Shown: piece by piece, positions 1 through 64,000 of the stretch
How positions within the stretch are numbered: the first letter of the stretch is position 1
Layout of the letters: every line of letters begins with the position of its first letter
From: an uncultured Collinsella sp.
GTDB taxonomy: Bacteria > Actinomycetota > Coriobacteriia > Coriobacteriales > Coriobacteriaceae
Assembly: GCA_900757185.1 (NCBI GenBank)
Contig: CAAEMX010000060.1
Span: 72,610-136,609, forward strand
Direction: 5' to 3'
Length of the DNA stretch: 64,000 nt
The notes under the pieces: generated by a model
What the model was told of the DNA's origin: nothing
The model's input: the letters and a program-made list of their open reading frames with translations, nothing else
Databases searched by the model: none
Translations under genes and position numbers: made by a program

Positions 1-106
1 TGAGTTCTCGGAGAACGATCTGCTCAACATCCGTAACTTCGGTGTTAAGTCGATCGAGGAAGTGAAGGACAAGCTTGAGTCCATGGGCCTGAGCCTGAAG
101 GCTTAA
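1..106 (+). CDS. rpoA: DNA-directed RNA polymerase alpha subunit, C-terminal end (partial; 5' end outside window)
   Basis: Frame +2 translates to ...[30 protein letters not shown], which is typical of the alpha-CTD tail. It lies immediately upstream of rplQ, the conserved rpoA-rplQ synteny. Confidence 0.7.
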
Positions 107-136
107 TGCTTCGCATATTTGAGGAGAAACTAGACC

Positions 137-604
137 ATGCGTCACAACGTTAAGAAGGGCCTGAAGCTCGGCACCGATGCGAGCCACACCAAGGCCATGA
201 AGAAGAGCCTTGCTAAGGCCCTCTTCGAGAACGACCGCATCAAGACCACCGAGACCCGCGCTAAGGCGCTGCGTTCGGTCGTCGACCCGATCATCACTTG
301 GGCCAAGAAGGGCGACCTGCACTCTCGTCGTCTGGCTATCGCCAAGCTCGGCGATAAGCAGCTCGTTGCCGAGATTTTCGACAAGGCTGCTCAGGGCATG
401 TGGCAGGACCGCAACGGCGGTTACACCCGCATCATGAAGCTCGGTAACCGTAAGGGCGACAACGCTCCTATCGTTATCATGGAGCTCGTCACCGAGCCTT
501 GCACGCCTAAGGCCAAGAAGGCTGCTCCGGCCCCCAAGAAGGCCGCTGCTCCCAAGAAGGTCGAGGCCGTCGAGGAGGCTCCTGCTGAGGAGACCGCTGA
601 GTAG
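137..604 (+). CDS. rplQ: 50S ribosomal protein L17 with Lys/Ala/Pro-rich C-terminal extension
   Basis: The L17 core is MRHNVKKGLKLGTDASHTKAMKK...GGYTRIMKLGNRKGDNAPI, and a GAGGAG RBS lies 8 nt upstream. The C-terminal tail KAKKAAPAPKKAAAPKKVEAVEE is low-complexity. Confidence 0.9.
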   Translation: MRHNVKKGLKLGTDASHTKAMKKSLAKALFENDRIKTTETRAKALRSVVDPIITWAKKGDLHSRRLAIAKLGDKQLVAEIFDKAAQGMWQDRNGGYTRIMKLGNRKGDNAPIVIMELVTEPCTPKAKKAAPAPKKAAAPKKVEAVEEAPAEETAE

Positions 605-630
605 ACAATTCGTCTGCATAGGCTATATTC

Positions 631-662
631 GAGGGGTACGTTCGCGTACCCCTCTTTTTTTG
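631..662 (+). terminator. Rho-independent terminator after rplQ
   Basis: The GC hairpin gaggggtacgttcgcgtacccctc is followed by TTTTTTTT. Confidence 0.65.
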
Positions 663-696
663 TCGCGATACCGTTGATTGTTTGTTGGGAGCGCCC

Positions 697-1521
697 ATGA
701 CTGCGCCGTCTGATTTCAATTCGATTTCCGAGCTTGACGCCACGCTCGTATTTCGCGTGGCCTATGATGGCTCATCGTATAGCGGATTTGCCGAGCAGCC
801 GGGACAGACGACGGTTGCGGGTGAGCTACGTCGAGCCATCGAGACGCTGCTTCGCCGCCCGATTGATCTGACGTGCGCGGGGCGTACCGATGCCGGCGTA
901 CATGCCGTGGCTCAGTACATCAGTGTGCCCGTAACGGACGCTGAGCTCGCGTGTACGCGCCGTAGGTGGCTGCGGGCTATGGATGCCCTGCTGCCCAAAG
1001 ACATCGCCATAAACGAGGTCTGCAGGGCCCGTAAGGGCTTTTCTGCACGCTTTGACGCGCGTTCCCGTACGTATACGTACCGTATTGCCGATCGCGATGC
1101 ACGCCCCGTGCTGTCACGCGGTGCTGTGTGGTGGCATCGCTATCCCCTCGACGTCGATGCGATGGCGGCCGCCTGCCCTGCGCTTTTGGGCGAGCAGGAC
1201 TTTAAAAGCTTTTGCAAGGTTGCCTCTGCCGTGGGCAAACCTACGCACCGCTGCGTAATGCGCGCCGAGTTTGGCCATGAGGTTGCGTTTGGCGAGAACA
1301 TCCTGACGTTTACCATCGAGGGCAATGCGTTTCTGCATTCGATGGTCCGTACGATCGTTGGCACGCTTGTCGAGATTGGCATGCATCGCCGTGAACCCGA
1401 GTGGATGCGCGAGGTCATCGATGCTTGCGATCGTACCGCTGCGGGCCCCACGGCTCCTGCCTGCGGCCTTACGTTTATGGGCGTGGATTACGATCCCGCC
1501 GAGCTTGTCGTGCTCGACTAG
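697..1521 (+). CDS. truA: tRNA pseudouridine(38-40) synthase TruA
   Basis: Contains the TruA motifs FRVAYDGSSYSGF...GRTDAGVHA. The track ORF starts at TTG 682, and ATG 697 is the more likely start. Confidence 0.85.
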   Translation: MTAPSDFNSISELDATLVFRVAYDGSSYSGFAEQPGQTTVAGELRRAIETLLRRPIDLTCAGRTDAGVHAVAQYISVPVTDAELACTRRRWLRAMDALLPKDIAINEVCRARKGFSARFDARSRTYTYRIADRDARPVLSRGAVWWHRYPLDVDAMAAACPALLGEQDFKSFCKVASAVGKPTHRCVMRAEFGHEVAFGENILTFTIEGNAFLHSMVRTIVGTLVEIGMHRREPEWMREVIDACDRTAAGPTAPACGLTFMGVDYDPAELVVLD

Positions 1522-1682
1522 GGGAGGGCTTGACGTGTCGTGCGTCGACACCTGTCATCTGTGGGCTGCGCGTGTGCAACATCTGTTCTTGGCGTGCAAT
1601 GCAATCGGTGTCTCATTGCTTTTATTGCCGGGGTGTACCATGAACCACGGTTTGATTCATTGCTGTCGAGAGGACGGATAAT

Positions 1683-2723
1683 TTGGTTCGACGTGGTTCG
1701 CATCCGCGACTTTCGGTGATCCTTGTGGTAGAAGGTTCGCCCAGCTATGCGATGCGTGCGCTCGAGAGTATCCAGAACCAAGACCTCTATGATTTGCAGA
1801 TTGTCGTTGTCTGCCGCGATGCTGCGCCCGGTGTGCGCCATTCGCTTCAAGTTGCTGCCGACAGGGACATCCATATTGATTTGATTGACGTCGAGGACGC
1901 GAAGCGCGGCGCTTGTCTTCGTGCCGGTTTTGATGCCTCGCGCGGCTCTCAAATCATCGCCATGAACGCCGATGAGTGGTTTGCTCCGCAGGCCCTTTCC
2001 AAGATGGTCGATATCGCGTGCGATACTGCGGCAGACATTGTGCTCCCCTCGGTGTCGCTCGATCGATACGATGCGCATCGCGAGCGTCATTCGCGCGTCT
2101 TGGATGCTGCCTCTATTGCCATAGAAGACGAGTCTTCTATGGTGACTGGGCTGCCCCAGTTGATTTTGGGCGGCCTAGTCGCTCAGACCTCTGGCGTGAT
2201 GTATAGCCGTCCGCTGTTTGAGGCATGCCTGTCGCGCGGCAAGGCGTACCGTACGGTTGAGTTTATGGCTTATGCGCTCTCGCAGGCACGATTCGTGTCC
2301 GGCTGCGGCGACGCTTGTTTCCACGCGGCGGCACCTAAGCTTACAGATGCCTTTGATCCCACCATGTATGCCAGGATATCCGATGACACTCGAGCGCTCG
2401 ACGAGCTTGCGGACTCACTCTCGGAAGCAGATAGCGGTGGTCGGCTCAAGCTGGCAAGCCAAAAGTTCTACTTTGCCGGACTGGTCGCCTGCATCGAGAA
2501 TTTGTGTCTGAGCCCGCATGGGGTGTCGTCAATCGAGCGTTCCGCCCGCATGCGTGATATGCTCGAGGCGCCTCGAACCCGTCAGATGGTCGCCGCGCTC
2601 AAGGATAACCATCGGGGACTCGGTCTGTTGTTTGGGCCGATCGCCAGCGCCAAGCCCGCGCGCTGCGTGATGTGTACGCATCTGGCAGCTTTTCTTAACC
2701 GGACGGGCGCAAAAACCGCCTAA
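1683..2723 (+). CDS. Glycosyltransferase family 2-like protein (degenerate motif; start uncertain, TTG 1683 / GTG 1717 / ATG 1747)
   Basis: The N-terminus LSVILVVEGSPSYAMRALESIQNQ...LQIVVVC resembles a GT2 beta-strand/DxD region, but the DxD is replaced by CRDAAP. Confidence 0.4.
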   Translation: MVRRGSHPRLSVILVVEGSPSYAMRALESIQNQDLYDLQIVVVCRDAAPGVRHSLQVAADRDIHIDLIDVEDAKRGACLRAGFDASRGSQIIAMNADEWFAPQALSKMVDIACDTAADIVLPSVSLDRYDAHRERHSRVLDAASIAIEDESSMVTGLPQLILGGLVAQTSGVMYSRPLFEACLSRGKAYRTVEFMAYALSQARFVSGCGDACFHAAAPKLTDAFDPTMYARISDDTRALDELADSLSEADSGGRLKLASQKFYFAGLVACIENLCLSPHGVSSIERSARMRDMLEAPRTRQMVAALKDNHRGLGLLFGPIASAKPARCVMCTHLAAFLNRTGAKTA

Positions 2724-2855
2724 ACGGCTCATTACGAAACAAACTTGCATAGAATTGTTTCGAAATGCGTTCTTATACACAAAAGCCTTCAAATAGCGTT
2801 AAACTATTCAATCACTGATTGATTGTCTCCGCCATCTTTTGGAGAGAGGGTTTGT

Positions 2856-3293
2856 ATGGCTAAAAAACGCAATGGGCGCCAGGATGCCATTAGAGATATT
2901 GTGCGCAATAAGGATGTCCGCACGCAGCGCGTGCTGGTCGATGAGCTCCGTGCTATGGGCTTTGATTGCACGCAGGCGACTGTCTCTCGCGATATTGCCG
3001 ATATGGGGCTGCGTAAGCTCCCTGAGGGCATCTATGTTCTGGCAGAGGACCTGCACCTGCAGCGTATGGTTTCCGAGCTCGTAACGGGCGTTCTGCGTAC
3101 TGATAATCTGGTTATGATCAAGGCTCAGCCTGGCACGGCTTCCGGCATCGCCGCCGCCGTTGATGCGGCAGAGTTACCCGATGTGCTTGGCTCGCTTGCC
3201 GGCAACGATACGATTTTGGTTATTGCCCAGACGGCCGAGGACGGCGAGCGTCTCGAGGCGCTGATCAATAAGTTGAGCAATTCTCGCAAGTAG
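2856..3293 (+). CDS. argR: Arginine repressor ArgR
   Basis: MAKKRNGRQDAIRDIVRNKDVRTQRVLVDELRAMGFDCTQATVSRDIADMGL matches the ArgR winged-helix N-domain. The C-terminal oligomerisation domain contains GTIAGDDT-like SLAGNDTILVIA. Confidence 0.85.
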   Translation: MAKKRNGRQDAIRDIVRNKDVRTQRVLVDELRAMGFDCTQATVSRDIADMGLRKLPEGIYVLAEDLHLQRMVSELVTGVLRTDNLVMIKAQPGTASGIAAAVDAAELPDVLGSLAGNDTILVIAQTAEDGERLEALINKLSNSRK

Positions 3294-3417
3294 GTGTGCG
3301 GGTCGTGCGCTCGGCATTGTGTGCGCTGACATAGTGGCTTGTAAGGGGCATCGACGTTGGTCGGTACCCCTTTTTGTTTGCCGGTATAAAGACCGCCCAC
3401 CAGGTCGCTTCAAACTA

Positions 3418-3456
3418 AAAGGCCCCGAGCAGTTCAATAAGCTGCTCGGGGCCTTG
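3418..3456. terminator. Bidirectional terminator hairpin between convergent argR (+) and the PBP (-)
   Basis: aaaaggccccgagcag-ttcaataa-gctgctcggggcctt is a 14-bp stem flanked by A-run and T-run. Confidence 0.5.
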
Positions 3457-3477
3457 TTGGCTTTAGTCGCGTACTTC

Positions 3478-5700
3478 TTAGCCGACCGTATCGTCAGGCG
3501 TGGGCGAGGGGTCGGGAGTGGGCGTAGGCGTAGGCGTAGGCGTAGGCGTAGGCGTAGGCGTAGGCGTAGGCGTGCCGCCATCGCCGCCGGTCGAACCACC
3601 AGTGGAGCCACCCGTCGAGCCACCGGTCGTACCGGTGCCGCCGGTGGTGTCGCCGCCCGTGGTCTCGGTGGTCGTGGTCGTCGTGGTAGTCGTTGTGGTG
3701 GTTTCCTCTTCCTCTTCGTCCTTGTCGTCGTTCTCCGACTTCTTGGTGTTGTTGGTGCCGTAGAACTTCCAGACGCTGTTGTTCTTGTAGGTGGGCGCCG
3801 TTCCGGTCGCAAACTCCTCGCGCTCGGTACCGGTCAGAACGGTGTTCATAAACCGCTTAAAGACAGGCAGGTTGGTGCTGTCTCCCAGCAGGTCCGTGCC
3901 GTACTTTTGGATGGGGATCTCGCCCGCGGAATAGCCGGTCCACAGGGCGCATGCCAGCTGCGGGGTATAGCCGCAGAACCACAGGTTGGTGGTGTTGTCG
4001 GTGGTGCCCGTCTTGCCGGCATAGGGCTGGTTGACACTCAGGGCGCCGGCAGCACCCGTACCGCTGCCCTTCATGACGCCGGACAGAACATCGGTGACCG
4101 CGGCGGCCTCGCCCTCGGTAAGCACCTGTGAGGGATTGTCGGTGTGCTGGTACAGCACCGAACCGGTACGAGAGTCAATCTCGGTGATGGCGATCGGCTG
4201 GCGATAGTAGCCGCCGTTGGCAAACGTCGCGTAGGCGGCGGCCATCTCGAGCGGCGAGATCGAGCCGGTGCCGAGGGTCATGACGGGAACGTCCTCGATG
4301 TTGTCCTTGGCGGGGTCGATGCCGAGCTTTTTGACGAGCGAGATGATCTTGCTGTTGCCGACGGCTTCCGCCACCTGGATGTAGCCGGTGTTGGAGGAGT
4401 ATGCCGTCGCCTGCTTAAGCGTGATGTTGCCATAGCTCTGGTTGGCGTAGTTTTGTACCTCGGTTGTGGTGCCCTTGGCCTTGAGCGGCGAGTTGCAGTT
4501 GAGGGTGACGTTGGGGTTCATGCCGTTTTGGATGGCAGTTGCCAGCGTAAAGGCCTTAAAGGTGGAGCCGACGGGACGCTTGGCCGTGGCATGGTTTACG
4601 TGGTTCTCGTCGGCGTTGTAGTCGTAGCCGCCCACCATGCACTTGATGTAGCCGGTCTTGGGGTCGACGACGACCATGCCCATGTCCAGGCCGTCAAGCG
4701 AGAGCGTGTCGAGCTGCTCGCGGACGGCATTCTCTGCCACCTGCTGCATCGTGGGGTCGATGGTGGTCTTGACGGTCAGGCCGCCCTTAAAGAGCACGTC
4801 GGTCGAGAACTCCTGCTCCAGTAGCTGCTTGACGTAGGAGACAAAGTAGGGCTGCGAGTATACGTCGACGCCGCTGCCCGAGATTTCGGTCACGTTGAGG
4901 GTGATGGGCTCGGCCTGTGCGGCATCGTGCTCCTCCTGGGTGATGTGGCCCAGGCGCAGCATGTTGTCGAGAACCTTGTTGCGGCGAGACAGTGCCAGAT
5001 CGGGGTTGACCGTGGGGTCGTACTGCGAAGGCGAGTTGGGAAGGCCGATGAGCAGCGCGGCCTCGCTGAGGGTGAGGTCGGCGGCGCTCTTGGACAGATA
5101 GGTCTCGGCTGCGGCCTCGATGCCGTAGGCGCCGTGGCCGTAATAGATGGTGTTGAGGTACATCATGAGGATCTCGTCTTTGGAGTACATGTCCTCCATC
5201 TTGATGGCGATGTAGGCCTCGCGCACCTTACGCTCAATGGTCGAGTCGAACTGCTCCTCCTGCAGGATGGTGTTGCGCACAAGCTGCTGGGTGATAGTCG
5301 AGGCGCCTTCGTGCCCGCCACCGAGGGTTGCCACCGCAGCACGCGCGATACCCCACAGGTCGATACCGCCGTGCTCGTAGAAGCGCTCGTCCTCGACGTC
5401 AACGGTGCCCTGCAGCACGTAGGGGGAGACCTCGTCCTTGGTGATAGACTTGCGGTTTTGCGTGTAGAAGCTCGCGATCTTGTTGCCGTTGCAGTCGACG
5501 ATCTCGGTGGGCTCGCTCACCAGATACGCGTTGGCGTCGGTGTAGTCGGGCAGATCGGACAGCCAGCGGTTGACGTTGCCGACCATGCCGATGCCAAATG
5601 CCACGCCCGCAATCAGCAGAAAGCCCAAAAACGAGAGCAGGATTATGGGCAGAGCATGCGTCTTTGAACGGCTGCGTCCCTGTCGTTGGCGAGGACCCAT
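3478..5700 (-). CDS. Class A penicillin-binding protein (transglycosylase/transpeptidase) with C-terminal Thr/Pro/Gly/Ser low-complexity tail
   Basis: N-terminal TM anchor, GT51 motifs (EDERFYEHGGID, TITQQL) and transpeptidase motifs (STFK, SSN, KTGT). The start MGPRQRQ at 5700 has a GGAGG RBS. The tail is (TP)n, (GGST)n and poly-T/E. Confidence 0.85.
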   Translation of the reverse strand: MGPRQRQGRSRSKTHALPIILLSFLGFLLIAGVAFGIGMVGNVNRWLSDLPDYTDANAYLVSEPTEIVDCNGNKIASFYTQNRKSITKDEVSPYVLQGTVDVEDERFYEHGGIDLWGIARAAVATLGGGHEGASTITQQLVRNTILQEEQFDSTIERKVREAYIAIKMEDMYSKDEILMMYLNTIYYGHGAYGIEAAAETYLSKSAADLTLSEAALLIGLPNSPSQYDPTVNPDLALSRRNKVLDNMLRLGHITQEEHDAAQAEPITLNVTEISGSGVDVYSQPYFVSYVKQLLEQEFSTDVLFKGGLTVKTTIDPTMQQVAENAVREQLDTLSLDGLDMGMVVVDPKTGYIKCMVGGYDYNADENHVNHATAKRPVGSTFKAFTLATAIQNGMNPNVTLNCNSPLKAKGTTTEVQNYANQSYGNITLKQATAYSSNTGYIQVAEAVGNSKIISLVKKLGIDPAKDNIEDVPVMTLGTGSISPLEMAAAYATFANGGYYRQPIAITEIDSRTGSVLYQHTDNPSQVLTEGEAAAVTDVLSGVMKGSGTGAAGALSVNQPYAGKTGTTDNTTNLWFCGYTPQLACALWTGYSAGEIPIQKYGTDLLGDSTNLPVFKRFMNTVLTGTEREEFATGTAPTYKNNSVWKFYGTNNTKKSENDDKDEEEEETTTTTTTTTTTTETTGGDTTGGTGTTGGSTGGSTGGSTGGDGGTPTPTPTPTPTPTPTPTPTPDPSPTPDDTVG
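3521..3574. repeat. Hexanucleotide microsatellite (GGCGTA)x8 plus one imperfect unit, inside the PBP 3' coding region
   Basis: Eight perfect tandem GGCGTA units span 3521-3568. They encode (Thr-Pro)n on the minus strand. The wider low-complexity block is 3500-3720. Confidence 0.9.
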
Positions 5701-5862
5701 ATATTGACCTCCAGGTATGTCGTGCCGGACGGTGGATGTGCCGTCGGGGCAGGATGGACATAAGTTATTACACGATAAACCAAACGGGGCGCGCGAGGCC
5801 TCGTGTATGCTGGAAGACGGCATTTTTCAGAGTGAATGCATACCTTGGTAAGGAGTTTGTCG

Positions 5863-7839
5863 ATGGCGATTCGGACGATGGGGCCGAGCGGACAATACGA
5901 GACTGGATTGGATGCTGCCGGTGCGGCGCTGCCCGAGCTGCTGGCGCCGGCGGGCGGACTCGACCAGATGCTTGCGGCCATCGCCGCGGGTGCCGATGCC
6001 ATCTATGCGGGGTTGGGCGGCTTTAACGCCCGTGTGAGCGCCCATGGCTTTACGGATAACGAGTTTGCGCGCGGCTGCGCCGTGGCGCATGCCCATGGCG
6101 TGCGTGTGTACGTAACGCTCAACGTGTTCGTGTTTGACGATGAGTTGTCCGACGCGGTGGCGTTGGGAGCTCATGCACTGGAGCTGGGCGCCGATGCTCT
6201 GATTGTCGCCGATGCCGGGTTGGCCTGCGCGCTGCGCGCGGCGATTCCCGGGGTCGAGATTCACCTGTCCACGCAGGCGGGCGCTCATAGCGAGGGTGCC
6301 GTGCGGCTTGCCGCCGATGAGCTGGGGGTCGAGCGCGTGACGACGGCACGCGAGCTGACGGTCGACGAGATTGCGGCGCTATGTGCCACGGGCGTGCCCA
6401 TCGAGGTATTCTGCCACGGTGCGATTTGCATCGGCTATTCGGGGGCGTGCGAGTTCTCGGCCTTGCGGCGTGGGCGCTCGGCGATGCGCGGCGACTGCAC
6501 GCAGCCGTGCCGTCTGGCGTACGACCTAGTGGACGAGGCGGGGCAGAGTGTTGTTGCCGTCGAGGGAGACCGCCTGCTTTGTCCGCGTGACTATCTGGGT
6601 ATCGCGCACCTGCCCGAGCTTGTTGCCACCGGCGTGGCATCGCTCAAGATCGAGGGGCGCATGAAGAACCCCGATTACGTATTCAACGTGGTGCGGGTTT
6701 GGCGCCGGGCGCTCGATATGCTGCGCGACGGCGCGTGGGACCCCGGTGCCGTGGAAGAGCTTGAGCGCGAGCTGGGAAGGTCGTTTAACCGTGGGTTTAC
6801 CGATGCGTACCTGCGAGGGCGTTCGGGTGCCGAGCTGATGAGCTTTGAGCGTGCAATTAACCAGGGCGTGCGCGTGGGGCGCTTGGTCGCTGTGGGCCAC
6901 GAAGAGGTGACCGTTGAGCTCGATGCCGCCGTGGCGGCGGGTGACACGCTCGAGATTCGGTTCTATCCGGGCGTCGACGCGCGCCCCGATGTGCCCAAGC
7001 GCTGGCCGCAGGTGCCCTGCCCGGTGGATGCCGCAGCGGGGAAGCGCGTCGTCGTGCATTGCAAGCGTAAGGTGGACGCGGGCTGCGAGGTATACCTGAT
7101 TCGCAGCGCCGGCGTGTTGGATCAGACAGCGGCGGTGTTGGAGCGCATGCGGGCCGAGGCGGATGCGATTGCACCCGTTGCGCGCGCCGTTGAGGTGCTG
7201 CCCTTTGAGGACGTTGCGGTGGATGGCGGTGCGTCGACGGAGTTGGCGGGGTCGGCGGGGCCGGCAAAGCGCGAGGATTTTGCTCGTATGGTCTTTGCCT
7301 GGGAGCTGATGGATGTGGGTCCGCGCGATGAGCGAGATCTGTCCGATACAACGGTGGTGCTCGACGAAGTGTGCCGCGCGGGCGACGCCGAGCGGACTCG
7401 GGCGCTTATGCAGCGTGCCGGGCGCGTCGTCTGCCGCAATCTGGGACAAGTGGCGATGGCCCGCGAGCTGGGCACAACGTTTGACGTGGCGGCGCCGGTG
7501 TTCTGTGCCAATCGGGCCACGCTTACCTGGCTGCGCGGACTCGGTGCGGGGCGGGTGTGCTTGTCGGCCGAGTTGCTCGGCAATGATGCGGAGCGTGTTG
7601 CCGAACTTGCCGCTTGCCCCGGTGTCTTGGGGCCTGTCGATGCCGACCGTCCCGAGCTCATGGTGTGCGAGCACTGCTTGCTGACTGCCGAGGGCGCCTG
7701 CGCCACGGATGCAACGGGGCAGGTCCGTTGCCGTGACTGCTCGCGCCGTCAGCAGGCGCGCTTTTTGGTCGAACGTGACGGCACGCGTTTGCCGGTCGTT
7801 ATCGACGCGTGCGGCAGGACGAGGATTTTCCTGTCGTAG
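5863..7839 (+). CDS. Peptidase U32 family protein (long form, collagenase-like)
   Basis: ELLAPAGGLDQMLAAIAAGADAIY...FNARVSAHGF...CHGAICIGYSGACEFS matches the U32 family signature. An AAGGAG RBS lies 7 nt upstream. Confidence 0.8.
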   Translation: MAIRTMGPSGQYETGLDAAGAALPELLAPAGGLDQMLAAIAAGADAIYAGLGGFNARVSAHGFTDNEFARGCAVAHAHGVRVYVTLNVFVFDDELSDAVALGAHALELGADALIVADAGLACALRAAIPGVEIHLSTQAGAHSEGAVRLAADELGVERVTTARELTVDEIAALCATGVPIEVFCHGAICIGYSGACEFSALRRGRSAMRGDCTQPCRLAYDLVDEAGQSVVAVEGDRLLCPRDYLGIAHLPELVATGVASLKIEGRMKNPDYVFNVVRVWRRALDMLRDGAWDPGAVEELERELGRSFNRGFTDAYLRGRSGAELMSFERAINQGVRVGRLVAVGHEEVTVELDAAVAAGDTLEIRFYPGVDARPDVPKRWPQVPCPVDAAAGKRVVVHCKRKVDAGCEVYLIRSAGVLDQTAAVLERMRAEADAIAPVARAVEVLPFEDVAVDGGASTELAGSAGPAKREDFARMVFAWELMDVGPRDERDLSDTTVVLDEVCRAGDAERTRALMQRAGRVVCRNLGQVAMARELGTTFDVAAPVFCANRATLTWLRGLGAGRVCLSAELLGNDAERVAELAACPGVLGPVDADRPELMVCEHCLLTAEGACATDATGQVRCRDCSRRQQARFLVERDGTRLPVVIDACGRTRIFLS

Positions 7840-7936
7840 GTGCCGCGTCGCGCTGTTTTGGTTATTATTAATGGGTTTATGAACTTCCAGCACCGCCGTA
7901 TCCGGTGAGGGTGCTATAGCAAAAGGAGGATACCCA

Positions 7937-9148
7937 ATGCTGTCTGTTGACGAGCAAATGCGTATCATCACCTCGGGTGCAGCGCAGATCGTCCCCGAGG
8001 CCGACCTTCGCAAGAAGCTTGAGAAGGGCGAGCCCCTCAACATCAAGCTCGGCGTCGATCCCACCAGCCCCGACCTGCACCTGGGCCATGCCGTGCCCCT
8101 GCGCAAGATGCGTCAGTTCCAGGACCTGGGCCACAACGTCACCCTTATCATCGGCAACGGCACTGCGCTGATCGGCGACCCCTCGGGCAAGAACTCCACC
8201 CGCCCGCAGCTTTCGCAGGAGCAGATCGAGGCCAACGCCGAGACCTACGTGAGCCAGGCCATGAAGATCCTGGACCCCGAGAAGACCACCATCGTGCACA
8301 ACGGCGACTGGATCCTTTCGATGGACCTGGCCGGCCTGCTGCAGGTGTGCTCCAAGTTCACCGTCGCCCGCATCCTTGAGCGCGACGACTTTACCAAGCG
8401 CTACCAGTCCCAGACGCCGATTGCCCTGCACGAGTTTCTGTACCCCGTGATGCAGGCCTTCGACTCCGTTCAGATCAAGGCCGACGTCGAGATGGGCGGC
8501 ACCGACCAGCTCTTCAACCTGCTCGCCGGCCGCGAGCTCATGGAGAAGATGGGCATGGAGCCGCAGATCGCGCTTACCATGCCGCTGCTCGAGGGCACCG
8601 ACGGCGTGCGCAAGATGTCCAAGTCCTATGGCAACTACATCGGCCTGACCGACGCTCCCAAGGATATGTTCGGCAAGACCATGTCCATCCCCGACGAGAT
8701 GATCGGCAAGTACTATCGTCTGGCCAGCTCGCTCGCCCCGGCCGAGGTCGACAAGATCGATGCCGCCCTGGCCGATGGCTCCGCCGACCCCTACGAGCTC
8801 AAGCGCGCTCTAGGCCGCGACCTGTGCGACACCTACCACGGTGCTGGCGCCGGCGACGAGGCTCAGGCCGAGTTCGACCGTGTGTTCAAGGAGGGCCAGC
8901 TTGCCGACTTCCCCGAGAAGCACGTTGAGCTGACCGTCAACGACGAGGGCCAGATTTACCTCGCTGGCCTGCTCAAGGACCTGGGCCTTTCGGCCAGCGC
9001 CGGTCAGGCCCGCCGCGACATCGACGGCGGCGGCGTCAAGATCAACGGCAAGGCTGTGGCTCCCAAGAGCTACAACATCGATCCGAGCGCCCTCAAGCTG
9101 GGCGACACCCTCTCCGTGGGCAAGCGCAAGGGCTTTAAGTTGGTTTAG
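7937..9148 (+). CDS. tyrS: Tyrosine--tRNA ligase
   Basis: The class I HIGH-type motif HLGHAVPL and KMSKS are present, with a C-terminal S4-like domain. An AAAGGAGGA RBS precedes the start. Confidence 0.92.
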   Translation: MLSVDEQMRIITSGAAQIVPEADLRKKLEKGEPLNIKLGVDPTSPDLHLGHAVPLRKMRQFQDLGHNVTLIIGNGTALIGDPSGKNSTRPQLSQEQIEANAETYVSQAMKILDPEKTTIVHNGDWILSMDLAGLLQVCSKFTVARILERDDFTKRYQSQTPIALHEFLYPVMQAFDSVQIKADVEMGGTDQLFNLLAGRELMEKMGMEPQIALTMPLLEGTDGVRKMSKSYGNYIGLTDAPKDMFGKTMSIPDEMIGKYYRLASSLAPAEVDKIDAALADGSADPYELKRALGRDLCDTYHGAGAGDEAQAEFDRVFKEGQLADFPEKHVELTVNDEGQIYLAGLLKDLGLSASAGQARRDIDGGGVKINGKAVAPKSYNIDPSALKLGDTLSVGKRKGFKLV

Positions 9149-9176
9149 TTACGCGGTTTTACCAAACCGCGTAACC
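9149..9176 (+). terminator. Perfect 12-bp-stem hairpin after tyrS (no U-tract; possible terminator or processing site)
   Basis: gttacgcggttt-tacc-aaaccgcgtaac. Confidence 0.35.
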
Positions 9177-9341
9177 GGTTGACGCTGCAACCCCGCCAGA
9201 GCGGCAATCTGCCTTTCAACTTCGGCGGCATGACCAGAAGGTCAATGCCGCCTCGTTTCAAGGCACCTTGCTCGCTCTGGCGGGTTTTCGCTGTCGTTGC
9301 CAAGACATCGGCGCTTCCGTTGTTGTAGGTGGCAGTTAGGT

Positions 9342-9372
9342 GCACTCATTGGGGACAGACTTAAATGAGTGC
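9342..9372. repeat. GGGGAC-loop hairpin element (family copy)
   Basis: Stem gcactcat/atgagtgc with loop tGGGGACAGACTTAA. Confidence 0.6.
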
Positions 9373-9382
9373 CCACAGAATG

Positions 9383-9444
9383 AGAGTGGATAATCTTCCG
9401 TTTTTGGCCTGCTTTGGGGTTCAAAGTGGGAGATTATCCACTCT
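9383..9444. repeat. Perfect 14-bp inverted repeat with 34-nt loop
   Basis: gagagtggataatc ... gattatccactctc. Confidence 0.8.
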
Positions 9445-9452
9445 CATCATTT

Positions 9453-9506
9453 TGCGGCACTTGGGGACGTTCCTTTTGTGCCGGCACTTTGGGACACTCC
9501 TTGTCA
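9453..9506. repeat. Tandem pair of GGGRCRYTCCTT units (gccggcactt-GGGGACGTTCCTTTT / gccggcactt-TGGGACACTCCTTGT)
   Basis: Two roughly 27-bp direct-repeat units. The first also forms the hairpin gcggcac/gtgccgg around the GGGGACGTTCC loop. Confidence 0.7.
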
Positions 9507-9540
9507 TTGGTACAAAGCAACCTGCCCCCATTGCGCCAAG
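9507..9540. repeat. Degenerate ACCTG(T/C)CCCC-loop hairpin (family copy)
   Basis: ggtacaa-agcaACCTGCCCCCa-ttgcgcc. This is nearly identical in architecture to the copy at 58703-58735. Confidence 0.5.
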
Positions 9541-9610
9541 CGGCGTGTGCCGTTAAACGGAGGGGGTGTATTCCCGACCCATCGTTTGGGCATACAATGG
9601 CTATTGTCTT

Positions 9611-9647
9611 GCTGCGGTGAAGGTCTGTCCGCTCCGCAGCTTTTTTC
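9611..9647 (+). promoter_or_regulatory. Terminator-like hairpin plus U-tract inside the ade 5' leader (candidate attenuator / riboswitch expression platform)
   Basis: gctgcgg-tgaaggtctgtccgct-ccgcagc TTTTTT ends 8 nt before the AAAGGAG RBS of ade. Confidence 0.4.
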
Positions 9648-9665
9648 TACAGTTAAAGGAGTATG

Positions 9666-11487
9666 TATGTCCGTTGAGGTCATGAGGTCTGTGATCGAGG
9701 CCGCCGAGGGTCGCGTGCCCGTCGACACGCTGTTTACCAATGCGCAGATTGTCGACGTGTACGGTCAGCGCGTGGCGCCCGGTAGCGTTGCCGTCAAGGG
9801 CGGCGTAATCGTCGGCGTGCTCTACGACGGTCGCGACGATGCCGCCGGTACCTATGAGGCTGCCGAGGTTATCGACTGCCAGGGTCTCTATCTCGCCCCC
9901 GGCTTTATCGACGGACATCTGCACATTGAGTCCTCGAACATCCGCCCCGCCGAGTATGCGCGCATGGCGGCGACGCGCGGTACTACCACCGCCATTGCCG
10001 ACAGCCACGAGATCGCCAACGTGGCGGGCCTGGACGGCCTGCACTTTATGATCGAGGACGGTCGCCGCGCGCCCATTTCCATCAAGTACATGATGCCCTC
10101 GTGCGTGCCCGCGCTGCCCGATGAGCAAGCGGGCGCTGTGATTACCGCAGCTGACATGCAGGCGTTTTTTGCCGAGCATCCGGGCGATGTTTTTGGCCTG
10201 GGCGAGATGATGAACCTGCCGGGTGTCTTTATGGCCGACCCCGAGACCTGTGCTCGCATCGATGCTGCCAACCAGACGCCGTCCAAGCAGGTCGACGGCC
10301 ATGCACCGCTCGTTGCCGGCAAGGACCTTAATGCCTATGCCGCGGCGGGCATTATCGCCGATCACGAGTCGACGATTCCCGAGGAGGCGCTCGATAAACT
10401 GTCTCGTGGCATGTACGTGATGCTGCGCGAGGGCACGTGCAGCCATGACCTGGCCAATCTGTCGCCGATGCTGCTGGAGAACCCCGCGCGCGCCCGCCGC
10501 TGCTGCTTTGCGACTGACGACCGCGCCCCTTCCGATGCGCTTGCGACTGGCATGATCGACAATGCCTGCCGTGTGGCTATCGAGGCCGGCATTGACCCCG
10601 TGGTTGCCATCTCTATGGCGTCCCTCTCCACGGCCGAGGCGTTTGGCCTGGACCACGGTTGCCGCGACCCGCATGAGCTCCGTGGCGCGATCGCCCCGGG
10701 CAAACGCGCCGACCTGCTGGTACTCAACGACCTGACGTTTGCCACGGCACCGCATCGCGTGTATGCCGCCGGTGCTCTGGTGGCGCAGGACGGCACCTTT
10801 GTGGGCGAGATTTCACCCGAGATGGCCGAGGTTGCAGCCCTTGCCGATGAACTGCGCGCCTCCGTTAAGCTGCCGATGCTTTCGCTCGACGTATTCGACT
10901 ATGCCTTTAAGCCGGGCGAAGCCGTGATTGACGTGGTGCCGGGTAAGGCCATCACGGGTATGGCTCGCCCCGAGAGCGCCGAGGGCCTGCGCCGTATTAT
11001 GCTGATCGAGCGCCATGGCCGCGGCGTGTCGCTGCAGGCCGAGGGCGCCGACGGCGATGGCCCCGCTGGCCTGGGTCTTGTCGGCAAGCACATCGGTCGC
11101 GGCTGGGTGCGTGGCTTTACCATCACCGGTGGCGCCATTGCCTCCACGATCGGCCACGACTCGCACAACGTGTGCGTGGTGGGCGACAACGCCGCCGATA
11201 TGATGGCTGCTGTTGAGGCTGTGGGCCAGGGTGGTCACGTGCTGGTGCGCAACGGCGAGGTCGTGGCGCGCATTCCGCTGGCGCTCGGTGGCCTGATGAG
11301 CGAGGGCACGGCCGAGGACGTTGCCGCGCAGCACGACGACTTTATGGTCAAGGCGCGCGCCATGGGTATTGAGCCGCCGCTCGACCCCATCATGGGCATC
11401 ATCTTCCTGCCCCTGCCGGTGATCCCGACGCTCCGCATCCGCCCCGAGGGCATGTTCGACGTCATGACCTTCACCTACGCCGACTAG
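9666..11487 (+). CDS. ade: Adenine deaminase
   Basis: Amidohydrolase fold with the metal ligands GFIDGHLHIESS and the adenine-deaminase C-domain. The start at 9666 (MSVEVMRS) has an AAAGGAG RBS. Confidence 0.88.
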
Positions 11488-11542
11488 TCATCGGGGACGT
11501 TCTTAACCGACTAGTCGCCTGCGACACTCTTTGACGTGTCGC
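11482..11542. repeat. GGGGACGTTC-loop hairpin (stem gactagtc) followed by GCGACACTCTTTG hairpin, overlapping ade stop
   Basis: gactagtc-atcGGGGACGTTCTTAACC-gactagtc, then gcgacac-tctttgac-gtgtcgc. Confidence 0.7.
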
Positions 11543-11693
11543 CTGGCGCTGCGATTGTGGGACCTCTGGCATGTGTGAGCTATTTGCCAGGTCCTTGTAA
11601 CGTTTACGCCCGCGGAGTCTTATTTGAGCTCCCTTTGGGTACGTTGGAATCGGATATACGTCCGATTCCATCAAGCCCGAAGGGAGCTTTTCT

Positions 11694-12488
11694 ATGTTTA
11701 AACTGATTGCATCCGATATGGACGGCACGCTGCTTGACGAAAACGGCCAGGTGCCTCCCGAGACCTACGAACTGATTCTGGCGCTACACGAGCGTGGCGT
11801 GCATTTTGCCGCATCGTCAGGTCGTCGCTACGATCGCCTGTGCGAGTTCTTTGCACCCGTTCGCGACAAGATGGACTTTGTCGCCGCTAACGGTGCCCAG
11901 GTCTACGCCGACGGCAAAATGGTAGACCGTGAGGTGTATTCGCACCTGGCGATTCGAAGGCTCGCCCAGGCTGTCGCGACGTTTCCCAATCTGCATCTTG
12001 CGCTTTTTGACCGAACCAAGTCCTTCCTGCTCGATGACGAGTGCAAGTTCGTGCGTGAGGTCGATAAGGACCTTCCCAATGCCGAGCGCATTTGGGAGCT
12101 GCCCGATCCCAGTGTAAATATCATCAAGGCGAGTATCTTTTGCGATGACGGTGCCGTTATGGACAGTGCGTACGTGCTACAGCGCGAACTCGGTCAGCTC
12201 TTTACCTTTGCGCCTTCGGGCAACGCGTGGATCGATGCCATGCAGCCTGGTGTGTCGAAGGCCTCGGGTATCGCACAGCTCATGGAGCACTATGGCGTCG
12301 AACGTGACGAGGTCATGGCGTTTGGCGACTCGATGAACGACTACGAGATTATTCGCTTTGTCGGCACGGGCTGCGCGATGGAAAACGCGCGCCCCGCGCT
12401 CAAGGCGGTGGCCGACCGCGTGGTGGGTTGTAACCGCGACCACGCCGTCCAGCAAGAACTCCGTCGCGTGCTGGAGAGTCTCGCCTAA
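11694..12488 (+). CDS. Cof-type HAD-IIB family hydrolase (sugar-phosphatase-like)
   Basis: DMDGTLL motif I, S/T motif II and a C-terminal GDxxND. Confidence 0.8.
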   Translation: MFKLIASDMDGTLLDENGQVPPETYELILALHERGVHFAASSGRRYDRLCEFFAPVRDKMDFVAANGAQVYADGKMVDREVYSHLAIRRLAQAVATFPNLHLALFDRTKSFLLDDECKFVREVDKDLPNAERIWELPDPSVNIIKASIFCDDGAVMDSAYVLQRELGQLFTFAPSGNAWIDAMQPGVSKASGIAQLMEHYGVERDEVMAFGDSMNDYEIIRFVGTGCAMENARPALKAVADRVVGCNRDHAVQQELRRVLESLA

Positions 12489-12489
12489 T

Positions 12490-12520
12490 CCGGCAGATGG
12501 GGACGTTCCTTTTCTGCCGG
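12490..12520. repeat. GGGGACGTTCC-loop hairpin between convergent HAD genes
   Basis: ccggcaga-tGGGGACGTTCCTTTT-ctgccgg. Confidence 0.7.
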
Positions 12521-12530
12521 GTTGCTGCTG

Positions 12531-13373
12531 CTAGGCGAGGGCAGCCATGATGGTGCGGGCGACGCCGTCGTGGTCGTTGTCGTATTCGGTGATGGCGTCG
12601 GCGGCCTCGCGGTCCTCGGGCTCGCCGTTGATCATGGCCATGCCGTGGCCCGCTGCCTGCAGCATGGGGATGTCGTTGATGTTGTCGCCGAACGCCCAGG
12701 CGTCGGCGAGAGACTCGCCCAGATGCTCGCATAGCCACGTGAGGGCCGTTCCCTTGGTGGCGCCCTCGCCCATGACCTCGATATTCATGGCGTACGAACG
12801 CGTGACCTCAATGCCTCCGAGCGTTTCGAGCTCCGCCGCGATGGTGTCGCGATCGGCTGGGTCGTGCCAGTACATGGCGATGCGTTCGAGCGTCTCGACC
12901 TCGTCGATCTTGCTGTCGATATCCATGTCGATCGGTGTTCGTGTGCGCTTGAGCGAAGCCGCGATGTGGGGGTCGCCGCCGCAGAATTCGTCCAGGCGCG
13001 TGTAGAGCGAGCGGGGGAGGAAGCACTGCCCGTCCGCGAAGATATCGAAGGTGACATCGTGGCCGGCGGCGATGCGATGGATGCGGTGGGCGATGGCGCG
13101 GTCGAGCGGTCGGCTCAAAATGCGCGTAGCACGTGAGGTATCGGTGGGCGTACCGTCCTCGAGCTGCCAGACGCTGGCACCGTTGGCGTAGACCACGTAG
13201 TGTACGGCGGGATGGGCGAGGATGGGCTCAAAGATGCCCGACAGCGGACGCCCCGTGCAGGGAACAAATTCAATCCCGTGTCGAGCGAGCTCGTCGAGCA
13301 TCGCCCAGGTGGCGTCGCTCATCTGCTTATCGCTCGTCAACAGCGTTCCGTCCATATCGGAAAATACAATCAT
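12531..13373 (-). CDS. Cof-type HAD-IIB family hydrolase (paralog)
   Basis: MIVFSDMDGTLL...GDNINDIPM. Confidence 0.8.
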   Translation of the reverse strand: MIVFSDMDGTLLTSDKQMSDATWAMLDELARHGIEFVPCTGRPLSGIFEPILAHPAVHYVVYANGASVWQLEDGTPTDTSRATRILSRPLDRAIAHRIHRIAAGHDVTFDIFADGQCFLPRSLYTRLDEFCGGDPHIAASLKRTRTPIDMDIDSKIDEVETLERIAMYWHDPADRDTIAAELETLGGIEVTRSYAMNIEVMGEGATKGTALTWLCEHLGESLADAWAFGDNINDIPMLQAAGHGMAMINGEPEDREAADAITEYDNDHDGVARTIMAALA

Positions 13374-13400
13374 TTGATGCAGCCCCTTCTGCTGGCATAA

Positions 13401-13438
13401 AAAGCGTGGCCGAGGGCGGTGATGCCCTGGCCACGCTC
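13401..13438 (-). terminator. Rho-independent terminator downstream of citrate synthase (minus strand)
   Basis: On the minus strand: gcgtggccagggcatcaccgccctcggccacgc followed by TTTTT. Confidence 0.5.
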
Positions 13439-13460
13439 GAGTTCTATAACGGTCCGCGTC

Positions 13461-14879
13461 CTAGCGGTCGGCGAGCGGCTTATACTCCAGCGGCTCGATC
13501 ACCGGACGATAGGCCGGGCGAATAATACGGTGCGCGCAGAAGAGCTCTTCCATGCGGTGCGCCGACCAGCCGGCCATGCGGGCAACGGCGAATAGCGGCG
13601 TAAAGAGCGTCTCGGGCACGCCGAGCATCTTGTAGATAAAGCCCGTGTACAGGTCGATGTTGGCGCAGATGGGCTTGGTCATGCCGTGGTCGCGCATCAC
13701 CTGCGGTGCCAGGCGCTCGATGCGCTCGATGAGTGCGAACTCATCGCCCAGGTCCTTCTTGGCGGCAAGCGTGCGCGCGTAACGGCGGCACACCTCGGCA
13801 CGTGGGTCGCTCAGCGTGTAGACGGCGTGGCCCATACCGTAGATGAGACCCGTGCCGTCGAAGGCCTGCTTATCGAGGATCTTGCCTAGGTAGGCCGCGA
13901 CCTCGTCCTCGTTTTCCCAGTTGGAAACATGCGCGCGGATGTCCTCGTGCATGGACACGACTTTGGCGTTGGCGCCGCCGTGGCGCGGACCCTTGAGCGA
14001 GCCGATAGCCGCGGCGTAGGCAGAATACGGGTCGGTGGCCGAAGAGGACAGCACGCGGCAAGCGAACGTGGAGTTGTTGCCGCCGCCGTGCTCGGCATGC
14101 AGCATGAGCATCACGTCGAGCAGCATGGCTTCGTCGCGGGTGAATGCCATGCCGCCGCGCAACACCTGCAGGATAGTCTCGGCGGTGGAGAGACCGGGTG
14201 TGGGGTGCGGTACATGCACCTCGGAGCCGCGGCGCTTGGCGACCGAGGCCATATGCGCGAAGGCGGCGATGCGGGGGAGACGGGCGAGCATGGAGATGGC
14301 GACGTCGATTTCGTGCTCGGGCGTAATGGCGTCGGGCTCGGCATCGAAGGCGTAGAGCAGCAGCACGGCGCGCTGAAGCACATTCATGATGCTCGACGAC
14401 ACCGTGGTCATGGGGAACTCTTTGACGTACTCGTCGCTCAGGTGCCTAAAAGCGCCCAGACGTCCGCAAAAACCGTCGAGTTCCTCTTTGTTGGGCAGCG
14501 AGCCCGTGATGAGCAGGTAGGCGACCTCTTCGTAACCGTAGCGATTCTCGGCCTGGGCGTTGTTGACCAGGTCCTCGATGCTGTAGCCGCGCAGCGTGAG
14601 TTTGCCCTGATCGGGCACGACCTTGCCGTCGACCTTGTTGTAGCCGTGCACGTCCGAGATGCGGGTGAGGCCCGCGACTACGCCCGAACCGTCTGCATTG
14701 CGCAGGCCGCGCTTGACATTGTGCTCGACAAACAGGTCCTCGTCATAAGGGTCGGTCGGCAGGCCGTGGTAGAGGTTTTCGCTTTCGGGCGAAATCTGAC
14801 GGCTCGCCTCGTAATCCAGAACCAGGCGGCTCAGGTGATCGTCGAAGCGGTAGTAGATTTTCTTGGCGTCGTAGGCCAT
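13461..14879 (-). CDS. Citrate synthase family protein
   Basis: Contains the GMGHAVYTLSDPRA signature (G-x-GH-x-V...DPR). It is about 470 aa and carries citrate-synthase helical domains. Confidence 0.8.
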   Translation of the reverse strand: MAYDAKKIYYRFDDHLSRLVLDYEASRQISPESENLYHGLPTDPYDEDLFVEHNVKRGLRNADGSGVVAGLTRISDVHGYNKVDGKVVPDQGKLTLRGYSIEDLVNNAQAENRYGYEEVAYLLITGSLPNKEELDGFCGRLGAFRHLSDEYVKEFPMTTVSSSIMNVLQRAVLLLYAFDAEPDAITPEHEIDVAISMLARLPRIAAFAHMASVAKRRGSEVHVPHPTPGLSTAETILQVLRGGMAFTRDEAMLLDVMLMLHAEHGGGNNSTFACRVLSSSATDPYSAYAAAIGSLKGPRHGGANAKVVSMHEDIRAHVSNWENEDEVAAYLGKILDKQAFDGTGLIYGMGHAVYTLSDPRAEVCRRYARTLAAKKDLGDEFALIERIERLAPQVMRDHGMTKPICANIDLYTGFIYKMLGVPETLFTPLFAVARMAGWSAHRMEELFCAHRIIRPAYRPVIEPLEYKPLADR

Positions 14880-14956
14880 GCGCGCTCCTCTCCGGTCCGC
14901 TTTGGGGCCGCGCGCTTGGACGATATGACGTCAAGCTGCCCCGAGCGGCTTGTTCG

Positions 14957-15244
14957 CTACAGGCGGTACATAAAGTTAAAGACGTCCTCGCGCTGGATGG
15001 ACACGTTGACGCCCGAAAGTTCGCCGGCCTCGGCCAACGCCTTCTGCAGCTCGGCGAAGTCGAGCTTGGACTCGGCGGTGTCGGCCAGCATGGTCATGGT
15101 GAAGATGTCCTCGATAATGGACTGCGTAATGTCGCGGATGTCGACGTTGGCCTCGCCCAGAACGCGGGTGACGCCGGCGACGATGCCGGGGCGGTTCTTG
15201 CCAAGGACGGTGATGACGATACGGGAGGACGAGATCTCGGCCAT
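14957..15244 (-). CDS. ACT domain-containing protein (UPF0237-like)
   Basis: RIVITVLGKNRPGIVAGVTRVLGEANVDI is a typical ACT fold. The protein is 95 aa. Confidence 0.7.
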   Translation of the reverse strand: MAEISSSRIVITVLGKNRPGIVAGVTRVLGEANVDIRDITQSIIEDIFTMTMLADTAESKLDFAELQKALAEAGELSGVNVSIQREDVFNFMYRL

Positions 15245-15424
15245 GGGAAACCCTTTCGCGTGGTTGCGGCGCGCGAGGGCGCTCCGCTACGGTACAGTGT
15301 TCATCATTGTACCTGTCTGGCGCAAAAAAGGCGCGCTCGCTGCGGCGTTACATGCCTGCAACATGAGCGTAAGGGGGAAGGCCGTACGGGGAAGAGCCGT
15401 CTGGCGCGTGTCCGGCTCGTGTTG

Positions 15425-15491
15425 GGTTGATTTCCGATCTCAGCCGAACACATTGAGCGGACAGGCCGTTCCCGCAGTCAGCCGAACGCCT
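15425..15491. repeat. Direct repeat copy 1 (67 bp, about 95% identical to 22636-22702); putative att-like boundary
   Basis: ggttgatttccgatctcagccgaacacattgagcggacaggccgttcccgcagtcagccgaacg... Confidence 0.75.
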
Positions 15492-15639
15492 CCGACGGCT
15501 GATTCCGAACTGGAAGCGGAGGGCATCCCCGCCCTTCGGTAGGGGATACCGCTCCGCGGCGCATGCCGCGGGCGGCGCCCCTATCGGACCACCGTGACCT
15601 CAGTTGGGATGGGCCCAGCACTGCCGCGTACTCGGTGAG

Positions 15640-16335
15640 CTAGAGCCAACTGTTCGTCTTCACGTCGCGTATGGCGATATTTCGGTCGTCCGGCTCGGTG
15701 ATGCCGTAGCCGAACGCCTGGAGCGTCTCGATGGACTCCTGGATCCTCTGTTGGAACATGGGACCCGGATCGACCCTCGGCCCGAGGTGCCCGCGCCAAA
15801 GGCACGGCGTGGCGCGCAGCATGTTATGGATTTTGGAGATGGGCTCGATGTCGGCGTAGACGTTGAGCGTCGCCATGGCGTCCTTGTGGCCGAGGATCGA
15901 TTGGAGCGCCTTGATATCGCCGCCTTGGCGGATCCACTGCGTTGCGAACGTGTGGCGAAGGCCGTGGAACGTGATCAGCTCGTCGTTGGTGCCCATGAGG
16001 CCGTTGGTCTCCGAGAACGTCTTGAACGCCCTGCGGATATAGCTTGTCGTCGCGAAGGTCGCGCCCGGCTCCGACAGGATGTAGCAGTCCCCGATCTCGA
16101 CCGCCCCGGTAAGGCCGCGCAAGCGCAGCTTTCCGCAGTCGATCTCGTGGGTCTCCTTCAGGAAGGGGAGTAGGCCGACCGGGTCGATGGGGATACCCCT
16201 GGCGTCATGGGTCTTGGTGTCCTTGATGAACGAACCCATTCCCTTCGCGTACGCCACCGAGTGTCTGATCGAGATCAGGCCCGTCTCGAAATCCACATCG
16301 CACCACCGAAGGCCGCAGACCTCGCCGATTCGCAT
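15640..16335 (-). pseudogene. Tyrosine recombinase/phage integrase, catalytic domain only (N-terminally truncated remnant)
   Basis: RIGEVCGLRW...HGLRHTFAT...LGHKDAMATLNVYAD carries the R..HxxR..Y catalytic residues, but the N-terminal SAM-like/core-binding domain is missing. The 70-aa tail after the catalytic Tyr is unusual. Confidence 0.7.
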
Positions 16336-16365
16336 CCCCGTGTGCAGGGCGAGTACGACCGCCCT

Positions 16366-16617
16366 CTAATCCTCGGCGGACCAATCGAGTCCGAACTCCT
16401 TTCGGGCATCCTCTTCGCTCATGACTTCGAGAAGGTCTCCGGGTTGGCAACGAAGGGCGAGGCATAGCTGCTCGAGTGTGTTGAAGCGAATGCCGCGAAT
16501 ATGCCCTTTTTTAATACGGGACAGGTTCACGGGCGTGGTTCCAATCCTTTCGGCAAGTTCGTTCGAGGAAATCTTTCGCTCGGCCATGATCTTGTCGAGG
16601 CGAACAATTACGGGCAT
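16366..16617 (-). CDS. XRE-family helix-turn-helix transcriptional regulator
   Basis: MAERKISSNELAERIGTTPVNLSRIKKG is an HTH_XRE motif. Confidence 0.8.
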   Translation of the reverse strand: MPVIVRLDKIMAERKISSNELAERIGTTPVNLSRIKKGHIRGIRFNTLEQLCLALRCQPGDLLEVMSEEDARKEFGLDWSAED

Positions 16618-16626
16618 GGCGTTTCC

Positions 16627-17139
16627 TTACGCAATCTCGTCGGAGTCGAGGTACAGCTCTCGGGCGTACAAGAAGAGCTGGGAAAGCATGAACAGGACGA
16701 TGCCGAGAACCAGAGAGGTCCAATCGAATGATGAAGCGATCTCTTGGGCGCCGACGGCCCCCTCGCCGCCAAACATCGAAACGGAGGTTTTGAGTGAGCC
16801 GGCGTAGAGGCTGGTGGCAGCTTGAACAACGAAGAGAATGCCGAGCACCTTCAAGCATGTCGCAGACCCTTTCTTGAAGGGGTCTCCGCTCTTGATCGTC
16901 CACACGAGAACGGCGCTGAGGATGGTCGTAGCGATACCGATGACGGCAGGGACCAATGTCGAGATCGCAAGGGCTGGATACGCGGGGGAGTCTGCAATTA
17001 CAGGGTTGTCGAGCACTTCGATTGCTGGCTTTAAGGAGAACGCCACTTGTGCGATGGCGGTGGCGCAAAGGGTCGCAGAGGCTATCGCACATGCGATGCG
17101 GAAGGAATGAAGCCGGGGAGTGCGATTGTCGGAACTCAT
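16627..17139 (-). CDS. DUF2975-like small membrane protein (typical partner of XRE regulators)
   Basis: Four predicted TM helices. The gene order DUF2975-XRE is a conserved pair. Confidence 0.55.
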   Translation of the reverse strand: MSSDNRTPRLHSFRIACAIASATLCATAIAQVAFSLKPAIEVLDNPVIADSPAYPALAISTLVPAVIGIATTILSAVLVWTIKSGDPFKKGSATCLKVLGILFVVQAATSLYAGSLKTSVSMFGGEGAVGAQEIASSFDWTSLVLGIVLFMLSQLFLYARELYLDSDEIA

Positions 17140-17256
17140 AATAACCTCCGAAGAATTTAAAAAACTCAGGTTACTTTTTAACAGTTTATGTTAAATTGAC
17201 TTTGCCGGCAAGTAATAAGGGCCGAGCATTTTGTTCGGCCCCTCTGTTCCGACTGG

Positions 17257-19497
17257 ATGAGGTTAAGGTTGGCGATGAATATGCTCAAAATCTCGAAGGC
17301 GATCTTTAGGTCGCTTCTCTCCTCCAGGTCGCTCTGTGTTGTCGTTGTTGCGTTGATGGTTCTTTGTGCTCTGCCCGTCTTCAGGAGCGCGGCTGGCATC
17401 GACGGACGGGTCGAATACCTCGAGTCGGGAATAACCCGTGTTGAGCAGGAATTGTCAGCATCCTATGCGGATGCGCTTGTGAATGCGGGGGAGGACGGTG
17501 TCTATACCTCTTCATCAAGCATGCCCGCGCTTCTGTACCCTCTTGCCGCGGGACGTCTTATCTTGGCACCGCTCTCTCCCCTACTTCCGTTTCTGCAGAT
17601 ATCGGATGGAGAGTACACCTATTATGACGGATCGAAGGAGTACTTGCTATGGGTCGCAACGGCCGTTGCCGTCTCGTTCCTTGCCGCGCGTCTTAACAAA
17701 CGTGAAAAGCTCATCATCCAGGCACCGATGGGCGAGCTGGGTAGACTTGTTGCATCGAGCGTATGGGCGAGTGTTTTTGCAATGCTTGCCGTCCTCGCCA
17801 TCAATCTTCCAGGGATAATCGCCGCGCTTGTGAAGAATGGCCCGGGCTCGCCGTTCTATCCGATAGGCTACATTCAATATGCGACTCCGGTTATCAAACC
17901 GGCTTGGCTGGTGTTCGCGCAGACGGCCATCTTGCAATTCTTGGTGGCAGCGTTCATCTCGCTTGTCGTTCACCTTGCCGTGAAGATTGCCAATAACCCT
18001 ACGCTTGGAATCGTGTTCGTATGTGCCCTGATGGGGGTGACGATGGTTCCCGGGTATTACGGAAGATCCATCGCTTTACGTGAGTTCGCCCTGTTGAATC
18101 CCCTTACGTATGCGAACACTGAGTTGACCGTCGGCGCCTATAGCCCGTACCCGACAACGCAGATAGTGAATCTGCCTGGACTTTGCTTCGAGCGTGGCGC
18201 GATTGCCCTCGTATGCGCAATCGGGATCGAGGTGCTGGCAATTAGCCTGCTTTGCGTTGCTGGAAAGAGCGGCTGCGCGTGCCCGATATCCCCGATTTGT
18301 CTTGAGAGAGGTTCCTTCACTGCATCGAGAACGGCAACTCGTTCGAGCGCTTGTGCCTCCGCCGTTGCATACGTAAGAACGATGGGGAAACTGCTCCTGC
18401 GTTCTCCTACCCTCGCCGTATGCGCGATTGCAATGTCGACGACGATGCTGGCCCCGGCTCTGGTCGAGATGTTTCCTGACGCTGATAACGTTTCCGCTGT
18501 TCGGTATAGGGATGGGGAGCTCCGTTCAATAGATCGGTATCTAGAGCAGAACGCTGCGAATATGGACGTCGAGGGCAAAGCGGCCCTGGAAGACATGCGG
18601 GATGCTCTTTCGGGTTTCGTGTACGCGCCTATGCCTGCGGAGGGGTTTCGAAGCCTTGCGACGTACGAGCGCGCTCGAGGTGAGCTGGGCGCGGCAGATG
18701 CGACTCTCCTGCAATCGATCGGAATCGAGCCGGAGACTCCTTCTCGTGCGGAGGCGCGCGCCCTTCTGCTTGAGTCGATCGCGAGCTTGCCGGACCCCAA
18801 GGTTTACGAGTTAAGTACGAAGATGCCCCCATTAATCCTCCTTTCGTATCTCCAGGCAGCGCTTCCCTCCTTATTTTTGCTGTTGCCCGTGGTTGTCACA
18901 TCGCTCGCGTGCACCCACCTGCAGTGTCGTTCCCTTCTGGTTCTCCAGATCCCCGCAACAGCGCATGTGCGTTTTCTGACGGCTGTTGCGCTGGCTCTCC
19001 TGCTTGGCTTGGTGCTGCTTTTGGTGTCGATGGTTCCCGCTGTCGTTGTGTCCGTGATTAAGAACGGTGCGGGTGGATCGGAGTATCCCGTCGCTCTCAT
19101 TCGGGCGGGAGCTTCGACAACGTCCATGGTGGGGGAGGCGGTGTTGTGCAGTATTCCGTTGCTGGTCATGGCATACGGCGTGATTTCCGTCGTCGCTGCG
19201 TTGACAGCAGCGATTAGCCGCAACCCCGTTGTCACCGGAATGGTTTGCGCGGTTCTCTTGGTGTTGGGTTCGTTGAGCGCTCATGTTGAAAGCGTGGGCA
19301 TGGGCGTCGCGCTGCTGGCTCCATTCGCCTCGTTTGATCCCGCTTCCCAGGTGGGGACGATTGGGTTCCTTGGGCGAGGGACGAACGCGATGCCTTTTGG
19401 AGAGGTCGTCGGCGCATCGGGCGCTCTGCTGGTGGTCTTGGGCGCCGTATCTCCGTTGATGGTGCGCCTGAGTGTTCCAAAGATCGAAAGGGGATGA
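17257..19497 (+). CDS. Large duplicated ABC-2-type permease (two tandem membrane domains with extracytoplasmic loop)
   Basis: Two sets of 5-6 TM helices separated by a soluble segment. The stop overlaps the start of the downstream ABC ATPase (ATGA). Confidence 0.55.
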   Translation: MRLRLAMNMLKISKAIFRSLLSSRSLCVVVVALMVLCALPVFRSAAGIDGRVEYLESGITRVEQELSASYADALVNAGEDGVYTSSSSMPALLYPLAAGRLILAPLSPLLPFLQISDGEYTYYDGSKEYLLWVATAVAVSFLAARLNKREKLIIQAPMGELGRLVASSVWASVFAMLAVLAINLPGIIAALVKNGPGSPFYPIGYIQYATPVIKPAWLVFAQTAILQFLVAAFISLVVHLAVKIANNPTLGIVFVCALMGVTMVPGYYGRSIALREFALLNPLTYANTELTVGAYSPYPTTQIVNLPGLCFERGAIALVCAIGIEVLAISLLCVAGKSGCACPISPICLERGSFTASRTATRSSACASAVAYVRTMGKLLLRSPTLAVCAIAMSTTMLAPALVEMFPDADNVSAVRYRDGELRSIDRYLEQNAANMDVEGKAALEDMRDALSGFVYAPMPAEGFRSLATYERARGELGAADATLLQSIGIEPETPSRAEARALLLESIASLPDPKVYELSTKMPPLILLSYLQAALPSLFLLLPVVVTSLACTHLQCRSLLVLQIPATAHVRFLTAVALALLLGLVLLLVSMVPAVVVSVIKNGAGGSEYPVALIRAGASTTSMVGEAVLCSIPLLVMAYGVISVVAALTAAISRNPVVTGMVCAVLLVLGSLSAHVESVGMGVALLAPFASFDPASQVGTIGFLGRGTNAMPFGEVVGASGALLVVLGAVSPLMVRLSVPKIERG

Positions 19498-20243
19498 TCT
19501 CGATGATTGACCTTCAAACGCTGACGATCTCTTATGGAAAGAAGGTGCTCGTAGATTCGGTGAACGCTGAGTTTGCCCCGGGTACGGTCTACGGTCTCGT
19601 CGCTCCGAACGGGCATGGAAAGACGACGTTGCTGCGTGCGATGGCAGGTTTGCCGGGTCCTCGCGTGGACGGGAGCATCGTTCTGGATGAGGTGCAGGGT
19701 ACGGGTGCGAGAGAGGTCCGTTCTATGATCTTCTATGCACCTGGTGAGGGGACGCTGCTGTATCCCGGATTGCGTGCGGAAGATCACCTCAAGATGGTTT
19801 GCGATATGTGGCCGCATGCTCGCGATATCGAAGAGATAGTGGAACAAACGCAGATAGGCGAGTTCGCGAAGATGAGGATCCGCACTCTGAGCCAGGGCAT
19901 GAAGCAGCAGCTTACCCTGGCGATTGCGTATGCGACGGGCGCGCGGTACCTTCTATTAGATGAGCCCATGAACACGCTCGACCCCAGCAGGGTGGACTTG
20001 CATTCCGAGATTCTCAGGAAGCTGGCCGATTCTGGTACGTGCATCATCATGTCATCCCACATCTTGGATTCGGTCGATAGGCTGTGCGATGAGATTCTGT
20101 TTTTGAAGGATGGGAGGCTCATTAGAAGCATTCCGCAAGATGATGCTGCGCCGAAGTCTCCTGGATCCCATTTCGCAAAGCCTGCCGGACGCGCCGAGGG
20201 TGCGCTAAGCACGTATCGGCGACTCTACGAAAAGGGCGGGTAG
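19494..20243 (+). CDS. ABC transporter ATP-binding protein
   Basis: Walker A GLVAPNGHGKTTLL, signature LSQGMKQQ and Walker B LLLDEP. Confidence 0.85.
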   Translation: MISMIDLQTLTISYGKKVLVDSVNAEFAPGTVYGLVAPNGHGKTTLLRAMAGLPGPRVDGSIVLDEVQGTGAREVRSMIFYAPGEGTLLYPGLRAEDHLKMVCDMWPHARDIEEIVEQTQIGEFAKMRIRTLSQGMKQQLTLAIAYATGARYLLLDEPMNTLDPSRVDLHSEILRKLADSGTCIIMSSHILDSVDRLCDEILFLKDGRLIRSIPQDDAAPKSPGSHFAKPAGRAEGALSTYRRLYEKGG

Positions 20244-20396
20244 AAATGCAAGTTAAAAATCTATGTAGTCAATATAATACCGTTGAACCCGCATATCGAT
20301 ACCGCTCAGCCATTCGCCTCGCCCCCGTCGCACGTATCTTCATCCGGTCTGTTACTTTTAATCTAACGATTCTTTGAGGAACGTAGGTGCTTCTGA

Positions 20397-22211
20397 ATGT
20401 ACTGTCGACTTCTTCTCAAACTGATCCTAAGAGACAAGGCCGCATGGATTTGTACGCTCGTTCTCGCTGCAGCCTTTTCCGTCCCCATTGCGTTCAATTC
20501 ACCCATCTACGGGCCCTTCTTTATGAAGCAGGGCATGCAGGGCTTTGTCGACGCATTCAATACGCGCGCGCCCCAGGCCAGCGGCACAGACCTATCGCCA
20601 GAGCAGCAAGCTGACGCGGAGCTTGCAAGATACGCGAACGCCGCCCTTGCCGCTCAAACCGACGCCGCCTTTCTCGATTCTGCCGAGAGCTACTACGCGC
20701 TCATGGGCGAAGGCTTCCAATCCGGGTCCATCGTGGGAGACCGAGAGACCAATGACGCGGCGCTCGCGTATTGCCGTGCCCTGAGCAGCTCCGGCATCAC
20801 GGATATCCCGGCCTCCGCAAGCGACCTGCCATTCCTTTCCTTCCTGCCTTACGCCATTGCCACGGCGCCGTCTTTCCTTCCCTTCATCCCCTTCCTTCTC
20901 TCGTCGATACTCGTGCTCGGCGCCACAAGGCCCGGGACCCTGGCGGCAAAGGCGCCCGCGCCCAAATTCCGGCGCCTTATCCAGATCGTGTTTTCGATAA
21001 TCGCCGCGGGGGCCGCGATGCTCCTCGCCGGCCTCGCACCCGGGGGCATTTACGCCTTGGCCCTAAACGGCTTCGGGCAAATTGGGTACCCGATCGCCTT
21101 CTTCCATGACGGCGCGCTTACCACCACGACCGCGGGAAACGTCTTCACAGCCCTGCTTCTCGCGCTGCTTGCGGGCGGAACCTTGATATCCGTTTGCTCC
21201 GCCGTCCTATCGACCGCAACGAGGCGCGTCCTCGCGGGCCCCCTTACCTCCGCGCTGCTTGTCGCGGCCCCGGCATTCCCGTTGCTGTCCGATTCGGCGC
21301 TGGAGCATAATGCCGCGCTCAATCTCCTGCCGCTGGCCGTGTTCTCGCCTATCGAGGCAACGGGCTACGTAGGATGCTTCCCGACAGAATTCATTGGCTC
21401 CGGTTCAGGCAGCGCATCGATGCTTGCCGTGGCCCTGGCATACGTCGCGGTCTTTTTTGCGGTCGGCGCCGTTGCGGCACGTTCCCCCAAACAGCCTGGA
21501 CCCGCGAAAAAGCACCATGGGCTCGAGCTTCTGGACGCGAGCGTGGGATACGGAAGCACGACGATACTTTCAATCGGGTCGCTTTTCCTGAGCCCGGGAA
21601 CGGCGGCGGGCCTCGTTGCTCCCAACGGCTCGGGGAAAACCACCCTTCTTGAAGCGCTGTCGGGCCAATTTCCCACCCGCATCCGCTCGGGAAGCCTGGC
21701 GGCAGACGGAATCTGCCAACGTCGATCAGCCGAATTTGCAGAACTCGTCTACCTGAGCTCTTCGGGCGGCGCGGATCTCTATCCCACGCTATCGGCCATC
21801 GAGCACCTTGCTTTCGTTAGGGAGGCGTGGAAATCGGCCGCCGACATCGACTCGCTCTGCGACTCCCTCGGAATCTCCCCATATCTCGACAAGCCGACCC
21901 GTAAACTCTCGACAGGAATGAAGCAGCAGGTAAAGCTTGCCATGGCGATAGCGACCGATTGCCCGTACCTCATCCTCGATGAACCGCTGAACGGCCTCGA
22001 TCCGGGAAAGCGGAAAACCTCCTGCGACGCGATGCGCAGCGAGGTGGCGCGGGGACGAAGCGTGCTCATTTCAAGCCATCTGCTCGACGACCTGGCAGAC
22101 CTCACCAACTCGTTCTACTTCATCGAGGCCGGCACGCTCGTGGAAAAGATCAAGTCGTCCTCGCAGACGCTCAAGCAGGAATATCTCGATACATACGAGG
22201 GAGGTGAATGA
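20397..22211 (+). CDS. Fused ABC transporter permease (N-terminal, about 360 aa) / ATP-binding domain (C-terminal)
   Basis: C-terminal NBD with GLVAPNGSGKTTLL, LSTGMKQQ and LILDEP, paralogous to the 19494 ATPase. The N-terminal half is multi-TM. Confidence 0.75.
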   Translation: MYCRLLLKLILRDKAAWICTLVLAAAFSVPIAFNSPIYGPFFMKQGMQGFVDAFNTRAPQASGTDLSPEQQADAELARYANAALAAQTDAAFLDSAESYYALMGEGFQSGSIVGDRETNDAALAYCRALSSSGITDIPASASDLPFLSFLPYAIATAPSFLPFIPFLLSSILVLGATRPGTLAAKAPAPKFRRLIQIVFSIIAAGAAMLLAGLAPGGIYALALNGFGQIGYPIAFFHDGALTTTTAGNVFTALLLALLAGGTLISVCSAVLSTATRRVLAGPLTSALLVAAPAFPLLSDSALEHNAALNLLPLAVFSPIEATGYVGCFPTEFIGSGSGSASMLAVALAYVAVFFAVGAVAARSPKQPGPAKKHHGLELLDASVGYGSTTILSIGSLFLSPGTAAGLVAPNGSGKTTLLEALSGQFPTRIRSGSLAADGICQRRSAEFAELVYLSSSGGADLYPTLSAIEHLAFVREAWKSAADIDSLCDSLGISPYLDKPTRKLSTGMKQQVKLAMAIATDCPYLILDEPLNGLDPGKRKTSCDAMRSEVARGRSVLISSHLLDDLADLTNSFYFIEAGTLVEKIKSSSQTLKQEYLDTYEGGE

Positions 22212-22212
22212 C

Positions 22213-22557
22213 ATGAAACTGTTTGAACAGCTGAAGTCCAATGCGTCGCGCATGGCTGTCTACGCCATCCTCGTGGCAACGGCTTTATGCGGAATCGCGG
22301 CACCCGTCTATGCGCTCAACGGGGAGAAAGGCGATGTCGAACCTGCGTACATGGCTTCGACGGTTAAAGACCGGTACAAAGCCTTCTCTGGAGACACGTT
22401 TTACGTAGCAGAGTACGACACGACCTACCGTCAGCTTCGCTACAACAAGAGATACGAATATCTAGGCCCAGAAGTAATCAGCTATACGTCGGGTTGGTAC
22501 CGCTCCAGCTATGGACACATAACCCAGTTCAAGTGTAACTACCGCGTGTACAACTAA
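22213..22557 (+). CDS. Small secreted Tyr-rich protein (candidate bacteriocin-like peptide), translationally coupled to upstream ABC gene
   Basis: The signal peptide MKLFEQLKSNASRMAVYAILVATALCGIAAPVYA is followed by LNGEK. The mature protein is about 85 aa with 13 Tyr. The start lies 1 nt after the upstream stop. Confidence 0.5.
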   Translation: MKLFEQLKSNASRMAVYAILVATALCGIAAPVYALNGEKGDVEPAYMASTVKDRYKAFSGDTFYVAEYDTTYRQLRYNKRYEYLGPEVISYTSGWYRSSYGHITQFKCNYRVYN

Positions 22558-22574
22558 AGCAACCGGCTGGGACG

Positions 22575-22607
22575 AGGGGCGACGCAAAAGCGTCGCCCCC
22601 GTTTTTA
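22575..22607 (+). terminator. Rho-independent terminator after the small secreted protein gene
   Basis: gaggggcgacg-caaaag-cgtcgccccc followed by TTTTT. Confidence 0.65.
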
Positions 22608-22635
22608 ACCATGTCAACTGAACCTAGTTCGGTTT

Positions 22636-22702
22636 GGTTGATTTCCGATCTCAGCCGAACACATTGAGCGGAAAGGCCGTTCCCGCAGTCAGTCGAACGT
22701 CC
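22636..22702. repeat. Direct repeat copy 2 (partner of 15425-15491)
   Basis: ggttgatttccgatctcagccgaacacattgagcggaaaggccgttcccgcagtcagtcgaacg... Confidence 0.75.
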
Positions 22703-22923
22703 CCGGGGCCCTTCTCAGGCCCCGGGGACGGCATTTTCACAGTTGAAGGAACGGTGGAGATGTGTTTCGATGGGTCAGATTCGTGTCGTTCCGAAAAGAC
22801 CGTGAACCTTTTGTGGGACACGCGGCGCCGTGGTACCATAGCCGAGTTTGTTGTCTTGGTCGGAAACCAAGACGCCTTATGCGCTGATCGGTAACCAGCG
22901 CCTGACCAATAAGGAGTCCTACC

Positions 22924-23349
22924 ATGAAGCAGGGTATCCATCCCCAGTATGTCGAGTGCACGGTGACGTGCTCCTGCGGCAACACCTTCAAGACGCACGC
23001 TACCGTGTCCGAGATGAAGGTTGAGCTTTGCAACGAGTGCCACCCGTTCTACACCGGCCAGCAGAAGTTCGTCGACACCGGTGGACGCGTCCAGCGCTTC
23101 GCCGACAAGTTCGGTGGCGCCGCTGCCGCCCAGCTCAAGAAGGCTGAGGAGGCCAAGGCTGCCAAGGCCGCCAAGGCTGCTGAGGCCGAGGCCGCTCGCA
23201 AGGCCGCCGCTGAGGCTAAGGCTGCCGAGAAGGCTAAGCGTGCTGCTAAGTTCGCCGAGGAGGCTGCCAAGCAGGCCGCCGAGGCTCCCGCAGAGGCTCC
23301 CGTCGAGGAGGCCGCTGCCGAGGCCGAGACCACCGAGGCTGCTGAGTAA
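22924..23349 (+). CDS. rpmE: 50S ribosomal protein L31 (Zn-ribbon type) with about 70-aa Ala/Lys/Glu-rich C-terminal extension
   Basis: MKQGIHPQY...CSCGNTF...[14 protein letters not shown] is the L31 core. The tail is AKA/AEA low-complexity. Confidence 0.88.
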
Positions 23350-23386
23350 ATAGCTCGCCGCGGAATCGCTCGCATTCATGGCATAA

Positions 23387-23427
23387 GGGCCGTGCATCCA
23401 TTTGGGTGCGCGGCCCTTTTCTTTTTA
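23387..23427 (+). terminator. Rho-independent terminator after rpmE
   Basis: gggccgtgcatccatttgggtgcgcggccc followed by TTTTCTTTTT. Confidence 0.65.
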
Positions 23428-23460
23428 TTGGTGCAAGCTAACCTGTCCCCGTGGCACCAA
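23428..23460. repeat. ACCTGTCCCC-loop hairpin (family copy A)
   Basis: ttggtgca-agctaACCTGTCCCCg-tggcaccaa. Confidence 0.65.
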
Positions 23461-23493
23461 ATGGCAGATAGACGGCGTTTGCTCAGATAAAAC

Positions 23494-23527
23494 TTGCCAA
23501 AATAAACCTGTCCCATTGTGGCAGGTT
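23494..23527. repeat. ACCTGTCCC-loop hairpin (family copy B)
   Basis: ttgccaaaa-taaACCTGTCCCatt-gtggcaggtt. It is about 88% identical to the copy at 35586. Confidence 0.65.
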
Positions 23528-23656
23528 GGTCATAGTTATTACGTGGCGGTCGAGGTCGACCGTATAGGCCGTGCCTTGTTTGGCTAAAGTATAATCATCT
23601 GTGTTTAACTCGCCCGCAGCTGCACGGCGTGGGCGATGGCCAAAAAGGAAAACCAC

Positions 23657-26463
<2,807 letters not shown>

Positions 26464-26464
<1 letters not shown>

Positions 26465-27612
26465 TGGCTGAGGCTTTAGAGGTAACGCCCGCCAAGCTGG
26501 ACGCGTTCGCGGACCGGCTCGGCGAGGTCGAGTCGTATCTCCATTTGGACGAAAAGCGCACGCGCGTGACCGAGCTCGAGGCCAAAAGTGTTGCCCCTGG
26601 CTTTTGGGATGACGCCGACGTCGCTCGCGCAACCATGGAGGAGATCGCTCGCGCCAAGGAAGATATCGCTGCCGTGGATACCGCGCGCGGCGAGCTATCT
26701 GACGCCCGCGCGGCGCTGGAGCTTGCCGAGGAGATGGGCGACGACCCCGATGCCGCCGCATTGCGCGAGGAGGCTGCCGCTACGGCAGAACGCCTGGCCC
26801 GCGCTATCGACGAGCTCGAGCTTTCGAGCTGGTTTACCGGTGAGTTCGATCACGGCGACGCGATTGTGACCATCAAGCCCGGACAGGGTGGCCTGGAGGC
26901 ACAGGACTGGACCTTCATGCTCTTTAAGATGTACATGAAGTACTGCCAGCGTCGCGGCTGGAAGGTCACCATTAACGACTGCCCCGCGGCTGAGGTCATC
27001 GGCATCGACCGTGCGACCTTTACCGTCGAGGGCAAGGACGCGTTTGGCATGCTGCGCGCCGAGGCCGGCGTTCACCGCCTGGTACGCATCAGCCCCACCG
27101 ATGATAAGAAGCGCCGCCAGACCACGTTTGCCGGCGTCGAGGTCATTCCCGTGTTGCCTGACGATATCGACATCGAGATCAGTCCCGACGATATCCGCGT
27201 GGACGTGTATCACGCGAGCGGCCCGGGCGGCCAGGGCGTCAACACCACCGACTCTGCCGTACGCGTGACGCATTTTCCCAGCGGCATCGTTGTCACTTGC
27301 CAAAACGAGCGCAGCCAGATTCAAAACAAGGCCGCGTGCATGCAGATTCTCAAGGCCCGTCTGTACGAGATCGAGCTCGAGAAGCGCGCCGAGGCCCTGG
27401 ATGAGATTCGCGGGCCCAAGACCACGATCGGTTTTGGCAACCAGATTCGCAGCTACGTGCTCTACCCGTATCAGATGGTCAAGGACCTGCGCACGGGCGT
27501 GGAGACCAGCAACGTCGAGGCCGTTCTCGACGATGGCGATCTGGATCCGTTTGTGATCGGCTACCATCGTTGGGCAACCGGCAACGCCGATGCGGAAGCA
27601 TCGTCTGCCTAG
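26464..27612 (+). CDS. prfB: Peptide chain release factor 2 (single uninterrupted frame, no +1 frameshift site)
   Basis: GGQ motif (GGQGVNTTDSAVRVTHFPSGIVV) and the secA-prfB synteny. The start overlaps the secA stop (TAATG). The tripeptide position reads SPT rather than canonical SPF. Confidence 0.85.
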
Positions 27613-27702
27613 GCACATGATTGGCTCCGGGTCGATGCAAACACTTCGCAGGGGTGGTATTTGCCCGGTGAATCGGTAGAATCGAATACAGCAAGAAGTT
27701 CA

Positions 27703-27731
27703 AAGCGCACTCGTTTGGGTGCGCTTTTTTG
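27703..27731 (+). terminator. Rho-independent terminator after prfB
   Basis: aagcgcac-tcgtttgg-gtgcgctt followed by TTTTTT. Confidence 0.6.
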
Positions 27732-27742
27732 AGGGAGGCAGC

Positions 27743-28633
27743 ATGGCATATCGTCTGGACATCAAGCGCATTCTTTCGATGAACTTCTTTCATGACTTGC
27801 CCAAGATTATGTTTGGCTGCGCCCTGGCAGCTATCGCGACGGACCTGTTTTTGATCCCCAACGGCCTTGCCGCCGGCGGCGTCACAGGCCTTGCCACCAT
27901 TATTCAGGCGGTCGGCGCCTCGCATGGCATATCGCTTCCCGTCGGTATCCAGACCATCGTGATGAATGCCTTGCTGCTGCTGGTCGTTATGCGCGAGGGT
28001 GGCATGTTCTACGTGGTGCAGACGGCGACCGGTTTTGTGCTGCTGGGCTTTTTCACCGACCTGTTCGCTCCGTTTGTGGCGCCGCTGGCACATGCCGACC
28101 TGATGCTGCCCGCTATGTGGGGCGGCATTATCACGGGCATCGGGTATGGCATGGTGTTGCGCGCCGGTGCCAACACCGGCGGCTCCGACACGATCGGCCA
28201 GATCATCTCGCGCAATACGTCACTACCGGTGGGCTCCACCGTCATGGCGATCGACGTTGCCGTGTGCGCGCTGTCGGCCCCGGTCTTTTCGGTCGAAAAC
28301 GCGCTGTATGCGGGCCTTTCGATGGTCATTAGCGGCTACGTGATCGATGCCGTGGTCGACGGCGGCAACAGGCGCCGTATGGTACTCATCATCTCGGACA
28401 AGTTTCCCGATATTGCGGCCGACATCATGTATGGCCTGGGTCGCGGCTGCACCAAGTTTAGGGCGACCGGCATGTACTCGGGCGCCGAGAAGCCGGTGAT
28501 CATGGTCATTGTGAGCCGCCGCGAGCTCAACACCCTCAAAACGATCGTGCGCGAGCGCGATCCTCACGCCATTGTGACGGTCGCCGACGTTACGGAAACC
28601 TTCGGTGAGGGATTCAAGGACATTAACGCGTAG
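27743..28633 (+). CDS. YitT-family membrane protein (DUF161 + DUF2179)
   Basis: Multi-TM N-terminal domain with a C-terminal soluble DUF2179-like domain. A GAGGGAGG RBS precedes the start. Confidence 0.7.
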   Translation: MAYRLDIKRILSMNFFHDLPKIMFGCALAAIATDLFLIPNGLAAGGVTGLATIIQAVGASHGISLPVGIQTIVMNALLLLVVMREGGMFYVVQTATGFVLLGFFTDLFAPFVAPLAHADLMLPAMWGGIITGIGYGMVLRAGANTGGSDTIGQIISRNTSLPVGSTVMAIDVAVCALSAPVFSVENALYAGLSMVISGYVIDAVVDGGNRRRMVLIISDKFPDIAADIMYGLGRGCTKFRATGMYSGAEKPVIMVIVSRRELNTLKTIVRERDPHAIVTVADVTETFGEGFKDINA

Positions 28634-28841
28634 GGCCGACTGCGTTCCATCCAAAAGACGTTCACATTGATAAACCGTTTCATCTGCGGGACTGCCTGCT
28701 AAATTGCTCAAATAATGATAAAAAGTCTGGTAAAGCCATCAGTTTCCAGCATAATGAATGACGTACGTGCATCGCGGCTGTGTTGGGACTACCTTTCCGT
28801 GCCGTGCGCATCTTGTCTTAAGAGGATGAAAGGAAGGCACA

Positions 28842-29672
28842 ATGAGCGACGAAGAGCTCAAAAAGGTTGCCAACGAGGTAAGGAAGGGCATCGTCACCGG
28901 CGTGCACGCTGCCAAGTCCGGCCATCCGGGCGGTTCGCTCGGCGCTGCCGACATCATGACCTATCTGTACTTTGAGGAAATGAACGTCGACCCGGCCGAC
29001 CCCCGTAAGACCGATCGCGACCGCTTTGTGCTCTCCAAGGGCCATTGCGCTCCGGGTCTGTACGCCGTGCTCGCCGAGCGTGGGTTCTTCCCCAAGGAGG
29101 ATCTCGAGACGCTGCGCCACATCGGTAGCCACCTGCAAGGTCACCCCAACATGAACGACACCCCGGGTGTCGATATGTCCACCGGTTCGCTCGGCCAGGG
29201 CATCTCCGCCGCCGTCGGGATGGCGCTCGCCGCCAAGCACTGGGGCGATACTTACCGCACGTACGCCCTGCTGGGTGATGGCGAGAGCGAGGAGGGCCAG
29301 GTCTGGGAGGCAGCCATGTTTGCCGGCAACCAGCAGCTCGATAACCTCTGCGTGATCGTTGACCACAACGGCCTGCAGATCGATGGTCCCGTCGAGGAGG
29401 TCAACGACCCCATGCCGCTGGCAGACAAGTTCCGCGCCTTTAAGTTCCACGTGGTGGAGCTTGCCGACGGCAACGATTTCGACCAGATTCGCGCCGCCTT
29501 TGCCGAGGCTCGCGCTACTAAGGGTCAGCCGACCGCCATTATCGCCGAGACCACGAAGGGCAAGGGCGTCTCCTTTATGGAGAACCAGGTGGGTTGGCAT
29601 GGTAAGGCCCCCAACGATGAACAGTTTGAGCAGGCCATGGCAGAGCTCACGGCCGCCGGAGAGGAGCTCTAG
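28842..29672 (+). CDS. Transketolase, N-terminal (TPP-binding) subunit
   Basis: GHPGGSLGAADIM, GHCAPGLYA and GDGESEEGQVWEA are TPP-binding motifs. Confidence 0.88.
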   Translation: MSDEELKKVANEVRKGIVTGVHAAKSGHPGGSLGAADIMTYLYFEEMNVDPADPRKTDRDRFVLSKGHCAPGLYAVLAERGFFPKEDLETLRHIGSHLQGHPNMNDTPGVDMSTGSLGQGISAAVGMALAAKHWGDTYRTYALLGDGESEEGQVWEAAMFAGNQQLDNLCVIVDHNGLQIDGPVEEVNDPMPLADKFRAFKFHVVELADGNDFDQIRAAFAEARATKGQPTAIIAETTKGKGVSFMENQVGWHGKAPNDEQFEQAMAELTAAGEEL

Positions 29673-29674
29673 GA

Positions 29675-30615
29675 TGGCAGACGTCAAGAAAATCGCCACG
29701 CGTGTAAGCTACGGCGAGGCCCTCGTCGAGCTCGCCAACGAGCACGACGACTTTGTGGTCCTCGACGCCGACCTGGCTGCTGCCACGCAGACCGGCAAGT
29801 TTAAGGCTGCCTGCCCCGATCGCTTCTTCGATGTGGGCATTGCCGAGAGCAACCTGATGGGTGTTGCCGCCGGTATCGCGACCACCGGTCGCGTTGCCTT
29901 TGCGAGCACCTTTGCCATGTTCGCCGCCGGCCGCGCCTTTGAGCAGGTCCGTAACTCCATCGGCTATCCGCACCTTAACGTCAAGATCGGTGCCACGCAC
30001 GCTGGTATCTCGGTGGGCGAGGATGGCGCCACGCACCAGTGCTGCGAGGATATCGCCCTCATGCGCGTCATCCCCGGCATGACCGTGATCGTTCCGGCCG
30101 ACGACGTCGAGGCCCGCGCCGTGACGCGCGCCGCCTATGAGTGCGACGGCCCGGTGTACATGCGCTTCGCTCGTTTGGCCTCGCCGGTTATCAACGACCC
30201 CGAGACCTACAAGTTCGAGTTGGGTAAGGGCATTGTCATGCGCGAGGGCGCCGATGTGACCATCATCGCTTGCGGCCTGATGGTCGGCGAGGCCCTCGAG
30301 GCCGCCGAGCAGCTCGCTGCCGAGGGCATCGACGCCGAGGTCATCAACATGCACACCATCAAGCCCATCGACGCCGACCTGGTCGTCAAGAGCGCTACCA
30401 AGACCGGTCACGTCGTGACCGTCGAGGAGCACTCCGTGATCGGTGGTCTGGGCAGTGCCGTCGCCGACGTCCTGTGCGAGCAGTGCCCGACGCCGCTCAA
30501 GAAGATTGGCGTCAACGACACCTTCGGCGAGTCCGGCCCGGGTGCCGAGCTCCTGCACAAGTACGGCCTGGACGCCGCCAACATCGTGGCGACCACCAAG
30601 GAGTTCTTGGCATAA
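29675..30615 (+). CDS. Transketolase, C-terminal (pyrimidine-binding) subunit
   Basis: MADVKKIATRVSYGEALVEL...GEDGATHQCCEDIALMRVIPGMTV. It begins 2 nt after the N-terminal subunit stop. Confidence 0.88.
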
Positions 30616-30663
30616 GGCAAGACGAGGCAAAGTATCGCGTCGACAACCGCAAACAAGCCAGAA

Positions 30664-30697
30664 CAGGGGCGTCCTCAAAGAGGGCGCCCCTGTTTAT
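30664..30697 (+). terminator. Terminator hairpin after the transketolase genes
   Basis: caggggcgtcc-tcaaagag-ggcgcccctg followed by TTTATG. Confidence 0.55.
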
Positions 30698-30830
30698 GCT
30701 GAATTTAAATTAGAGTCCTGCCAAGCAAAGTTCCCATGGGGAAACGGGCCCATCCCAACAAAGTGCAATTCAGACCCTTCCAACTTTGTATGCGCAGCAT
30801 CTCAAGTTGGTGCGTCGGCCCCATAGTAGC

Positions 30831-30964
30831 CGCAGGCCGGGCGCAGGGTTACCTCCCAAATCTTTCCGCAGCGCAGGCCGGCGTTTGTCCGCAGCTCCGC
30901 AGGAGCAGGACAAATGCCGGCCATGCGCGAGGACGATTTGGGAGGTAACCCTGCGCCCGGCCGG
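30831..30964. repeat. Long nested inverted repeat (27-bp perfect outer arms, 15-bp inner arms)
   Basis: The outer arm gccgggcgcagggttacctcccaaatc (30835-30861) is perfectly complementary to 30936-30962. The inner arm ggccggcgtttgtcc pairs with ggacaaatgccggcc. Confidence 0.85.
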
Positions 30965-31065
30965 TGAGACCCAAACCCCGCCATGCTTCTTATGTGCAGC
31001 AAAGCTAATGCTGCTAAAATACAAAGCGCTCATGTAGTTTAAACGCACGACGATAAGGAGCACCA

Positions 31066-32286
31066 GTGGGTAACCACTTCCGTACCTCCGGTGCGGGCGA
31101 TGATGCCCCCAAGACGCAGACGGGCGTCCAGGGCAGTCGTTTCGCCACTCCGGATTCAGAGGGCCAGCCTGTTGCTCAGGCCCCCGCTCAGCCGGCAGAT
31201 CAGGCACAGCCGGCATCCGATCCCTTTGCCTACAATCCCACCAGCGATGTCGCGCTTTCCGGCACGGCGGGTTTTGAGCCCGTTCAGGCCGTGACCGCTC
31301 GCGTGGAGCAGCCTCAGGCTGGCGCCGCCACGCCGCAGCCTACCATGGCCGGCATTCCCGACCCCATGGCCCCCGCGACGCCGGTTCCTCAGCCTGCGCA
31401 GTCCGGTCTCTTTGCCGCTATTCCCGATCCCACGCAGCCTGCTGCCCCGGTGGTCGAGAGCGATCAGGCCGCCGAGGTCGCAAGCCTCGATAACGCGCTC
31501 AACAACCCCGATTTTACGTCGGTGTTTGCGCCCATCGATCCGCAAGCCAGCCGCAAGAAGATGGCCAAGCAGGCCGGTGTCGAGCCCGTCATCCTTATGG
31601 AGCATGTCACCAAGATCTATCCGGCACAGCCCAACAAGCCTGCACTCGACGACATCAACATCGAGATCTATCCGGGCGAGTTCGTCTTCCTGGTCGGTCA
31701 TTCCGGCTCGGGTAAGACCACGCTGCTGTCGACGCTCAACCGCGACGTCAAGCCGACGAGCGGCCGCATCTTGGTTGCCGGTCAGGACCTCATGAAGATC
31801 AAGAACCGCAAGGTTCCGTTCCTGCGCCGCCAGATTGGCGCCGTGTTCCAGGACTTTAAGCTTCTGCCGCAAAAGACCGCCTACGAAAACGTGGCGTTTG
31901 CCCTGCAGTGCATCGGCAAGCCCAAGGGCGTTATTCGCAGCCAGGTGCCGGAGGTGCTGCGTCTGGTCGGTCTGGCCGATCAGATGGACTCGCTGCCCGA
32001 CCAGCTTTCCGGTGGCGAGCAGCAGCGCGTCGCCGTCGCCCGCGCTATGGTCAACCGTCCGCCGCTGCTGATCTGCGACGAGCCCACGGGTAACCTCGAC
32101 CCGGCGATCTCGCTGGGCATCATGAAGCTGCTCGAGCGTATTAACCGCACCGGCACCACCGTGATCGTCGCCACGCACGACCGCGAGATGGTCGATAGCA
32201 TGCACCGTCGCGTGATCGCCCTCGAGGGCGGCCACGTTATCCGCGACCAGGAGAGGGGAGGTTACGGCAACTATGGCACCAACTAA
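31066..32286 (+). CDS. ftsE: Cell division ATP-binding protein FtsE with about 180-aa Pro/Ala/Gln-rich N-terminal extension (GTG start)
   Basis: Walker A GHSGSGKTTLL, signature LSGGEQQRVAVARA and Walker B LLICDEPTGNLD. An AAGGAG RBS lies 5 nt before GTG. Confidence 0.85.
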   Translation: MGNHFRTSGAGDDAPKTQTGVQGSRFATPDSEGQPVAQAPAQPADQAQPASDPFAYNPTSDVALSGTAGFEPVQAVTARVEQPQAGAATPQPTMAGIPDPMAPATPVPQPAQSGLFAAIPDPTQPAAPVVESDQAAEVASLDNALNNPDFTSVFAPIDPQASRKKMAKQAGVEPVILMEHVTKIYPAQPNKPALDDINIEIYPGEFVFLVGHSGSGKTTLLSTLNRDVKPTSGRILVAGQDLMKIKNRKVPFLRRQIGAVFQDFKLLPQKTAYENVAFALQCIGKPKGVIRSQVPEVLRLVGLADQMDSLPDQLSGGEQQRVAVARAMVNRPPLLICDEPTGNLDPAISLGIMKLLERINRTGTTVIVATHDREMVDSMHRRVIALEGGHVIRDQERGGYGNYGTN

Positions 32287-33193
32287 CGTGGGCTACTCCT
32301 TCAAAGAGGCAATCAGTCACTTCTTCCGTAACTGGACTACCTCGCTCGGCGCCGTCATCACGATCTTCCTTTCGCTGTTTATCATCGGCCTGTTCATCAT
32401 GGGCTCCGCGATGCTGAACTCCGTGATCGGCACCGTCGAGGATCAGGTTGTCATCAACGCGTTCATTAGCGATGACGCCGATCAGGCCGATGTTCAGGCT
32501 TTTGAGGCCGAGCTTAAGACGTGGAATAACGTCAAGTCCGTGACCTATAAGGACAAGGACGACGCGCTGGCCGAGTATACGAGCAAGATGTCGGGCAACG
32601 CCGACGCCACCATGAGCGCGCTCGATGGCCAGAACCCGCTGCCGGCTTCGTTTGCAATTGAGATGGACGATCCGTCCAAGGTCGAGAGCACGGCCCAGAA
32701 GCTCAAGAAGAACGCCGACTTCCAGAAGATCGCGGATGACGGCGACGTCAACGCGAGCGTGCTGTACGGCCAGGAGGAAGTGAGCCGCCTGTTCCAGGTG
32801 ACCAACTACATCCGCATCGCCGCCGTGGTGCTCGTTGGCCTTTTGACCTTTATCGCATTCATCTTCATCAACAACACGATTCGCCTGTCCATCACGGCGC
32901 GTCGTCGTGAGATTGCGATTATGCGTCTGGTCGGCGCCAGCAACGGCTTCATTCGCGGCCCGTTTATCACCGAGGGCGTACTGCAGGCCATTTTGGGCTC
33001 GCTGCTTTCCATCGGCGTTCTGGAGCTGCTGCGCAATCTGATGATTCCGCGTTTGCAGGAGAGCATCGGCTGGATGTCGTTTGCCCTGCCGATGCAGTAC
33101 TACCTGGTGACCTATGCTGCGCTGATTCTGGTCGGCGTGATTATCGGTCTCTTTGGTTCTGCCATCGCCATGCGCCGCTACCTGCGCGTGTAG
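32273..33193 (+). CDS. ftsX: Cell division permease FtsX
   Basis: Four TM helices with a large extracellular loop. It overlaps the ftsE 3' end by 14 nt. Confidence 0.85.
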   Translation: MAPTNVGYSFKEAISHFFRNWTTSLGAVITIFLSLFIIGLFIMGSAMLNSVIGTVEDQVVINAFISDDADQADVQAFEAELKTWNNVKSVTYKDKDDALAEYTSKMSGNADATMSALDGQNPLPASFAIEMDDPSKVESTAQKLKKNADFQKIADDGDVNASVLYGQEEVSRLFQVTNYIRIAAVVLVGLLTFIAFIFINNTIRLSITARRREIAIMRLVGASNGFIRGPFITEGVLQAILGSLLSIGVLELLRNLMIPRLQESIGWMSFALPMQYYLVTYAALILVGVIIGLFGSAIAMRRYLRV

Positions 33194-33218
33194 GCATGCC
33201 TGGAATTCATCCCTTCCA

Positions 33219-33251
33219 ACGGGTCGTCTCTTGCGGGGCGGCCCGTTTTTT
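33219..33251 (+). terminator. Terminator after ftsX
   Basis: aacgggtcg-tctcttgcgggg-cggcccgtt followed by TTTT. Confidence 0.55.
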
Positions 33252-33328
33252 GATCCCTAGGGGACGGCAGGAAAACGGATCATTTGGGTAGACTCTTTGG
33301 AGTTCGCAATCGATAGTTAGGAGGCGCC

Positions 33329-35464
33329 ATGGGGCGCAATAACAAGCATAAGCGTGGAGCTCGCAATAAGCGCGGGCCGGTGCGCAGCGAACGCCGTCCG
33401 AGCCTGACCGGGCGCGTGCAGCTCCATGAGCATAGCGCCTACGTTGTAACCGAAAACGGCGACTACAAGGTCATGGGCCGCGGTAAGCGCGAGATCATGG
33501 ATGGCGATACCGTAGCCGTGAGCATTAAGAACAGCCCGCACGGTGAGCGGCGCGCCGTGATCGAAGGCGTGGTTGAGCGCGCAGCCATAAGCGTGGTGGG
33601 TACGTACCAGACCGCTGGTCCGCTCGGTGTGATCGAGCCGCTCGATTCGCGCCTGAAGGCCGACTTCTTCATTCTGCCCGAGGATACCTCGGCGGATCGT
33701 CTGGGCGTTCACCCGGGTGATGCCGTTGTCGCGCGCATTTTGACCTACCCGACGCGCCTGGAATCGGGCACCGTGACGATCGAACGCCGCATTGGCGGAG
33801 ATGACGCGCCCGATTTGGGCGTTCAATACGTGATGGCGCGTTACGGCTATACCGATAGCTATCCCGAGGCCGCGCTGGACGAGGCCGAGGGGCTTTCGCT
33901 CGATGTGTCCGCGGCGCTTAAGGACCCGCTCCGCCGCGATCTGCGCGACCGCTTTGTTATCACGATCGACCCGGTCGACGCGCGCGACTTTGACGATGCC
34001 ATTTCGCTTGAGCGCACGCCCGAGGGTGGCTACAAGCTGGGTGTGCATATCGCTGACGTTTCTCACTATGTGGCTTGGGACGGGCATATCGATCTTGAGG
34101 CTCGCCATCGTACGACATCGGTGTATCTGGCCGATCGCGTGCTTCCCATGCTGCCCGAACGCCTGTCCTGTGACCTGTGTTCGCTTCGCCCTGACGAGGA
34201 CCGTCTTGCGTTTACCGTTGACATTGAACTCGATGCGCAGGGTCGCGTGCGGCATTACGATCCGTACCCCAGCGTGATTCGCTCGCGTGTGCGTATGGAC
34301 TATGACGGCGCCGAGGCGCTGCTGGTGCGTGCCGGCGCGGTGGAGTATGGGGTGCTGGAGGGTGCGGCCGAGGATGTTGCGGCTGCTGAGGCCTCGCGCG
34401 AGGAGGCGCTTGAGCGCGGTCTTGCGTGCGAGGAAACTGCTCGCGGCTATAACGTCGACCTCGGCGATTTTCTTGTCGCCGCCAACGAACTCGCCGAACT
34501 TCGCCGTCGTATTCGTCGTGCCCGCGGCTCAGTCGATTTTGACACGGCCGAGATTCGCGCTCTATTGGATGAGGACGGAGTACCCGTGCAGATTGTGGCG
34601 CGCGAGCGTTCGTGTGCCACGTCGCTTATCGAGGAAGCCATGCTGCTCGCCAACGAGTGCGTTGCAGAGTGGCTGGCAGACCGTGATATCGAGGCCTGCT
34701 ATCGCGTGCATGAGGATCCGAGCCCCGATAGCCTGCACGGTGCCGCCGTTGCGCTGGCGCAGCTGGGCATCATCGACGATCGCCGTGCTGCCGGTATCGC
34801 CCTGGGGAGTCCCGATGAGCTACAGGCTGCAGTTGATGCTGCCGCCGGTACGGCCAACGCACCGCTCGTCAACACGCTGCTTCTGCGCAGCATGCAGCGC
34901 GCACTGTACAAGCCGCGCAACGAGGGCCACTTTGCGCTCGCCGCGCCGTGCTACTGTCACTTTACGAGTCCCATCCGTCGCTACCCCGATCTGGTGGTGC
35001 ACCGCGTGCTCAAACTGCAGTTGGCCTATGAGCAGCTCGGCGGCAAGGACGCCCTGGTCCGTACACCGCGGCTGATCGGCAAGGGGCGCGAGTCGCTGCC
35101 GCGCATTCTGCCGCAGATCTGCCGCGCATGCAGCGATGCCGAGCGCGCGGCAGATGCCGCTAGCCATGCGACGCAAAAGATCAAGATTGCCCAGTACTAT
35201 GAGGATCGCCTGGGCGAGCGCTATGCCGGAACGGTCTCATGGGTCAGCAGCATGGGCCTCTTTGTGCGCTTGGACCTGACGCAGGTCGAAGGCTTGGTTT
35301 CGATCAAGAGCCTGGGCAACGAGTGGTTCGAGTTCGACGAGGATGCGCTCACGCTCACAGGTGCCGACACGGGGACTCGCTATGAACTGGGTCAGCGCGT
35401 GATTATCGAGGTCTCGCGCGTCAATACCACGCGTGGGCACTTGGACTTTAAGCTTATCCATTAG
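33329..35464 (+). CDS. rnr: Ribonuclease R
   Basis: Cold-shock/OB N-domains, an RNB catalytic domain (DPVDARDFDDAISL) and a C-terminal S1 domain. A TAGGAGG RBS precedes the start. Confidence 0.9.
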   Translation: MGRNNKHKRGARNKRGPVRSERRPSLTGRVQLHEHSAYVVTENGDYKVMGRGKREIMDGDTVAVSIKNSPHGERRAVIEGVVERAAISVVGTYQTAGPLGVIEPLDSRLKADFFILPEDTSADRLGVHPGDAVVARILTYPTRLESGTVTIERRIGGDDAPDLGVQYVMARYGYTDSYPEAALDEAEGLSLDVSAALKDPLRRDLRDRFVITIDPVDARDFDDAISLERTPEGGYKLGVHIADVSHYVAWDGHIDLEARHRTTSVYLADRVLPMLPERLSCDLCSLRPDEDRLAFTVDIELDAQGRVRHYDPYPSVIRSRVRMDYDGAEALLVRAGAVEYGVLEGAAEDVAAAEASREEALERGLACEETARGYNVDLGDFLVAANELAELRRRIRRARGSVDFDTAEIRALLDEDGVPVQIVARERSCATSLIEEAMLLANECVAEWLADRDIEACYRVHEDPSPDSLHGAAVALAQLGIIDDRRAAGIALGSPDELQAAVDAAAGTANAPLVNTLLLRSMQRALYKPRNEGHFALAAPCYCHFTSPIRRYPDLVVHRVLKLQLAYEQLGGKDALVRTPRLIGKGRESLPRILPQICRACSDAERAADAASHATQKIKIAQYYEDRLGERYAGTVSWVSSMGLFVRLDLTQVEGLVSIKSLGNEWFEFDEDALTLTGADTGTRYELGQRVIIEVSRVNTTRGHLDFKLIH

Positions 35465-35488
35465 CCAAATCTCGACTCATGGCGGGAG

Positions 35489-35521
35489 AGCGGAGGGCGG
35501 TCTTTCGGGGCCGCCCTCCGC
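35489..35521 (+). terminator. Terminator hairpin after rnr
   Basis: gcggagggcgg-tctttcgg-ggccgccctccgc. Confidence 0.5.
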
Positions 35522-35585
35522 ATTTGGATCATGGCTACCTTGCCGTCTGCTCGGCCGCCCGCTTACCTGCTATTCGAGAGGTAAA

Positions 35586-35620
35586 ACCTACCAAAATAAA
35601 CCTGTCCCTTTTTGGCAGGT
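35586..35620. repeat. ACCTGTCCC-loop hairpin (family copy C) immediately upstream of the serine recombinase gene
   Basis: acctaccaaaa-taaACCTGTCCC-ttttggcaggt. Confidence 0.65.
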
Positions 35621-35641
35621 TTACAAGAAAGCGGGGATGAG

Positions 35642-36247
35642 ATGGCGACGGTGTATGGTTATGCGCGGGTGAGTTCGCGCGATCAGAATCTTAATCGGCA
35701 GCTGGATGCGCTGGGCGCCTATGGCGTGGGCTCGGCGAATATTTATGCCGACCATGCGAGCGGCAAGGACTTCGATCGACCGCGCTATCGCGAGCTGCTG
35801 CACGTCCTGGGAGACGGGGACGTGCTGGTGGTGCTTTCTATCGACCGACTTGGTCGTAATTACTCCGAGATTCTTGAGGAATGGCGTCGCATTACCAAGG
35901 AGCTCGGGGTTGCCATTGTGGTGTTGGACATGCCATTGCTTGACACGCGCGCCAGGGCAAGCGGCACGCCGGATGTGACTAATACCCTGATTGCCGATAT
36001 TGTGCTGCAACTGCTGAGCTACGTGGCGCAGGTGGAGCGCGAGAATATCCATCGGCGCCAAGCGGAGGGAATTGCAGCGGCGCGGGCGCGAGGGGTCCGT
36101 TTCGGTCGACCTCGCAAGCCGTGCCCTCCTCAGTTTGATCTGGTACGCGATAGCTATGAGGCGGGCAGTATTACCCGCAGCCAGGCAGCAAAGTGCCTGG
36201 GCGTGTGCGTGGGGACGTTCGATCGCTGGATGCGCGAGGCGGGGTAG
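35642..36247 (+). CDS. Small serine recombinase (resolvase/invertase family)
   Basis: YGYARVSSRDQNLNRQLDAL has the catalytic Ser in the first 10 residues of the resolvase N-domain, followed by a C-terminal HTH (GSITRSQAAKCLGV). Confidence 0.85.
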   Translation: MATVYGYARVSSRDQNLNRQLDALGAYGVGSANIYADHASGKDFDRPRYRELLHVLGDGDVLVVLSIDRLGRNYSEILEEWRRITKELGVAIVVLDMPLLDTRARASGTPDVTNTLIADIVLQLLSYVAQVERENIHRRQAEGIAAARARGVRFGRPRKPCPPQFDLVRDSYEAGSITRSQAAKCLGVCVGTFDRWMREAG

Positions 36248-36286
36248 GGGTTTGCGGCACGTCCGATTGGCGCCCACGCGAGGCGG

Positions 36287-36312
36287 TATCGGTAACAGCC
36301 CTGTTACCGATA
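36287..36312. other. Perfect 26-bp palindrome (12-bp arms + CC core) 40 bp downstream of the recombinase gene; candidate crossover site
   Basis: tatcggtaacag-cc-ctgttaccgata. Confidence 0.45.
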
Positions 36313-36492
36313 ATGCGACCTCGTTGAATTATTTTGTGTCGTGCGTATTTCCGAGCGGTCGGATTTGAGGGGCGAGCGGTAGAACGCTCGCCCTTTGTGC
36401 GCCACGATGCGGCACAATGTACCGCAAAAGCTGTTTGTATCCGGTACGAATCGTTCGTTGGTCTTTAATTCTTCTCAACGGAGGTGTTTGAG

Positions 36493-37344
36493 ATGGCAAA
36501 CGGATTGCTTTTGCGGCTTCGCGAGCGTGAGCTCAGCGCGAGCCCGGCGGAACGCAATGTCATCGCATATGTAAGCGCTCATCCGCACGAGGTGGTCGGG
36601 CTGTCCGTCCGCGGTCTTGCCGATGTCACGTTCTCCTCGCCCTCGAGCATTTTGCGCTTTTGCAAGCGTTTGGGTTTTGCGGGCTACAAGGAGTTCCAGC
36701 GCGAACTGATTGCCGAGCTGGCGCTCTTAGGTGACAAGAAAGACGTAGCCCTCGAGGACATCTCCATGGATGACAGCGTCGAACGTATCGTGGGGAAGGT
36801 GATGAAAAGCAACGTGCGCACGATCGAGGCGACGGCACGAACGCTCGATTACACCGTCTTGGAGCGATGCGCGGCCCGTCTTAAGCGAGCACGCGCGGTC
36901 AATCTGTTCGGTATTGGTGCCTCCCGTTTGGTTGCGCACGATCTGGCGCAAAAGCTCATGCGTGTCGACAAAGAGTGCCATCTGTACGACGACTGGCATG
37001 ATCAGCTCTTATGTGCCAAGAACATGCATGAGGGCGATATGGCAATCGCCTTTAGCTACTCGGGCTTGACGCAAGAGGTGCTGGACTGCACCGCCGAGGC
37101 TCAACGTCACAACTGTCCCGTTGTGGCCGTTACCAAAGTAGATGGATCATCTAAGCTTGCCACCATGGCCGATGCCGTGCTCGGCGTCGCTGCGAGTGAA
37201 CCCTTGGTCCGTAGCGGTGCCATGGCTTCGCGTATGGCCCAGCTTATGGTTGTCGATGCCCTGTACGCTGCTTACGTTGCCAGCGACTACGAACGGGCGA
37301 CGCATGTCATTAAGCAAAACTACATCGAGAAACAGGAAAGATGA
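36493..37344 (+). CDS. murR: MurR/RpiR-family transcriptional regulator (HTH + SIS domain)
   Basis: HTH_6 N-domain and a C-terminal SIS domain. It lies upstream of murQ-murP. Confidence 0.8.
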   Translation: MANGLLLRLRERELSASPAERNVIAYVSAHPHEVVGLSVRGLADVTFSSPSSILRFCKRLGFAGYKEFQRELIAELALLGDKKDVALEDISMDDSVERIVGKVMKSNVRTIEATARTLDYTVLERCAARLKRARAVNLFGIGASRLVAHDLAQKLMRVDKECHLYDDWHDQLLCAKNMHEGDMAIAFSYSGLTQEVLDCTAEAQRHNCPVVAVTKVDGSSKLATMADAVLGVAASEPLVRSGAMASRMAQLMVVDALYAAYVASDYERATHVIKQNYIEKQER

Positions 37345-37354
37345 GGTGAATGAA

Positions 37355-38278
<924 letters not shown>

Positions 38279-38335
38279 GTGCGCGGCGTGAGCTGATATG
38301 ACATCCAGACGAGATACCCAATACAAGGAGGAGTT

Positions 38336-39766
38336 ATGACGAACAAAGAGCTGGCTCAAAAGCTGCTGGACCTTTTGGGCGGTAAAGACAACGTGCTCGC
38401 AAACGCGGCGTGCATGACGCGCCTGCGCGTGACCGTCAAAGACACGGGCAGCGTCGACACGGAGGGTATTGAGGCACTCGACGGCGTGATGGGCTTGGTC
38501 GAGGACGACACGATGCAGATCGTGCTGGGTCCGGGCAAGGTGAATAAGGTGCTCGAGGAGTTCTCCAAGCTCACCGGCCTTGCGAAAGGCGTTGCCGACG
38601 AGAGCGTGGTTGACGCTGCGGCCACAAACAAGGCCGCGCAGAAGGCAAAGTACGAGTCCAAGCCGGTTCAGGCCTTCCTCAAGAAGATTTCCAATGTCTT
38701 CGTCGCCCTGCTTCCCGGCATCATTGCGGCTGGCCTCATCAACGGTATCTGCAACGTCATTAACGTCTCGACGGCAGGCGCGCTTGCAGGCGAGTGGTGG
38801 TACCAGGGCATTCGTTCCATGGGCTGGGCCCTGTTTGCCTATCTACCCATCTTGGTGGGCTATAACGCGGCACGTGAGTTTGGCGGCTCCGCTGCGCTGG
38901 GCGGCATCGCCGGCATGATGTGTATCGCCAACAGTGCCATGCCCCTGCTTGCGCCTGGCGCGGCTGATCCTGCTACTGCCATTCTGCTGCCGCTCACCAA
39001 TGCGCAGTACAACCCCGCAGCGGGCGGCATGATCGCGGCTCTTATCGCTGGCGCATTTTTTGCCTGGATGGAGCGTCAGATTCGCAAGGTTATGCCCAAC
39101 GCACTCGACACGTTCTTGTCCCCGCTGCTGGTGCTCATCATCGGCGCCTTTGCTCTGATGCTCGTCATCCAGCCGGTTGGCGCATGGCTGACGACTGCCA
39201 TCTTTAGCGTTTTGACCTTTATCTTCGAGAAGCTGGGCGTCCTGGGCGGCTATATCCTGTCGGCAGGCTTCTTGCCGCTGGTTTCCGTCGGCCTGCATCA
39301 GGCGCTCACGCCGATCCACGCTATGCTCAACGATCCCGACGGTGCTACCAAGGGTATCAATTACCTGCTTCCCATCCTTATGATGGCTGGCGGCGGCCAG
39401 GTCGGTGCCGGTCTGGCGCTGTACTTTAAGACCAAGAACGCCAAGCTCAAGAAGTACGTCGCAGAGTCCATTCCCGTTGGAATCCTGGGTGTGGGCGAGC
39501 CTCTGATGTATGCCGTTACGCTGCCGCTCGTTCGTCCGTTTGTGACGGCCTGCCTGGGTGCCGGATTTGGCGGCGCGCTCGCGGCGCTGCTTCACATCGG
39601 CACGGTTTCTCAGGGCGTTTCCGGTCTGTTTGGCCTGCTGATCGTCGTTCCTGGCCAGCAGCTCGGCTACGTTGCCGCTATGCTGCTTGCCTATGCCGCC
39701 GGCTTTGTCCTGACGTGGTTCTTTGGCGTCGACGAGCAGAAGATCAATGAGTTCTTTGGCGAGTAG
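38336..39766 (+). CDS. murP: PTS system EIIBC component, N-acetylmuramic acid-type
   Basis: EIIB with NAACMTRLR (phospho-Cys) followed by a 10-TM EIIC domain. A GGAGGAG RBS precedes the start. Confidence 0.8.
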   Translation: MTNKELAQKLLDLLGGKDNVLANAACMTRLRVTVKDTGSVDTEGIEALDGVMGLVEDDTMQIVLGPGKVNKVLEEFSKLTGLAKGVADESVVDAAATNKAAQKAKYESKPVQAFLKKISNVFVALLPGIIAAGLINGICNVINVSTAGALAGEWWYQGIRSMGWALFAYLPILVGYNAAREFGGSAALGGIAGMMCIANSAMPLLAPGAADPATAILLPLTNAQYNPAAGGMIAALIAGAFFAWMERQIRKVMPNALDTFLSPLLVLIIGAFALMLVIQPVGAWLTTAIFSVLTFIFEKLGVLGGYILSAGFLPLVSVGLHQALTPIHAMLNDPDGATKGINYLLPILMMAGGGQVGAGLALYFKTKNAKLKKYVAESIPVGILGVGEPLMYAVTLPLVRPFVTACLGAGFGGALAALLHIGTVSQGVSGLFGLLIVVPGQQLGYVAAMLLAYAAGFVLTWFFGVDEQKINEFFGE

Positions 39767-39883
39767 TTTGATATCGTGAGCCGTGTTGCTCGGGGTTCGC
39801 GGCGCGCGGCAGATTTCTTGATGCTATGGTTGTGCCGGCGGGGCTAACTGCTCCGCCGGCCTTTTTTAAAGGAGCGTTGTAGC

Positions 39884-40936
39884 GTGAAAACGGGTATTTC
39901 GATTTATCTTTCCAGCCCTTTGCAGGATATTGAGCGGACGATTGAGCGTGGTGCCGCGGCGGGTGCGCGCTACGCGTTCACCTCACTGCATATTCCCGAG
40001 GATGGGGGAGCGGCGTATGCCGATAAGGTCCGTCATGTGCTGTCGCTGCTCTCCGCCCGCGGCATTGCGCTCATTGCCGATGTGGGGCCTCGCACGTGCG
40101 AGTTGCTCGGGCTTGAGCGCATCGAGGACCTGCGCGATCTGGGGTTGGAATACCTTCGTTTGGACTATGGCTTTAGCGCCCAACGGGTCGCGGAGCTGTC
40201 CGGTGTATTTCGCATAGTGGTCAATGCATCGACGGTGAGTTCTGATGAAATCGCATCGTGGCGTGAGGCCGGTGCCGATGTGACTCGTTTTGCCGCCTGC
40301 CACAATTTTTACCCCAAGCCTTATACCGGTTTAGCTCTGGAGGACATTGCTCGGGTGAATCTTCGTCTTGCGGCGCTTGGATTCGAAATCATGGCTTTTG
40401 TGCCGGGTGATGCCAACGTTCGCGGGCCGGTATTCGAGGGACTGCCGACGGTCGAGGCGCAGCGCGGCCGCGCGTCAAAGGTTGCCCTCAACATGCTTGA
40501 GCTTGCACATGGCGCCGATTGCGACATTGTGTTGGTCGGCGACCCCGATCTTTCCGATGCGGGCTGGACGCAGTTTGCTCATGTTTCCGCCGGATACGTG
40601 GACCTGCAATGCGAGCTTGAGCCCGGTTATGCCTATGTACGTGGGCAGATTCATCACGACCGACCCGATTCGAGCACCCTCATCTTTAGGTCTCAGGAGT
40701 CGCGTACGACGCTTAAGCCGGATTCCGTGCCGATGGATGCCGGTGCCGGCCTGTCACGAAAGACGGGGTCGATCGCTGTGAGCAATAGCGGCTATGGGCG
40801 CTACGAAGGCGAGCTTGAGATTGCGCGGGTCGATCTTCCCGGTGACGAGCGCATGAACGTTGCGGGTCATATCACGCCCGAGGCAATGGAGCTGCTGCCG
40901 TTCATCAAACGCGGATTCGGGGTACGGTTCGTTTAG
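39884..40936 (+). CDS. DUF871-family protein (MupG-like 6-phospho-N-acetylmuramidase), GTG start
   Basis: MKTGISIYLSS... at the N-terminus, located at the end of the MurNAc cluster. An AAAGGAG RBS precedes the start. Confidence 0.65.
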   Translation: MKTGISIYLSSPLQDIERTIERGAAAGARYAFTSLHIPEDGGAAYADKVRHVLSLLSARGIALIADVGPRTCELLGLERIEDLRDLGLEYLRLDYGFSAQRVAELSGVFRIVVNASTVSSDEIASWREAGADVTRFAACHNFYPKPYTGLALEDIARVNLRLAALGFEIMAFVPGDANVRGPVFEGLPTVEAQRGRASKVALNMLELAHGADCDIVLVGDPDLSDAGWTQFAHVSAGYVDLQCELEPGYAYVRGQIHHDRPDSSTLIFRSQESRTTLKPDSVPMDAGAGLSRKTGSIAVSNSGYGRYEGELEIARVDLPGDERMNVAGHITPEAMELLPFIKRGFGVRFV

Positions 40937-41028
40937 CGTGTGACCCGTGGGCTACAATTGGCCCATCATGCGAAGGCGCCTCGTGTGGCGTGTGCCTGCG
41001 TTGGCCGATCTATATTCGGAGGATTTCC

Positions 41029-41388
41029 ATGACCGTACTGTTTGTTGAATATCCCAAGTGCTCGACCTGTAAGAAGGCCAAGGCATGGCTGGACGAACAC
41101 GGGGTAGAGTATATCGACCGCGATATCGTTTTGGACAATCCCACGGCTGATGAGCTTGCGACCTGGATTGCTCGTTCGGGACTGCCGGTGCGGCGCTTCT
41201 TTAATTCGTCGGGCATGAAATATCGAGAGCTGGGCCTGAAGGCGCGTCTAGATGCGGGCATGACGGATCGGGAGTGCTACGAGCTGCTGGCGACCGACGG
41301 CATGCTGGTCAAGCGTCCGCTGTTGGTGGGCGACGACTTTGCGATTCCCGGCTTTAGGGAATCGGCTTGGGTCGAGGCGTTGCTGTAG
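41029..41388 (+). CDS. Spx/ArsC-family protein (CxxC thioredoxin-like fold)
   Basis: YPKCSTCKKAKAWLDEHGVEY is the N-terminal CxxC typical of the ArsC/Spx family. Confidence 0.7.
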   Translation: MTVLFVEYPKCSTCKKAKAWLDEHGVEYIDRDIVLDNPTADELATWIARSGLPVRRFFNSSGMKYRELGLKARLDAGMTDRECYELLATDGMLVKRPLLVGDDFAIPGFRESAWVEALL

Positions 41389-41522
41389 CGGCTGCGGAAA
41401 GTGCGACCCGTTTTGAGCTTCGATTACGGGATACGGTTTCCGGTTGAGGGCTCGATGGGAAAGTGGGGACCGGTTTGAGCTTGAAATCTGGGACGCACTT
41501 TCCGCCGGCAGGCTTGCCCCAG

Positions 41523-41933
41523 TCAGTCCTCCAACTGCGCCCATTCGTGCGGATCGTAGACCTTTACGTGCTTGTTGGGCTTGCCGCTCCAGTACTCCTC
41601 GTCCATAAAGGGCAGATATGCCTGAACGCCGGGGCAGATAAAGGGGATCCGCTGCTGTTGCAGTCGCTCGCGCTGGCGCTGCTCCAGGTGCGCCTCGGAT
41701 ATGACGGTCGGCATACCGGACAGCTCGACGAGGCTTGCCTGGATTCGCTTAAGGTCGGGGAGTCCCGCGTGCCATGACATCCGCATGATCAAAAAGGATG
41801 CACGGCGGTATTTTGCCTGCATCACCGTGATGGCGGGGCGCAGAGTGGGATGGATTTTGTCCCGTTCGGGCCAAAGGTCAGCAGTGATCTCGAGGCCCAG
41901 GGTCTCCCATAGGTAATCAAGCTCTTCGTCCAT
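41523..41933 (-). CDS. Hypothetical protein
   Basis: A 136-aa ORF with reasonable codon usage; no family recognised. Confidence 0.35.
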   Translation of the reverse strand: MDEELDYLWETLGLEITADLWPERDKIHPTLRPAITVMQAKYRRASFLIMRMSWHAGLPDLKRIQASLVELSGMPTVISEAHLEQRQRERLQQQRIPFICPGVQAYLPFMDEEYWSGKPNKHVKVYDPHEWAQLED

Positions 41934-42136
41934 GGCGCCTCGATATCTACGTGATCATTGATGCTTCGATTGTGTTGCCTGGTGCTATCGTTTTCGCGGT
42001 AGAATCTGCCAACGGTTGACGGCTACCGCTCGCGGCGTTTTGCCCTTCGTGTACAGCGGTCGGCTTCACAGGTCCTTCACGGGTTGGACTAAATTAGGCC
42101 AATTTGACTGAATTTTAAAAAAGTCAAAATTGGGGC

Positions 42137-42165
42137 TTGCGTCACGGCGGTACTTCCCGTATATT
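42137..42165 (+). promoter_or_regulatory. Candidate sigma-70-like promoter for the tRNA pair
   Basis: TTGCGT-17 nt-TATATT lies about 45 nt upstream of tRNA-Gln, preceded by an AT-rich UP-like region. Confidence 0.4.
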
Positions 42166-42209
42166 TCTTTCTTGCGCAAAGGCACAGCCGAGCGCAGCGA
42201 TGCAGTCAT

Positions 42210-42283
42210 TGGGATGTCGTCTAATGGCAGGACAGCGGATTCTGGTTCCGTCAATGGGGGTTCGACTCCCTCCATCCCAGCCA
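42210..42283 (+). tRNA. tRNA-Gln (anticodon CTG)
   Basis: Cloverleaf: acceptor TGGGATG/CATCCCA, anticodon loop TTCTGGT, T-loop GGGGGTTCGACTCCCTC, discriminator G plus CCA. Confidence 0.85.
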
Positions 42284-42300
42284 TTGCATTTGCTACATAT

Positions 42301-42377
42301 GGCCCGTTCGTCTAGCGGTTTAGGACGCCGCCCTCTCAAGGCGGAGATCACCAGTTCGAATCTGGTACGGGCTACCA
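42301..42377 (+). tRNA. tRNA-Glu (anticodon CTC)
   Basis: Acceptor GGCCCGT/ACGGGCT and a D-arm TCGTCTAGCGGTTTAGGAC typical of tRNA-Glu. The anticodon loop is CTCTCAA, the T-arm ACCAGTTCGAATCTGGT, and the 3' end is ACCA. Confidence 0.85.
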
Positions 42378-42474
42378 AAATTGAACGCCCGGGCCTCGTT
42401 AGAGACCCGGGTTTTGTGTATTGACCGATATTTAAGGCGCGCGTTGAGTCTGCCGCCCGGACCGAGGAGTTGTC

Positions 42475-43392
42475 ATGGACCTGCCTATCAGCTTGGAAGA
42501 CATCACGTATGCCGAGAACTATCTGGCGCAGGGCGACCTGGCTACGGCGACGCCGCTGCTTGAGCGTCTGGTGGAGCTCGCCGAGGAGTATATCGACGCT
42601 GAGTGCAAGACGGAGGAGAAGCGCCAGTACTTTAGCTTCGACAGCAAGTTTGAGCGCCTGGCCTATCGCCGTGTGGAGAAGGATCCGCGCGAGCTGGTGC
42701 AGGTCGAGGTTCCCTTTGACCGCCTGTACTCCGACATGGCGTTTGCCTACATTCGCCAGCAGGATTATGTGAGTGCTCGGAATGCCCTGATGCAGGCCGT
42801 GCGTTGGGATCCCATGAACTGCAACTATCGCTTGGACTTGGCCGAGCTGTTCCGCGCGCTCGAGGACAAGCAGGAGTGGGCATCGCTCTCGTTCTCGGTG
42901 CTGGAGCGCGCGAGCGACGGTAAGTGCGCCGCACGCGCCTACACCAACTTGGGTCAGTACTTCTTGGAGCCCGAGACCGAGAACATTTCGGCTGCCGTGG
43001 GCTGCGCGCGTCTGGCGCTGCGCCTGGCACCCAATGATGCGCATACGACGCGCCTGCTCAACAAGATCCATACCACCTATCCGGATGCTGCGGACGAGAG
43101 TGACGACCATGTGATGGGTGAGCTCGCCCTGCAGGGCGTGCCGACCTCGCCTTCGGCCGAGATCGCCATCTGCCTGATCATGTGCGCGACCGATGCTGCA
43201 AGCGACGGCGACAAGCAGGAGGCTACGCGTCTGACGGTCCGTGCCCGCGACCTGGTGGGCGAGGAGGCATGCGCGGCGATTATCAAGCTGGTGCGCGAGA
43301 GCGATGCCGAGCTTAATGCCGAGCGCAGGGCAAAGCGCGAGGCTGCGGGCTCAAACGCCAATGGCGCCAAGGAGGCCGGCGATGCCCAGTAA
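42475..43392 (+). CDS. TPR-like repeat hypothetical protein with acidic C-terminus
   Basis: Helical repeats (AYIRQQDYVSARNALMQAVRWDP...). A GAGGAG RBS precedes the start. Confidence 0.5.
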   Translation: MDLPISLEDITYAENYLAQGDLATATPLLERLVELAEEYIDAECKTEEKRQYFSFDSKFERLAYRRVEKDPRELVQVEVPFDRLYSDMAFAYIRQQDYVSARNALMQAVRWDPMNCNYRLDLAELFRALEDKQEWASLSFSVLERASDGKCAARAYTNLGQYFLEPETENISAAVGCARLALRLAPNDAHTTRLLNKIHTTYPDAADESDDHVMGELALQGVPTSPSAEIAICLIMCATDAASDGDKQEATRLTVRARDLVGEEACAAIIKLVRESDAELNAERRAKREAAGSNANGAKEAGDAQ

Positions 43393-43852
43393 GCGCGAGC
43401 GCAAGCTCATTTCCAAGAATCGCTCGGCACATCACGAGTACTTTATCGATGAGACGTTTGAGTGCGGTATTGAGCTGAGCGGTACCGAGGTCAAGTCGAT
43501 TCGCGAGCGCGCGTGCCAGATTACCGATACCTTTGCACTGATTCGTGGCGGGGAGTGCTGGCTCGTCGGCCTGCATATCCACCCTTATAGCCATGGTGGC
43601 GTGTGGAATCGCGATCCCGACCGTCGGCGCCGTCTGCTGCTGCACCGCAAGGAGATCGACTTTCTTGACGGCAAACTTCGCAACCGTGGTTATGCGCTGG
43701 TTCCGTTGGAGCTCTACTTTAATACCGACGGTCGCGTAAAACTGCTGCTGGGCCTGGGTCGCGGCAAGAAGCTCTACGACAAGCGCGAGGACATGGCCAA
43801 GCGTGATGTCCAACGCGAGATCGACCGCGCCCTCAAGGAACGCAACCGCTGA
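43389..43852 (+). CDS. smpB: SsrA-binding protein SmpB
   Basis: NRSAHHEYFIDETFECGIELSGTEVKSIR...LHRKEI matches the SmpB fold. Confidence 0.9.
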
Positions 43853-44060
43853 CCGTCCTTCATAAGTTGCGGTGGAATACGGACTGTTTTGCCTGTTTGA
43901 GGGGCTATTCAGTCCTTATTTCACCGCAACTGCGGGCGTCTCATCTTGCTTATACTGTTTTGACACATATGTCTCAAAGGTGGTGTCCGTTGTGGGCGCC
44001 GCCTTTTTTGTGGGTACATACATCCATGAGGTTCCAACCCGGGTTAGGGGAGTGATTGTT

Positions 44061-44564
44061 ATGGACAAAACTGCGTTCTTTACCATGCCGAGCGGTCTGT
44101 ACGTGGTGAGCGCCGCGGCAGACGGGCTGCGCGCCGGCTGCGTCATCAACACTGCGGTGCAGGTGACGTCCATGCCGCCGCGCATTTCGGTTGCCGTGAA
44201 CAAGGACAACGTCACCTCGGGCGTCATCGCTTCGGCCAAAGCGTTCGCGCTGACCGTGATCGATCAGACCGCCGATATGCTCTACATCGGTAACTTTGGG
44301 TTCCGCACCAGCAGCGATTATGACAAGTTTGCCAAATACGAGACCCGCGAGACGGCTCTGGGCATGCCCTATGTGCCCGAGCACGCGGCGGCCCTGTTTA
44401 GCTGCCATTTGATCGACACTGTGGATGTTGGCACGCATCTACTGTTTATCGGCGAGGTCGAGGATGCCGAGCGCTTGAGTGACGAGACGCCGCTCACCTA
44501 CGATTACTACCATAAGGTCCTGAAGGGCAAGACGCCTCCGAAGGCGTCCTCGTATCAAGGCTAG
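44061..44564 (+). CDS. Flavin reductase-like FMN-binding domain protein
   Basis: Flavin_Reduct fold (GLYVVSAAADGLRAGCVINTAVQVTSMPPRISVAVNK). The start at 44061 has a GGGGAG RBS. Confidence 0.75.
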   Translation: MDKTAFFTMPSGLYVVSAAADGLRAGCVINTAVQVTSMPPRISVAVNKDNVTSGVIASAKAFALTVIDQTADMLYIGNFGFRTSSDYDKFAKYETRETALGMPYVPEHAAALFSCHLIDTVDVGTHLLFIGEVEDAERLSDETPLTYDYYHKVLKGKTPPKASSYQG

Positions 44565-44653
44565 AAATGTTTTAAAAGTACTTGCATTATATTATTGAGA
44601 ATCTATACTGATAAATGAAGTACATCACCAGTCGCGTTTGAGAGGAGAACATC

Positions 44654-44797
44654 ATGGCTGAGGAGAAGAAGACGTATAAGTTCGTGTGCGTCGTTTGCGG
44701 TTACGAGGTTGAGGTCGATACGCCCGAGCTGCCCGAGGATTATGTGTGCCCGGTGTGCGGCGTCGGTCCCGATCAGTTTGAGCTCGTCGAGGAGTAG
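44654..44797 (+). CDS. Rubredoxin (47 aa; absent from the ORF track because it is shorter than 60 aa)
   Basis: [21 protein letters not shown]...[18 protein letters not shown] has two CxxCG knuckles. An AGAGGAGAA RBS precedes the start. Confidence 0.85.
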
Positions 44798-44940
44798 CTC
44801 GCAGACACACGGCGAAAGCCGAACATAGCTCTGTCCAAGGGCCTCGGTCGAATTCTCGGCCGGGGCCCTTTTCCTCCGCCCCCAAGGGATCACGGTTGCT
44901 GTTGGCCGATCCTGTCTGTTGTGAGTCCGGCCGACCTTTT

Positions 44941-45080
44941 GTCTTAACCTGCCACATCTAACGGTGGAAATTGGGCCCACTTGTTACATATCGAGACAAA
45001 CCAAAACCGTCCGGCAGAAGATCTCAATCTGTAACATCTAGACATCGAAAGCGGGTCTAGATGTTACAGATCGAGACGTT
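44941..45080. repeat. REPIN/MITE-like palindromic repeat array 1 (2 units; first unit degenerate)
   Basis: The arm GTCTCGATCTGTAACA faces TGTTACAGATCGAGAC around the core ggaaattgggcc. Confidence 0.85.
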
Positions 45081-45104
45081 TGCCTGAGTAGGTGCCCCGC
45101 CCCA

Positions 45105-46361
45105 TTACATCCCTGTCAACAACACGACATCGAGAATCGTCACGATGGCACCGATCCCTACGAGCAGCGCGTTGAGTGGACGCGAATTGGCGTATTTGCC
45201 CATGACGCGGGGTGAACTGGTGAGCCGTATGAGCACAAAGACCGTAATCGGTAGCTGAAGCGACAGCAGTGCCTGACTCCAGATGAGACCTTCAAAAGGA
45301 TTTGGGACGACCAGGCACGCCGTCACTGCGCCGACGAAACAGGCCGCCACCCCGATCGAGGAATGTCGGTCGTGGATATCGTATTCCTCGTCGAACATGC
45401 CCGCAGTGATGGTCCCCGCCGCCATGCCCGCTGTCACGCTGCTCGATAGTCCCGCGAACAGCAGCGCTACCGCAAAGATGGTCGAGCTCGCCGGGCCCAG
45501 AATGGGGGAGAGCGTGGCCGCTGCGACGGCGAGGTCGTCTACGACCATGCCGTGCGCAAAGAAGGTCGTTGCGGCCAGGATGACCATGGCCGAGTTGATT
45601 GCCCAGCCCACGCCCATCGAAAAGAGCGTGTCGAAGAGCTCGTAGCGCAGACGCTCTTCGATAACCTGCTCGCCTTGGCCTTCGAAGTGCATGGATTGGA
45701 TGACCTCGGAGTGCAGAAAAAGGTTGTGTGGCATAACGACCGCACCCAGGACACTCACGATAATCGCGGCAGAGCCAGTGGGCATACTGGGCGTGATCCA
45801 GCTTGCGGCGGCTTGCGGCCAGTCGACCTTGACTAGTGCAAGCTCGGCCAAAAACGAGAGTCCTACCACGCCTACGAAGGCGATGATCCAGCGTTCGGCT
45901 CGCTTGTAGGAGTTCGTCATGAGCATCGCCATCGATACTGCCGCCACGATGACGCAGCCCGCACGCACGGGCAGCCCAAAGAGCATTTGAAGGGCAATCG
46001 CGCCGCCCAGGACTTCGGCCATGGCGGTGGCGATGGTCGCGAGATAGGCGCTGCCGAGCACCGCGCGTCCCACGATGCGGGGGAGAAAGCGGGTCGTGGC
46101 CTCGGCAAGGCAGGCGCCCGTGGCGATGCCCAAGTGCGCCGCGTTGTGCTGCAGCACGATGAGCATAATCGTGGACAGCGTGACGATCCACAGCAGCGCG
46201 TAGCCAAACTGCGAGCCCGCGGCCATATTGGAGGCCCAGTTGCCCGGGTCGATAAAGCCGACGGTCACGAGCAGCCCGGGGCCGATATGCCGCGCAATGT
46301 CTAGGCCTCCGTGACCGCCGGTGCGCCGGGAACCAAAGTGTTGTTTGAGATGGTTGAGCAT
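45105..46361 (-). CDS. mntH: NRAMP-family divalent metal cation (Mn2+/Fe2+) transporter
   Basis: The NRAMP motifs GPGLLVTVGFIDPGNWA and 11 TM segments. Confidence 0.85.
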   Translation of the reverse strand: MLNHLKQHFGSRRTGGHGGLDIARHIGPGLLVTVGFIDPGNWASNMAAGSQFGYALLWIVTLSTIMLIVLQHNAAHLGIATGACLAEATTRFLPRIVGRAVLGSAYLATIATAMAEVLGGAIALQMLFGLPVRAGCVIVAAVSMAMLMTNSYKRAERWIIAFVGVVGLSFLAELALVKVDWPQAAASWITPSMPTGSAAIIVSVLGAVVMPHNLFLHSEVIQSMHFEGQGEQVIEERLRYELFDTLFSMGVGWAINSAMVILAATTFFAHGMVVDDLAVAAATLSPILGPASSTIFAVALLFAGLSSSVTAGMAAGTITAGMFDEEYDIHDRHSSIGVAACFVGAVTACLVVPNPFEGLIWSQALLSLQLPITVFVLIRLTSSPRVMGKYANSRPLNALLVGIGAIVTILDVVLLTGM

Positions 46362-46436
46362 GGTGCGCTCCTGTGTATGGGCGGCGTGACGTCACATCTG
46401 GGCCGTGCGGCGCCACGCGTCGGTTTTGGGTTGGGG

Positions 46437-47210
46437 CTACTTGTGTGCTTTGCCCTGATTGGCCACGGCGTCGATCTTGGCGGCGATGGTCGCCGGGTCG
46501 CCGATGTAGCGCTTGTCGAGGACATTGAAATCGGTATCGAAGGTGTAGACGAGCGGCACGCCGGTGGGGATGTTGACCTTGAGGATCTCCTCGGGCGTGA
46601 GGTGTTCGAGCTTCATGACGAGTGAGCGCAGGGAGTTGCCGTGTGCGGCGATGAGTACGCGCTTGCCGGCGAGCATCTGGGGGCGAATCTCGTCTTCGAA
46701 ATAGGGCCAGGCGCGGGCGATCGTGTCCTTGAGGCATTCGGTATAGGGCAGCTGATCAGGCGCGACATCACGGTATTGCTCCTGGGTGTGGGGATCGCGC
46801 GCGTCGTTCGGCTCGAGTGCCGGCGGGCAGATATCGAAGGAGCGGCGCCAGATGAGCACCTGCTCGTCGCCGTGCTCCGCCGCGGCATCGGCCTTGTTGA
46901 GACCCTGCAACGCTCCGTAGTGGCGCTCGTTGAGCTTCCAGGATTTGATGACGGGCAGCCACTCGCGATCCATTTGGCCGAGCACGATGTTGAGGGTGTG
47001 GATTGCGCGCTTGAGGCGCGAAGTGTAGCAGACGTCAAAGTCGAAACCGGCTTCTTTGAGGGCTCGACCGCCTGCTGCGGCTTCTTCGCGGCCCGTGTCG
47101 GTGAGCTCAACATCGGTCCAGCCGGTGAACAGGTTGAGCTTGTTCCACTCGGACTCTCCGTGACGGATAAGGACGAGTTGCATCGTCTGCTGGTCTGCTT
47201 GGTGCGCCAT
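46437..47210 (-). CDS. gpmA: 2,3-bisphosphoglycerate-dependent phosphoglycerate mutase
   Basis: LVLIRHGESEWN is the phosphohistidine signature, and the dPGM fold is conserved throughout. Confidence 0.9.
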   Translation of the reverse strand: MAHQADQQTMQLVLIRHGESEWNKLNLFTGWTDVELTDTGREEAAAGGRALKEAGFDFDVCYTSRLKRAIHTLNIVLGQMDREWLPVIKSWKLNERHYGALQGLNKADAAAEHGDEQVLIWRRSFDICPPALEPNDARDPHTQEQYRDVAPDQLPYTECLKDTIARAWPYFEDEIRPQMLAGKRVLIAAHGNSLRSLVMKLEHLTPEEILKVNIPTGVPLVYTFDTDFNVLDKRYIGDPATIAAKIDAVANQGKAHK

Positions 47211-47348
47211 AGGGGCCTCCTTGATCTGGCACGGTGTGCGTGCCGTTTGCTTGACGCCGCAAAGGATACCCGTTTTAACCTTAAAAGTTAACCAAGACTA
47301 ACAAAATTGTTGTATTTGAATGGGATGGTGAAAGGGGGCTGCCGAAAT

Positions 47349-47570
47349 GTCTCGATCTGTAACAACTAGGGATGGAAATTGGGCCTAGGTGTTACAGATC
47401 GAGACAGGAAGAAATGGTCCTATGGAAAATCTCGATCTGTAACAGTTAGCTGCAAAAACCGGCCCTTCATGTTACAGATTGAGACATTTGGAACCGTCTC
47501 TCGAAAACATCTCAATCTGTAACAGTTAGTCGTCGAAATTGGGTCTTACTGTTACAGATTGAGATGTTTG
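47349..47570. repeat. REPIN/MITE-like palindromic repeat array 2 (3 units)
   Basis: Same arms as array 1, with cores ggaaattgggcc / aaaaccggccc / cgaaattgggtc. Confidence 0.85.
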
Positions 47571-47648
47571 AAGAGGTGAGTTTGCAGGCCGAACTTGGGG
47601 CCTATGTTGTCGCCCTTGAGGTCGGCGGTGTCCACTCGTAAGGTGTGC

Positions 47649-47680
47649 GTTACGCGATTGTTTCGAAACGGGCGGGAAAC
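47649..47680 (+). promoter_or_regulatory. Candidate GlnR-box-like tandem half-sites upstream of gltB
   Basis: GTTAC-n6-GTTTC immediately followed by GAAAC-n6-GAAAC. This resembles the actinobacterial gTnAc-n6-GaAAc box. Confidence 0.25.
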
Positions 47681-47749
47681 ACAGCGGGCCGGCGATGCTC
47701 CTAGTATGCCTAGTCAACTGACTGTCTAAATATCTAGGGGAGGATCGCG

Positions 47750-50700
47750 ATGCAGGCAGATTCCGCTCAGCAGCAGGGCCTTTATCGCCCCGAATTCGAC
47801 CACGATGCATGCGGCATCGGCGCGCTTGCCGATATCAACGGCGAGCGCCATCACCAGATTCTGGATGACGCGCTGTCCATTTTGGTTAACTTGGAGCACC
47901 GCGGTGGCACGGGCCTCGAGAAGAACACCGGCGACGGCGCTGGCATCCTGTTCCAGGTCCCGCATCACTTTTTTCGTAAAGAGGCTCAAAAGTGCGGCCA
48001 GATTCTGCCGGCAGAGGGCGACTATGGCGTGGCCATGCTGTTCTTTCCGCAGGACGATAAGGGCGTAGAGGATGCCCGTCGCGTGTTTGAGGAAGGCTGC
48101 GCCGAGGCCGGCGTGCCGCTGCTCTTTTGGCGCGAGGTGCCGGTCGATCCGCACAATCTGGGCGAGACGGCCCGCGCCTGTATGCCTACTATCCTGCAGG
48201 CATTCCTGGGCCGTCCGGACGACACGCCCGCCGGCGATGCCTTTGAGCGTCGCCTGTACGTGTGCCGCCGCACCATCGAGAAGAAGGCCGACGCTGAGTT
48301 CGCTCTGCGCGACAAGATCTTCTACGTGTGCTCCATGAGCTCGCGCACTATCGTGTACAAGGGCATGCTCGTCGCCACACAGATGCGCCGCTTCTTCATC
48401 GACCTCAACGACGCCGCCGTCAAAACGGCCGTGGCGCTCGTCCACTCGCGCTACTCCACCAACACCACGCCCAGCTGGGAGCGTGCGCACCCCAACCGCT
48501 TTATCATCCATAACGGCGAGATCAACACCCTCAAGGGCAACGTCAACTGGATTCGCGCCCGCGAACCCAACCTGTACAGCCCCGTGCTGCAGCACGATCT
48601 TGAGCGCGTGATGCCCATCATCAACCGCGAGGGTTCCGACTCCGCGATTCTGGACAACGTGCTCGAATTCTTGGTCATGAACGGTCGCCCGCTCACGCGT
48701 GCCGCGTCCATGCTGCTGCCCGAGCCGTGGGACCACAACGACAGCCTGAGTGAGGAGCGCCGCGCCTACGACGCTTACCAGTCCATGCTCATGGAGCCGT
48801 GGGATGGCCCGGCCGCCATCGCCTTTACCGACGGCCGTACCTTGGGTGCCGCCCTCGACCGTAACGGCCTGCGTCCCGCCCGCTACTATGTGACGCGCGA
48901 CGGTCGTTTTATGCTGGCAAGCGAGGTAGGCACCATCGAGGTGAGCCCCGAGAACATCCTGACGAGCGGCTGCCTGGGACCAGGCCAGATGCTCGAGGTC
49001 GACTTTGCCCGCGGTCGCGTCATCTACAACGATGAGCTGCGCGCCCGTTACGCTAAGGAAAAGCCCTACCGTGATTGGATTGCCGAGGAGACGCTGACCG
49101 TCGACGCGCTCGATAGGCCTGCCGCGGCAACGCCCGCCGAGGACGCCGAGGTGCCCGCCGCCGTGCGTATGGCCAAGCTCGGCTACCACTGGGATGACGT
49201 CGACGAGGTCGTGCGTCCCATGGCCCAGCAGGGCAAGGCACCGCTCGCCTCGATGGGCATCGATGCGCCGCTGGCCTGCCTGTCCAAGAAGACGCGCTCG
49301 TTCTTTGACTACTTCTATCAGCTGTTCGCCCAGGTCACGAACCCGCCGATCGACGCCCTGCGCGAGCATATGGTCACCTCGACCACGCTCTACCTGGGCA
49401 ATCACGGTAACCTGCTCGAGGACTCCCGTACGGCCTGCCAGCTGGTTCGCTTGGAGCGACCGCTGCTGAGCAAGGAGGAGTTTGACCGCATTTGCGCCAT
49501 CGACCGCGTGGGCTTTAAGACCCGCCGTTTCCGTGCCGTGTACCGCCGCAATGCCGGCGAGGGCGCGCTGCAGGCTGCGCTCAAGCAGCTTGCAGAGGAC
49601 GTTGAGGCTGCGGTGCGCGATGGCGTGAACATCGTGGTGCTGAGCGATCGCGCCGCTGCGGGCGAGGTCCCCGTGCCGTCGCTGCTCGCCGTGGGTTGCG
49701 TGCACAACCATCTGATCCGTGCCGGCGTGCGCACCTTTGCCGATATCGTGGTGGAGTGCGGCGACGCCGTGTCCCCGCACGACTTTGCGGCGCTGGTGGG
49801 CTACTCCGCGAGCGGCATCTATCCGTATAACGCGCATGCGTGCATCCGCGATCTGGCGGCACACGGCGACCTGGACGTGACGGCCGAGCAGGGCATCGCC
49901 AACTACAATAAGGCTGCGACCGCCGGCATTGTCTCCATCATGTCCAAGATGGGCATCTCCACGGTGCAGAGCTACCATTCGGCGCAGATCTTCGAGGCCG
50001 TGGGCTTTACGCCGGAGTTCGTCAACGCGTACTTCGCCGGCACGGTGAGCCGTGTGGGCGGTATGGGTGTCGAGGACGTTGAGCGCGAGCAAAACGAGCG
50101 CTACGACGCCGCACTCGCCATCCTTAAGAGCCCGGCTCCCGATCAGCTGCCCACACTGGGCCTGACAAAGTGGCGCCCGCTCGGCGGCGAGGATCACCTC
50201 ATCGATCCGCAGACTGTCTACTTGCTGCAGACCGCCTGCCGTGAGGACAGCTACGACACCTTTAAGGAGTACAGCGCCCGCCTGCACCGCACCGGCCGTG
50301 CCGTGCGCCTGCGCGACCTGCTGGACTTTGATGCCAGCGGCCGCACTCCGGTGGCACTCGACGAGGTGGAGCCTGCACTCAACATCGTCCGCCGCTTTAA
50401 CACCGGTGCCATGTCGTACGGCTCCATCAGCAAAGAGGCACACGAGTGCATGGCCATCGCCATGAACCGCCTACACGGCCGTTCCAACTCGGGCGAGGGC
50501 GGCGAGGACCCGCGTCGCGAGACCCCGCTGGCCAACGGCGACTCCAAGAACTCCGCGATCAAGCAGGTGGCAAGCGCGCGCTTTGGCGTGACGAGCCGCT
50601 ACCTTTGCAGCGCCTTCGAGATTCAGATTAAGATGGCCCAGGGCGCCAAGCCCGGCGAGGGTGGCCACCTGCCCGGCAAGAAGGTCTACCCCTGGATCGC

Positions 50701-52447
50701 CGAGGTCCGTCAGTCCACGCCCGGCATCGGCCTGATCTCGCCTCCGCCGCACCATGACATCTACTCCATCGAGGACCTGGCAGAGCTGATCTTTGACCTT
50801 AAGAACGCCAACCCCGGTGCGCGCGTGTCGGTCAAGCTGGTCAGCGAGGCCGGCGTCGGTACCATCGCCACCGGTGTTGCCAAGGGTGCCGCCGACAAGA
50901 TCTTGATCAGCGGCCACAATGGCGGCTCGGGTGCCGCGGCGCGCGATTCGATCTGGCACGCGGGTCTGCCGCTGGAGCTCGGTCTTGCCGAGGCCCAGCA
51001 GACGCTGCTGCAAAACGGCCTGCGCTCGCGCGTGGTGCTCGAGGCCGACGGCAAGCTCATGGACGGTACCGATGTCGCCGTCGCCTGCCTGCTGGGCGCC
51101 GAGGAGTTTGGCTTTGCGACCATGCCGCTCATCTCGATGGGCTGCCTCATGCAGCGCGACTGCCAGCAGGATACCTGCCCCGCCGGCATCGCCACGCAAA
51201 ACTGCCGCCTGCGTCGCGGCTTCCGCGGCAAGCCCGAGCACGTCGAGCGCTTTATGCTCTTTGTTGCCGAGCAACTGCGCGAGGTCATGGCGAGCCTGGG
51301 CTTCCGCACCGTCGACGAGATGGTCGGCCATCCCGAGTGCTTGCGCCAGATCGAGGTCCCGGGCAATCGCAAAGCTAACCTGCTGAATCTGTCGCCCGTA
51401 CTGGCAAGCGCGACCTGTGAGTTTGGTGCCCATATCCCGGGTGCCGACGGTCGTCACTTCCTGCCGCAGATGGCCGCGGACAGCGAGCTCAACAAGACGC
51501 TCGACTCCACGCTGTTCGTGCCCTATACGGCCGATGCCCGTGCCCACTTGCGTCCGATTCGCTTCCGCGCTGATATCGCCAACGTCAACCGTTGCGTGGG
51601 CACCATCCTGGGTAACGCGGTGACCAAGGCACATCCCGAGGGCCTGCCCGCCGGCTCCATCACCATCGATTGCGATGGATCGGCCGGTCAGAGCTTTGGC
51701 GCCTTCCTGCCGCGCGGCATTACGCTCAACGTGTGCGGCGACGCCAACGACTACTTTGGCAAGGGCCTTTCGGGCGGCGAGGTGTCGGTGCGCCCCAACC
51801 CGCATGCGACCTATAAGTTCGACGAAAACATCATCGTGGGCAACGTTGCGTTCTTTGGCGCCACGAGCGGCCGTGGCTTCATCAACGGCCTGGCCGGCCA
51901 GCGCTTTGGCGTACGCAACTCCGGTGCCACCGTGGTGGTCGAGGGTTGCGGCAACCACGGTTGCGAGTACATGACGGGTGGCCTGGCGCTCATCCTGGGC
52001 GAGGTCGGGCAGAACTTCGCTGCCGGCATGACGGGTGGCGTGGCTTATGTCTTTGACCAGTACGGCACGCTCGATGCCCGCGTGAACCACGAGAGCGTTG
52101 AGCTCAAGGCCCCGACTGCCGGCGAGCTGGCGCAGATTCGCGAGCTCATCCAGGAGCACGTGGACGCGACGCAGAGCCCGCGCGGCATCAAGCTGCTCTA
52201 CAGCTTTGAGACGATGAGCAAGCACTTTGTGAAGGTCATTCCGACCGAGTACGAGCGTGTGCTGGCGATTGTCGCTGCGAGCGAGGCTGCCGGCAAGACA
52301 CATGCGCAGGCAGAGGAACTGGCGTTTGACATTGTGACCGGTCGCGCGAGTGCCGCGGATGTCGCTCGCTTCGATGTCGCGGGCGGTGCTGCGGGCACTG
52401 CGTCCGTGGCCGCCAGCTCTGTTGCTTCGACCAAGAAGGAGGCGTAA
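47750..52447 (+). CDS. gltB: Glutamate synthase large subunit
   Basis: The N-terminal amidotransferase Cys (FDHDACGIGAL), the FMN/4Fe-4S central domain and the C-terminal GXGXG domain. The protein is 1565 aa. Confidence 0.93.
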   Translation: MQADSAQQQGLYRPEFDHDACGIGALADINGERHHQILDDALSILVNLEHRGGTGLEKNTGDGAGILFQVPHHFFRKEAQKCGQILPAEGDYGVAMLFFPQDDKGVEDARRVFEEGCAEAGVPLLFWREVPVDPHNLGETARACMPTILQAFLGRPDDTPAGDAFERRLYVCRRTIEKKADAEFALRDKIFYVCSMSSRTIVYKGMLVATQMRRFFIDLNDAAVKTAVALVHSRYSTNTTPSWERAHPNRFIIHNGEINTLKGNVNWIRAREPNLYSPVLQHDLERVMPIINREGSDSAILDNVLEFLVMNGRPLTRAASMLLPEPWDHNDSLSEERRAYDAYQSMLMEPWDGPAAIAFTDGRTLGAALDRNGLRPARYYVTRDGRFMLASEVGTIEVSPENILTSGCLGPGQMLEVDFARGRVIYNDELRARYAKEKPYRDWIAEETLTVDALDRPAAATPAEDAEVPAAVRMAKLGYHWDDVDEVVRPMAQQGKAPLASMGIDAPLACLSKKTRSFFDYFYQLFAQVTNPPIDALREHMVTSTTLYLGNHGNLLEDSRTACQLVRLERPLLSKEEFDRICAIDRVGFKTRRFRAVYRRNAGEGALQAALKQLAEDVEAAVRDGVNIVVLSDRAAAGEVPVPSLLAVGCVHNHLIRAGVRTFADIVVECGDAVSPHDFAALVGYSASGIYPYNAHACIRDLAAHGDLDVTAEQGIANYNKAATAGIVSIMSKMGISTVQSYHSAQIFEAVGFTPEFVNAYFAGTVSRVGGMGVEDVEREQNERYDAALAILKSPAPDQLPTLGLTKWRPLGGEDHLIDPQTVYLLQTACREDSYDTFKEYSARLHRTGRAVRLRDLLDFDASGRTPVALDEVEPALNIVRRFNTGAMSYGSISKEAHECMAIAMNRLHGRSNSGEGGEDPRRETPLANGDSKNSAIKQVASARFGVTSRYLCSAFEIQIKMAQGAKPGEGGHLPGKKVYPWIAEVRQSTPGIGLISPPPHHDIYSIEDLAELIFDLKNANPGARVSVKLVSEAGVGTIATGVAKGAADKILISGHNGGSGAAARDSIWHAGLPLELGLAEAQQTLLQNGLRSRVVLEADGKLMDGTDVAVACLLGAEEFGFATMPLISMGCLMQRDCQQDTCPAGIATQNCRLRRGFRGKPEHVERFMLFVAEQLREVMASLGFRTVDEMVGHPECLRQIEVPGNRKANLLNLSPVLASATCEFGAHIPGADGRHFLPQMAADSELNKTLDSTLFVPYTADARAHLRPIRFRADIANVNRCVGTILGNAVTKAHPEGLPAGSITIDCDGSAGQSFGAFLPRGITLNVCGDANDYFGKGLSGGEVSVRPNPHATYKFDENIIVGNVAFFGATSGRGFINGLAGQRFGVRNSGATVVVEGCGNHGCEYMTGGLALILGEVGQNFAAGMTGGVAYVFDQYGTLDARVNHESVELKAPTAGELAQIRELIQEHVDATQSPRGIKLLYSFETMSKHFVKVIPTEYERVLAIVAASEAAGKTHAQAEELAFDIVTGRASAADVARFDVAGGAAGTASVAASSVASTKKEA

Positions 52448-52452
52448 GTGCC

Positions 52453-53934
52453 ATGGGTAAGCCCGGTGCTTTTCTTGATATCGATCGCGTGACCCACGAG
52501 CTTCGCCCCGTGGAGGAGCGCAGTCGCGATTTCGATCCGCTGTACGTGGAGCTCGATGACGACGCACGTCGCGCCCAGGCGAGCCGCTGCATGATGTGCG
52601 GCGTGGCGTTTTGCCAGATGGGCGCGAGCTTTGGCAAGGCGCGCCCGAGCGGCTGCCCGCTGCACAACTTGATTCCCGAGTGGAACGAGCTAGTGTACCG
52701 CGGCCGCTGGGATGAGGCTGCCGAGCGCCTGTCGCTCACCTCGCCCATGCCTGAGTTTACGAGCCGCGTGTGCCCGGCGCTGTGCGAGGCCGCGTGCAAC
52801 CTGGGTTCGGTCGACGGCCAGCCCACGACGATCCATGACAACGAGCGTGCGATCAGCGACCACGAATGGGCAAACGGTGGCCCGCGCCGCTTTGAGCCGG
52901 CGGGGGAGGACGCGCCCTCGGTCGCCGTGGTTGGTTCCGGCCCGGCTGGCCTGGTGGCTGCATGGGAACTTGCGCGTCGCGGTGCCCGCGTGACGGTGTT
53001 TGAGCGTGACGACCGCCCGGGCGGCCTGCTCATGTATGGCATTCCCAACATGAAGCTCGAGAAGTCCGTGGTCGAGCGTCGCGTGGCGCTCATGCGCGAG
53101 CTGGGTATTGTGTTCGAGCTGGGCGCCGACGTGAGCGATCCCAAGGTTACCGCCAGGCTCGACGACTTTGACGCCGTCGTGGTGGCTGCCGGCGCCCGTG
53201 CTCCGCGTGGGCTTTCGGCTGCGAACATTGATGCCCCGGGCGTGGTGTATGCCGTGGACTACCTGACGGCTTCGACCGTCTCGGTGCTCGATGGCGGTGA
53301 GCCTGCTATTGACGCGCGCGGCCTGGACGTCGTGGTCATTGGCGGTGGCGATACCGGCAACGACTGCGTGGGTACCGCGGTGCGTCAGGGCGCGCGCAGC
53401 GTGCGCCAGTTTGAGTTCTTGCCGGCTGCGCCCGATAAGCGCGCGGCGAACAACCCCTGGCCGCAGTGGCCCAACGTTAAGAAGACCGACTACGGCCAGC
53501 AGGAGGCTATCGCTGCGATGGGTGGCGAGATGCGTGCCTGGGGCGTGGATACGCTCGAGGTGTTGCTGGACAAGAAGGGTGCGGCTGCGGGTCTGCGCGT
53601 GGTCGATCTGGACTGGTCGGCGGGAAAGCCCGAGCGCATCGCTGGTTCCGAGCACGAGGTGCCGGCGCAGTTGGTGCTCATCGCCTGCGGTTTTACGGGC
53701 CCGGAGCACGGTGTGTTCAATGCAGTGAGCGTGCCTGTTGCCACCGCTGGTCGTCCGCTGCCGGTGATGGCTGCCGAGGGTTCGCATCTCGCGGCTCGCA
53801 CGGAGGGCGTCGCCGCGGATGCCGCGCCGGTGTATGTGGCGGGTGATGCCCGCAACGGCAGCTCGCTCGTGGTGAACGCCATGGCCGATGCCCTGGCCTG
53901 CGCAGCCGAAGTCGCCGACGCGCTGGAGCTGTAA
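52453..53934 (+). CDS. gltD: Glutamate synthase small subunit (NADPH)
   Basis: Fe-S cluster cysteines (CMMCGVAFCQ...CP) and the FAD/NAD(P)-binding VAVVGSGPAGL motif. Confidence 0.9.
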   Translation: MGKPGAFLDIDRVTHELRPVEERSRDFDPLYVELDDDARRAQASRCMMCGVAFCQMGASFGKARPSGCPLHNLIPEWNELVYRGRWDEAAERLSLTSPMPEFTSRVCPALCEAACNLGSVDGQPTTIHDNERAISDHEWANGGPRRFEPAGEDAPSVAVVGSGPAGLVAAWELARRGARVTVFERDDRPGGLLMYGIPNMKLEKSVVERRVALMRELGIVFELGADVSDPKVTARLDDFDAVVVAAGARAPRGLSAANIDAPGVVYAVDYLTASTVSVLDGGEPAIDARGLDVVVIGGGDTGNDCVGTAVRQGARSVRQFEFLPAAPDKRAANNPWPQWPNVKKTDYGQQEAIAAMGGEMRAWGVDTLEVLLDKKGAAAGLRVVDLDWSAGKPERIAGSEHEVPAQLVLIACGFTGPEHGVFNAVSVPVATAGRPLPVMAAEGSHLAARTEGVAADAAPVYVAGDARNGSSLVVNAMADALACAAEVADALEL

Positions 53935-53938
53935 AGTA

Positions 53939-54006
53939 GTCATTTAAGAACGTCCCCAATGACTAGTCATTTTTTGTCTAGTCGTTGGGGGCACTCTTTG
54001 CGAGCG
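53939..54006. repeat. GGGGACGTTC-loop hairpin (minus orientation) + gactagtc palindromes + GGGGCACTCTTTG motif downstream of gltD
   Basis: gtcatt-taaGAACGTCCCC-aatgac; gactagtc ... ctagtc; gttgggggcactctttgcgagcg. This is a near twin of the 11482-11542 element. Confidence 0.7.
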
Positions 54007-54287
54007 ATTTACTCGTTTGTCGACGTACGGGTGTTCATTTGGCGACTTCTTGGGCTGTGGTCACCTGTTGTTTCTGTGGTGGCTGCGGGCATCTGGCTCA
54101 AAAGGGCGGGTTGGCTGTCTATGTCTACCTGCGGTTTCTTTGCGGTACGCTCATTCGGTCAAGTGCCCCGTCAAGTGTTTGGTTAGCATCTGGTTTGCAG
54201 CCGAAGGCCTATTTTGCCCGCGCTGGTCGTGGCTGCCCACCCTCCTCGTAAGCTCAAATTGAGGTCCATCAGTTTGAGGAGGATGCC

Positions 54288-54995
54288 ATGACTGACCACG
54301 CTTTTGACCGAGCAGAGCTGGCTGAAGCCGTCGGCAACGATATTGCCGACATGGCTCACTTTTGGATGCTGCGGAAGTTTCAATTCCTGGAGCCGGCGCG
54401 CGAACAGTTCGAGGTCATTGTCGACCCGTGGCTCAGCTATTGCGAGGGGCCTTCTCAAAACGAAATCATGGCCTACAACATGGCGTTTACCGATTGGCTG
54501 CTCTTTGAGCGCCCCTATCGCCATGGCAAAACTCTGCTCGAGCTATATGTTGACGAGCCGCCGGCATCGCTTTCGCCTGCCTCGCTCAAGCGGCTCGAGC
54601 AGGTACGCGACACGCAGTATTTCTCGCGCTTTGGCATTTTGGACAAGAATCCTGCGTCCGGCATGGTCGTGCTGAAGGACACGCGCACCGATCATCGCTT
54701 TGATGTCTACGACCCGCATATCGTGCGGAAGGAGCATTGGAACGACGGCGCGATTGCGGTGCGCCTCGCCTGCGTCGACGATGTCTGGCTTACGGCGGGA
54801 CAGCTCTACCTGTATGACATCGCGCGCCTGAACGACACGGCGGTCGATGGGCCGGGTGCGGTGCATCCCGAGGATCTGCAGGACGGCTTTGACACCTCGT
54901 GCATCAGCTTCTTCTTGCGTCTGGTCCGCGACATCATGGGCGCCCAGGGGCGGTACGTAAAGTCCCTCAACATCTACGAACAGGAGTGGGAGTAG
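54288..54995 (+). CDS. Hypothetical protein
   Basis: A 235-aa ORF with a GAGGAGG RBS; no family recognised. Confidence 0.4.
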   Translation: MTDHAFDRAELAEAVGNDIADMAHFWMLRKFQFLEPAREQFEVIVDPWLSYCEGPSQNEIMAYNMAFTDWLLFERPYRHGKTLLELYVDEPPASLSPASLKRLEQVRDTQYFSRFGILDKNPASGMVVLKDTRTDHRFDVYDPHIVRKEHWNDGAIAVRLACVDDVWLTAGQLYLYDIARLNDTAVDGPGAVHPEDLQDGFDTSCISFFLRLVRDIMGAQGRYVKSLNIYEQEWE

Positions 54996-55035
54996 AGGAT
55001 GGGCGGTTGTCGCCTGCCTTGCCTTCTGCCCTTTT

Positions 55036-55258
55036 GTCTCGATCTGTAACGTTTGGGGACAAAAACCAGTCTATCTGTTACAGACCGAGACGAATGCTTG
55101 GGCGCCGCTGGTTTGTCTAAATCTGTAACGTTTAGGGGCCTGGAGAACGTCTTACTGTTACAGATCGAGACGTTTGGCACCTGGCTGGGGGGGGATGTCT
55201 CAATCTGTAACATCTACAGTCCAAAAATCGGTCTTCCTGTTACAGGTCGAAACGTTTG
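55036..55258. repeat. REPIN/MITE-like palindromic repeat array 3 (3 units), abutting the DUF559 gene start
   Basis: Arms gtctcgatctgtaac / tgttacagaccgagac, with cores acaaaaaccagtc / ccaaaaatcggtc. Confidence 0.85.
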
Positions 55259-56350
55259 TCGGCGGAGGCAACGGTGACGATGGTCCATTTGTCCGATGTG
55301 GTGGTGATGGAAGTGTCTAATACCGTTTTCAAGCACAAGCATACGACTCGCAACACGTTGGCGCGGAATAGGATGCTCGCGCGACTCACGGAGGCGACCG
55401 AGCAAGGTGCGCTGCTCGCAACGCATGACAATGCCGAGCTCATGTGGCTACGGCGTCATGTGGGAACCGATGATATTGCGGAGCCCGAGCCGTATTTGTT
55501 CTGCTTTCAACATGATTGGGGTGTACTGACGCCGGCGGAGCGAGCGCTGCGTACCATCAAAGGGCTTGCAGAGTTTCATCCCGATTGGGCGTTTTGGGGT
55601 TATGGCGCGGCACTTTTGTGGGGTCTGGAGGTGCCGAATGATCTGCTTGGGTCGCGTTTTCTTGTTAAGACGGGTTGTTCGGTGACGTTGAGCGGCGGGT
55701 GCAGGTTGTTGCGTCCGCAGATGGCGGGCGCACTCGAGCATGTTGATGGCGTGCGGGTGACGTCGTTTTGGCGCACGGTGGAGGATTGCCTACTGCGTGC
55801 GCCGTTCTCCTACGGGTTGGCGATTGCCGATTCTGCACTGCGGGCGAAAGGCGTATCACGTGGGGATTTGTGCGAGCGTCTCTGCGCCGATTGCGAGGGC
55901 AGGCGAGGTTATCGCAGGGCACAGGTGATTGCGTCGTATGCGGACGGGCTGTCTGAAAACGGCGGCGAGTCTCGGTTCCGAGCATTCTTTATTGCGTACG
56001 GCTTTCCGGTTCCGGAGCTGCAGGTGGAGTTTCGCGACCCGCTCGATCCGAGCCAGGTGTTTCGCGTCGACTATTTTTGGCGGCTCGAGGACGGGACGTG
56101 TGTCATCGGCGAGCTTGACGGAAAGGGGAAGTACACCTTGCAGAGCGGCGAGGGTCGGGAGTCGGTTGACCCATTCGTGGCAGAGCGTCAGCGGGAATCT
56201 CATCTGACAATGCTCGGGCATAAGGTGCTTCGGTTTACGTTTAACGAACTCAAAGGCCCGGGGAAGCTAGTCGAGAAAATGAGGCTGGCGGGTATTCCTC
56301 GGCAGGTTGAATTGGCTGAGGAGTGGAGACGCCAGTGGTATGGGCGCTGA
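55256..56350 (+). CDS. DUF559 (Vsr/PD-(D/E)xK-like endonuclease) domain protein with AbiEi-like N-terminal region
   Basis: The C-terminus FRVDYFWRLEDGTCVIGELDGKGKY...ERQRESHLTMLGHKVLRFTFNEL matches the DUF559 pattern. The start is uncertain (55256 or 55280). Confidence 0.55.
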   Translation: MSAEATVTMVHLSDVVVMEVSNTVFKHKHTTRNTLARNRMLARLTEATEQGALLATHDNAELMWLRRHVGTDDIAEPEPYLFCFQHDWGVLTPAERALRTIKGLAEFHPDWAFWGYGAALLWGLEVPNDLLGSRFLVKTGCSVTLSGGCRLLRPQMAGALEHVDGVRVTSFWRTVEDCLLRAPFSYGLAIADSALRAKGVSRGDLCERLCADCEGRRGYRRAQVIASYADGLSENGGESRFRAFFIAYGFPVPELQVEFRDPLDPSQVFRVDYFWRLEDGTCVIGELDGKGKYTLQSGEGRESVDPFVAERQRESHLTMLGHKVLRFTFNELKGPGKLVEKMRLAGIPRQVELAEEWRRQWYGR

Positions 56351-56357
56351 GAGGTTT

Positions 56358-56496
56358 TGTCTCGATCTGTAACGTTTTGAGGCTGTTTGAGCTCGTAATT
56401 GTTACAGATCGAGACAAGCCGGTGAAACGTCGACCGAATGTCTCGATCTGTAACATCAGGGGGCCCAATAACCCTGTACCTGTTATAGATCGAGAG
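56358..56496. repeat. REPIN/MITE-like palindromic repeat array 4 (2 units), starting 8 bp after the DUF559 stop
   Basis: Arms gtctcgatctgtaac / tgttacagatcgagac; the second unit is more degenerate. Confidence 0.85.
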
Positions 56497-56645
56497 ATTT
56501 CCCTAGTGCCGCTGGGATGGGACTGCAACGTATTCCGTCCCCCACATCCTCTCTTCCTTCCGTTAACCGATGCGTCTGCAGCAATCCGGCGGGACTAGGT
56601 GATAATGGACAAATGTTCAAGTTAATCGTGAGGGAGGAGCTCGAT

Positions 56646-58016
56646 ATGGCATCTGCCGATCGTTCCACGTTGTTTATCAATGCGACTATTCTGGATGGTT
56701 CGGAGCATATGGAGCCGCAACCCGATATGGCCGTGACTGTTGAGCGCGGCGTCATCACCTGGATGGGGCCGAGTGCTGTGGCGCAGGCGCCTGCAGGTGC
56801 CGAGGTTATCGACCTGGGTGGTGCGTATCTCATGCCCGGTCTCATCAATATGCACGTGCACCTGTGCGGCTCGGGCAAGCCTGTCTCGGCCGGCGATGCG
56901 GGAGCGCTGATGAAGAAACTCGATAATCCCGTGGGCCGTGCCATCGTCCGCCTCATCCTCAAGGGCAGTGCCCAGCAGCAGCTGGCAAGCGGCGTGACCA
57001 CAGTGCGCGGCGCGGGCGACCCGCTGTTTGCCGACATTGCCGTGCGCGACGCTATCGACGCCGGCAAGTATCAGGGTCCGCGCCTGGTAGCGCCGGGAAC
57101 GGGCGTCACGGTGCCGGGCGGCCATGGCGCGGGCTTGTTCGCCCAGGTGGCCAACAGCCCCGTCGAGGCAGCCGAGCAGGTGCGAGACCTGTATGCGCGC
57201 GGCGCCGACGTCATTAAGCTGTTCGTAACGGGCGGTGTGTTCGATGCGACCGAGGTGGGCGAGCCGGGCGTGCTGCGTATGCCGGTGGAGGTTGCCGCGG
57301 CGGCGTGCAAGGCGGCGCACGAGGTGGGTCTGCCGGTTATGGCTCATGTCGAGAGCACCGAGGGCGTGAAGGCCGCGCTTGAGGCCGGGGTCGACACGAT
57401 CGAGCACGGTGCCCCGATGACGCCCGAGATCCTGGAGCTGTATCGCGGCGCCGCGGGCACACAGCTCGAGGGACGCGCGCCGAGCGTGACCTGCACGATC
57501 AGCCCGGCGCTGCCGTTTGTATTGCTCGACCCGGAAAAGACCCATTCGACCGATACACAAAAGAAGAACGGCGACATCGTGTGCTCGGGCATCATCGAGA
57601 GCGCCCGTGCCGCACTGGAAGCTGGCATTAAGGTGGGCCTGGGCACGGACTCAAGCTGCCCGTTCGTGACGCAGTACGACATGTGGCGTGAGGTTGCCTA
57701 TTTTGCCAAGTATGTCGGTGTGAGCAACGCCTTCGCGCTGCATACGGCTACGCAAGTCAACGCCGAGCTGCTGGGGCTGGGCGGCGAGACCGGTACGATC
57801 GAGTGCGGCAAGGCCGCCGATATCCTGGTGACGCGCAAGAATCCGCTCGATGACCTGTGCGCTCTGCGTGAGCCGACGCATGTGATGTGTCGCGGTGATC
57901 TGGTACGCAAGCTCATGGTGAAGCGTATTCCCGAGGTGGACGCCGAGCTCGACGCGATTATGGCCATGCCTGCCGAAGCGCTGGCTGAGGAGCTGGCCCG
58001 CGACGGTGTGGCGTAG
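56646..58016 (+). CDS. Amidohydrolase-family protein (metal-dependent hydrolase)
   Basis: The metal-binding motif LMPGLINMHVHL and the ...HVES...HGA ligands of the amidohydrolase_1 superfamily. A GAGGGAGGAG RBS precedes the start. Confidence 0.75.
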   Translation: MASADRSTLFINATILDGSEHMEPQPDMAVTVERGVITWMGPSAVAQAPAGAEVIDLGGAYLMPGLINMHVHLCGSGKPVSAGDAGALMKKLDNPVGRAIVRLILKGSAQQQLASGVTTVRGAGDPLFADIAVRDAIDAGKYQGPRLVAPGTGVTVPGGHGAGLFAQVANSPVEAAEQVRDLYARGADVIKLFVTGGVFDATEVGEPGVLRMPVEVAAAACKAAHEVGLPVMAHVESTEGVKAALEAGVDTIEHGAPMTPEILELYRGAAGTQLEGRAPSVTCTISPALPFVLLDPEKTHSTDTQKKNGDIVCSGIIESARAALEAGIKVGLGTDSSCPFVTQYDMWREVAYFAKYVGVSNAFALHTATQVNAELLGLGGETGTIECGKAADILVTRKNPLDDLCALREPTHVMCRGDLVRKLMVKRIPEVDAELDAIMAMPAEALAEELARDGVA

Positions 58017-58149
58017 ATGTGACAAAGGGGCAGCTCCGTTGCCGCATGCAAAAAGCCGAGGTCTCAACACGAGGCCTCGGCTTTTTTATCGAACAAATAC
58101 TTAAGATTTGGGACAAACAAACCTGATTAATTTGTCCCGCGTGCGGGTG

Positions 58150-58629
58150 CTAGGAGCGGGTTTCCATCTTGGCGTGGCACTTGGGGCAGGTGACGCGGAT
58201 CTTGCCCTTGCCCTTGGGGACGGACAGCATCTGACCGCAGTTAGGGCACTTAAGGTAGGCCGTGGTCTTGCGGCCCTTCCACATCTTCTTGGCCGTTCGC
58301 TTGGCGCGCTCAAAGTCTTCCTTGCCGGTGCCGGCCGCGCGCGAGGCGTTGGCAGCCGCGGCGCCGCCACCCAAGCTGGCGACGAACTTACCTAGGCCGG
58401 GGACGTTTGCGGTCGCCGTGACAAAGGCATCGTTCTCCTTGCGGCGCGCGTCGATGTTTTTGGACAGACCGCGCAGCACGCCGAGCGCGATCACGGCGAT
58501 GGCGATCCAGCTGAGCCACTGGATACGGGCCATCGACCCGATCATCGCGATGATAATGCCTGCGAAGCCCAACACGACGGTGAGCTCATCGGCGCCGTTG
58601 CGACCCTTCATAAAGTCATTCATGCACAT
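58150..58629 (-). CDS. Membrane protein with C-terminal zinc-ribbon (CPNCG...CPKCH)
   Basis: Two TM helices, a Gly/Ala-rich linker and a C-terminal double CxxC. Confidence 0.5.
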   Translation of the reverse strand: MCMNDFMKGRNGADELTVVLGFAGIIIAMIGSMARIQWLSWIAIAVIALGVLRGLSKNIDARRKENDAFVTATANVPGLGKFVASLGGGAAAANASRAAGTGKEDFERAKRTAKKMWKGRKTTAYLKCPNCGQMLSVPKGKGKIRVTCPKCHAKMETRS

Positions 58630-58702
58630 TGCCTTTCATTCGATATGCTGCACGCCTTTATACCCGATTTAGAGTAAGGGGGACAAGCTCATCTGCACCA
58701 AT

Positions 58703-58735
58703 GTGGTGCAAACGTACCTGTCCCCATTGCACCAA
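58703..58735. repeat. ACCTGTCCCC-loop hairpin (family copy D) between the zinc-ribbon gene and csoR
   Basis: gtggtgcaa-acgtACCTGTCCCCa-ttgcaccaa. An additional perfect palindrome tgcacca-atg-tggtgca lies at 58695-58710. Confidence 0.65.
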
Positions 58736-59008
58736 TTACTTGGCGAGTTTGTCGACGACGCGTTCGATCTCGGCGAGCTTGGCGGCTTTGAGCTCCTCGT
58801 CGCCCGATTCGATGGCCGAGGCGACGCAGCCCTCAATGTGGGCCTTGAGCACGTCGGCGTTAATGCGCGCGAGGAGCGCCTGCGTTGCCATGAGCTGCGT
58901 GGAAATATCGACGCAGTAGCGGTCCTCCTCGACCATCCGCAGGATGCCGTCGATCTGACCGCGTGCCGTCTTGAGCATGCGGGTCACCGATTTATGGTCT
59001 GCCATCAT
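58736..59008 (-). CDS. csoR: CsoR/RcnR-family metal-sensing transcriptional repressor
   Basis: GQIDGILRMVEEDRYCVDISTQLMATQ matches the DUF156 fold with the C-H-C ligand pattern. Confidence 0.8.
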   Translation of the reverse strand: MMADHKSVTRMLKTARGQIDGILRMVEEDRYCVDISTQLMATQALLARINADVLKAHIEGCVASAIESGDEELKAAKLAEIERVVDKLAK

Positions 59009-59056
59009 GGCGGGTTCTCGTTTCTGGTCGATGGGGTCGAATGTCTCTGGTAGCTG

Positions 59057-59278
59057 CTACGCGGCGGTTACGGACAGGGCGTGGAACTTCTCGCCGGCGC
59101 CCTCGACGGCGGCAGCAAGCTGCTCGGCGGTCACGGTGTCGGCGCACTCCACCTGTACGGTCTGAGTCTCGTGATCGGCATCGGCGTCGGTCACGCCGGC
59201 AACGTTGAGCAGTGCCGTCTCGACAGTAGCGTCGCAGTGGCCGCACATAAGGCCCGAAGTCTTAATTGTGTAACGCAT
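59057..59278 (-). CDS. copZ: Copper chaperone CopZ (HMA domain)
   Basis: MRYTIKTSGLMCGHCDATVETAL is the GMxCxxC metal-binding motif. A GAGAGGA RBS precedes the start. Confidence 0.8.
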   Translation of the reverse strand: MRYTIKTSGLMCGHCDATVETALLNVAGVTDADADHETQTVQVECADTVTAEQLAAAVEGAGEKFHALSVTAA

Positions 59279-59425
59279 GGGTATTCCTCTCTGTTGTGTC
59301 GGCTTTCCCAGGCACCCGACCTTGACCTTCAAGCCGTCGCTCGCGTACCAAAGTACGCGTCGCTCCTCTTTCAGGTCAATCTCGGGCACCTGGAAAACCC
59401 GTTCTAAATGGACTTAATGGTGAGC

Positions 59426-61768
59426 CTATTTTGCCACTTTAGGCTTAAAGGATTTCAGGCGCAGCGCGTTGGAAACAACACACACGCTCGACAGGCTCAT
59501 GGCCGCGGCGCCAAACATCGGCGAGAGCTGCCAGCCGGTGAGGGGGAAGAACACGCCTGCGGCGAGCGGAATGCCGATGCCGTTATAGAACAGCGCCCAG
59601 AACAGGTCCTGCTTGATGTTGCGGATCGTGGCGCGCGAAAGCTCGATGGCGCGCGCAACATCCATGAGGTCGCTGCGCATGAGCACCACATCTGCCCCTT
59701 CTTTGGCGATGTCGGCGCCGGTGCCGATCGCAAGGCCCACGTCGGCGCGCGCCAGGGCGGGGGAGTCGTTGATGCCGTCGCCCACCATGGCGACCTTGCC
59801 GCCCGCATCCTGCAACTCGCGCACGTGGCGTTCCTTGTCGGCGGGGAGGACGTCGGCGATGACCTGTTCGCTGCTCAGCCCCACGCGGCGGGCGATGGCC
59901 TCGGCCGTCACGCGGTTGTCGCCGGTGAGCATGCGCACGTCGACGCCGAGCTTGCGCAGCGCGGCGATGGCCCCGGCGCTCGTCTCTTTGACCTCGTCAG
60001 CCACGGCGATGGTGCCGATAAGCTCGCCGTTCTTGGCAAAGAACAGCGGTGTTTTGCCCTCGGCGGCAAATTGCTCGGCAAGACCCGCGGGCACGGTAAC
60101 GCCCAACTCGTCCATCAGGCGTACGTTGCCGGCTGCAATGGCGTTTTGTCCCTCGCGCGCCGTAACGCCTCGTCCAGGCACGGCGGCAAAGTCCTCGACC
60201 ATGCGCGCGACGATTCCGCGCGACTCGCACTCGGCCATAATCGCCTCGGCCAGCGGGTGCTCGCTCGAGCGCTCCAACGCGGCGGCCAGCTTGAGCAGCG
60301 CCTTTTCGCTCATGGCGGGCGAGCCGTCAACGCGCGTGGCCACCACAATGTCGGTCACGGCCGGCTTGCCGCGGGTGACCGTGCCCGTCTTATCGAGCAC
60401 CACGGTGCCCACGCTGCGCAGATTCTCCAGCGCCTCGGCGCTCTTAAACAGAATGCCCATCTCGGCGCCCTTGCCGGTGCCCACCATAATGGCGACGGGC
60501 GTGGCCAGACCCAGTGCGCACGGACAGCTGATCACCAGCACGGCCACGGCGGAGGTGAGCGCCTCGTTGATGCTGCCGGTCAGTGCCATCCACGCCGCAA
60601 AGGTCACGGCCGAAATCACGAACACCACGGGCACAAACACGCCGGCGACCTTGTCGGCCAGGCGGGCGATAGGCGCCTTGGTGGCATTGGCATCCTCGAC
60701 GAGCTGGATGATCTTGGCAAGCGACGTGTCGGCGCCCACGCGTGTGGCACGGAAGGTAAACGATCCGGTGCGGTTGACCGTGGCGGCGTTGACGGTGTCG
60801 CCGGCGGCCTTTTCCACGGGGATGGACTCGCCGGTGAGCGCGCTCTCGTCCACGGCCGACGCGCCCTCGAGCACCACGCCATCGACGGGGATGGACTCGC
60901 CGGGGCGCACGCGCAGCACCTGACCGGGTAGGATGGCGTCGACGTCCACAGTGGCCTCGCTGCCGTCCTCTGCCACGACGGTCGCGGTCTTGGGCGCCAG
61001 GTCGATCAGCGCCTCGATGGCGCCGCCGGTTTTGGACTTGCTGCGCGTCTCGAGGTATTTGCCCACGGTGACCAGCGACAGGATCGTGCCCGCACTCTCA
61101 AAATACAGATTGTCCATGCCCGTCATCATGGCCTCGTGGACCTGACCCGCGGCTAATTGGTCGGCCATGATAAACATGGCGTAGAGCGACCAGGCGATGG
61201 AGGCGGTGGCGCCGACGGCGATGAGGGCGTCCATGGTGGGCGCGCCGTGCGCGAGCGATTTAAACCCGTTGATAAAGTACGCGTCGTTGACGTAGACGAT
61301 GGGGATGAGCAGGACGAGCTCGGTGAGCGCGAGCGTCATGCTGTGGATGTGGTCGGTGAAGACGCCGGGCAGTGGCCAGCTGAGCATGTGTCCCATGCCT
61401 ATGTAGAACAGTGGGATGAGGAATACGATCGAGACGATGAGGCGGGTGCGCATGGCGGAGGCGGTGGCCTCCAGCTTTTTGGTCGGCGACTCCATATGGG
61501 CGGCGCCGGATCTGGCTTGCGCGTTGCCGCTTGAGTTGGTGGCATCGGTGCCCGTGCTGACGGGCGAGGCCGAATAGCCCGCGCGGTCGACGGCGGTGCA
61601 GATATCGTCGGGGGAGACCTGCGCGGGGTCATAGTCGACCATCATGGAACCGGCGAGCAGATTGACCGCGACGCTTTGGACGCCGTCGAGTTTGCTCACG
61701 GCGCGATTCACATGCGCCTGGCAGGCGGCGCATGTCATGCCGCCCACGTCGAACTTATCTTGAGTCAT
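59426..61768 (-). CDS. copA: Copper-translocating P1B-type ATPase
   Basis: The N-terminal HMA motif GMTCAACQ, the CPC transmembrane motif, the DKTGT phosphorylation site and a [10 protein letters not shown] hinge. An AAAGGAGAA RBS precedes ATG 61768. Confidence 0.9.
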
Positions 61769-61919
61769 GGCTTCTCCTTTCTGTGACGTAGTGTCGGAAA
61801 TGTTAACCATCCGATACTATACACCCATACCCCCTGGGGGTGTCTAGTAGTAGTTGGAATGTATGATTTTTCATTACAGATGAGGGTGGCTGCTCAATCG
61901 GTGGCCGTCTCTGCCAAAC

Positions 61920-62380
61920 ATCTCGATCTGTAACATCTGGACCGGTTTTTCAACCATAGCTGTTACAGATTTAGACAAACATTTCAGCCGAAAACTAACG
62001 TCTCGATCTGTAACAACTAGACCCCGTTTTACCGAGTATTTGTTACAGATCGAGACAAACAGTTGGCAGGAAACTTAATGTCTCGATCTGTAACATCTAG
62101 CAGCAAATATGACCTCTAACTGTTACAGATCGAGATTTTGTTTTGCGAGGTTTGAGTTTGTCTCAATCTGTAACAGTTAGACCGGTTTTTGGATTCCAGA
62201 TGTTACAGATCGAGACGAACCTTCAGCAATAAACTTAATGTCTCAATCTGTAACATCTGGAGCCGATTTTGCCGAGTTACTGTTACAAATCAAGACAAAC
62301 CGTCCGACGATGACTCAATATCTCGATCTGTAACATCTAGCCCCAGTTTTGCCGAGTAGATGTTACAGATCGAGACAAAC
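61920..62380. repeat. REPIN/MITE-like palindromic repeat array 5 (6 units, period about 80 bp)
   Basis: Six F arms (atctcgatctgtaaca) alternate with six R arms (tgttacagatcgagac). The cores are accggtttttc / ccccgttttaccgag / agccgattttgccgag, and the linkers have the form aaac...aaacttaatg. Confidence 0.9.
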
Positions 62381-62416
62381 GCCGGGGCCGGAAGCCTCGC
62401 CGCGATCCACCGCTCC

Positions 62417-64000
62417 CTAGATGCAGAATCCGGGAATCACGCAGGTCCGTTTATCGGGCTTGTCCGCAGGCGTTGCGTACGTAAAGACGTCGCCGTCGTG
62501 CCCCACGCGGTTCATATAGAGCGTGCCTCCACTCTCCGATGTGTCGGGGCTTGCCGTACGCTCCCACCAACAGACATCCTTGCCCTTCCACTGGCGAACC
62601 AACGTCTCGTTCGTGGTGTACGGACTTACCTTGAGCTCGCGGAAGAGTTGGTACTCCTTGCCCTCGCCGTTATAGATGTCGGCCAGGTAGTGAAAGCCCT
62701 CGGCAAATGACTCGGGCGGCTGCACTCCGCACAGCTCGACCATGGCGGGCAGCCAAAGGGTTGCGGGCAGCTCGCTCAGACACGATGCGCTTCTAGCGGC
62801 GCCAACGTTATTCGAGATCTTTTTGACAGATTTAATGAGTGCGCGCAACTCGTTGGGCAGCAGCTTAAGGCCGTCGCCGTTGAGCCATTCCCGCAGCTCG
62901 CAATCTGCCCAGCCGGCGCTCGGCGGTTCAGCCGCAGCGTTGCGCTCGGCAATACCCGCATCGAACATAAACGTCAGTCCGGCCTTGCCCGTCCCGTCCA
63001 GAAGCTCATCGTGGCGGATGCCCACAAGCTGCGCGCCAACCTGCAGCCCGTTGGTGAGCGTGACACGCTTGGTACACGGATAGGGGATATGCCCATCGGC
63101 ATCGAGCAGGTGATAGCGCTTGGCAATCTCGCGTGCCTCGCTACGGGTCTCGGCGGCCTGAATCTTGAGCGAAATCTCCTGCAGCTGATCCCAAGTGTAG
63201 TCGTCAAGCGTACCGCGGATGCCGTTGAGGTAGTCGGGGATGCCAAAGCCATGGGTTGCCGCCCCGATAACGCCGAGCCCCGCAACGGCTGCAACGACGC
63301 CACCGATAATAAAGCGGCGGCGGCTCATGGCATCGTGCCGGGCCCGCTCCAGAATCTCTCGCGCTCGCTCGCCGGCGACGTCGACCTTAAGGTGCGTACC
63401 GGAGTCGATGTCGATTGCGGCCTCATCTCCTGCGCCTTCGCGGCCTTCGGATTCGGAATCGGTGAGGTATGCCGAGAGCACCTCGAGCATCTGCTGCTCG
63501 GTGGGACGATCGCACTGCTCGACTGAGAGACCCTTCATGATGATTTGGACGAGCGCTTCATCGCCCTCGCAGCGCGGCTCGAGCGGTGCCGGCTTGGTCT
63601 TGGTCTTTACGAGATAGAACGAGCCGGTTGCAGCGGCGTCCGTCGACTCAAAGTCAAACGGTTTGCGACCGCTGTAGAGCTGGTACAGAACACTCGAAAG
63701 CGCGTAGACATCGATTGCCGGCGAACGGCGAAGGGCCGCGATGCCTTCGATATCCTGCGTGAGCATCTCGGGCGCGGCGTATGCGGGCGTGGCGAAGCGC
63801 CAGATGTCGGCGCGCCGGGTGATCGTATCGTCACCGAGGGCCATGGTCGCGGAGCCCATGTCGATGAGGCAGGGGTCAAAGGAGCAATCGGCAATCTGCT
63901 GCTCGAGCGTTCGGCTGGTGGTGCGGAACATGATATTGGCGGGCGACAGGTCGCGATGGACGACCGGATTAACGAGACCCTTGGTCATCAGGAGTGCGCG
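62417..64000 (-). CDS. Ser/Thr protein kinase with single TM and about 290-aa extracytoplasmic C-terminal domain (partial; N-terminus beyond window end)
   Basis: Kinase subdomains VIb-XI (VVHRDLSPANIMF, DMGSATM, APE). A TM segment FIIGGVVAAVAGLGVIGAA follows, then a Cys/Trp-containing sensor domain. Confidence 0.8.
   Translation of the reverse strand, partial: RALLMTKGLVNPVVHRDLSPANIMFRTTSRTLEQQIADCSFDPCLIDMGSATMALGDDTITRRADIWRFATPAYAAPEMLTQDIEGIAALRRSPAIDVYALSSVLYQLYSGRKPFDFESTDAAATGSFYLVKTKTKPAPLEPRCEGDEALVQIIMKGLSVEQCDRPTEQQMLEVLSAYLTDSESEGREGAGDEAAIDIDSGTHLKVDVAGERAREILERARHDAMSRRRFIIGGVVAAVAGLGVIGAATHGFGIPDYLNGIRGTLDDYTWDQLQEISLKIQAAETRSEAREIAKRYHLLDADGHIPYPCTKRVTLTNGLQVGAQLVGIRHDELLDGTGKAGLTFMFDAGIAERNAAAEPPSAGWADCELREWLNGDGLKLLPNELRALIKSVKKISNNVGAARSASCLSELPATLWLPAMVELCGVQPPESFAEGFHYLADIYNGEGKEYQLFRELKVSPYTTNETLVRQWKGKDVCWWERTASPDTSESGGTLYMNRVGHDGDVFTYATPADKPDKRTCVIPGFCI

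What the first reader, a model, noticed from the sequence alone, without database searches (positions are those of the whole stretch)
30831..30964. 134-bp nested perfect inverted repeat upstream of ftsE
The outer arms are a 27-bp perfect complement (gccgggcgcagggttacctcccaaatc). Inside is a 15-bp inner inverted repeat with one mismatch, then a further small palindrome (tgtccgcag...ctgcggaca-like).

This would form a long cruciform or an extremely stable RNA hairpin in the intercistronic region between the transketolase terminator and ftsE. It is not a simple terminator, having no U-tract.

The outer arm would encode ...GYLPNLS... in both directions in the ORF track, which is an artefact of the palindrome. 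Candidates are a MITE, an sRNA, or an RNase III processing/regulatory hairpin for ftsEX.
Basis: seen in the sequence. Interest (0 to 1): 0.55.

Follow-up and report, generated by a model that had tools for sequence, protein, structure and literature searches.

The report
Conserved hairpin repeat upstream of ftsE
The palindrome is real and conserved, but it is one unusually placed copy of a small, undescribed family of long hairpin repeats in the gut bacterium Collinsella that normally sit just after the ends of genes, so it is probably not a control element specific to ftsEX.

Summary
The arms are 28 nt and perfect (30835-30862 / 30935-30962), with a nested 15-nt repeat and an apical stem. The RNA fold is -121 kcal/mol (z = -15).

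The organism is Collinsella (aerofaciens group). The element (T1) is single-copy in the window and sits at this same site in more than 170 assemblies.

It belongs to a family found at seven or more chromosomal sites. All copies share an invariant asymmetric core (TCCGCAG ... CGAGGAC). Inner hairpins come in two interchangeable types. Arms differ between sites but are self-complementary at each site (46 pairs, 25 with compensatory changes). No Rfam family matches.

Six sites start 8-26 nt after a gene's stop codon, always in one polarity. T1 is the exception. It has the opposite polarity, and no gene ends next to it. It ends about 50 nt upstream of a conserved ftsE -10 box, so it probably lies outside the ftsEX transcript. 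Species with FtsX 89% identical or less lack it.

T1 is nevertheless constrained: pi is 0.005 against 0.06-0.12 at 4-fold sites.

Best reading: a REP/ERIC-like transcribed 3'-end hairpin family. T1 would be a barrier between tkt and ftsEX. A MITE relic or a recombination site remains possible. Interest is moderate.

The parts
30820..30834 (+). Tail flank (CCCATAGTAGCCGCA). This is an unpaired flank whose (T)AGT(T/A)(A/G)CCGCA motif is shared with paralogs T2, T5 and T7.
   Evidence: Paralog alignments. The covariance-model match spans 30820-30975.
30835..30862 (+). Left arm, 28 nt: GGCCGGGCGCAGGGTTACCTCCCAAATC.
   Evidence: Perfect complement of 30935-30962. Compensatory variants occur in other genomes.
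30863..30871 (+). 5' junction TTTCCGCAG. The TCCGCAG part is invariant across the family and forms an asymmetric internal loop.
   Evidence: Intact in 106 of 107 complete T1 copies found by the arm-based scan. Retained in the diverged paralogs T5, T6, T7 and the L126 copy.
30872..30927 (+). Inner hairpin, class A. It contains the 15-nt inverted repeat 30876-30890 / 30908-30922 and the apical stem-loop CTCC-GCA-GGAG. In other genomes it is replaced by an unrelated class-B hairpin.
   Evidence: A-like interiors with covarying stems occur at the thrB site (T4) and at T7. pi = 0.005.
30928..30934 (+). 3' junction CGAGGAC, invariant across the family.
   Evidence: No segregating sites among 49 class-A genomes.
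30935..30962 (+). Right arm, 28 nt: GATTTGGGAGGTAACCCTGCGCCCGGCC.
30963..30975 (+). Head flank (GGTGAGACCCAAA). The G(G/A)TGAGA motif is shared with T2 and with the copy at L188:501-645. At the other sites a gene's stop codon follows here, but not at T1.
30662..30694 (+). Context: the canonical intrinsic terminator of the transketolase operon, a 15-bp stem followed by TTTAT. It is separate from the element.
31012..31020 (+). Context: inferred extended -10 box of ftsE (TGcTAAAAT). It lies in a block (30977-31065) that is conserved even in species lacking the hairpin.
   Evidence: Alignment of hairpin-less relatives L121, L123, L124 and L126. The promoter scanner found no full -35/-10 match, so this is an inference.

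Best explanation
**What it is.** The palindrome (T1) is one copy of a family of hairpin repeats of roughly 115-160 bp found in Collinsella and related Coriobacteriaceae. The family is not in Rfam 15 and I found no description of it in the searchable literature.

Every copy has the same build:
- a tail flank;
- a long arm;
- the invariant motif (A/T)TCCGCAG;
- an inner hairpin of one of two interchangeable types (A or B), usually capped by a C-GNA-G loop;
- the invariant motif CGAGGAC;
- the complementary arm;
- a head flank.

The arms and inner stems differ between sites but pair perfectly at each site.

**How the family most likely works (inferred).** At six of seven sites the element begins 8-26 nt after a stop codon, always in the same polarity relative to that gene. 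The genes are pfk, thrB, grcA, a P-type ATPase, a 394-aa gene, and ftsX in a distant species. The family therefore most likely acts as a transcribed 3'-end structure. It would be a U-tract-less termination or pause hairpin and a barrier to 3'-to-5' exonucleases, as described for REP, BIME and ERIC elements. The conserved asymmetric internal loop would be a protein recognition site.

**How T1 fits (inferred).** T1 is the atypical member. It has the reverse polarity, no gene ends beside it, and it lies between the tkt terminator and the ftsE promoter, ending about 50 nt upstream of the conserved -10 box. Because the hairpin is nearly symmetric, it can fold in either orientation. At this site it most likely acts as a roadblock or processing site for transcripts reading through from upstream, insulating the ftsEX promoter.

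**Shown:** the anatomy, family membership, covariation, gene-end association, constraint on T1, and absence of T1 from more distant relatives.

**Inferred:** transcription of the element, a terminator or stabiliser activity, the insulator role, and maintenance of perfect symmetry by templated repair or recombination between the arms.
For: - **Structure and stability:**
- **Fixed site:** all 120 genome loci found with the arm sequence lie at the ftsE site.
- **Family:** a metagenome scan with the junction motifs gave 62 copies at the ftsE locus and 58 copies elsewhere.
- **Covariation:** on alignment A1, 97.6% of cells pair, 25 of 46 pairs show compensatory changes, and the covariation score is 0.438 against 0.139 for shuffles (0 of 500 reach it) and 0.06-0.12 for slid controls.
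- **Model validation:** covariance model R1 scores the unseen copies T5 and T6 at 103-115 bits. T1 scores 150 bits on + against 65 on -.
- **Gene-end association and polarity:**. T6 is flipped on the chromosome yet keeps its polarity relative to its gene.
- **Constraint on T1:** interior pi is 0.005, against 0.056-0.125 at 4-fold sites and 0.027 in the adjacent spacer.
- **T1 lies outside the ftsEX transcript:** the conserved extended -10 box and 5'-UTR block lie downstream of it and are present in relatives that lack the hairpin.
Against: - No copy is followed by a U-tract, so the elements are not canonical intrinsic terminators.
- T1 has the opposite polarity to the other sites, and the asymmetric motifs would read differently in a tkt read-through transcript.
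- tkt already has its own canonical terminator.
- In class-B genomes a divergently transcribed zinc-ribbon gene lies to the left of T1, so there is no obvious read-through to stop there.
- Single-arm transitions that would give G.U on the + strand and on the - strand are about equally frequent. Nothing singles out an RNA strand, and the data fit DNA-level symmetry equally well.
- Two genomes have lost the left arm and interior, so T1 is dispensable.
- No expression data were available.
- With seven sites, 6:1 polarity alone is not statistically significant. The argument rests on the proximity to stop codons.
Confidence: 0.45

Rival explanations
1. T1 is a relic or domesticated copy of a non-autonomous mobile element (MITE-like or REPIN-like). 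It was inserted upstream of ftsE in the ancestor of the aerofaciens group. Its conservation would reflect self-correction of the palindrome and gene conversion with paralogs, not a function at this site.
For: - The family is multi-copy, all copies are intergenic, and all have long terminal inverted repeats.
- T1 is absent from species with FtsX 89% identical or less, although the surrounding promoter block is conserved there.
- The site to its left is an insertion hot spot: a zinc-ribbon gene in some genomes and two IS21 copies in L127.
- T1 carries the family's tail and head flanks although no gene ends beside it.
- Arm variants behave as if the two arms are homogenised.
Against: - No target-site duplication is visible.
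- The arms differ between copies while the core is conserved, the reverse of the usual MITE pattern.
- Each copy sits at a fixed orthologous site in hundreds of assemblies, with no sign of recent transposition.
- No match was found in phage or viral collections. The only plasmid-collection matches to the T1 query and to the T3, T5, T6 and T4 (thrB-site) paralog queries lie in one 0.9-Mb Collinsella aerofaciens replicon; the T2 query gave one extra marginal partial hit.
- Diversity is 10-25 times lower than at neighbouring 4-fold sites. Neutral self-correction does not explain that.
- No partner transposase was identified, but this was not testable here.
Confidence: 0.25
2. The elements act at the DNA level as recombination sites. 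The 28-bp inverted arms would let the 72-bp interior flip, as in an inverton. Recombination between paralogs would invert or reshuffle large chromosome segments, possibly through the small serine recombinase encoded 4.6 kb downstream at 35612-36247.
For: - The interior is precisely reverse-complemented relative to the flanks in L082, and probably also in L136, whose far flank could not be typed.
- Hybrid junctions join the ftsE flank to the pfk flank (L129, L239). Other T1/T2/T3 hybrids occur in L119, L196 and L233.
- A resolvase-family gene lies nearby.
- Interior types A and B swap between sites and do not follow the phylogeny of the flanks.
Against: - Flips are rare. Forward against inverted was 106:1 in the genome-scan loci and 60:2 in the metagenome loci, and one of those two (L129) proved to be a hybrid junction. 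That leaves 1-2 true flips among about 170 copies.
- All non-canonical junctions come from short-read assemblies. A repeat of about 130 nt with 28-nt inverted arms can produce such artefacts, and fold-back contigs were also seen.
- A 72-bp segment is very short for synapsis by an invertase.
- No promoter-like site lies inside it.
- The arms lack the internal dyad symmetry expected of invertase sites (read directly from the sequence).
- The recombinase gene is also present in L121, which lacks T1, and is absent near T2, T3, T5 and T6.
Confidence: 0.12
3. T1 is a cis-acting element of ftsEX. One version is a 5'-leader hairpin processed by RNase III. The other is a DNA structure or protein-binding site upstream of the promoter that modulates ftsEX transcription.
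For: - It lies directly upstream of ftsE and is constrained about as strongly as the promoter/5'-UTR block.
- A paired region of about 60 bp would be an RNase III substrate if it is transcribed (the substrate requirement is established knowledge).
- Its position, roughly -60 to -190 from the inferred transcription start, is where upstream activating sites usually lie.
Against: - The conserved extended -10 box lies downstream of the hairpin, so the ftsEX transcript probably does not include it.
- Relatives express ftsEX from the same block without the hairpin.
- The same element follows the stop codons of unrelated metabolic genes.
- Two genomes have deleted half of it.
Confidence: 0.13

Closest known systems
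REP/BIME and REPIN elements (repetitive extragenic palindromes of proteobacteria)
   Same: They are intergenic, hairpin-forming and repeated, and often lie at the 3' ends of genes or between convergent genes. Their described roles are stabilising upstream mRNA against 3' exonucleases and acting as recombination substrates. A REPIN is a long hairpin built from two inverted units.
   Different: REPs are units of 20-40 nt present in tens to hundreds of copies, with a conserved GTAG end, and are mobilised by RAYT transposases. This family is roughly 115-160 nt, was seen at about seven sites, and has a conserved asymmetric internal core with arms that vary between sites. There is no consistent GTAG, and no RAYT was identified (not testable here).
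ERIC/IRU elements of enterobacteria and Correia elements of Neisseria (palindromic MITE-like repeats)
   Same: They are imperfect palindromes of about 100-155 bp in transcribed intergenic regions. They are co-transcribed with neighbouring genes. The long RNA hairpins affect mRNA stability, and RNase III processing has been described for Correia elements.
   Different: There is no sequence similarity. Correia elements have conserved 26-bp terminal repeats, a TA target duplication and hundreds of copies. This family has variable arms, no duplication, low copy number and fixed orthologous positions.
Intrinsic terminators, including the U-tract-less 'I-shaped' hairpins proposed for Actinobacteria
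   Same: A GC-rich hairpin placed a few to about 25 nt after a stop codon.
   Different: There is no U-tract. The stems are very long (about 60 bp). An invariant sequence motif is shared across unrelated genes. T1 itself does not follow a gene directly, and tkt has its own canonical terminator.
Invertons (invertible promoters flanked by inverted repeats)
   Same: Inverted repeats flank a short segment, both orientations appear in assemblies, and a recombinase gene lies within 5 kb.
   Different: The segment is only 72 bp and holds no promoter. One orientation accounts for about 98% of copies. The recombinase is not specifically linked to the element.

Membership tests
Any Rfam 15 RNA family | Match to a covariance model at or above its gathering score | tested here: not met
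   Only sub-threshold hits to hairpin-shaped miRNA models were found for T1, T2 and T6. The gathering-threshold scan of the whole window returned only two tRNAs and the L31-Coriobacteria leader.
MITE | Terminal inverted repeats conserved among copies | tested here: not met
   Each copy has perfect inverted arms, but the arm sequences differ between sites. The conserved part is the internal core.
MITE | Target-site duplication flanking the element | tested here: not met
   No direct repeat flanks T1-T7. The flanks are family-conserved, non-complementary tail and head motifs.
MITE | Many dispersed copies with insertion polymorphism between close relatives | tested here: inconclusive
   The family occupies seven or more sites, and at least 5 copies were located in one 0.9-Mb replicon. 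T1 is absent in more distant species, but every copy is at a fixed orthologous site in the assemblies sampled. No whole-genome census was possible.
REP/REPIN | Short (20-40 nt) imperfect palindromic unit with a conserved 5' GTAG, high copy number and an associated RAYT transposase | tested here: inconclusive
   The length (roughly 115-160 nt), copy number and lack of a consistent GTAG do not fit. Presence of a RAYT gene could not be tested with these tools.
Canonical intrinsic terminator | GC-rich hairpin immediately followed by a U-tract | tested here: not met
   The hairpin is present, but no U-tract follows T1 or the paralogs in either sense.
Inverton | Both orientations co-occur at appreciable frequency | tested here: inconclusive
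   Forward against inverted was 106:1 in the genome-scan loci and 60:2 in the metagenome loci. After flank typing, only 1-2 of these are true local flips. They come from short-read assemblies, so an artefact is not excluded. Read-level data are needed.
Inverton | The invertible segment carries a promoter or a coding switch | tested here: not met
   No promoter-like site was found in 30550-31150 on either strand. The interior is itself a near-palindrome, so flipping changes little.
RNase III substrate | About 20 bp or more of continuous double-stranded RNA within a transcript | tested here: inconclusive
   The predicted fold has a perfect 28-bp helix plus further stems. Whether the region is transcribed could not be tested.

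The most novel reading that the evidence does not exclude
The family could be a new class of structured nucleic-acid element in Coriobacteriia. It would be a rod-like hairpin whose invariant asymmetric internal loop (gene sense: GUCCUCG ... CUGCGGA) is read by a dedicated protein.

One version is a new 3'-UTR RNA module that sets mRNA ends or decay for central-metabolism genes. The other is a DNA hairpin site for a recombinase or HUH-type enzyme that drives local flips, swapping of the A and B interior cassettes, and large chromosomal inversions. In either version the ftsE copy would couple the cell-division operon to that system.
Probability: 0.2. Interest if true: 0.65.

Novelty: new member of a known kind. 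Interest (0 to 1): 0.42.

Why it matters
Collinsella is an abundant human gut genus with almost no experimentally studied gene regulation.

If these hairpins define mRNA 3' ends without U-tracts, they would be a concrete, testable example of how termination or 3'-end protection works in Coriobacteriia. They would also supply a conserved protein-recognition motif to search with.

The family matters for genomics too. A palindromic repeat of about 130 nt at seven or more sites breaks assemblies or produces hybrid junctions. If those junctions are real, the repeats mark hot spots of chromosomal inversion.

For the ftsEX operon itself the result is mostly negative. The hairpin is probably not part of the ftsEX transcript.

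Tried and rejected
- **Dispersed copies of the exact arm.** All 120 genome hits were at the ftsE locus, which at first suggested a single-copy element. The junction-based metagenome scan overturned that view.
- **Rfam.** Nothing was found for T1, T2 or T6.
- **Mobile-element collections.** There were no hits in viral contigs or phages. Every full-length plasmid-collection hit lies in one 0.9-Mb C. aerofaciens replicon labelled as a plasmid; the only other hit was a marginal 39-nt match in an Embleya record.
- **Empty-site test for T1.** The upstream region of L121 is too diverged to define insertion boundaries.
- **Empty-site test for T2.** The pfk 3' regions of C. intestinalis and two other species carry different, non-alignable long hairpins. 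I could not decide between insertion into a pre-existing terminator and outward growth of the palindrome.
- **Strand of action from G.U against A.C mismatches.** The counts are about equal, so this is uninformative.
- **Link to the nearby serine recombinase.** Rejected as specific, because the gene is also present in hairpin-less L121 and absent near the other copies.
- **Motifs considered by eye and dropped.** A DnaA-box-like TTGTCCGCA occurs only in class-A interiors. An SD/anti-SD resemblance in the arms has no start codon at a usable distance.
- **Literature.** Searches for Collinsella with 'inverton', and with palindromic, intergenic and repeat, found no description of this element. The human-microbiome structured-RNA catalogue (PMC8040213) lists palindromic candidates, but the core sequence is not in its held supplements.

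Full report
**1. Observation**

The inverted repeat exists as described. The arms are 30835-30862 and 30935-30962: 28 nt, perfectly complementary and 72 nt apart. Inside lie a 15-nt repeat with one mismatch (30876-30890 / 30908-30922) and a small apical stem-loop.

The arm has no other match in the 64-kb window even with three mismatches, and no shuffle produced one. As RNA the region folds into an almost continuous hairpin of about 60 bp: -121.4 kcal/mol on + (z = -15) and -116.6 on - (z = -13). No U-tract follows.

The gene order is prfB, a YitT-family gene, the two transketolase subunits, the hairpin, ftsE (406 aa), ftsX, an RNase R-like gene, and a small serine recombinase. The transketolase operon has its own canonical terminator at 30662-30694.

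**2. Organism and conservation at this locus**

All are Collinsella, and all have the ftsE flank directly beside the element. The arm sequence is therefore specific to one chromosomal site and is not dispersed.

Two allele classes share the arms and the junctions TTTCCGCAG and CGAGGAC but carry unrelated inner hairpins. Class A is the one in the window; class B is the other. The classes do not follow the identity of the ftsE flank or the presence of an extra zinc-ribbon gene to the left, so they have been recombined among lineages. Two genomes have deleted the left arm and interior.

That scan required one exact arm, so arm invariance in that data set is partly built in. A strain it missed (L127) has both arms changed together: GGCCGGACACAGGG ... 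CCCTGTGTCCGGCC.

Within 49 class-A genomes, the interior was not used for ascertainment. Its nucleotide diversity is 0.005. The comparison values are 0.125 and 0.056 at 4-fold degenerate sites of tkt and ftsE, 0.027 in the spacer just upstream, and 0.018 in the ftsE promoter/5'-UTR block. T1 is therefore under constraint, or is being kept uniform by some other strong process.

**3. Limits of distribution**

Loci from relatives were found through FtsX homologues at 89, 79, 77 and 75% identity. They have no hairpin upstream of ftsE. They do keep the block that follows the hairpin in the window.

That block includes a TGnTAnnAT extended -10 box at a fixed distance from a conserved 5'-UTR and Shine-Dalgarno sequence. 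In the window this is TGcTAAAAT at 31012-31020, with the GTG start at 31066. T1 therefore ends about 50 nt upstream of the -10 box, so it is most likely outside the ftsEX transcript. This is an inference; the simple promoter scanner found no full -35/-10 match.

**4. The element belongs to a family**

I scanned metagenome contigs with only the two junction motifs, leaving arms, interior and orientation free. 62 lay at the ftsE site and 58 elsewhere. Because this scan required exact junctions, junction invariance in that set is built in.

Independent support comes from two sources. Junctions were intact in 106 of 107 complete copies found through the arm. The motifs TCCGCAG and CGAGGAC also survive in diverged paralogs found with looser searches and with a covariance model.

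The sites are:
- **T1:** upstream of ftsE.
- **T2:** after pfk.
- **T3/T4:** after thrB, with B-like and A-like interiors respectively.
- **T5:** after a P-type ATPase.
- **T6:** after grcA of the pflB-grcA operon.
- **T7:** after a 394-aa gene.
- **L126 copy:** a compact copy right after ftsX in a distant species.

At least five copies were located in one 0.9-Mb C. aerofaciens replicon.

On a 27-sequence alignment of T1-T4, 97.6% of cells pair. 25 of 46 pairs show changes on both sides. The covariation score is 0.438, against 0.139 for shuffles (0 of 500 reach it) and 0.06-0.12 when the partners are slid.

Covariance model R1 built from that alignment scores the unseen T5 and T6 copies at 103-115 bits. 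In the window it finds only T1, at 150 bits on + against 65 on -, so the element has a clear polarity. No Rfam family matches T1, T2 or T6.

**5. Context of the family**

Write the element with TCCGCAG on the left. A gene on the opposite strand then ends 8-26 nt to the right at T2, T3, T5, T6, T7 and the L126 copy.

T6 is flipped on the chromosome relative to the others yet keeps the same polarity relative to its gene. The polarity is therefore tied to the gene and not to the replication direction.

In gene sense the layout is: stop codon, about 20 nt, arm, GUCCUCG, inner hairpin, CUGCGGAA, arm, and often UGCGGUAAC. At T2, T3 and T6 an additional locus-specific outer inverted repeat pairs the last codons and stop codon with sequence beyond the element. 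I could not tell whether this is a pre-existing terminator stem into which the element was inserted or outward growth of the palindrome. The pfk 3' regions of other species carry different long hairpins and do not align.

None of the copies has a U-tract.

**6. T1 is the exception**

T1 carries the family's tail and head flanks, but no gene ends beside it. Its polarity is opposite to that of the flanking + strand genes. In class-B genomes it lies between divergently transcribed genes.

**7. Rearrangements**

- The interior is precisely inverted relative to the flanks in L082, and probably in L136.
- Two contigs join the reversed ftsE flank to the pfk flank through a hybrid element (L129, L239).
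- Three others join T1/T2 or T2/T3 flanks (L119, L196, L233).
- Several contigs end or fold back inside the element.

These are a few per cent of copies and all come from short-read assemblies. They may be real recombination at the repeats or assembly artefacts.

**8. Interpretation**

The proximity to stop codons, the fixed polarity, the covarying stems and the invariant asymmetric loop point to a transcribed 3'-end hairpin family. It would be functionally comparable to REP, BIME or ERIC elements, serving as an exonuclease barrier or U-tract-less termination site with a protein-recognised core.

For T1 the best-supported role is an orientation-tolerant barrier or processing site between the tkt operon and the ftsEX promoter. 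Its constraint argues against pure junk.

I give this 0.45. The reasons for not going higher are that there is no expression evidence, T1 has the wrong polarity, tkt already has a terminator, and G.U against A.C mismatch counts do not single out an RNA strand.

The perfect symmetry of every copy, with many compensatory changes among very close relatives, is more easily explained by templated correction or recombination between the arms than by two-step RNA compensation. This is an inference based on the known behaviour of quasi-palindromes.

The rivals are:
- a MITE/REPIN-like relic (0.25);
- a cis element of ftsEX (0.13);
- a DNA recombination site or inverton (0.12).

**9. Novelty**

I found no description of the family in Rfam 15 or in the searchable literature. 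It is best filed as a new member of the broad kind 'intergenic palindromic repeat / 3'-end hairpin'. It has unusual features: low copy number, a conserved core with variable arms, and two interchangeable inner cassettes.

It fails the defining tests for MITE, canonical terminator and inverton. It could not be fully tested as a REP/REPIN.

Noticed in passing
window 44982-45076, 47350-47565, 55037-55252, 56360-56495, 61921-62375: A different and truly multi-copy repeat. There are 30 copies (2 mismatches or fewer) of TGTTACAGATCGAGA in alternating orientation with a period of about 40 nt, forming five arrays of tandem hairpins that look like REP/BIME arrays. It is unrelated in sequence to the ftsE hairpin.
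   Followed up: partly
window 35612-36247 (+): A small serine recombinase (Resolvase domain plus C-terminal HTH, 211 aa) sits between the RNase R-like gene and an RpiR/SIS regulator. The same gene is present in L127 and in L121, which lacks the hairpin. It is absent from more distant relatives, where a TPR gene and smpB follow rnr.
   Followed up: partly
window 30977-31065: The ftsE promoter/5'-UTR block is nearly invariant and is conserved down to species with 75% FtsX identity. It contains an extended -10 box TGcTAAAAT (31012-31020), a conserved GCGCTCATGTAGTTTAAACGC segment and the Shine-Dalgarno sequence AAGGAG (31055-31060). A 19-codon ORF starting at 30982 overlaps it.
   Followed up: partly
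window 31066-32286: FtsE is 406 aa. It has an N-terminal extension of roughly 175-190 aa, rich in Ala, Pro, Gln and Gly, ahead of the ABC ATPase domain, which Pfam places from residue 194.
   Followed up: no
L003, L012, L033, L121 and other class-B loci, between tkt and the hairpin: A variable insertion site lies to the left of the hairpin. Many genomes carry a minus-strand zinc-ribbon/transmembrane protein of 268-480 aa there. Strain TSDC17.2-1.1 (L127) carries two IS21 copies. The window lacks both but keeps about 110 nt of the shared upstream spacer.
   Followed up: partly
L129, L239, L196, L119, L233, L082, L136; L018, L053, L146, L242: Hybrid junctions join the flanks of different paralogs, for example the reversed ftsE flank joined to the pfk flank, which would imply an inversion of about 250 kb. 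There are also local interior flips, and contigs that fold back or end inside the element. These are either real rearrangements at the repeats or short-read assembly artefacts.
   Followed up: partly
L126 5952-6069 (-): In a distant relative (FtsX 75% identical) a compact member of the same family lies immediately after the ftsX stop codon. It keeps TCCGCAG ... CGAGGAC with a short inner hairpin and scores 31 bits. The ftsEX operon therefore carries a family member at its 3' end in that species, whereas the window carries one upstream.
   Followed up: partly
window 22881-22916; 42210-42280; 42301-42374; 9380-9447: Rfam gathering-threshold hits are the L31-Coriobacteria ribosomal-protein leader and two tRNAs. 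There is also an unrelated AT-richer hairpin with 25-nt arms at 9380-9447; it scores only 22 bits with the family model.
   Followed up: no
L252-L254 (pfk 3' regions of other Collinsella species): Other species carry different, very long GC-rich hairpins after pfk, for example a stem of about 35 bp in L253. C. intestinalis has a CCGCAGGAC...GTCCTGCGG hairpin followed by a U-rich run. Long 3' hairpins may be a general habit of the genus.
   Followed up: no

Follow-up and report, generated by a model that had tools for sequence, protein, structure and literature searches.

What are the five clusters of palindromes that punctuate some 17 kb at one end of a 64,000-nucleotide stretch of chromosome (hereafter the window) from an uncultured Collinsella species, and what keeps them there? 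An earlier note, made from the sequence alone, had placed five tandem palindromic arrays here, and they are found where it put them. The repeated unit is a 57-bp palindrome in which a 16-nt arm, RTCTCRATCTGTAACA, is followed by a 25-nt loop and the reverse complement of the arm, and 16 such hairpin units, joined by linkers of 23-24 nt, make up the five arrays (Table 1), where none would be expected by chance. With up to two mismatches allowed, the arm GTCTCGATCTGTAACA gave 30 matches, all within positions 44982-62376, as against 0.05 expected from shuffled sequence; allowing three mismatches gave 31 arms in the window. A scan at the level of the hairpin, defined as two arms 40-42 nt apart with at most 9 mismatches summed, returned exactly 16 units in the window versus none in 20 shuffles, and zero in positions 1-44900. 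From start to start, the arms of the window are 41 nt apart across the loop and 39-41 nt, mostly 39, across the linker, the period being 80.

Table 1. Repeat arrays and adjoining genes in the window (positions counted from its first nucleotide).
Feature	Position	Strand	Composition	Setting
Array 1	44941-45077	no strand	units 44941-44997, 45021-45077	rubredoxin/flavin reductase gene (+) to 3' end of mntH (-)
Array 2	47349-47565	no strand	units 47349-47405, 47429-47485, 47509-47565	divergent region between gpmA (-) and gltB (+)
235-aa gene	54288-54995	+	no family match	conserved upstream partner of ORF364 in relatives
Array 3	55036-55253	no strand	units 55036-55091, 55115-55171, 55197-55253	235-aa gene to ORF364
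ORF364	55280-56350	+	356 aa (364 aa from a TTG at 55256); AbiEi-like winged helix and Vsr/DUF559-like PD-(D/E)XK domain	
Array 4	56359-56496	no strand	units 56359-56415, 56440-56496	upstream of the amidohydrolase gene
Array 5	61920-62376	no strand	six units	copA start to 3' end of the kinase gene

The anatomy first attributed to the unit holds for its arms, apart from a degenerate left arm (5 mismatches) in the first unit of array 1, and needs correction for the loop and linker, both of which had been taken to be semi-conserved. Among 383 units taken from 120 Collinsella loci other than the window, conservation of the loop is weak (TAG..AAA..CTA), and the linker carries almost no information except at its A/T-rich edges; the linkers of array 5 are alike because of a recent 240-bp duplication, through which a block of three units is present twice. 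The palindrome extends weakly to GWWT-arm-NY-TAG, or about 25 nt on each side, and the arm begins with RTCTC, preceded by T in 63% and by C in 17% of cases. Of 391 arm pairs measured across the loop, 387 are spaced at 41 nt; of 260 measured across the linker, 246 are spaced at 39-40 nt. Twelve of the 16 arm positions are 96-100% conserved while loops and linkers are near random, and between orthologous arrays the arms have diverged by 5.2%, as against 12.1% for loops, 12.2% for linkers and 11.1% for flanks, so that the rate in arms is 2.3 times lower than in loops and linkers.

Such constraint might fall on structure or on sequence. It is improbable, in our view, that the units act structurally, either as transcribed RNA hairpins or as DNA cruciforms, by ending transcription, insulating operons or protecting mRNA 3' ends, and that they spread by duplication while their pairing is selected. 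E. coli REPs, which are established to act in these ways, offer a precedent for this scenario, and the position of the arrays, 8-40 bp past the preceding stop codons and 110-190 bp ahead of downstream starts, is in keeping with it. So is the stability of the hairpins: DNA folding of six units gave z = -6.7 to -11.8 for five of them, although the degenerate unit 55197-55253 folded poorly (z = -2.4). Nevertheless, 359 distinct units contain no compensatory pair and no covariation between arms, at arm positions 1 and 6 each arm has R independently of its partner and mismatches are tolerated, and G·U (77) is no commoner than A·C (82) on the sense strand. The constraint on the arms therefore acts on the DNA sequence, in a strand-symmetric manner, and not on RNA structure. 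Arms are, moreover, identical over about 30 paralogous sites at which the loops are saturated, an identity that structure alone does not need, and arrays also occur in divergent promoter regions, array 2 being one example. The units lack a U-tract, terminators of consensus type are not enriched, and consensus promoters are absent from the arrays. The terminator or insulator role suggested earlier was not upheld. As a class, intrinsic terminators, whose hallmarks are a short GC-rich stem, a loop of 3-8 nt and a U-tract, were rejected, with one consensus site overlapping a unit (55066-55088) and a total of 14 versus 13.0 expected by chance.

Beyond the window, the repeat family is specific to Collinsella, where about 30 conserved intergenic sites are occupied across more than 100 genomes. 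Extrapolation from array loci, at a mode of 2-3 hairpins per site, suggests roughly 100-200 arms per genome, the high abundance associated with REPs being more than 100 copies. The family is strictly extragenic, as no complete called gene contains any of 154 arrays (120 loci and the window), the single flagged case (L100) being an ORF cut off at a contig end. The family also appears to be as new as had been supposed: the arrays have no Rfam match at gathering thresholds, generic miRNA-hairpin matches being far below threshold, and no described repeat family matching the arms was found in the literature. That the arrays are not CRISPR likewise stands, as the arms alternate in orientation, where a CRISPR array has direct repeats of a single orientation with unique spacers, and the best CRISPR-DR model scores 16.7 bits versus a gathering score of 39. 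The MIRU-type VNTRs of mycobacteria are intergenic tandem units of 40-100 bp that lie inside or between operons and vary in copy number among strains; they differ from the Collinsella arrays in being direct repeats without long palindromic arms and without an associated protein.

The likeness is to BIMEs (bacterial interspersed mosaic elements), in which regularly spaced repeats alternate in orientation (PMC2817692). As in the BIMEs of E. coli, Stenotrophomonas and Xanthomonas, the arrays consist of repeats that alternate in orientation and are separated by two types of segment in turn, are strictly extragenic and species- or genus-specific, and show marked length polymorphism among strains, and to this extent the REP-doublet architecture proposed for them is supported. 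However, a REP is an imperfect palindrome of 20-40 bp, and it has a conserved GTAG (or CGTC) head (PMC3733652), whereas the Collinsella repeat is a non-palindromic arm of 16-25 nt that has neither an internal inverted repeat nor such a head, only the 57-bp doublet being palindromic; the host is a member of the Gram-positive Coriobacteriia, and the copy number, at about 30 sites, appears to be lower. The model of the earlier note, that the units are REPINs mobilized in trans by a RAYT (a Y1 transposase of the IS200/IS605 type), draws on the alternation, the extragenic location, the length polymorphism and the vertical persistence of the arrays (cf. PMC2817692). It is nonetheless very unlikely, given the composition of the arm and the fact that the perfect stems of 16-21 bp, conserved over their full length, resemble duplex sites and not the hairpin-plus-guide substrates of Y1 enzymes; the substrates of REPIN systems are single-strand hairpins, and the Collinsella arms instead resemble half-sites on duplex DNA set at a fixed distance. 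A tblastn search with IS200 TnpA and E. coli RayT as queries in 909 kb around the 30 or so sites gave no match better than E 0.4, a weak test in that a RAYT could lie elsewhere.

Comparison of strains points to arrays that change in length in place. All five are kept in 10 strains with an identical neighboring protein, and the number of arms per array ranges from 1 to 12, unit number differing in a VNTR-like manner between close strains (1-6 arms in array 1, 4-10 in array 3 and 2-12 in array 5). Variation in unit number is evident; presence or absence of whole sites is not. The mobility that had been proposed found no counterpart, since neither insertion polymorphism nor an empty orthologous site was encountered in about 1,690 flank-pair comparisons, a sample biased towards loci with arms. 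In this respect, too, the arrays differ from REPIN-RAYT systems, there being no evidence of new insertions.

Two further scenarios, both of which we consider highly improbable, bear on this pattern. According to one, each unit is a very small DDE-derived MITE that inserts beside existing copies and whose arms are terminal inverted repeats. The arms do form inverted repeats of 16-21 bp (16 nt, extending weakly to about 25 nt), and a reading centered on the linker would start with TG and end with CA, as many DDE elements do. Yet complete arrays mostly open on a '+' arm and close on a '-' arm (about 120 of 144), and the unit is therefore the hairpin and not the TG..CA reading. No full-length element with such ends was present in 0.9 Mb, empty sites are lacking in the comparisons just described, and divergence is far greater in loops and linkers than in arms, which is not the pattern of copies from recent transposition. 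Assignment to MITEs was rejected also because the flanks, GWWT and AWWC, are reverse complements that continue the palindrome and not direct repeats of a target site.

The other scenario, which likens the system to an integron, with a site-specific recombinase using the arms as core sites and the intervening blocks serving as exchangeable cassettes, takes its appeal from the behavior of the genes in between. In at least four places the breakpoint of a gene gain or loss coincides exactly with an array (at ORF364, a 1111-aa gene, a kinase-FHA block and an AAA-ATPase gene), in agreement with the earlier suspicion that arrays are linked to rearrangement. Array-bounded blocks are present or absent, with one array staying at the junction; in one genome, L101, one intact hairpin stands in place of arrays 3 and 4 and ORF364, and three alternative gene orders part at array 5. 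The same pattern follows, however, if 80-bp repeats undergo homologous recombination, and the junction units in L014 and L002 are hybrids that recombined at variable points in the loop, with no fixed site; neither an integrase nor a recombinase gene was seen beside the arrays, which also lack attC-like R''/R' cores and extrahelical bases. Orthologues of array 2 combine alternative alleles of loop and linker as mosaics, and one linker is common to arrays 1 and 2. Integron attC sites were rejected as a class: the stems are perfect, RYYYAAC/GTTRRRY is absent from their outer ends, the tandem units contain no ORFs, and no integrase lies nearby.

If the arms are held constant as DNA sequence, which protein reads them? 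By association the best candidate is ORF364, which the earlier note had treated as a DUF559 bystander. Its start lies 27 bp from the end of array 3, and its stop 8 bp from array 4. The N-terminal region resembles the AbiEi winged helix, and the C-terminal domain has a Vsr/I-Bth0305I-like nuclease fold with conserved acidic catalytic residues. The match to Pfam DUF559 (PF04480; E 0.18, 12.1 bits) does not reach the cut-off of 20.6, none of 72 homologues matches PF04480 at E 0.01, and Lys/Tyr replaces the usual His of the DUF559/Vsr motifs; nuclease activity is therefore not assured. Every Collinsella locus has the gene as a single copy, in conserved synteny. In all 69 metagenome contigs that extend far enough to either side, the gene has at least one hairpin upstream, and, among the matches listed from 120 genome loci, a sample that may not be random, 54 of 149 arrays (36%) lie within about 21 kb of it, an approximately 40-fold concentration.

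Homologues of ORF364 provide the second line of association. In L141 an orthologue of 59% identity sits among arrays at the same sites as in the window, and the arms there have changed in concert to GTGC-RY-ATCT-(GT|CA)-GAC; the N-terminal part is the most diverged region of this protein, while the neighboring genes are 75-84% identical. A Collinsella paralogue of 35% identity is bracketed by a different palindrome, ATGAGCGTGGATAATCTCCC, of which solo copies occur elsewhere too, including window positions 9380-9447. Homologues of 37-44% identity (L142, L144/145, L149 and L153) each have their own long palindrome on both sides, with centers mostly of 26-28 nt. Overall, bracketing was observed in 7 of 13 homologue contexts from 5 independent lineages, against a background of about 5 long non-overlapping palindromes in the 44.8 kb of the window without arrays. 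Matching palindromes were absent from the other six contexts (L143, L146, L147/148, L150, L154/155 and L236). In L143, where the homologue of the 235-aa gene overlaps that of ORF364 by 4 bp, the gene pair is present with zero palindromes, and the protein therefore does not need them. The flanking palindromes could also be only the operator and terminator of an AbiEi-like autoregulator. With regard to AbiEi antitoxins of type IV toxin-antitoxin systems, ORF364 differs in lacking a DUF1814 toxin partner, in its nuclease-fold C-terminus, and in its repeats, which flank the gene on either side and recur at about 30 sites elsewhere.

A rather unlikely alternative is that the arms are sites of another host DNA-binding protein, such as a nucleoid-associated protein, gyrase, IHF or a chromosome-organizing factor, and that ORF364 is an accessory that landed or was captured between arrays. 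Constraint on sequence and not on structure suits this proposal, unrelated genes (an AAA_16 ATPase, the 1111-aa protein and membrane proteins) likewise lie between arrays, and binding of gyrase, IHF and Pol I to BIMEs is documented in E. coli (PMC2817692). The genome L101 keeps its hairpin without ORF364, which favors another host protein and counts against ORF364. What the proposal leaves unexplained is the occurrence of different palindromes around ORF364 homologues in five lineages, the concentration of arrays around the gene among the matches listed, and the joint change of arms and ORF364 N-terminus in L141.

We return to ORF364, and give a probability of roughly 0.4 to the reading that the arrays are BIME-like repeats whose half-site arms are recognized by this candidate protein. 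The homing endonuclease I-Bth0305I is a homodimer that covers about 60 bp in footprints (PMC3239194), and AbiEi-type winged helices bind inverted repeats (PMC7319586). By analogy, the arms, of 16-25 nt, would be sequence-specific half-sites within the 57-bp palindrome, recognized as double-stranded DNA by an ORF364 dimer, each AbiEi-like winged-helix part of which would bind one arm, with the Vsr/I-Bth0305I-like domains positioned over the center of about 25 bp. The analogy is a partial one: the N-terminus of ORF364 is AbiEi-like and not NUMOD, and the specificity of I-Bth0305I resides mainly in its central 14 bp, whereas the Collinsella units are conserved in their outer arms. ORF364 was rejected as a homing endonuclease of the EDxHD family, being a chromosomal, single-copy and syntenic gene outside any intron or intein, for which no viral homologues were found.

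The arrangement recalls systems in which a repeat and an enzyme persist together. The E. coli rayt gene is flanked by BIME-2, and REP copies in Thauera are concentrated near the embedded gene (PMC2817692), much as ORF364 is embedded between arrays that cluster around it. REPIN-RAYT systems, REPtrons and TIRtrons share with the Collinsella family a hairpin-forming doublet unit, vertical inheritance and long persistence, with a single-copy gene for the (here candidate) enzyme bracketed by the repeat, and multiple RAYT/REPIN pairs may be compared with the two paralogous proteins of one Collinsella genome and their own repeat families (types A and C). The difference lies in the enzyme, which is a Y1 HUH transposase in those systems and, for the Collinsella candidate, a winged-helix protein with a PD-(D/E)XK, Vsr-like nuclease fold.

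The arrays are thus probably binding sites of the predicted nuclease ORF364, and the best reading of the association is a REPtron-like repeat-protein pair built on a non-HUH enzyme. Binding or nicking by ORF364 would hold arm sequence and arm spacing constant and at the same time render the arrays fragile, and in this way the protein may drive their dynamics. Repair by unequal or ectopic recombination would then change unit number in a VNTR-like fashion, exchange loop and linker modules between arrays, spread arrays locally around ORF364, and remove or introduce the blocks of genes between arrays.

The 16-nt arm of the repeat, GTCTCGATCTGTAACA, occurs 30 times in the window at two mismatches or fewer, against 0.05 copies expected from shuffled sequence, and all of these copies lie within 44982-62376. 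At three mismatches or fewer there are 31 arms, which alternate strictly in strand, with start-to-start distances of 41 nt across the loop and 39-41 nt across the linker. A hairpin-level scan resolved 16 units of the main family, here called type A (57-bp palindromic hairpins with a 25-nt loop, separated by 23-24-nt linkers), in five arrays of 2, 3, 3, 2 and 6, while the rest of the window and 20 shuffles gave no units; the arrays are thus real and lie where the earlier note had placed them. Tandem Repeats Finder detected array 5 alone, with a period of 80 bp and a 240-bp super-period that reflects a duplicated three-unit block. Folded as DNA, five of the six units examined form hairpins, as had been proposed, with z-scores from -6.7 to -11.8; one of the six is degenerate. 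Two more long palindromes, unrelated to type A or to a second palindrome family (type C), and the only Rfam matches in the window, which fit an origin in the Coriobacteriia, are listed with the other features in the table.

Coordinates of type-A arrays and other features in the window and in compared loci from other genomes or contigs
Feature	Sequence	Coordinates	Remarks
Array 1	window	44941-45077	2 units
Array 2	window	47349-47565	3 units
Array 3	window	55036-55253	3 units
Degenerate unit	window	55197-55253	
Array 4	window	56359-56496	2 units
Array 5	window	61920-62376	6 units
ORF364	window	55280-56350 (+)	
235-aa gene	window	54288-54995	
235-aa gene	L141	1019-1765	
235-aa gene	L143	1137-1880	
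gpmA	window	46437-47210 (window 46376-47237)	
Type-C solo copy	window	9380-9447	arms ATGAGAGTGGATAATCTTCCGTTTT / AAAGTGGGAGATTATCCACTCTCAT, 18-nt loop; intergenic
Other long palindrome	window	11627-11688	28-29-nt arms, 6-9-nt loops (both)
Other long palindrome	window	43865-43931	overlaps flavin reductase gene start
L31-Coriobacteria ribosomal leader (Rfam)	window	22881-22916	35.1 bits, barely over threshold
Two adjacent tRNA genes (Rfam)	window	42210-42374	
368-aa ATPase gene	L030	4860-5966	
368-aa ATPase gene	L035	2623-3729	
Full post-copA gene order	L043	380-7490	
Alternative post-copA gene orders	L131-L140	~17500-20700	
Site upstream of clpB	L008	2400-5500	
Site upstream of clpB	L075	2000-4500	
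Type-A array of the prophage comparison	L033	4383-4600	

Searching one genome per species for the exact arm gave at least 120 loci, and nearly all of the 80 titled loci among those listed are from Collinsella, comprising the aerofaciens group and many other species. One contig labelled as a MAG of the Firmicutes family Acutalibacteraceae (L030, CAVCBD010000014.1) carries type-A arrays in Collinsella synteny, with 91% identity to locus L035, and in all likelihood it is a Collinsella contig that was mis-binned. In the 120 listed loci and the window there are 834 arms and 391 hairpins, the loop-side distance being 41 nt in 387 of 391 pairs and the linker-side distance 39 or 40 nt in 246 of 260. 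Arrays open with a '+' arm and close with a '-' arm, so that the hairpin is the unit; there are 1-8 hairpins per array, most commonly two or three. The arm consensus taken from a position matrix of 383 units is RTCTCRATCTGTAACA, with most positions 96-100% conserved, a weak palindromic extension beside the arm (GWWT outside, N-Y-TAG inside), AAA at the loop centre and a nearly random remainder. The further copies and extragenic position that would be looked for in a REPIN-type family are both found: none of the 154 arrays in the listed loci and the window lies within a complete gene, and by flank similarity they form 25 clusters, or some 30 chromosomal sites among the matches listed.

Work on REP and BIME repeats (BIMEs being arrays of REP sequences) goes back 40 years and has dealt almost exclusively with Proteobacteria. 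To our knowledge their sole known driver is the RAYT transposase, an IS200/IS605-type Y1 (HUH) enzyme, and for REP families without a RAYT, such as the CGTC-tagged REPs, we know of no partner. BIMEs have been defined as repeats that are regularly spaced, alternating in orientation, modular, extragenic and length-polymorphic, and the type-A layout fits this published definition (PMC2817692), in keeping with the BIME/REPIN-like architecture first described for these arrays. Unlike a REP sequence, the type-A arm is not a palindrome on its own and lacks a GTAG or CGTC head (criterion in PMC3733652). These differences speak against the suggestion that the arrays are substrates of a RAYT, and a tblastn search for Y1 transposases near the ~30 sites gave only noise, a weak test seeded with IS200 TnpA and E. 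coli RayT sequences; the RAYT model fits the data less well than the nuclease-based reading set out below and is very improbable. The arrays do not have the features of a MITE either, as neither a target duplication, nor an empty site, nor a parent IS was found, and they likewise lack the defining features of attC sites, intrinsic terminators and CRISPR; the earlier note had rightly separated them from the last of these by their alternating arm orientation. Possible matches of TGTTACAG to operator motifs such as the parS half-site or the IHF site were not retained. Rfam returned nothing at threshold on the arrays (permissive thresholds gave only sub-threshold miRNA-like hairpin matches), and the literature searched held no paper with the arm sequence and nothing relevant for Collinsella with REP, MITE or REPIN, or for DUF559 or AbiEi with repeats, so that the initial impression of an undescribed family stands.

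Compensatory changes are essentially absent across 359 distinct units. The variable arm positions, 1 and 6 (G or A), change in one arm regardless of the other, which produces many A·C and G·T mismatches, and on the sense strand of arrays between co-directional genes G·U (77) is about as frequent as A·C (82), which argues against selection on an RNA hairpin. The orientation of the loop AAA relative to transcription, tried as a signal, was mixed inside arrays and uninformative. Between orthologous arrays of different species the arms diverge by 5.2%, compared with 12.1% for loops, 12.2% for linkers and 11.1% for flanks, and where paralogous sites are compared the loops are saturated with substitutions and the arms still identical. 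The lack of covariation and of RNA-type bias, the slow divergence of the arms and their identity between paralogues together indicate that what is conserved is a DNA sequence, in a strand-symmetric manner. A purely structural role as RNA or as a terminator, the latter proposed earlier, finds neither covariation nor a G·U excess, and the arrays contain no promoter or terminator consensus; this role is improbable and accounts for the data less well than the nuclease-based reading. Judged from sequence, conserved arms at a conserved spacing are the pattern that a sequence-specific binding protein would impose.

Among ~1,690 orthologous-flank comparisons there was no empty orthologous site and no sign of recent transposition, from which it follows that the arrays are old and have been passed on vertically. 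Strains do differ, and strongly, in unit number: ten strains with an identical 235-aa neighbour protein all have the five arrays, with 1-12 arms per array. Alternative loop and linker alleles are combined in mosaic fashion in orthologous arrays, some loops are hybrids that place a recombination point within the unit, and arrays 1 and 2 have one linker in common. In four cases a change in gene content falls exactly at an array. In locus L101 a single hairpin takes the place of ORF364 (the gene between arrays 3 and 4) and its two arrays. Downstream of copA the array is followed, depending on the strain, by a kinase, a 1111-aa gene or a helicase, and one locus (L043) has the full order array, 1111-aa gene, array, kinase-FHA, array, helicase. 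An AAA_16/STAND-like ATPase of 368 aa, whose C-terminal tail is wHTH-like, is found between two type-A arrays in L030 and L035 and is missing from L040, L060 and L068, where one array remains. This ATPase looks like an accessory or defence-type gene; PADLOC gave no match for it and NCBIfam only sub-cutoff matches. The view that the arrays drive rearrangement is thus upheld as a correlation, for which ordinary recombination among the 80-bp repeats would suffice.

Across L043 and L131-L140 there are three post-copA orders (kinase-FHA, an alanine-rich surface-like protein of 1111 aa, or the DEAD helicase directly), with type-A arrays between, and a sixth or seventh array lies ~1.9 kb beyond the right end of the window. 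The gene gpmA is present in the window, L132, L133, L135 and L138-L140 and precisely missing from L066, L042, L116, L002, L131, L134, L136 and L137, the junction being a short similarity without repeat arms; array-driven loss or gain was rejected here because arms do not bound the gene. Two arrays upstream of clpB are accompanied by two genes for small membrane proteins (228 aa and 233/236 aa), whose order relative to the arrays differs between L008 and L075, a local rearrangement between two species. A prophage with an integrase-like end, seen in L121, L125 and L127 by comparison with L033/L084, is joined ~75 bp past a type-A array, following a conserved hairpin-containing segment that ends in GAATCTTAATACTGCCAC. 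The arrays themselves were rejected as phage elements or attB sites, as the attachment point lies outside the array and the viral-contig matches, checked against genome loci with L122, L129 and L130 left out, are prophage host flanks of this kind or wholly host.

ORF364, which the earlier note had labelled DUF559, starts 27 bp past array 3 and ends 8 bp ahead of array 4. It joins an AbiEi-like winged helix to a Vsr/DUF559-like nuclease domain, DUF559 being matched in Pfam below threshold only (E 0.18). Its family, large and uncharacterised, numbers 4,735 clusters (50% identity, E <= 1e-3) and has the conserved motif D..ExD..K, in which D264 and E278 are invariant and D280 and K284 occur in at least 90% of sequences. 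PADLOC and NCBIfam gave no match for ORF364 or for the 235-aa gene, and a viral scan found no ORF364 homologue. The 235-aa protein is a conserved upstream partner of the family here (40-50% identity in L141 and L143), itself without a family match. In L143 the ORF364 homologue and its 235-aa-type partner overlap by 4 bp, suggesting, from gene order, a two-gene operon that array 3 now splits; this pair has no palindrome, and palindromes are thus not obligatory.

Four observations argue for a link between ORF364 and the repeats. Type-A hairpins lie on both sides of the ORF364 orthologue in all 69 metagenome contigs with enough flank (69/69), the scan with the ORF364 alignment having returned close Collinsella orthologues only and no new lineages. 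Among the at least 120 genome loci listed, 54 of 149 arrays lie within ~21 kb of ORF364, which for a Collinsella genome of ~2.4 Mb and unbiased sampling would be an estimated concentration of roughly 40-fold. In L141, from a more distant relative, a 59%-identical orthologue occupies the same syntenic place with the same array geometry, and the arms of three intergenic regions have all shifted together to GTGC-RY-ATCT-(GT or CA)-GAC, with 11 of 16 positions as in type A; the N-terminal part of this orthologue is the most diverged, and neighbouring genes are 75-84% identical. Lastly, homologues are bracketed by palindromes of their own: a 35%-identical Collinsella paralogue has the type-C palindrome, ATGAGCGTGGATAATCTCCC, on both sides (L022, L036 and L041), of which solo copies exist too, one of them in the window, and the homologues of L142, L144/145, L149 and L153 each lie between copies of their own palindrome, the centres being mostly 26-28 nt. 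Bracketing was positive in 7 of 13 homologue contexts, from five independent lineages, and negative or ambiguous in 6; the array-free 44.8 kb of the window holds about five long palindromes of any kind. The type-C palindrome also occurs in L088 and L114, neither of which has an ORF364-family match. Under the main rival, the arms are read by a different host protein, and ORF364 is just one of several accessory genes caught between arrays; we consider this rather unlikely.

Our preferred reading, with a probability of about 0.4, is that a dimer of the wHTH-nuclease protein ORF364 binds the type-A arms as half-sites in duplex DNA. The fixed ~25-bp centre would reflect the geometry of this dimer, and binding would keep selection on arm sequence and spacing, the arms co-evolving with the protein. 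The homodimer I-Bth0305I has a footprint of ~60 bp of pseudo-palindromic DNA (PMC3239194), and AbiEi-type winged helices bind inverted repeats (PMC7319586). Nicking or cleavage would render the arrays recombinogenic, leading to VNTR behaviour, module shuffling, multiplication around ORF364 and inter-array deletions. The analysis shows the anatomy, the evolutionary pattern, the fold and the recurrent association, and it is from these that binding, cleavage, dimerisation and causation are inferred. As a tentative generalisation, each protein of the widespread AbiEi-wHTH and Vsr-like nuclease family (~4,700 clusters at 50% identity) may recognise a palindrome of ~55-65 bp that is particular to its lineage and stands on both sides of its own gene, and in Collinsella this palindrome may have multiplied into BIME-like arrays at ~30 sites. 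Such a system would be a functional analogue of RAYT-REP/BIME built on a PD-(D/E)XK and not an HUH enzyme, with nuclease-provoked recombination shaping gene content.

Taken as repeats, the arrays are a variant of a type already described; the nuclease link, should it hold, would be a new class of repeat-protein partnership, for which one protein and one 57-bp DNA form a candidate pair for testing. The arrays are breakpoints of gene gain and loss and VNTR-like markers usable for Collinsella strain typing, and they probably fragment Collinsella metagenome assemblies. A BIME-like family with another enzyme fold in a Gram-positive gut Actinobacterium would show that repeat-protein symbioses arose more than once, and recombination provoked by such a nuclease would, if true, shape the gene content of an important genus of the human gut.
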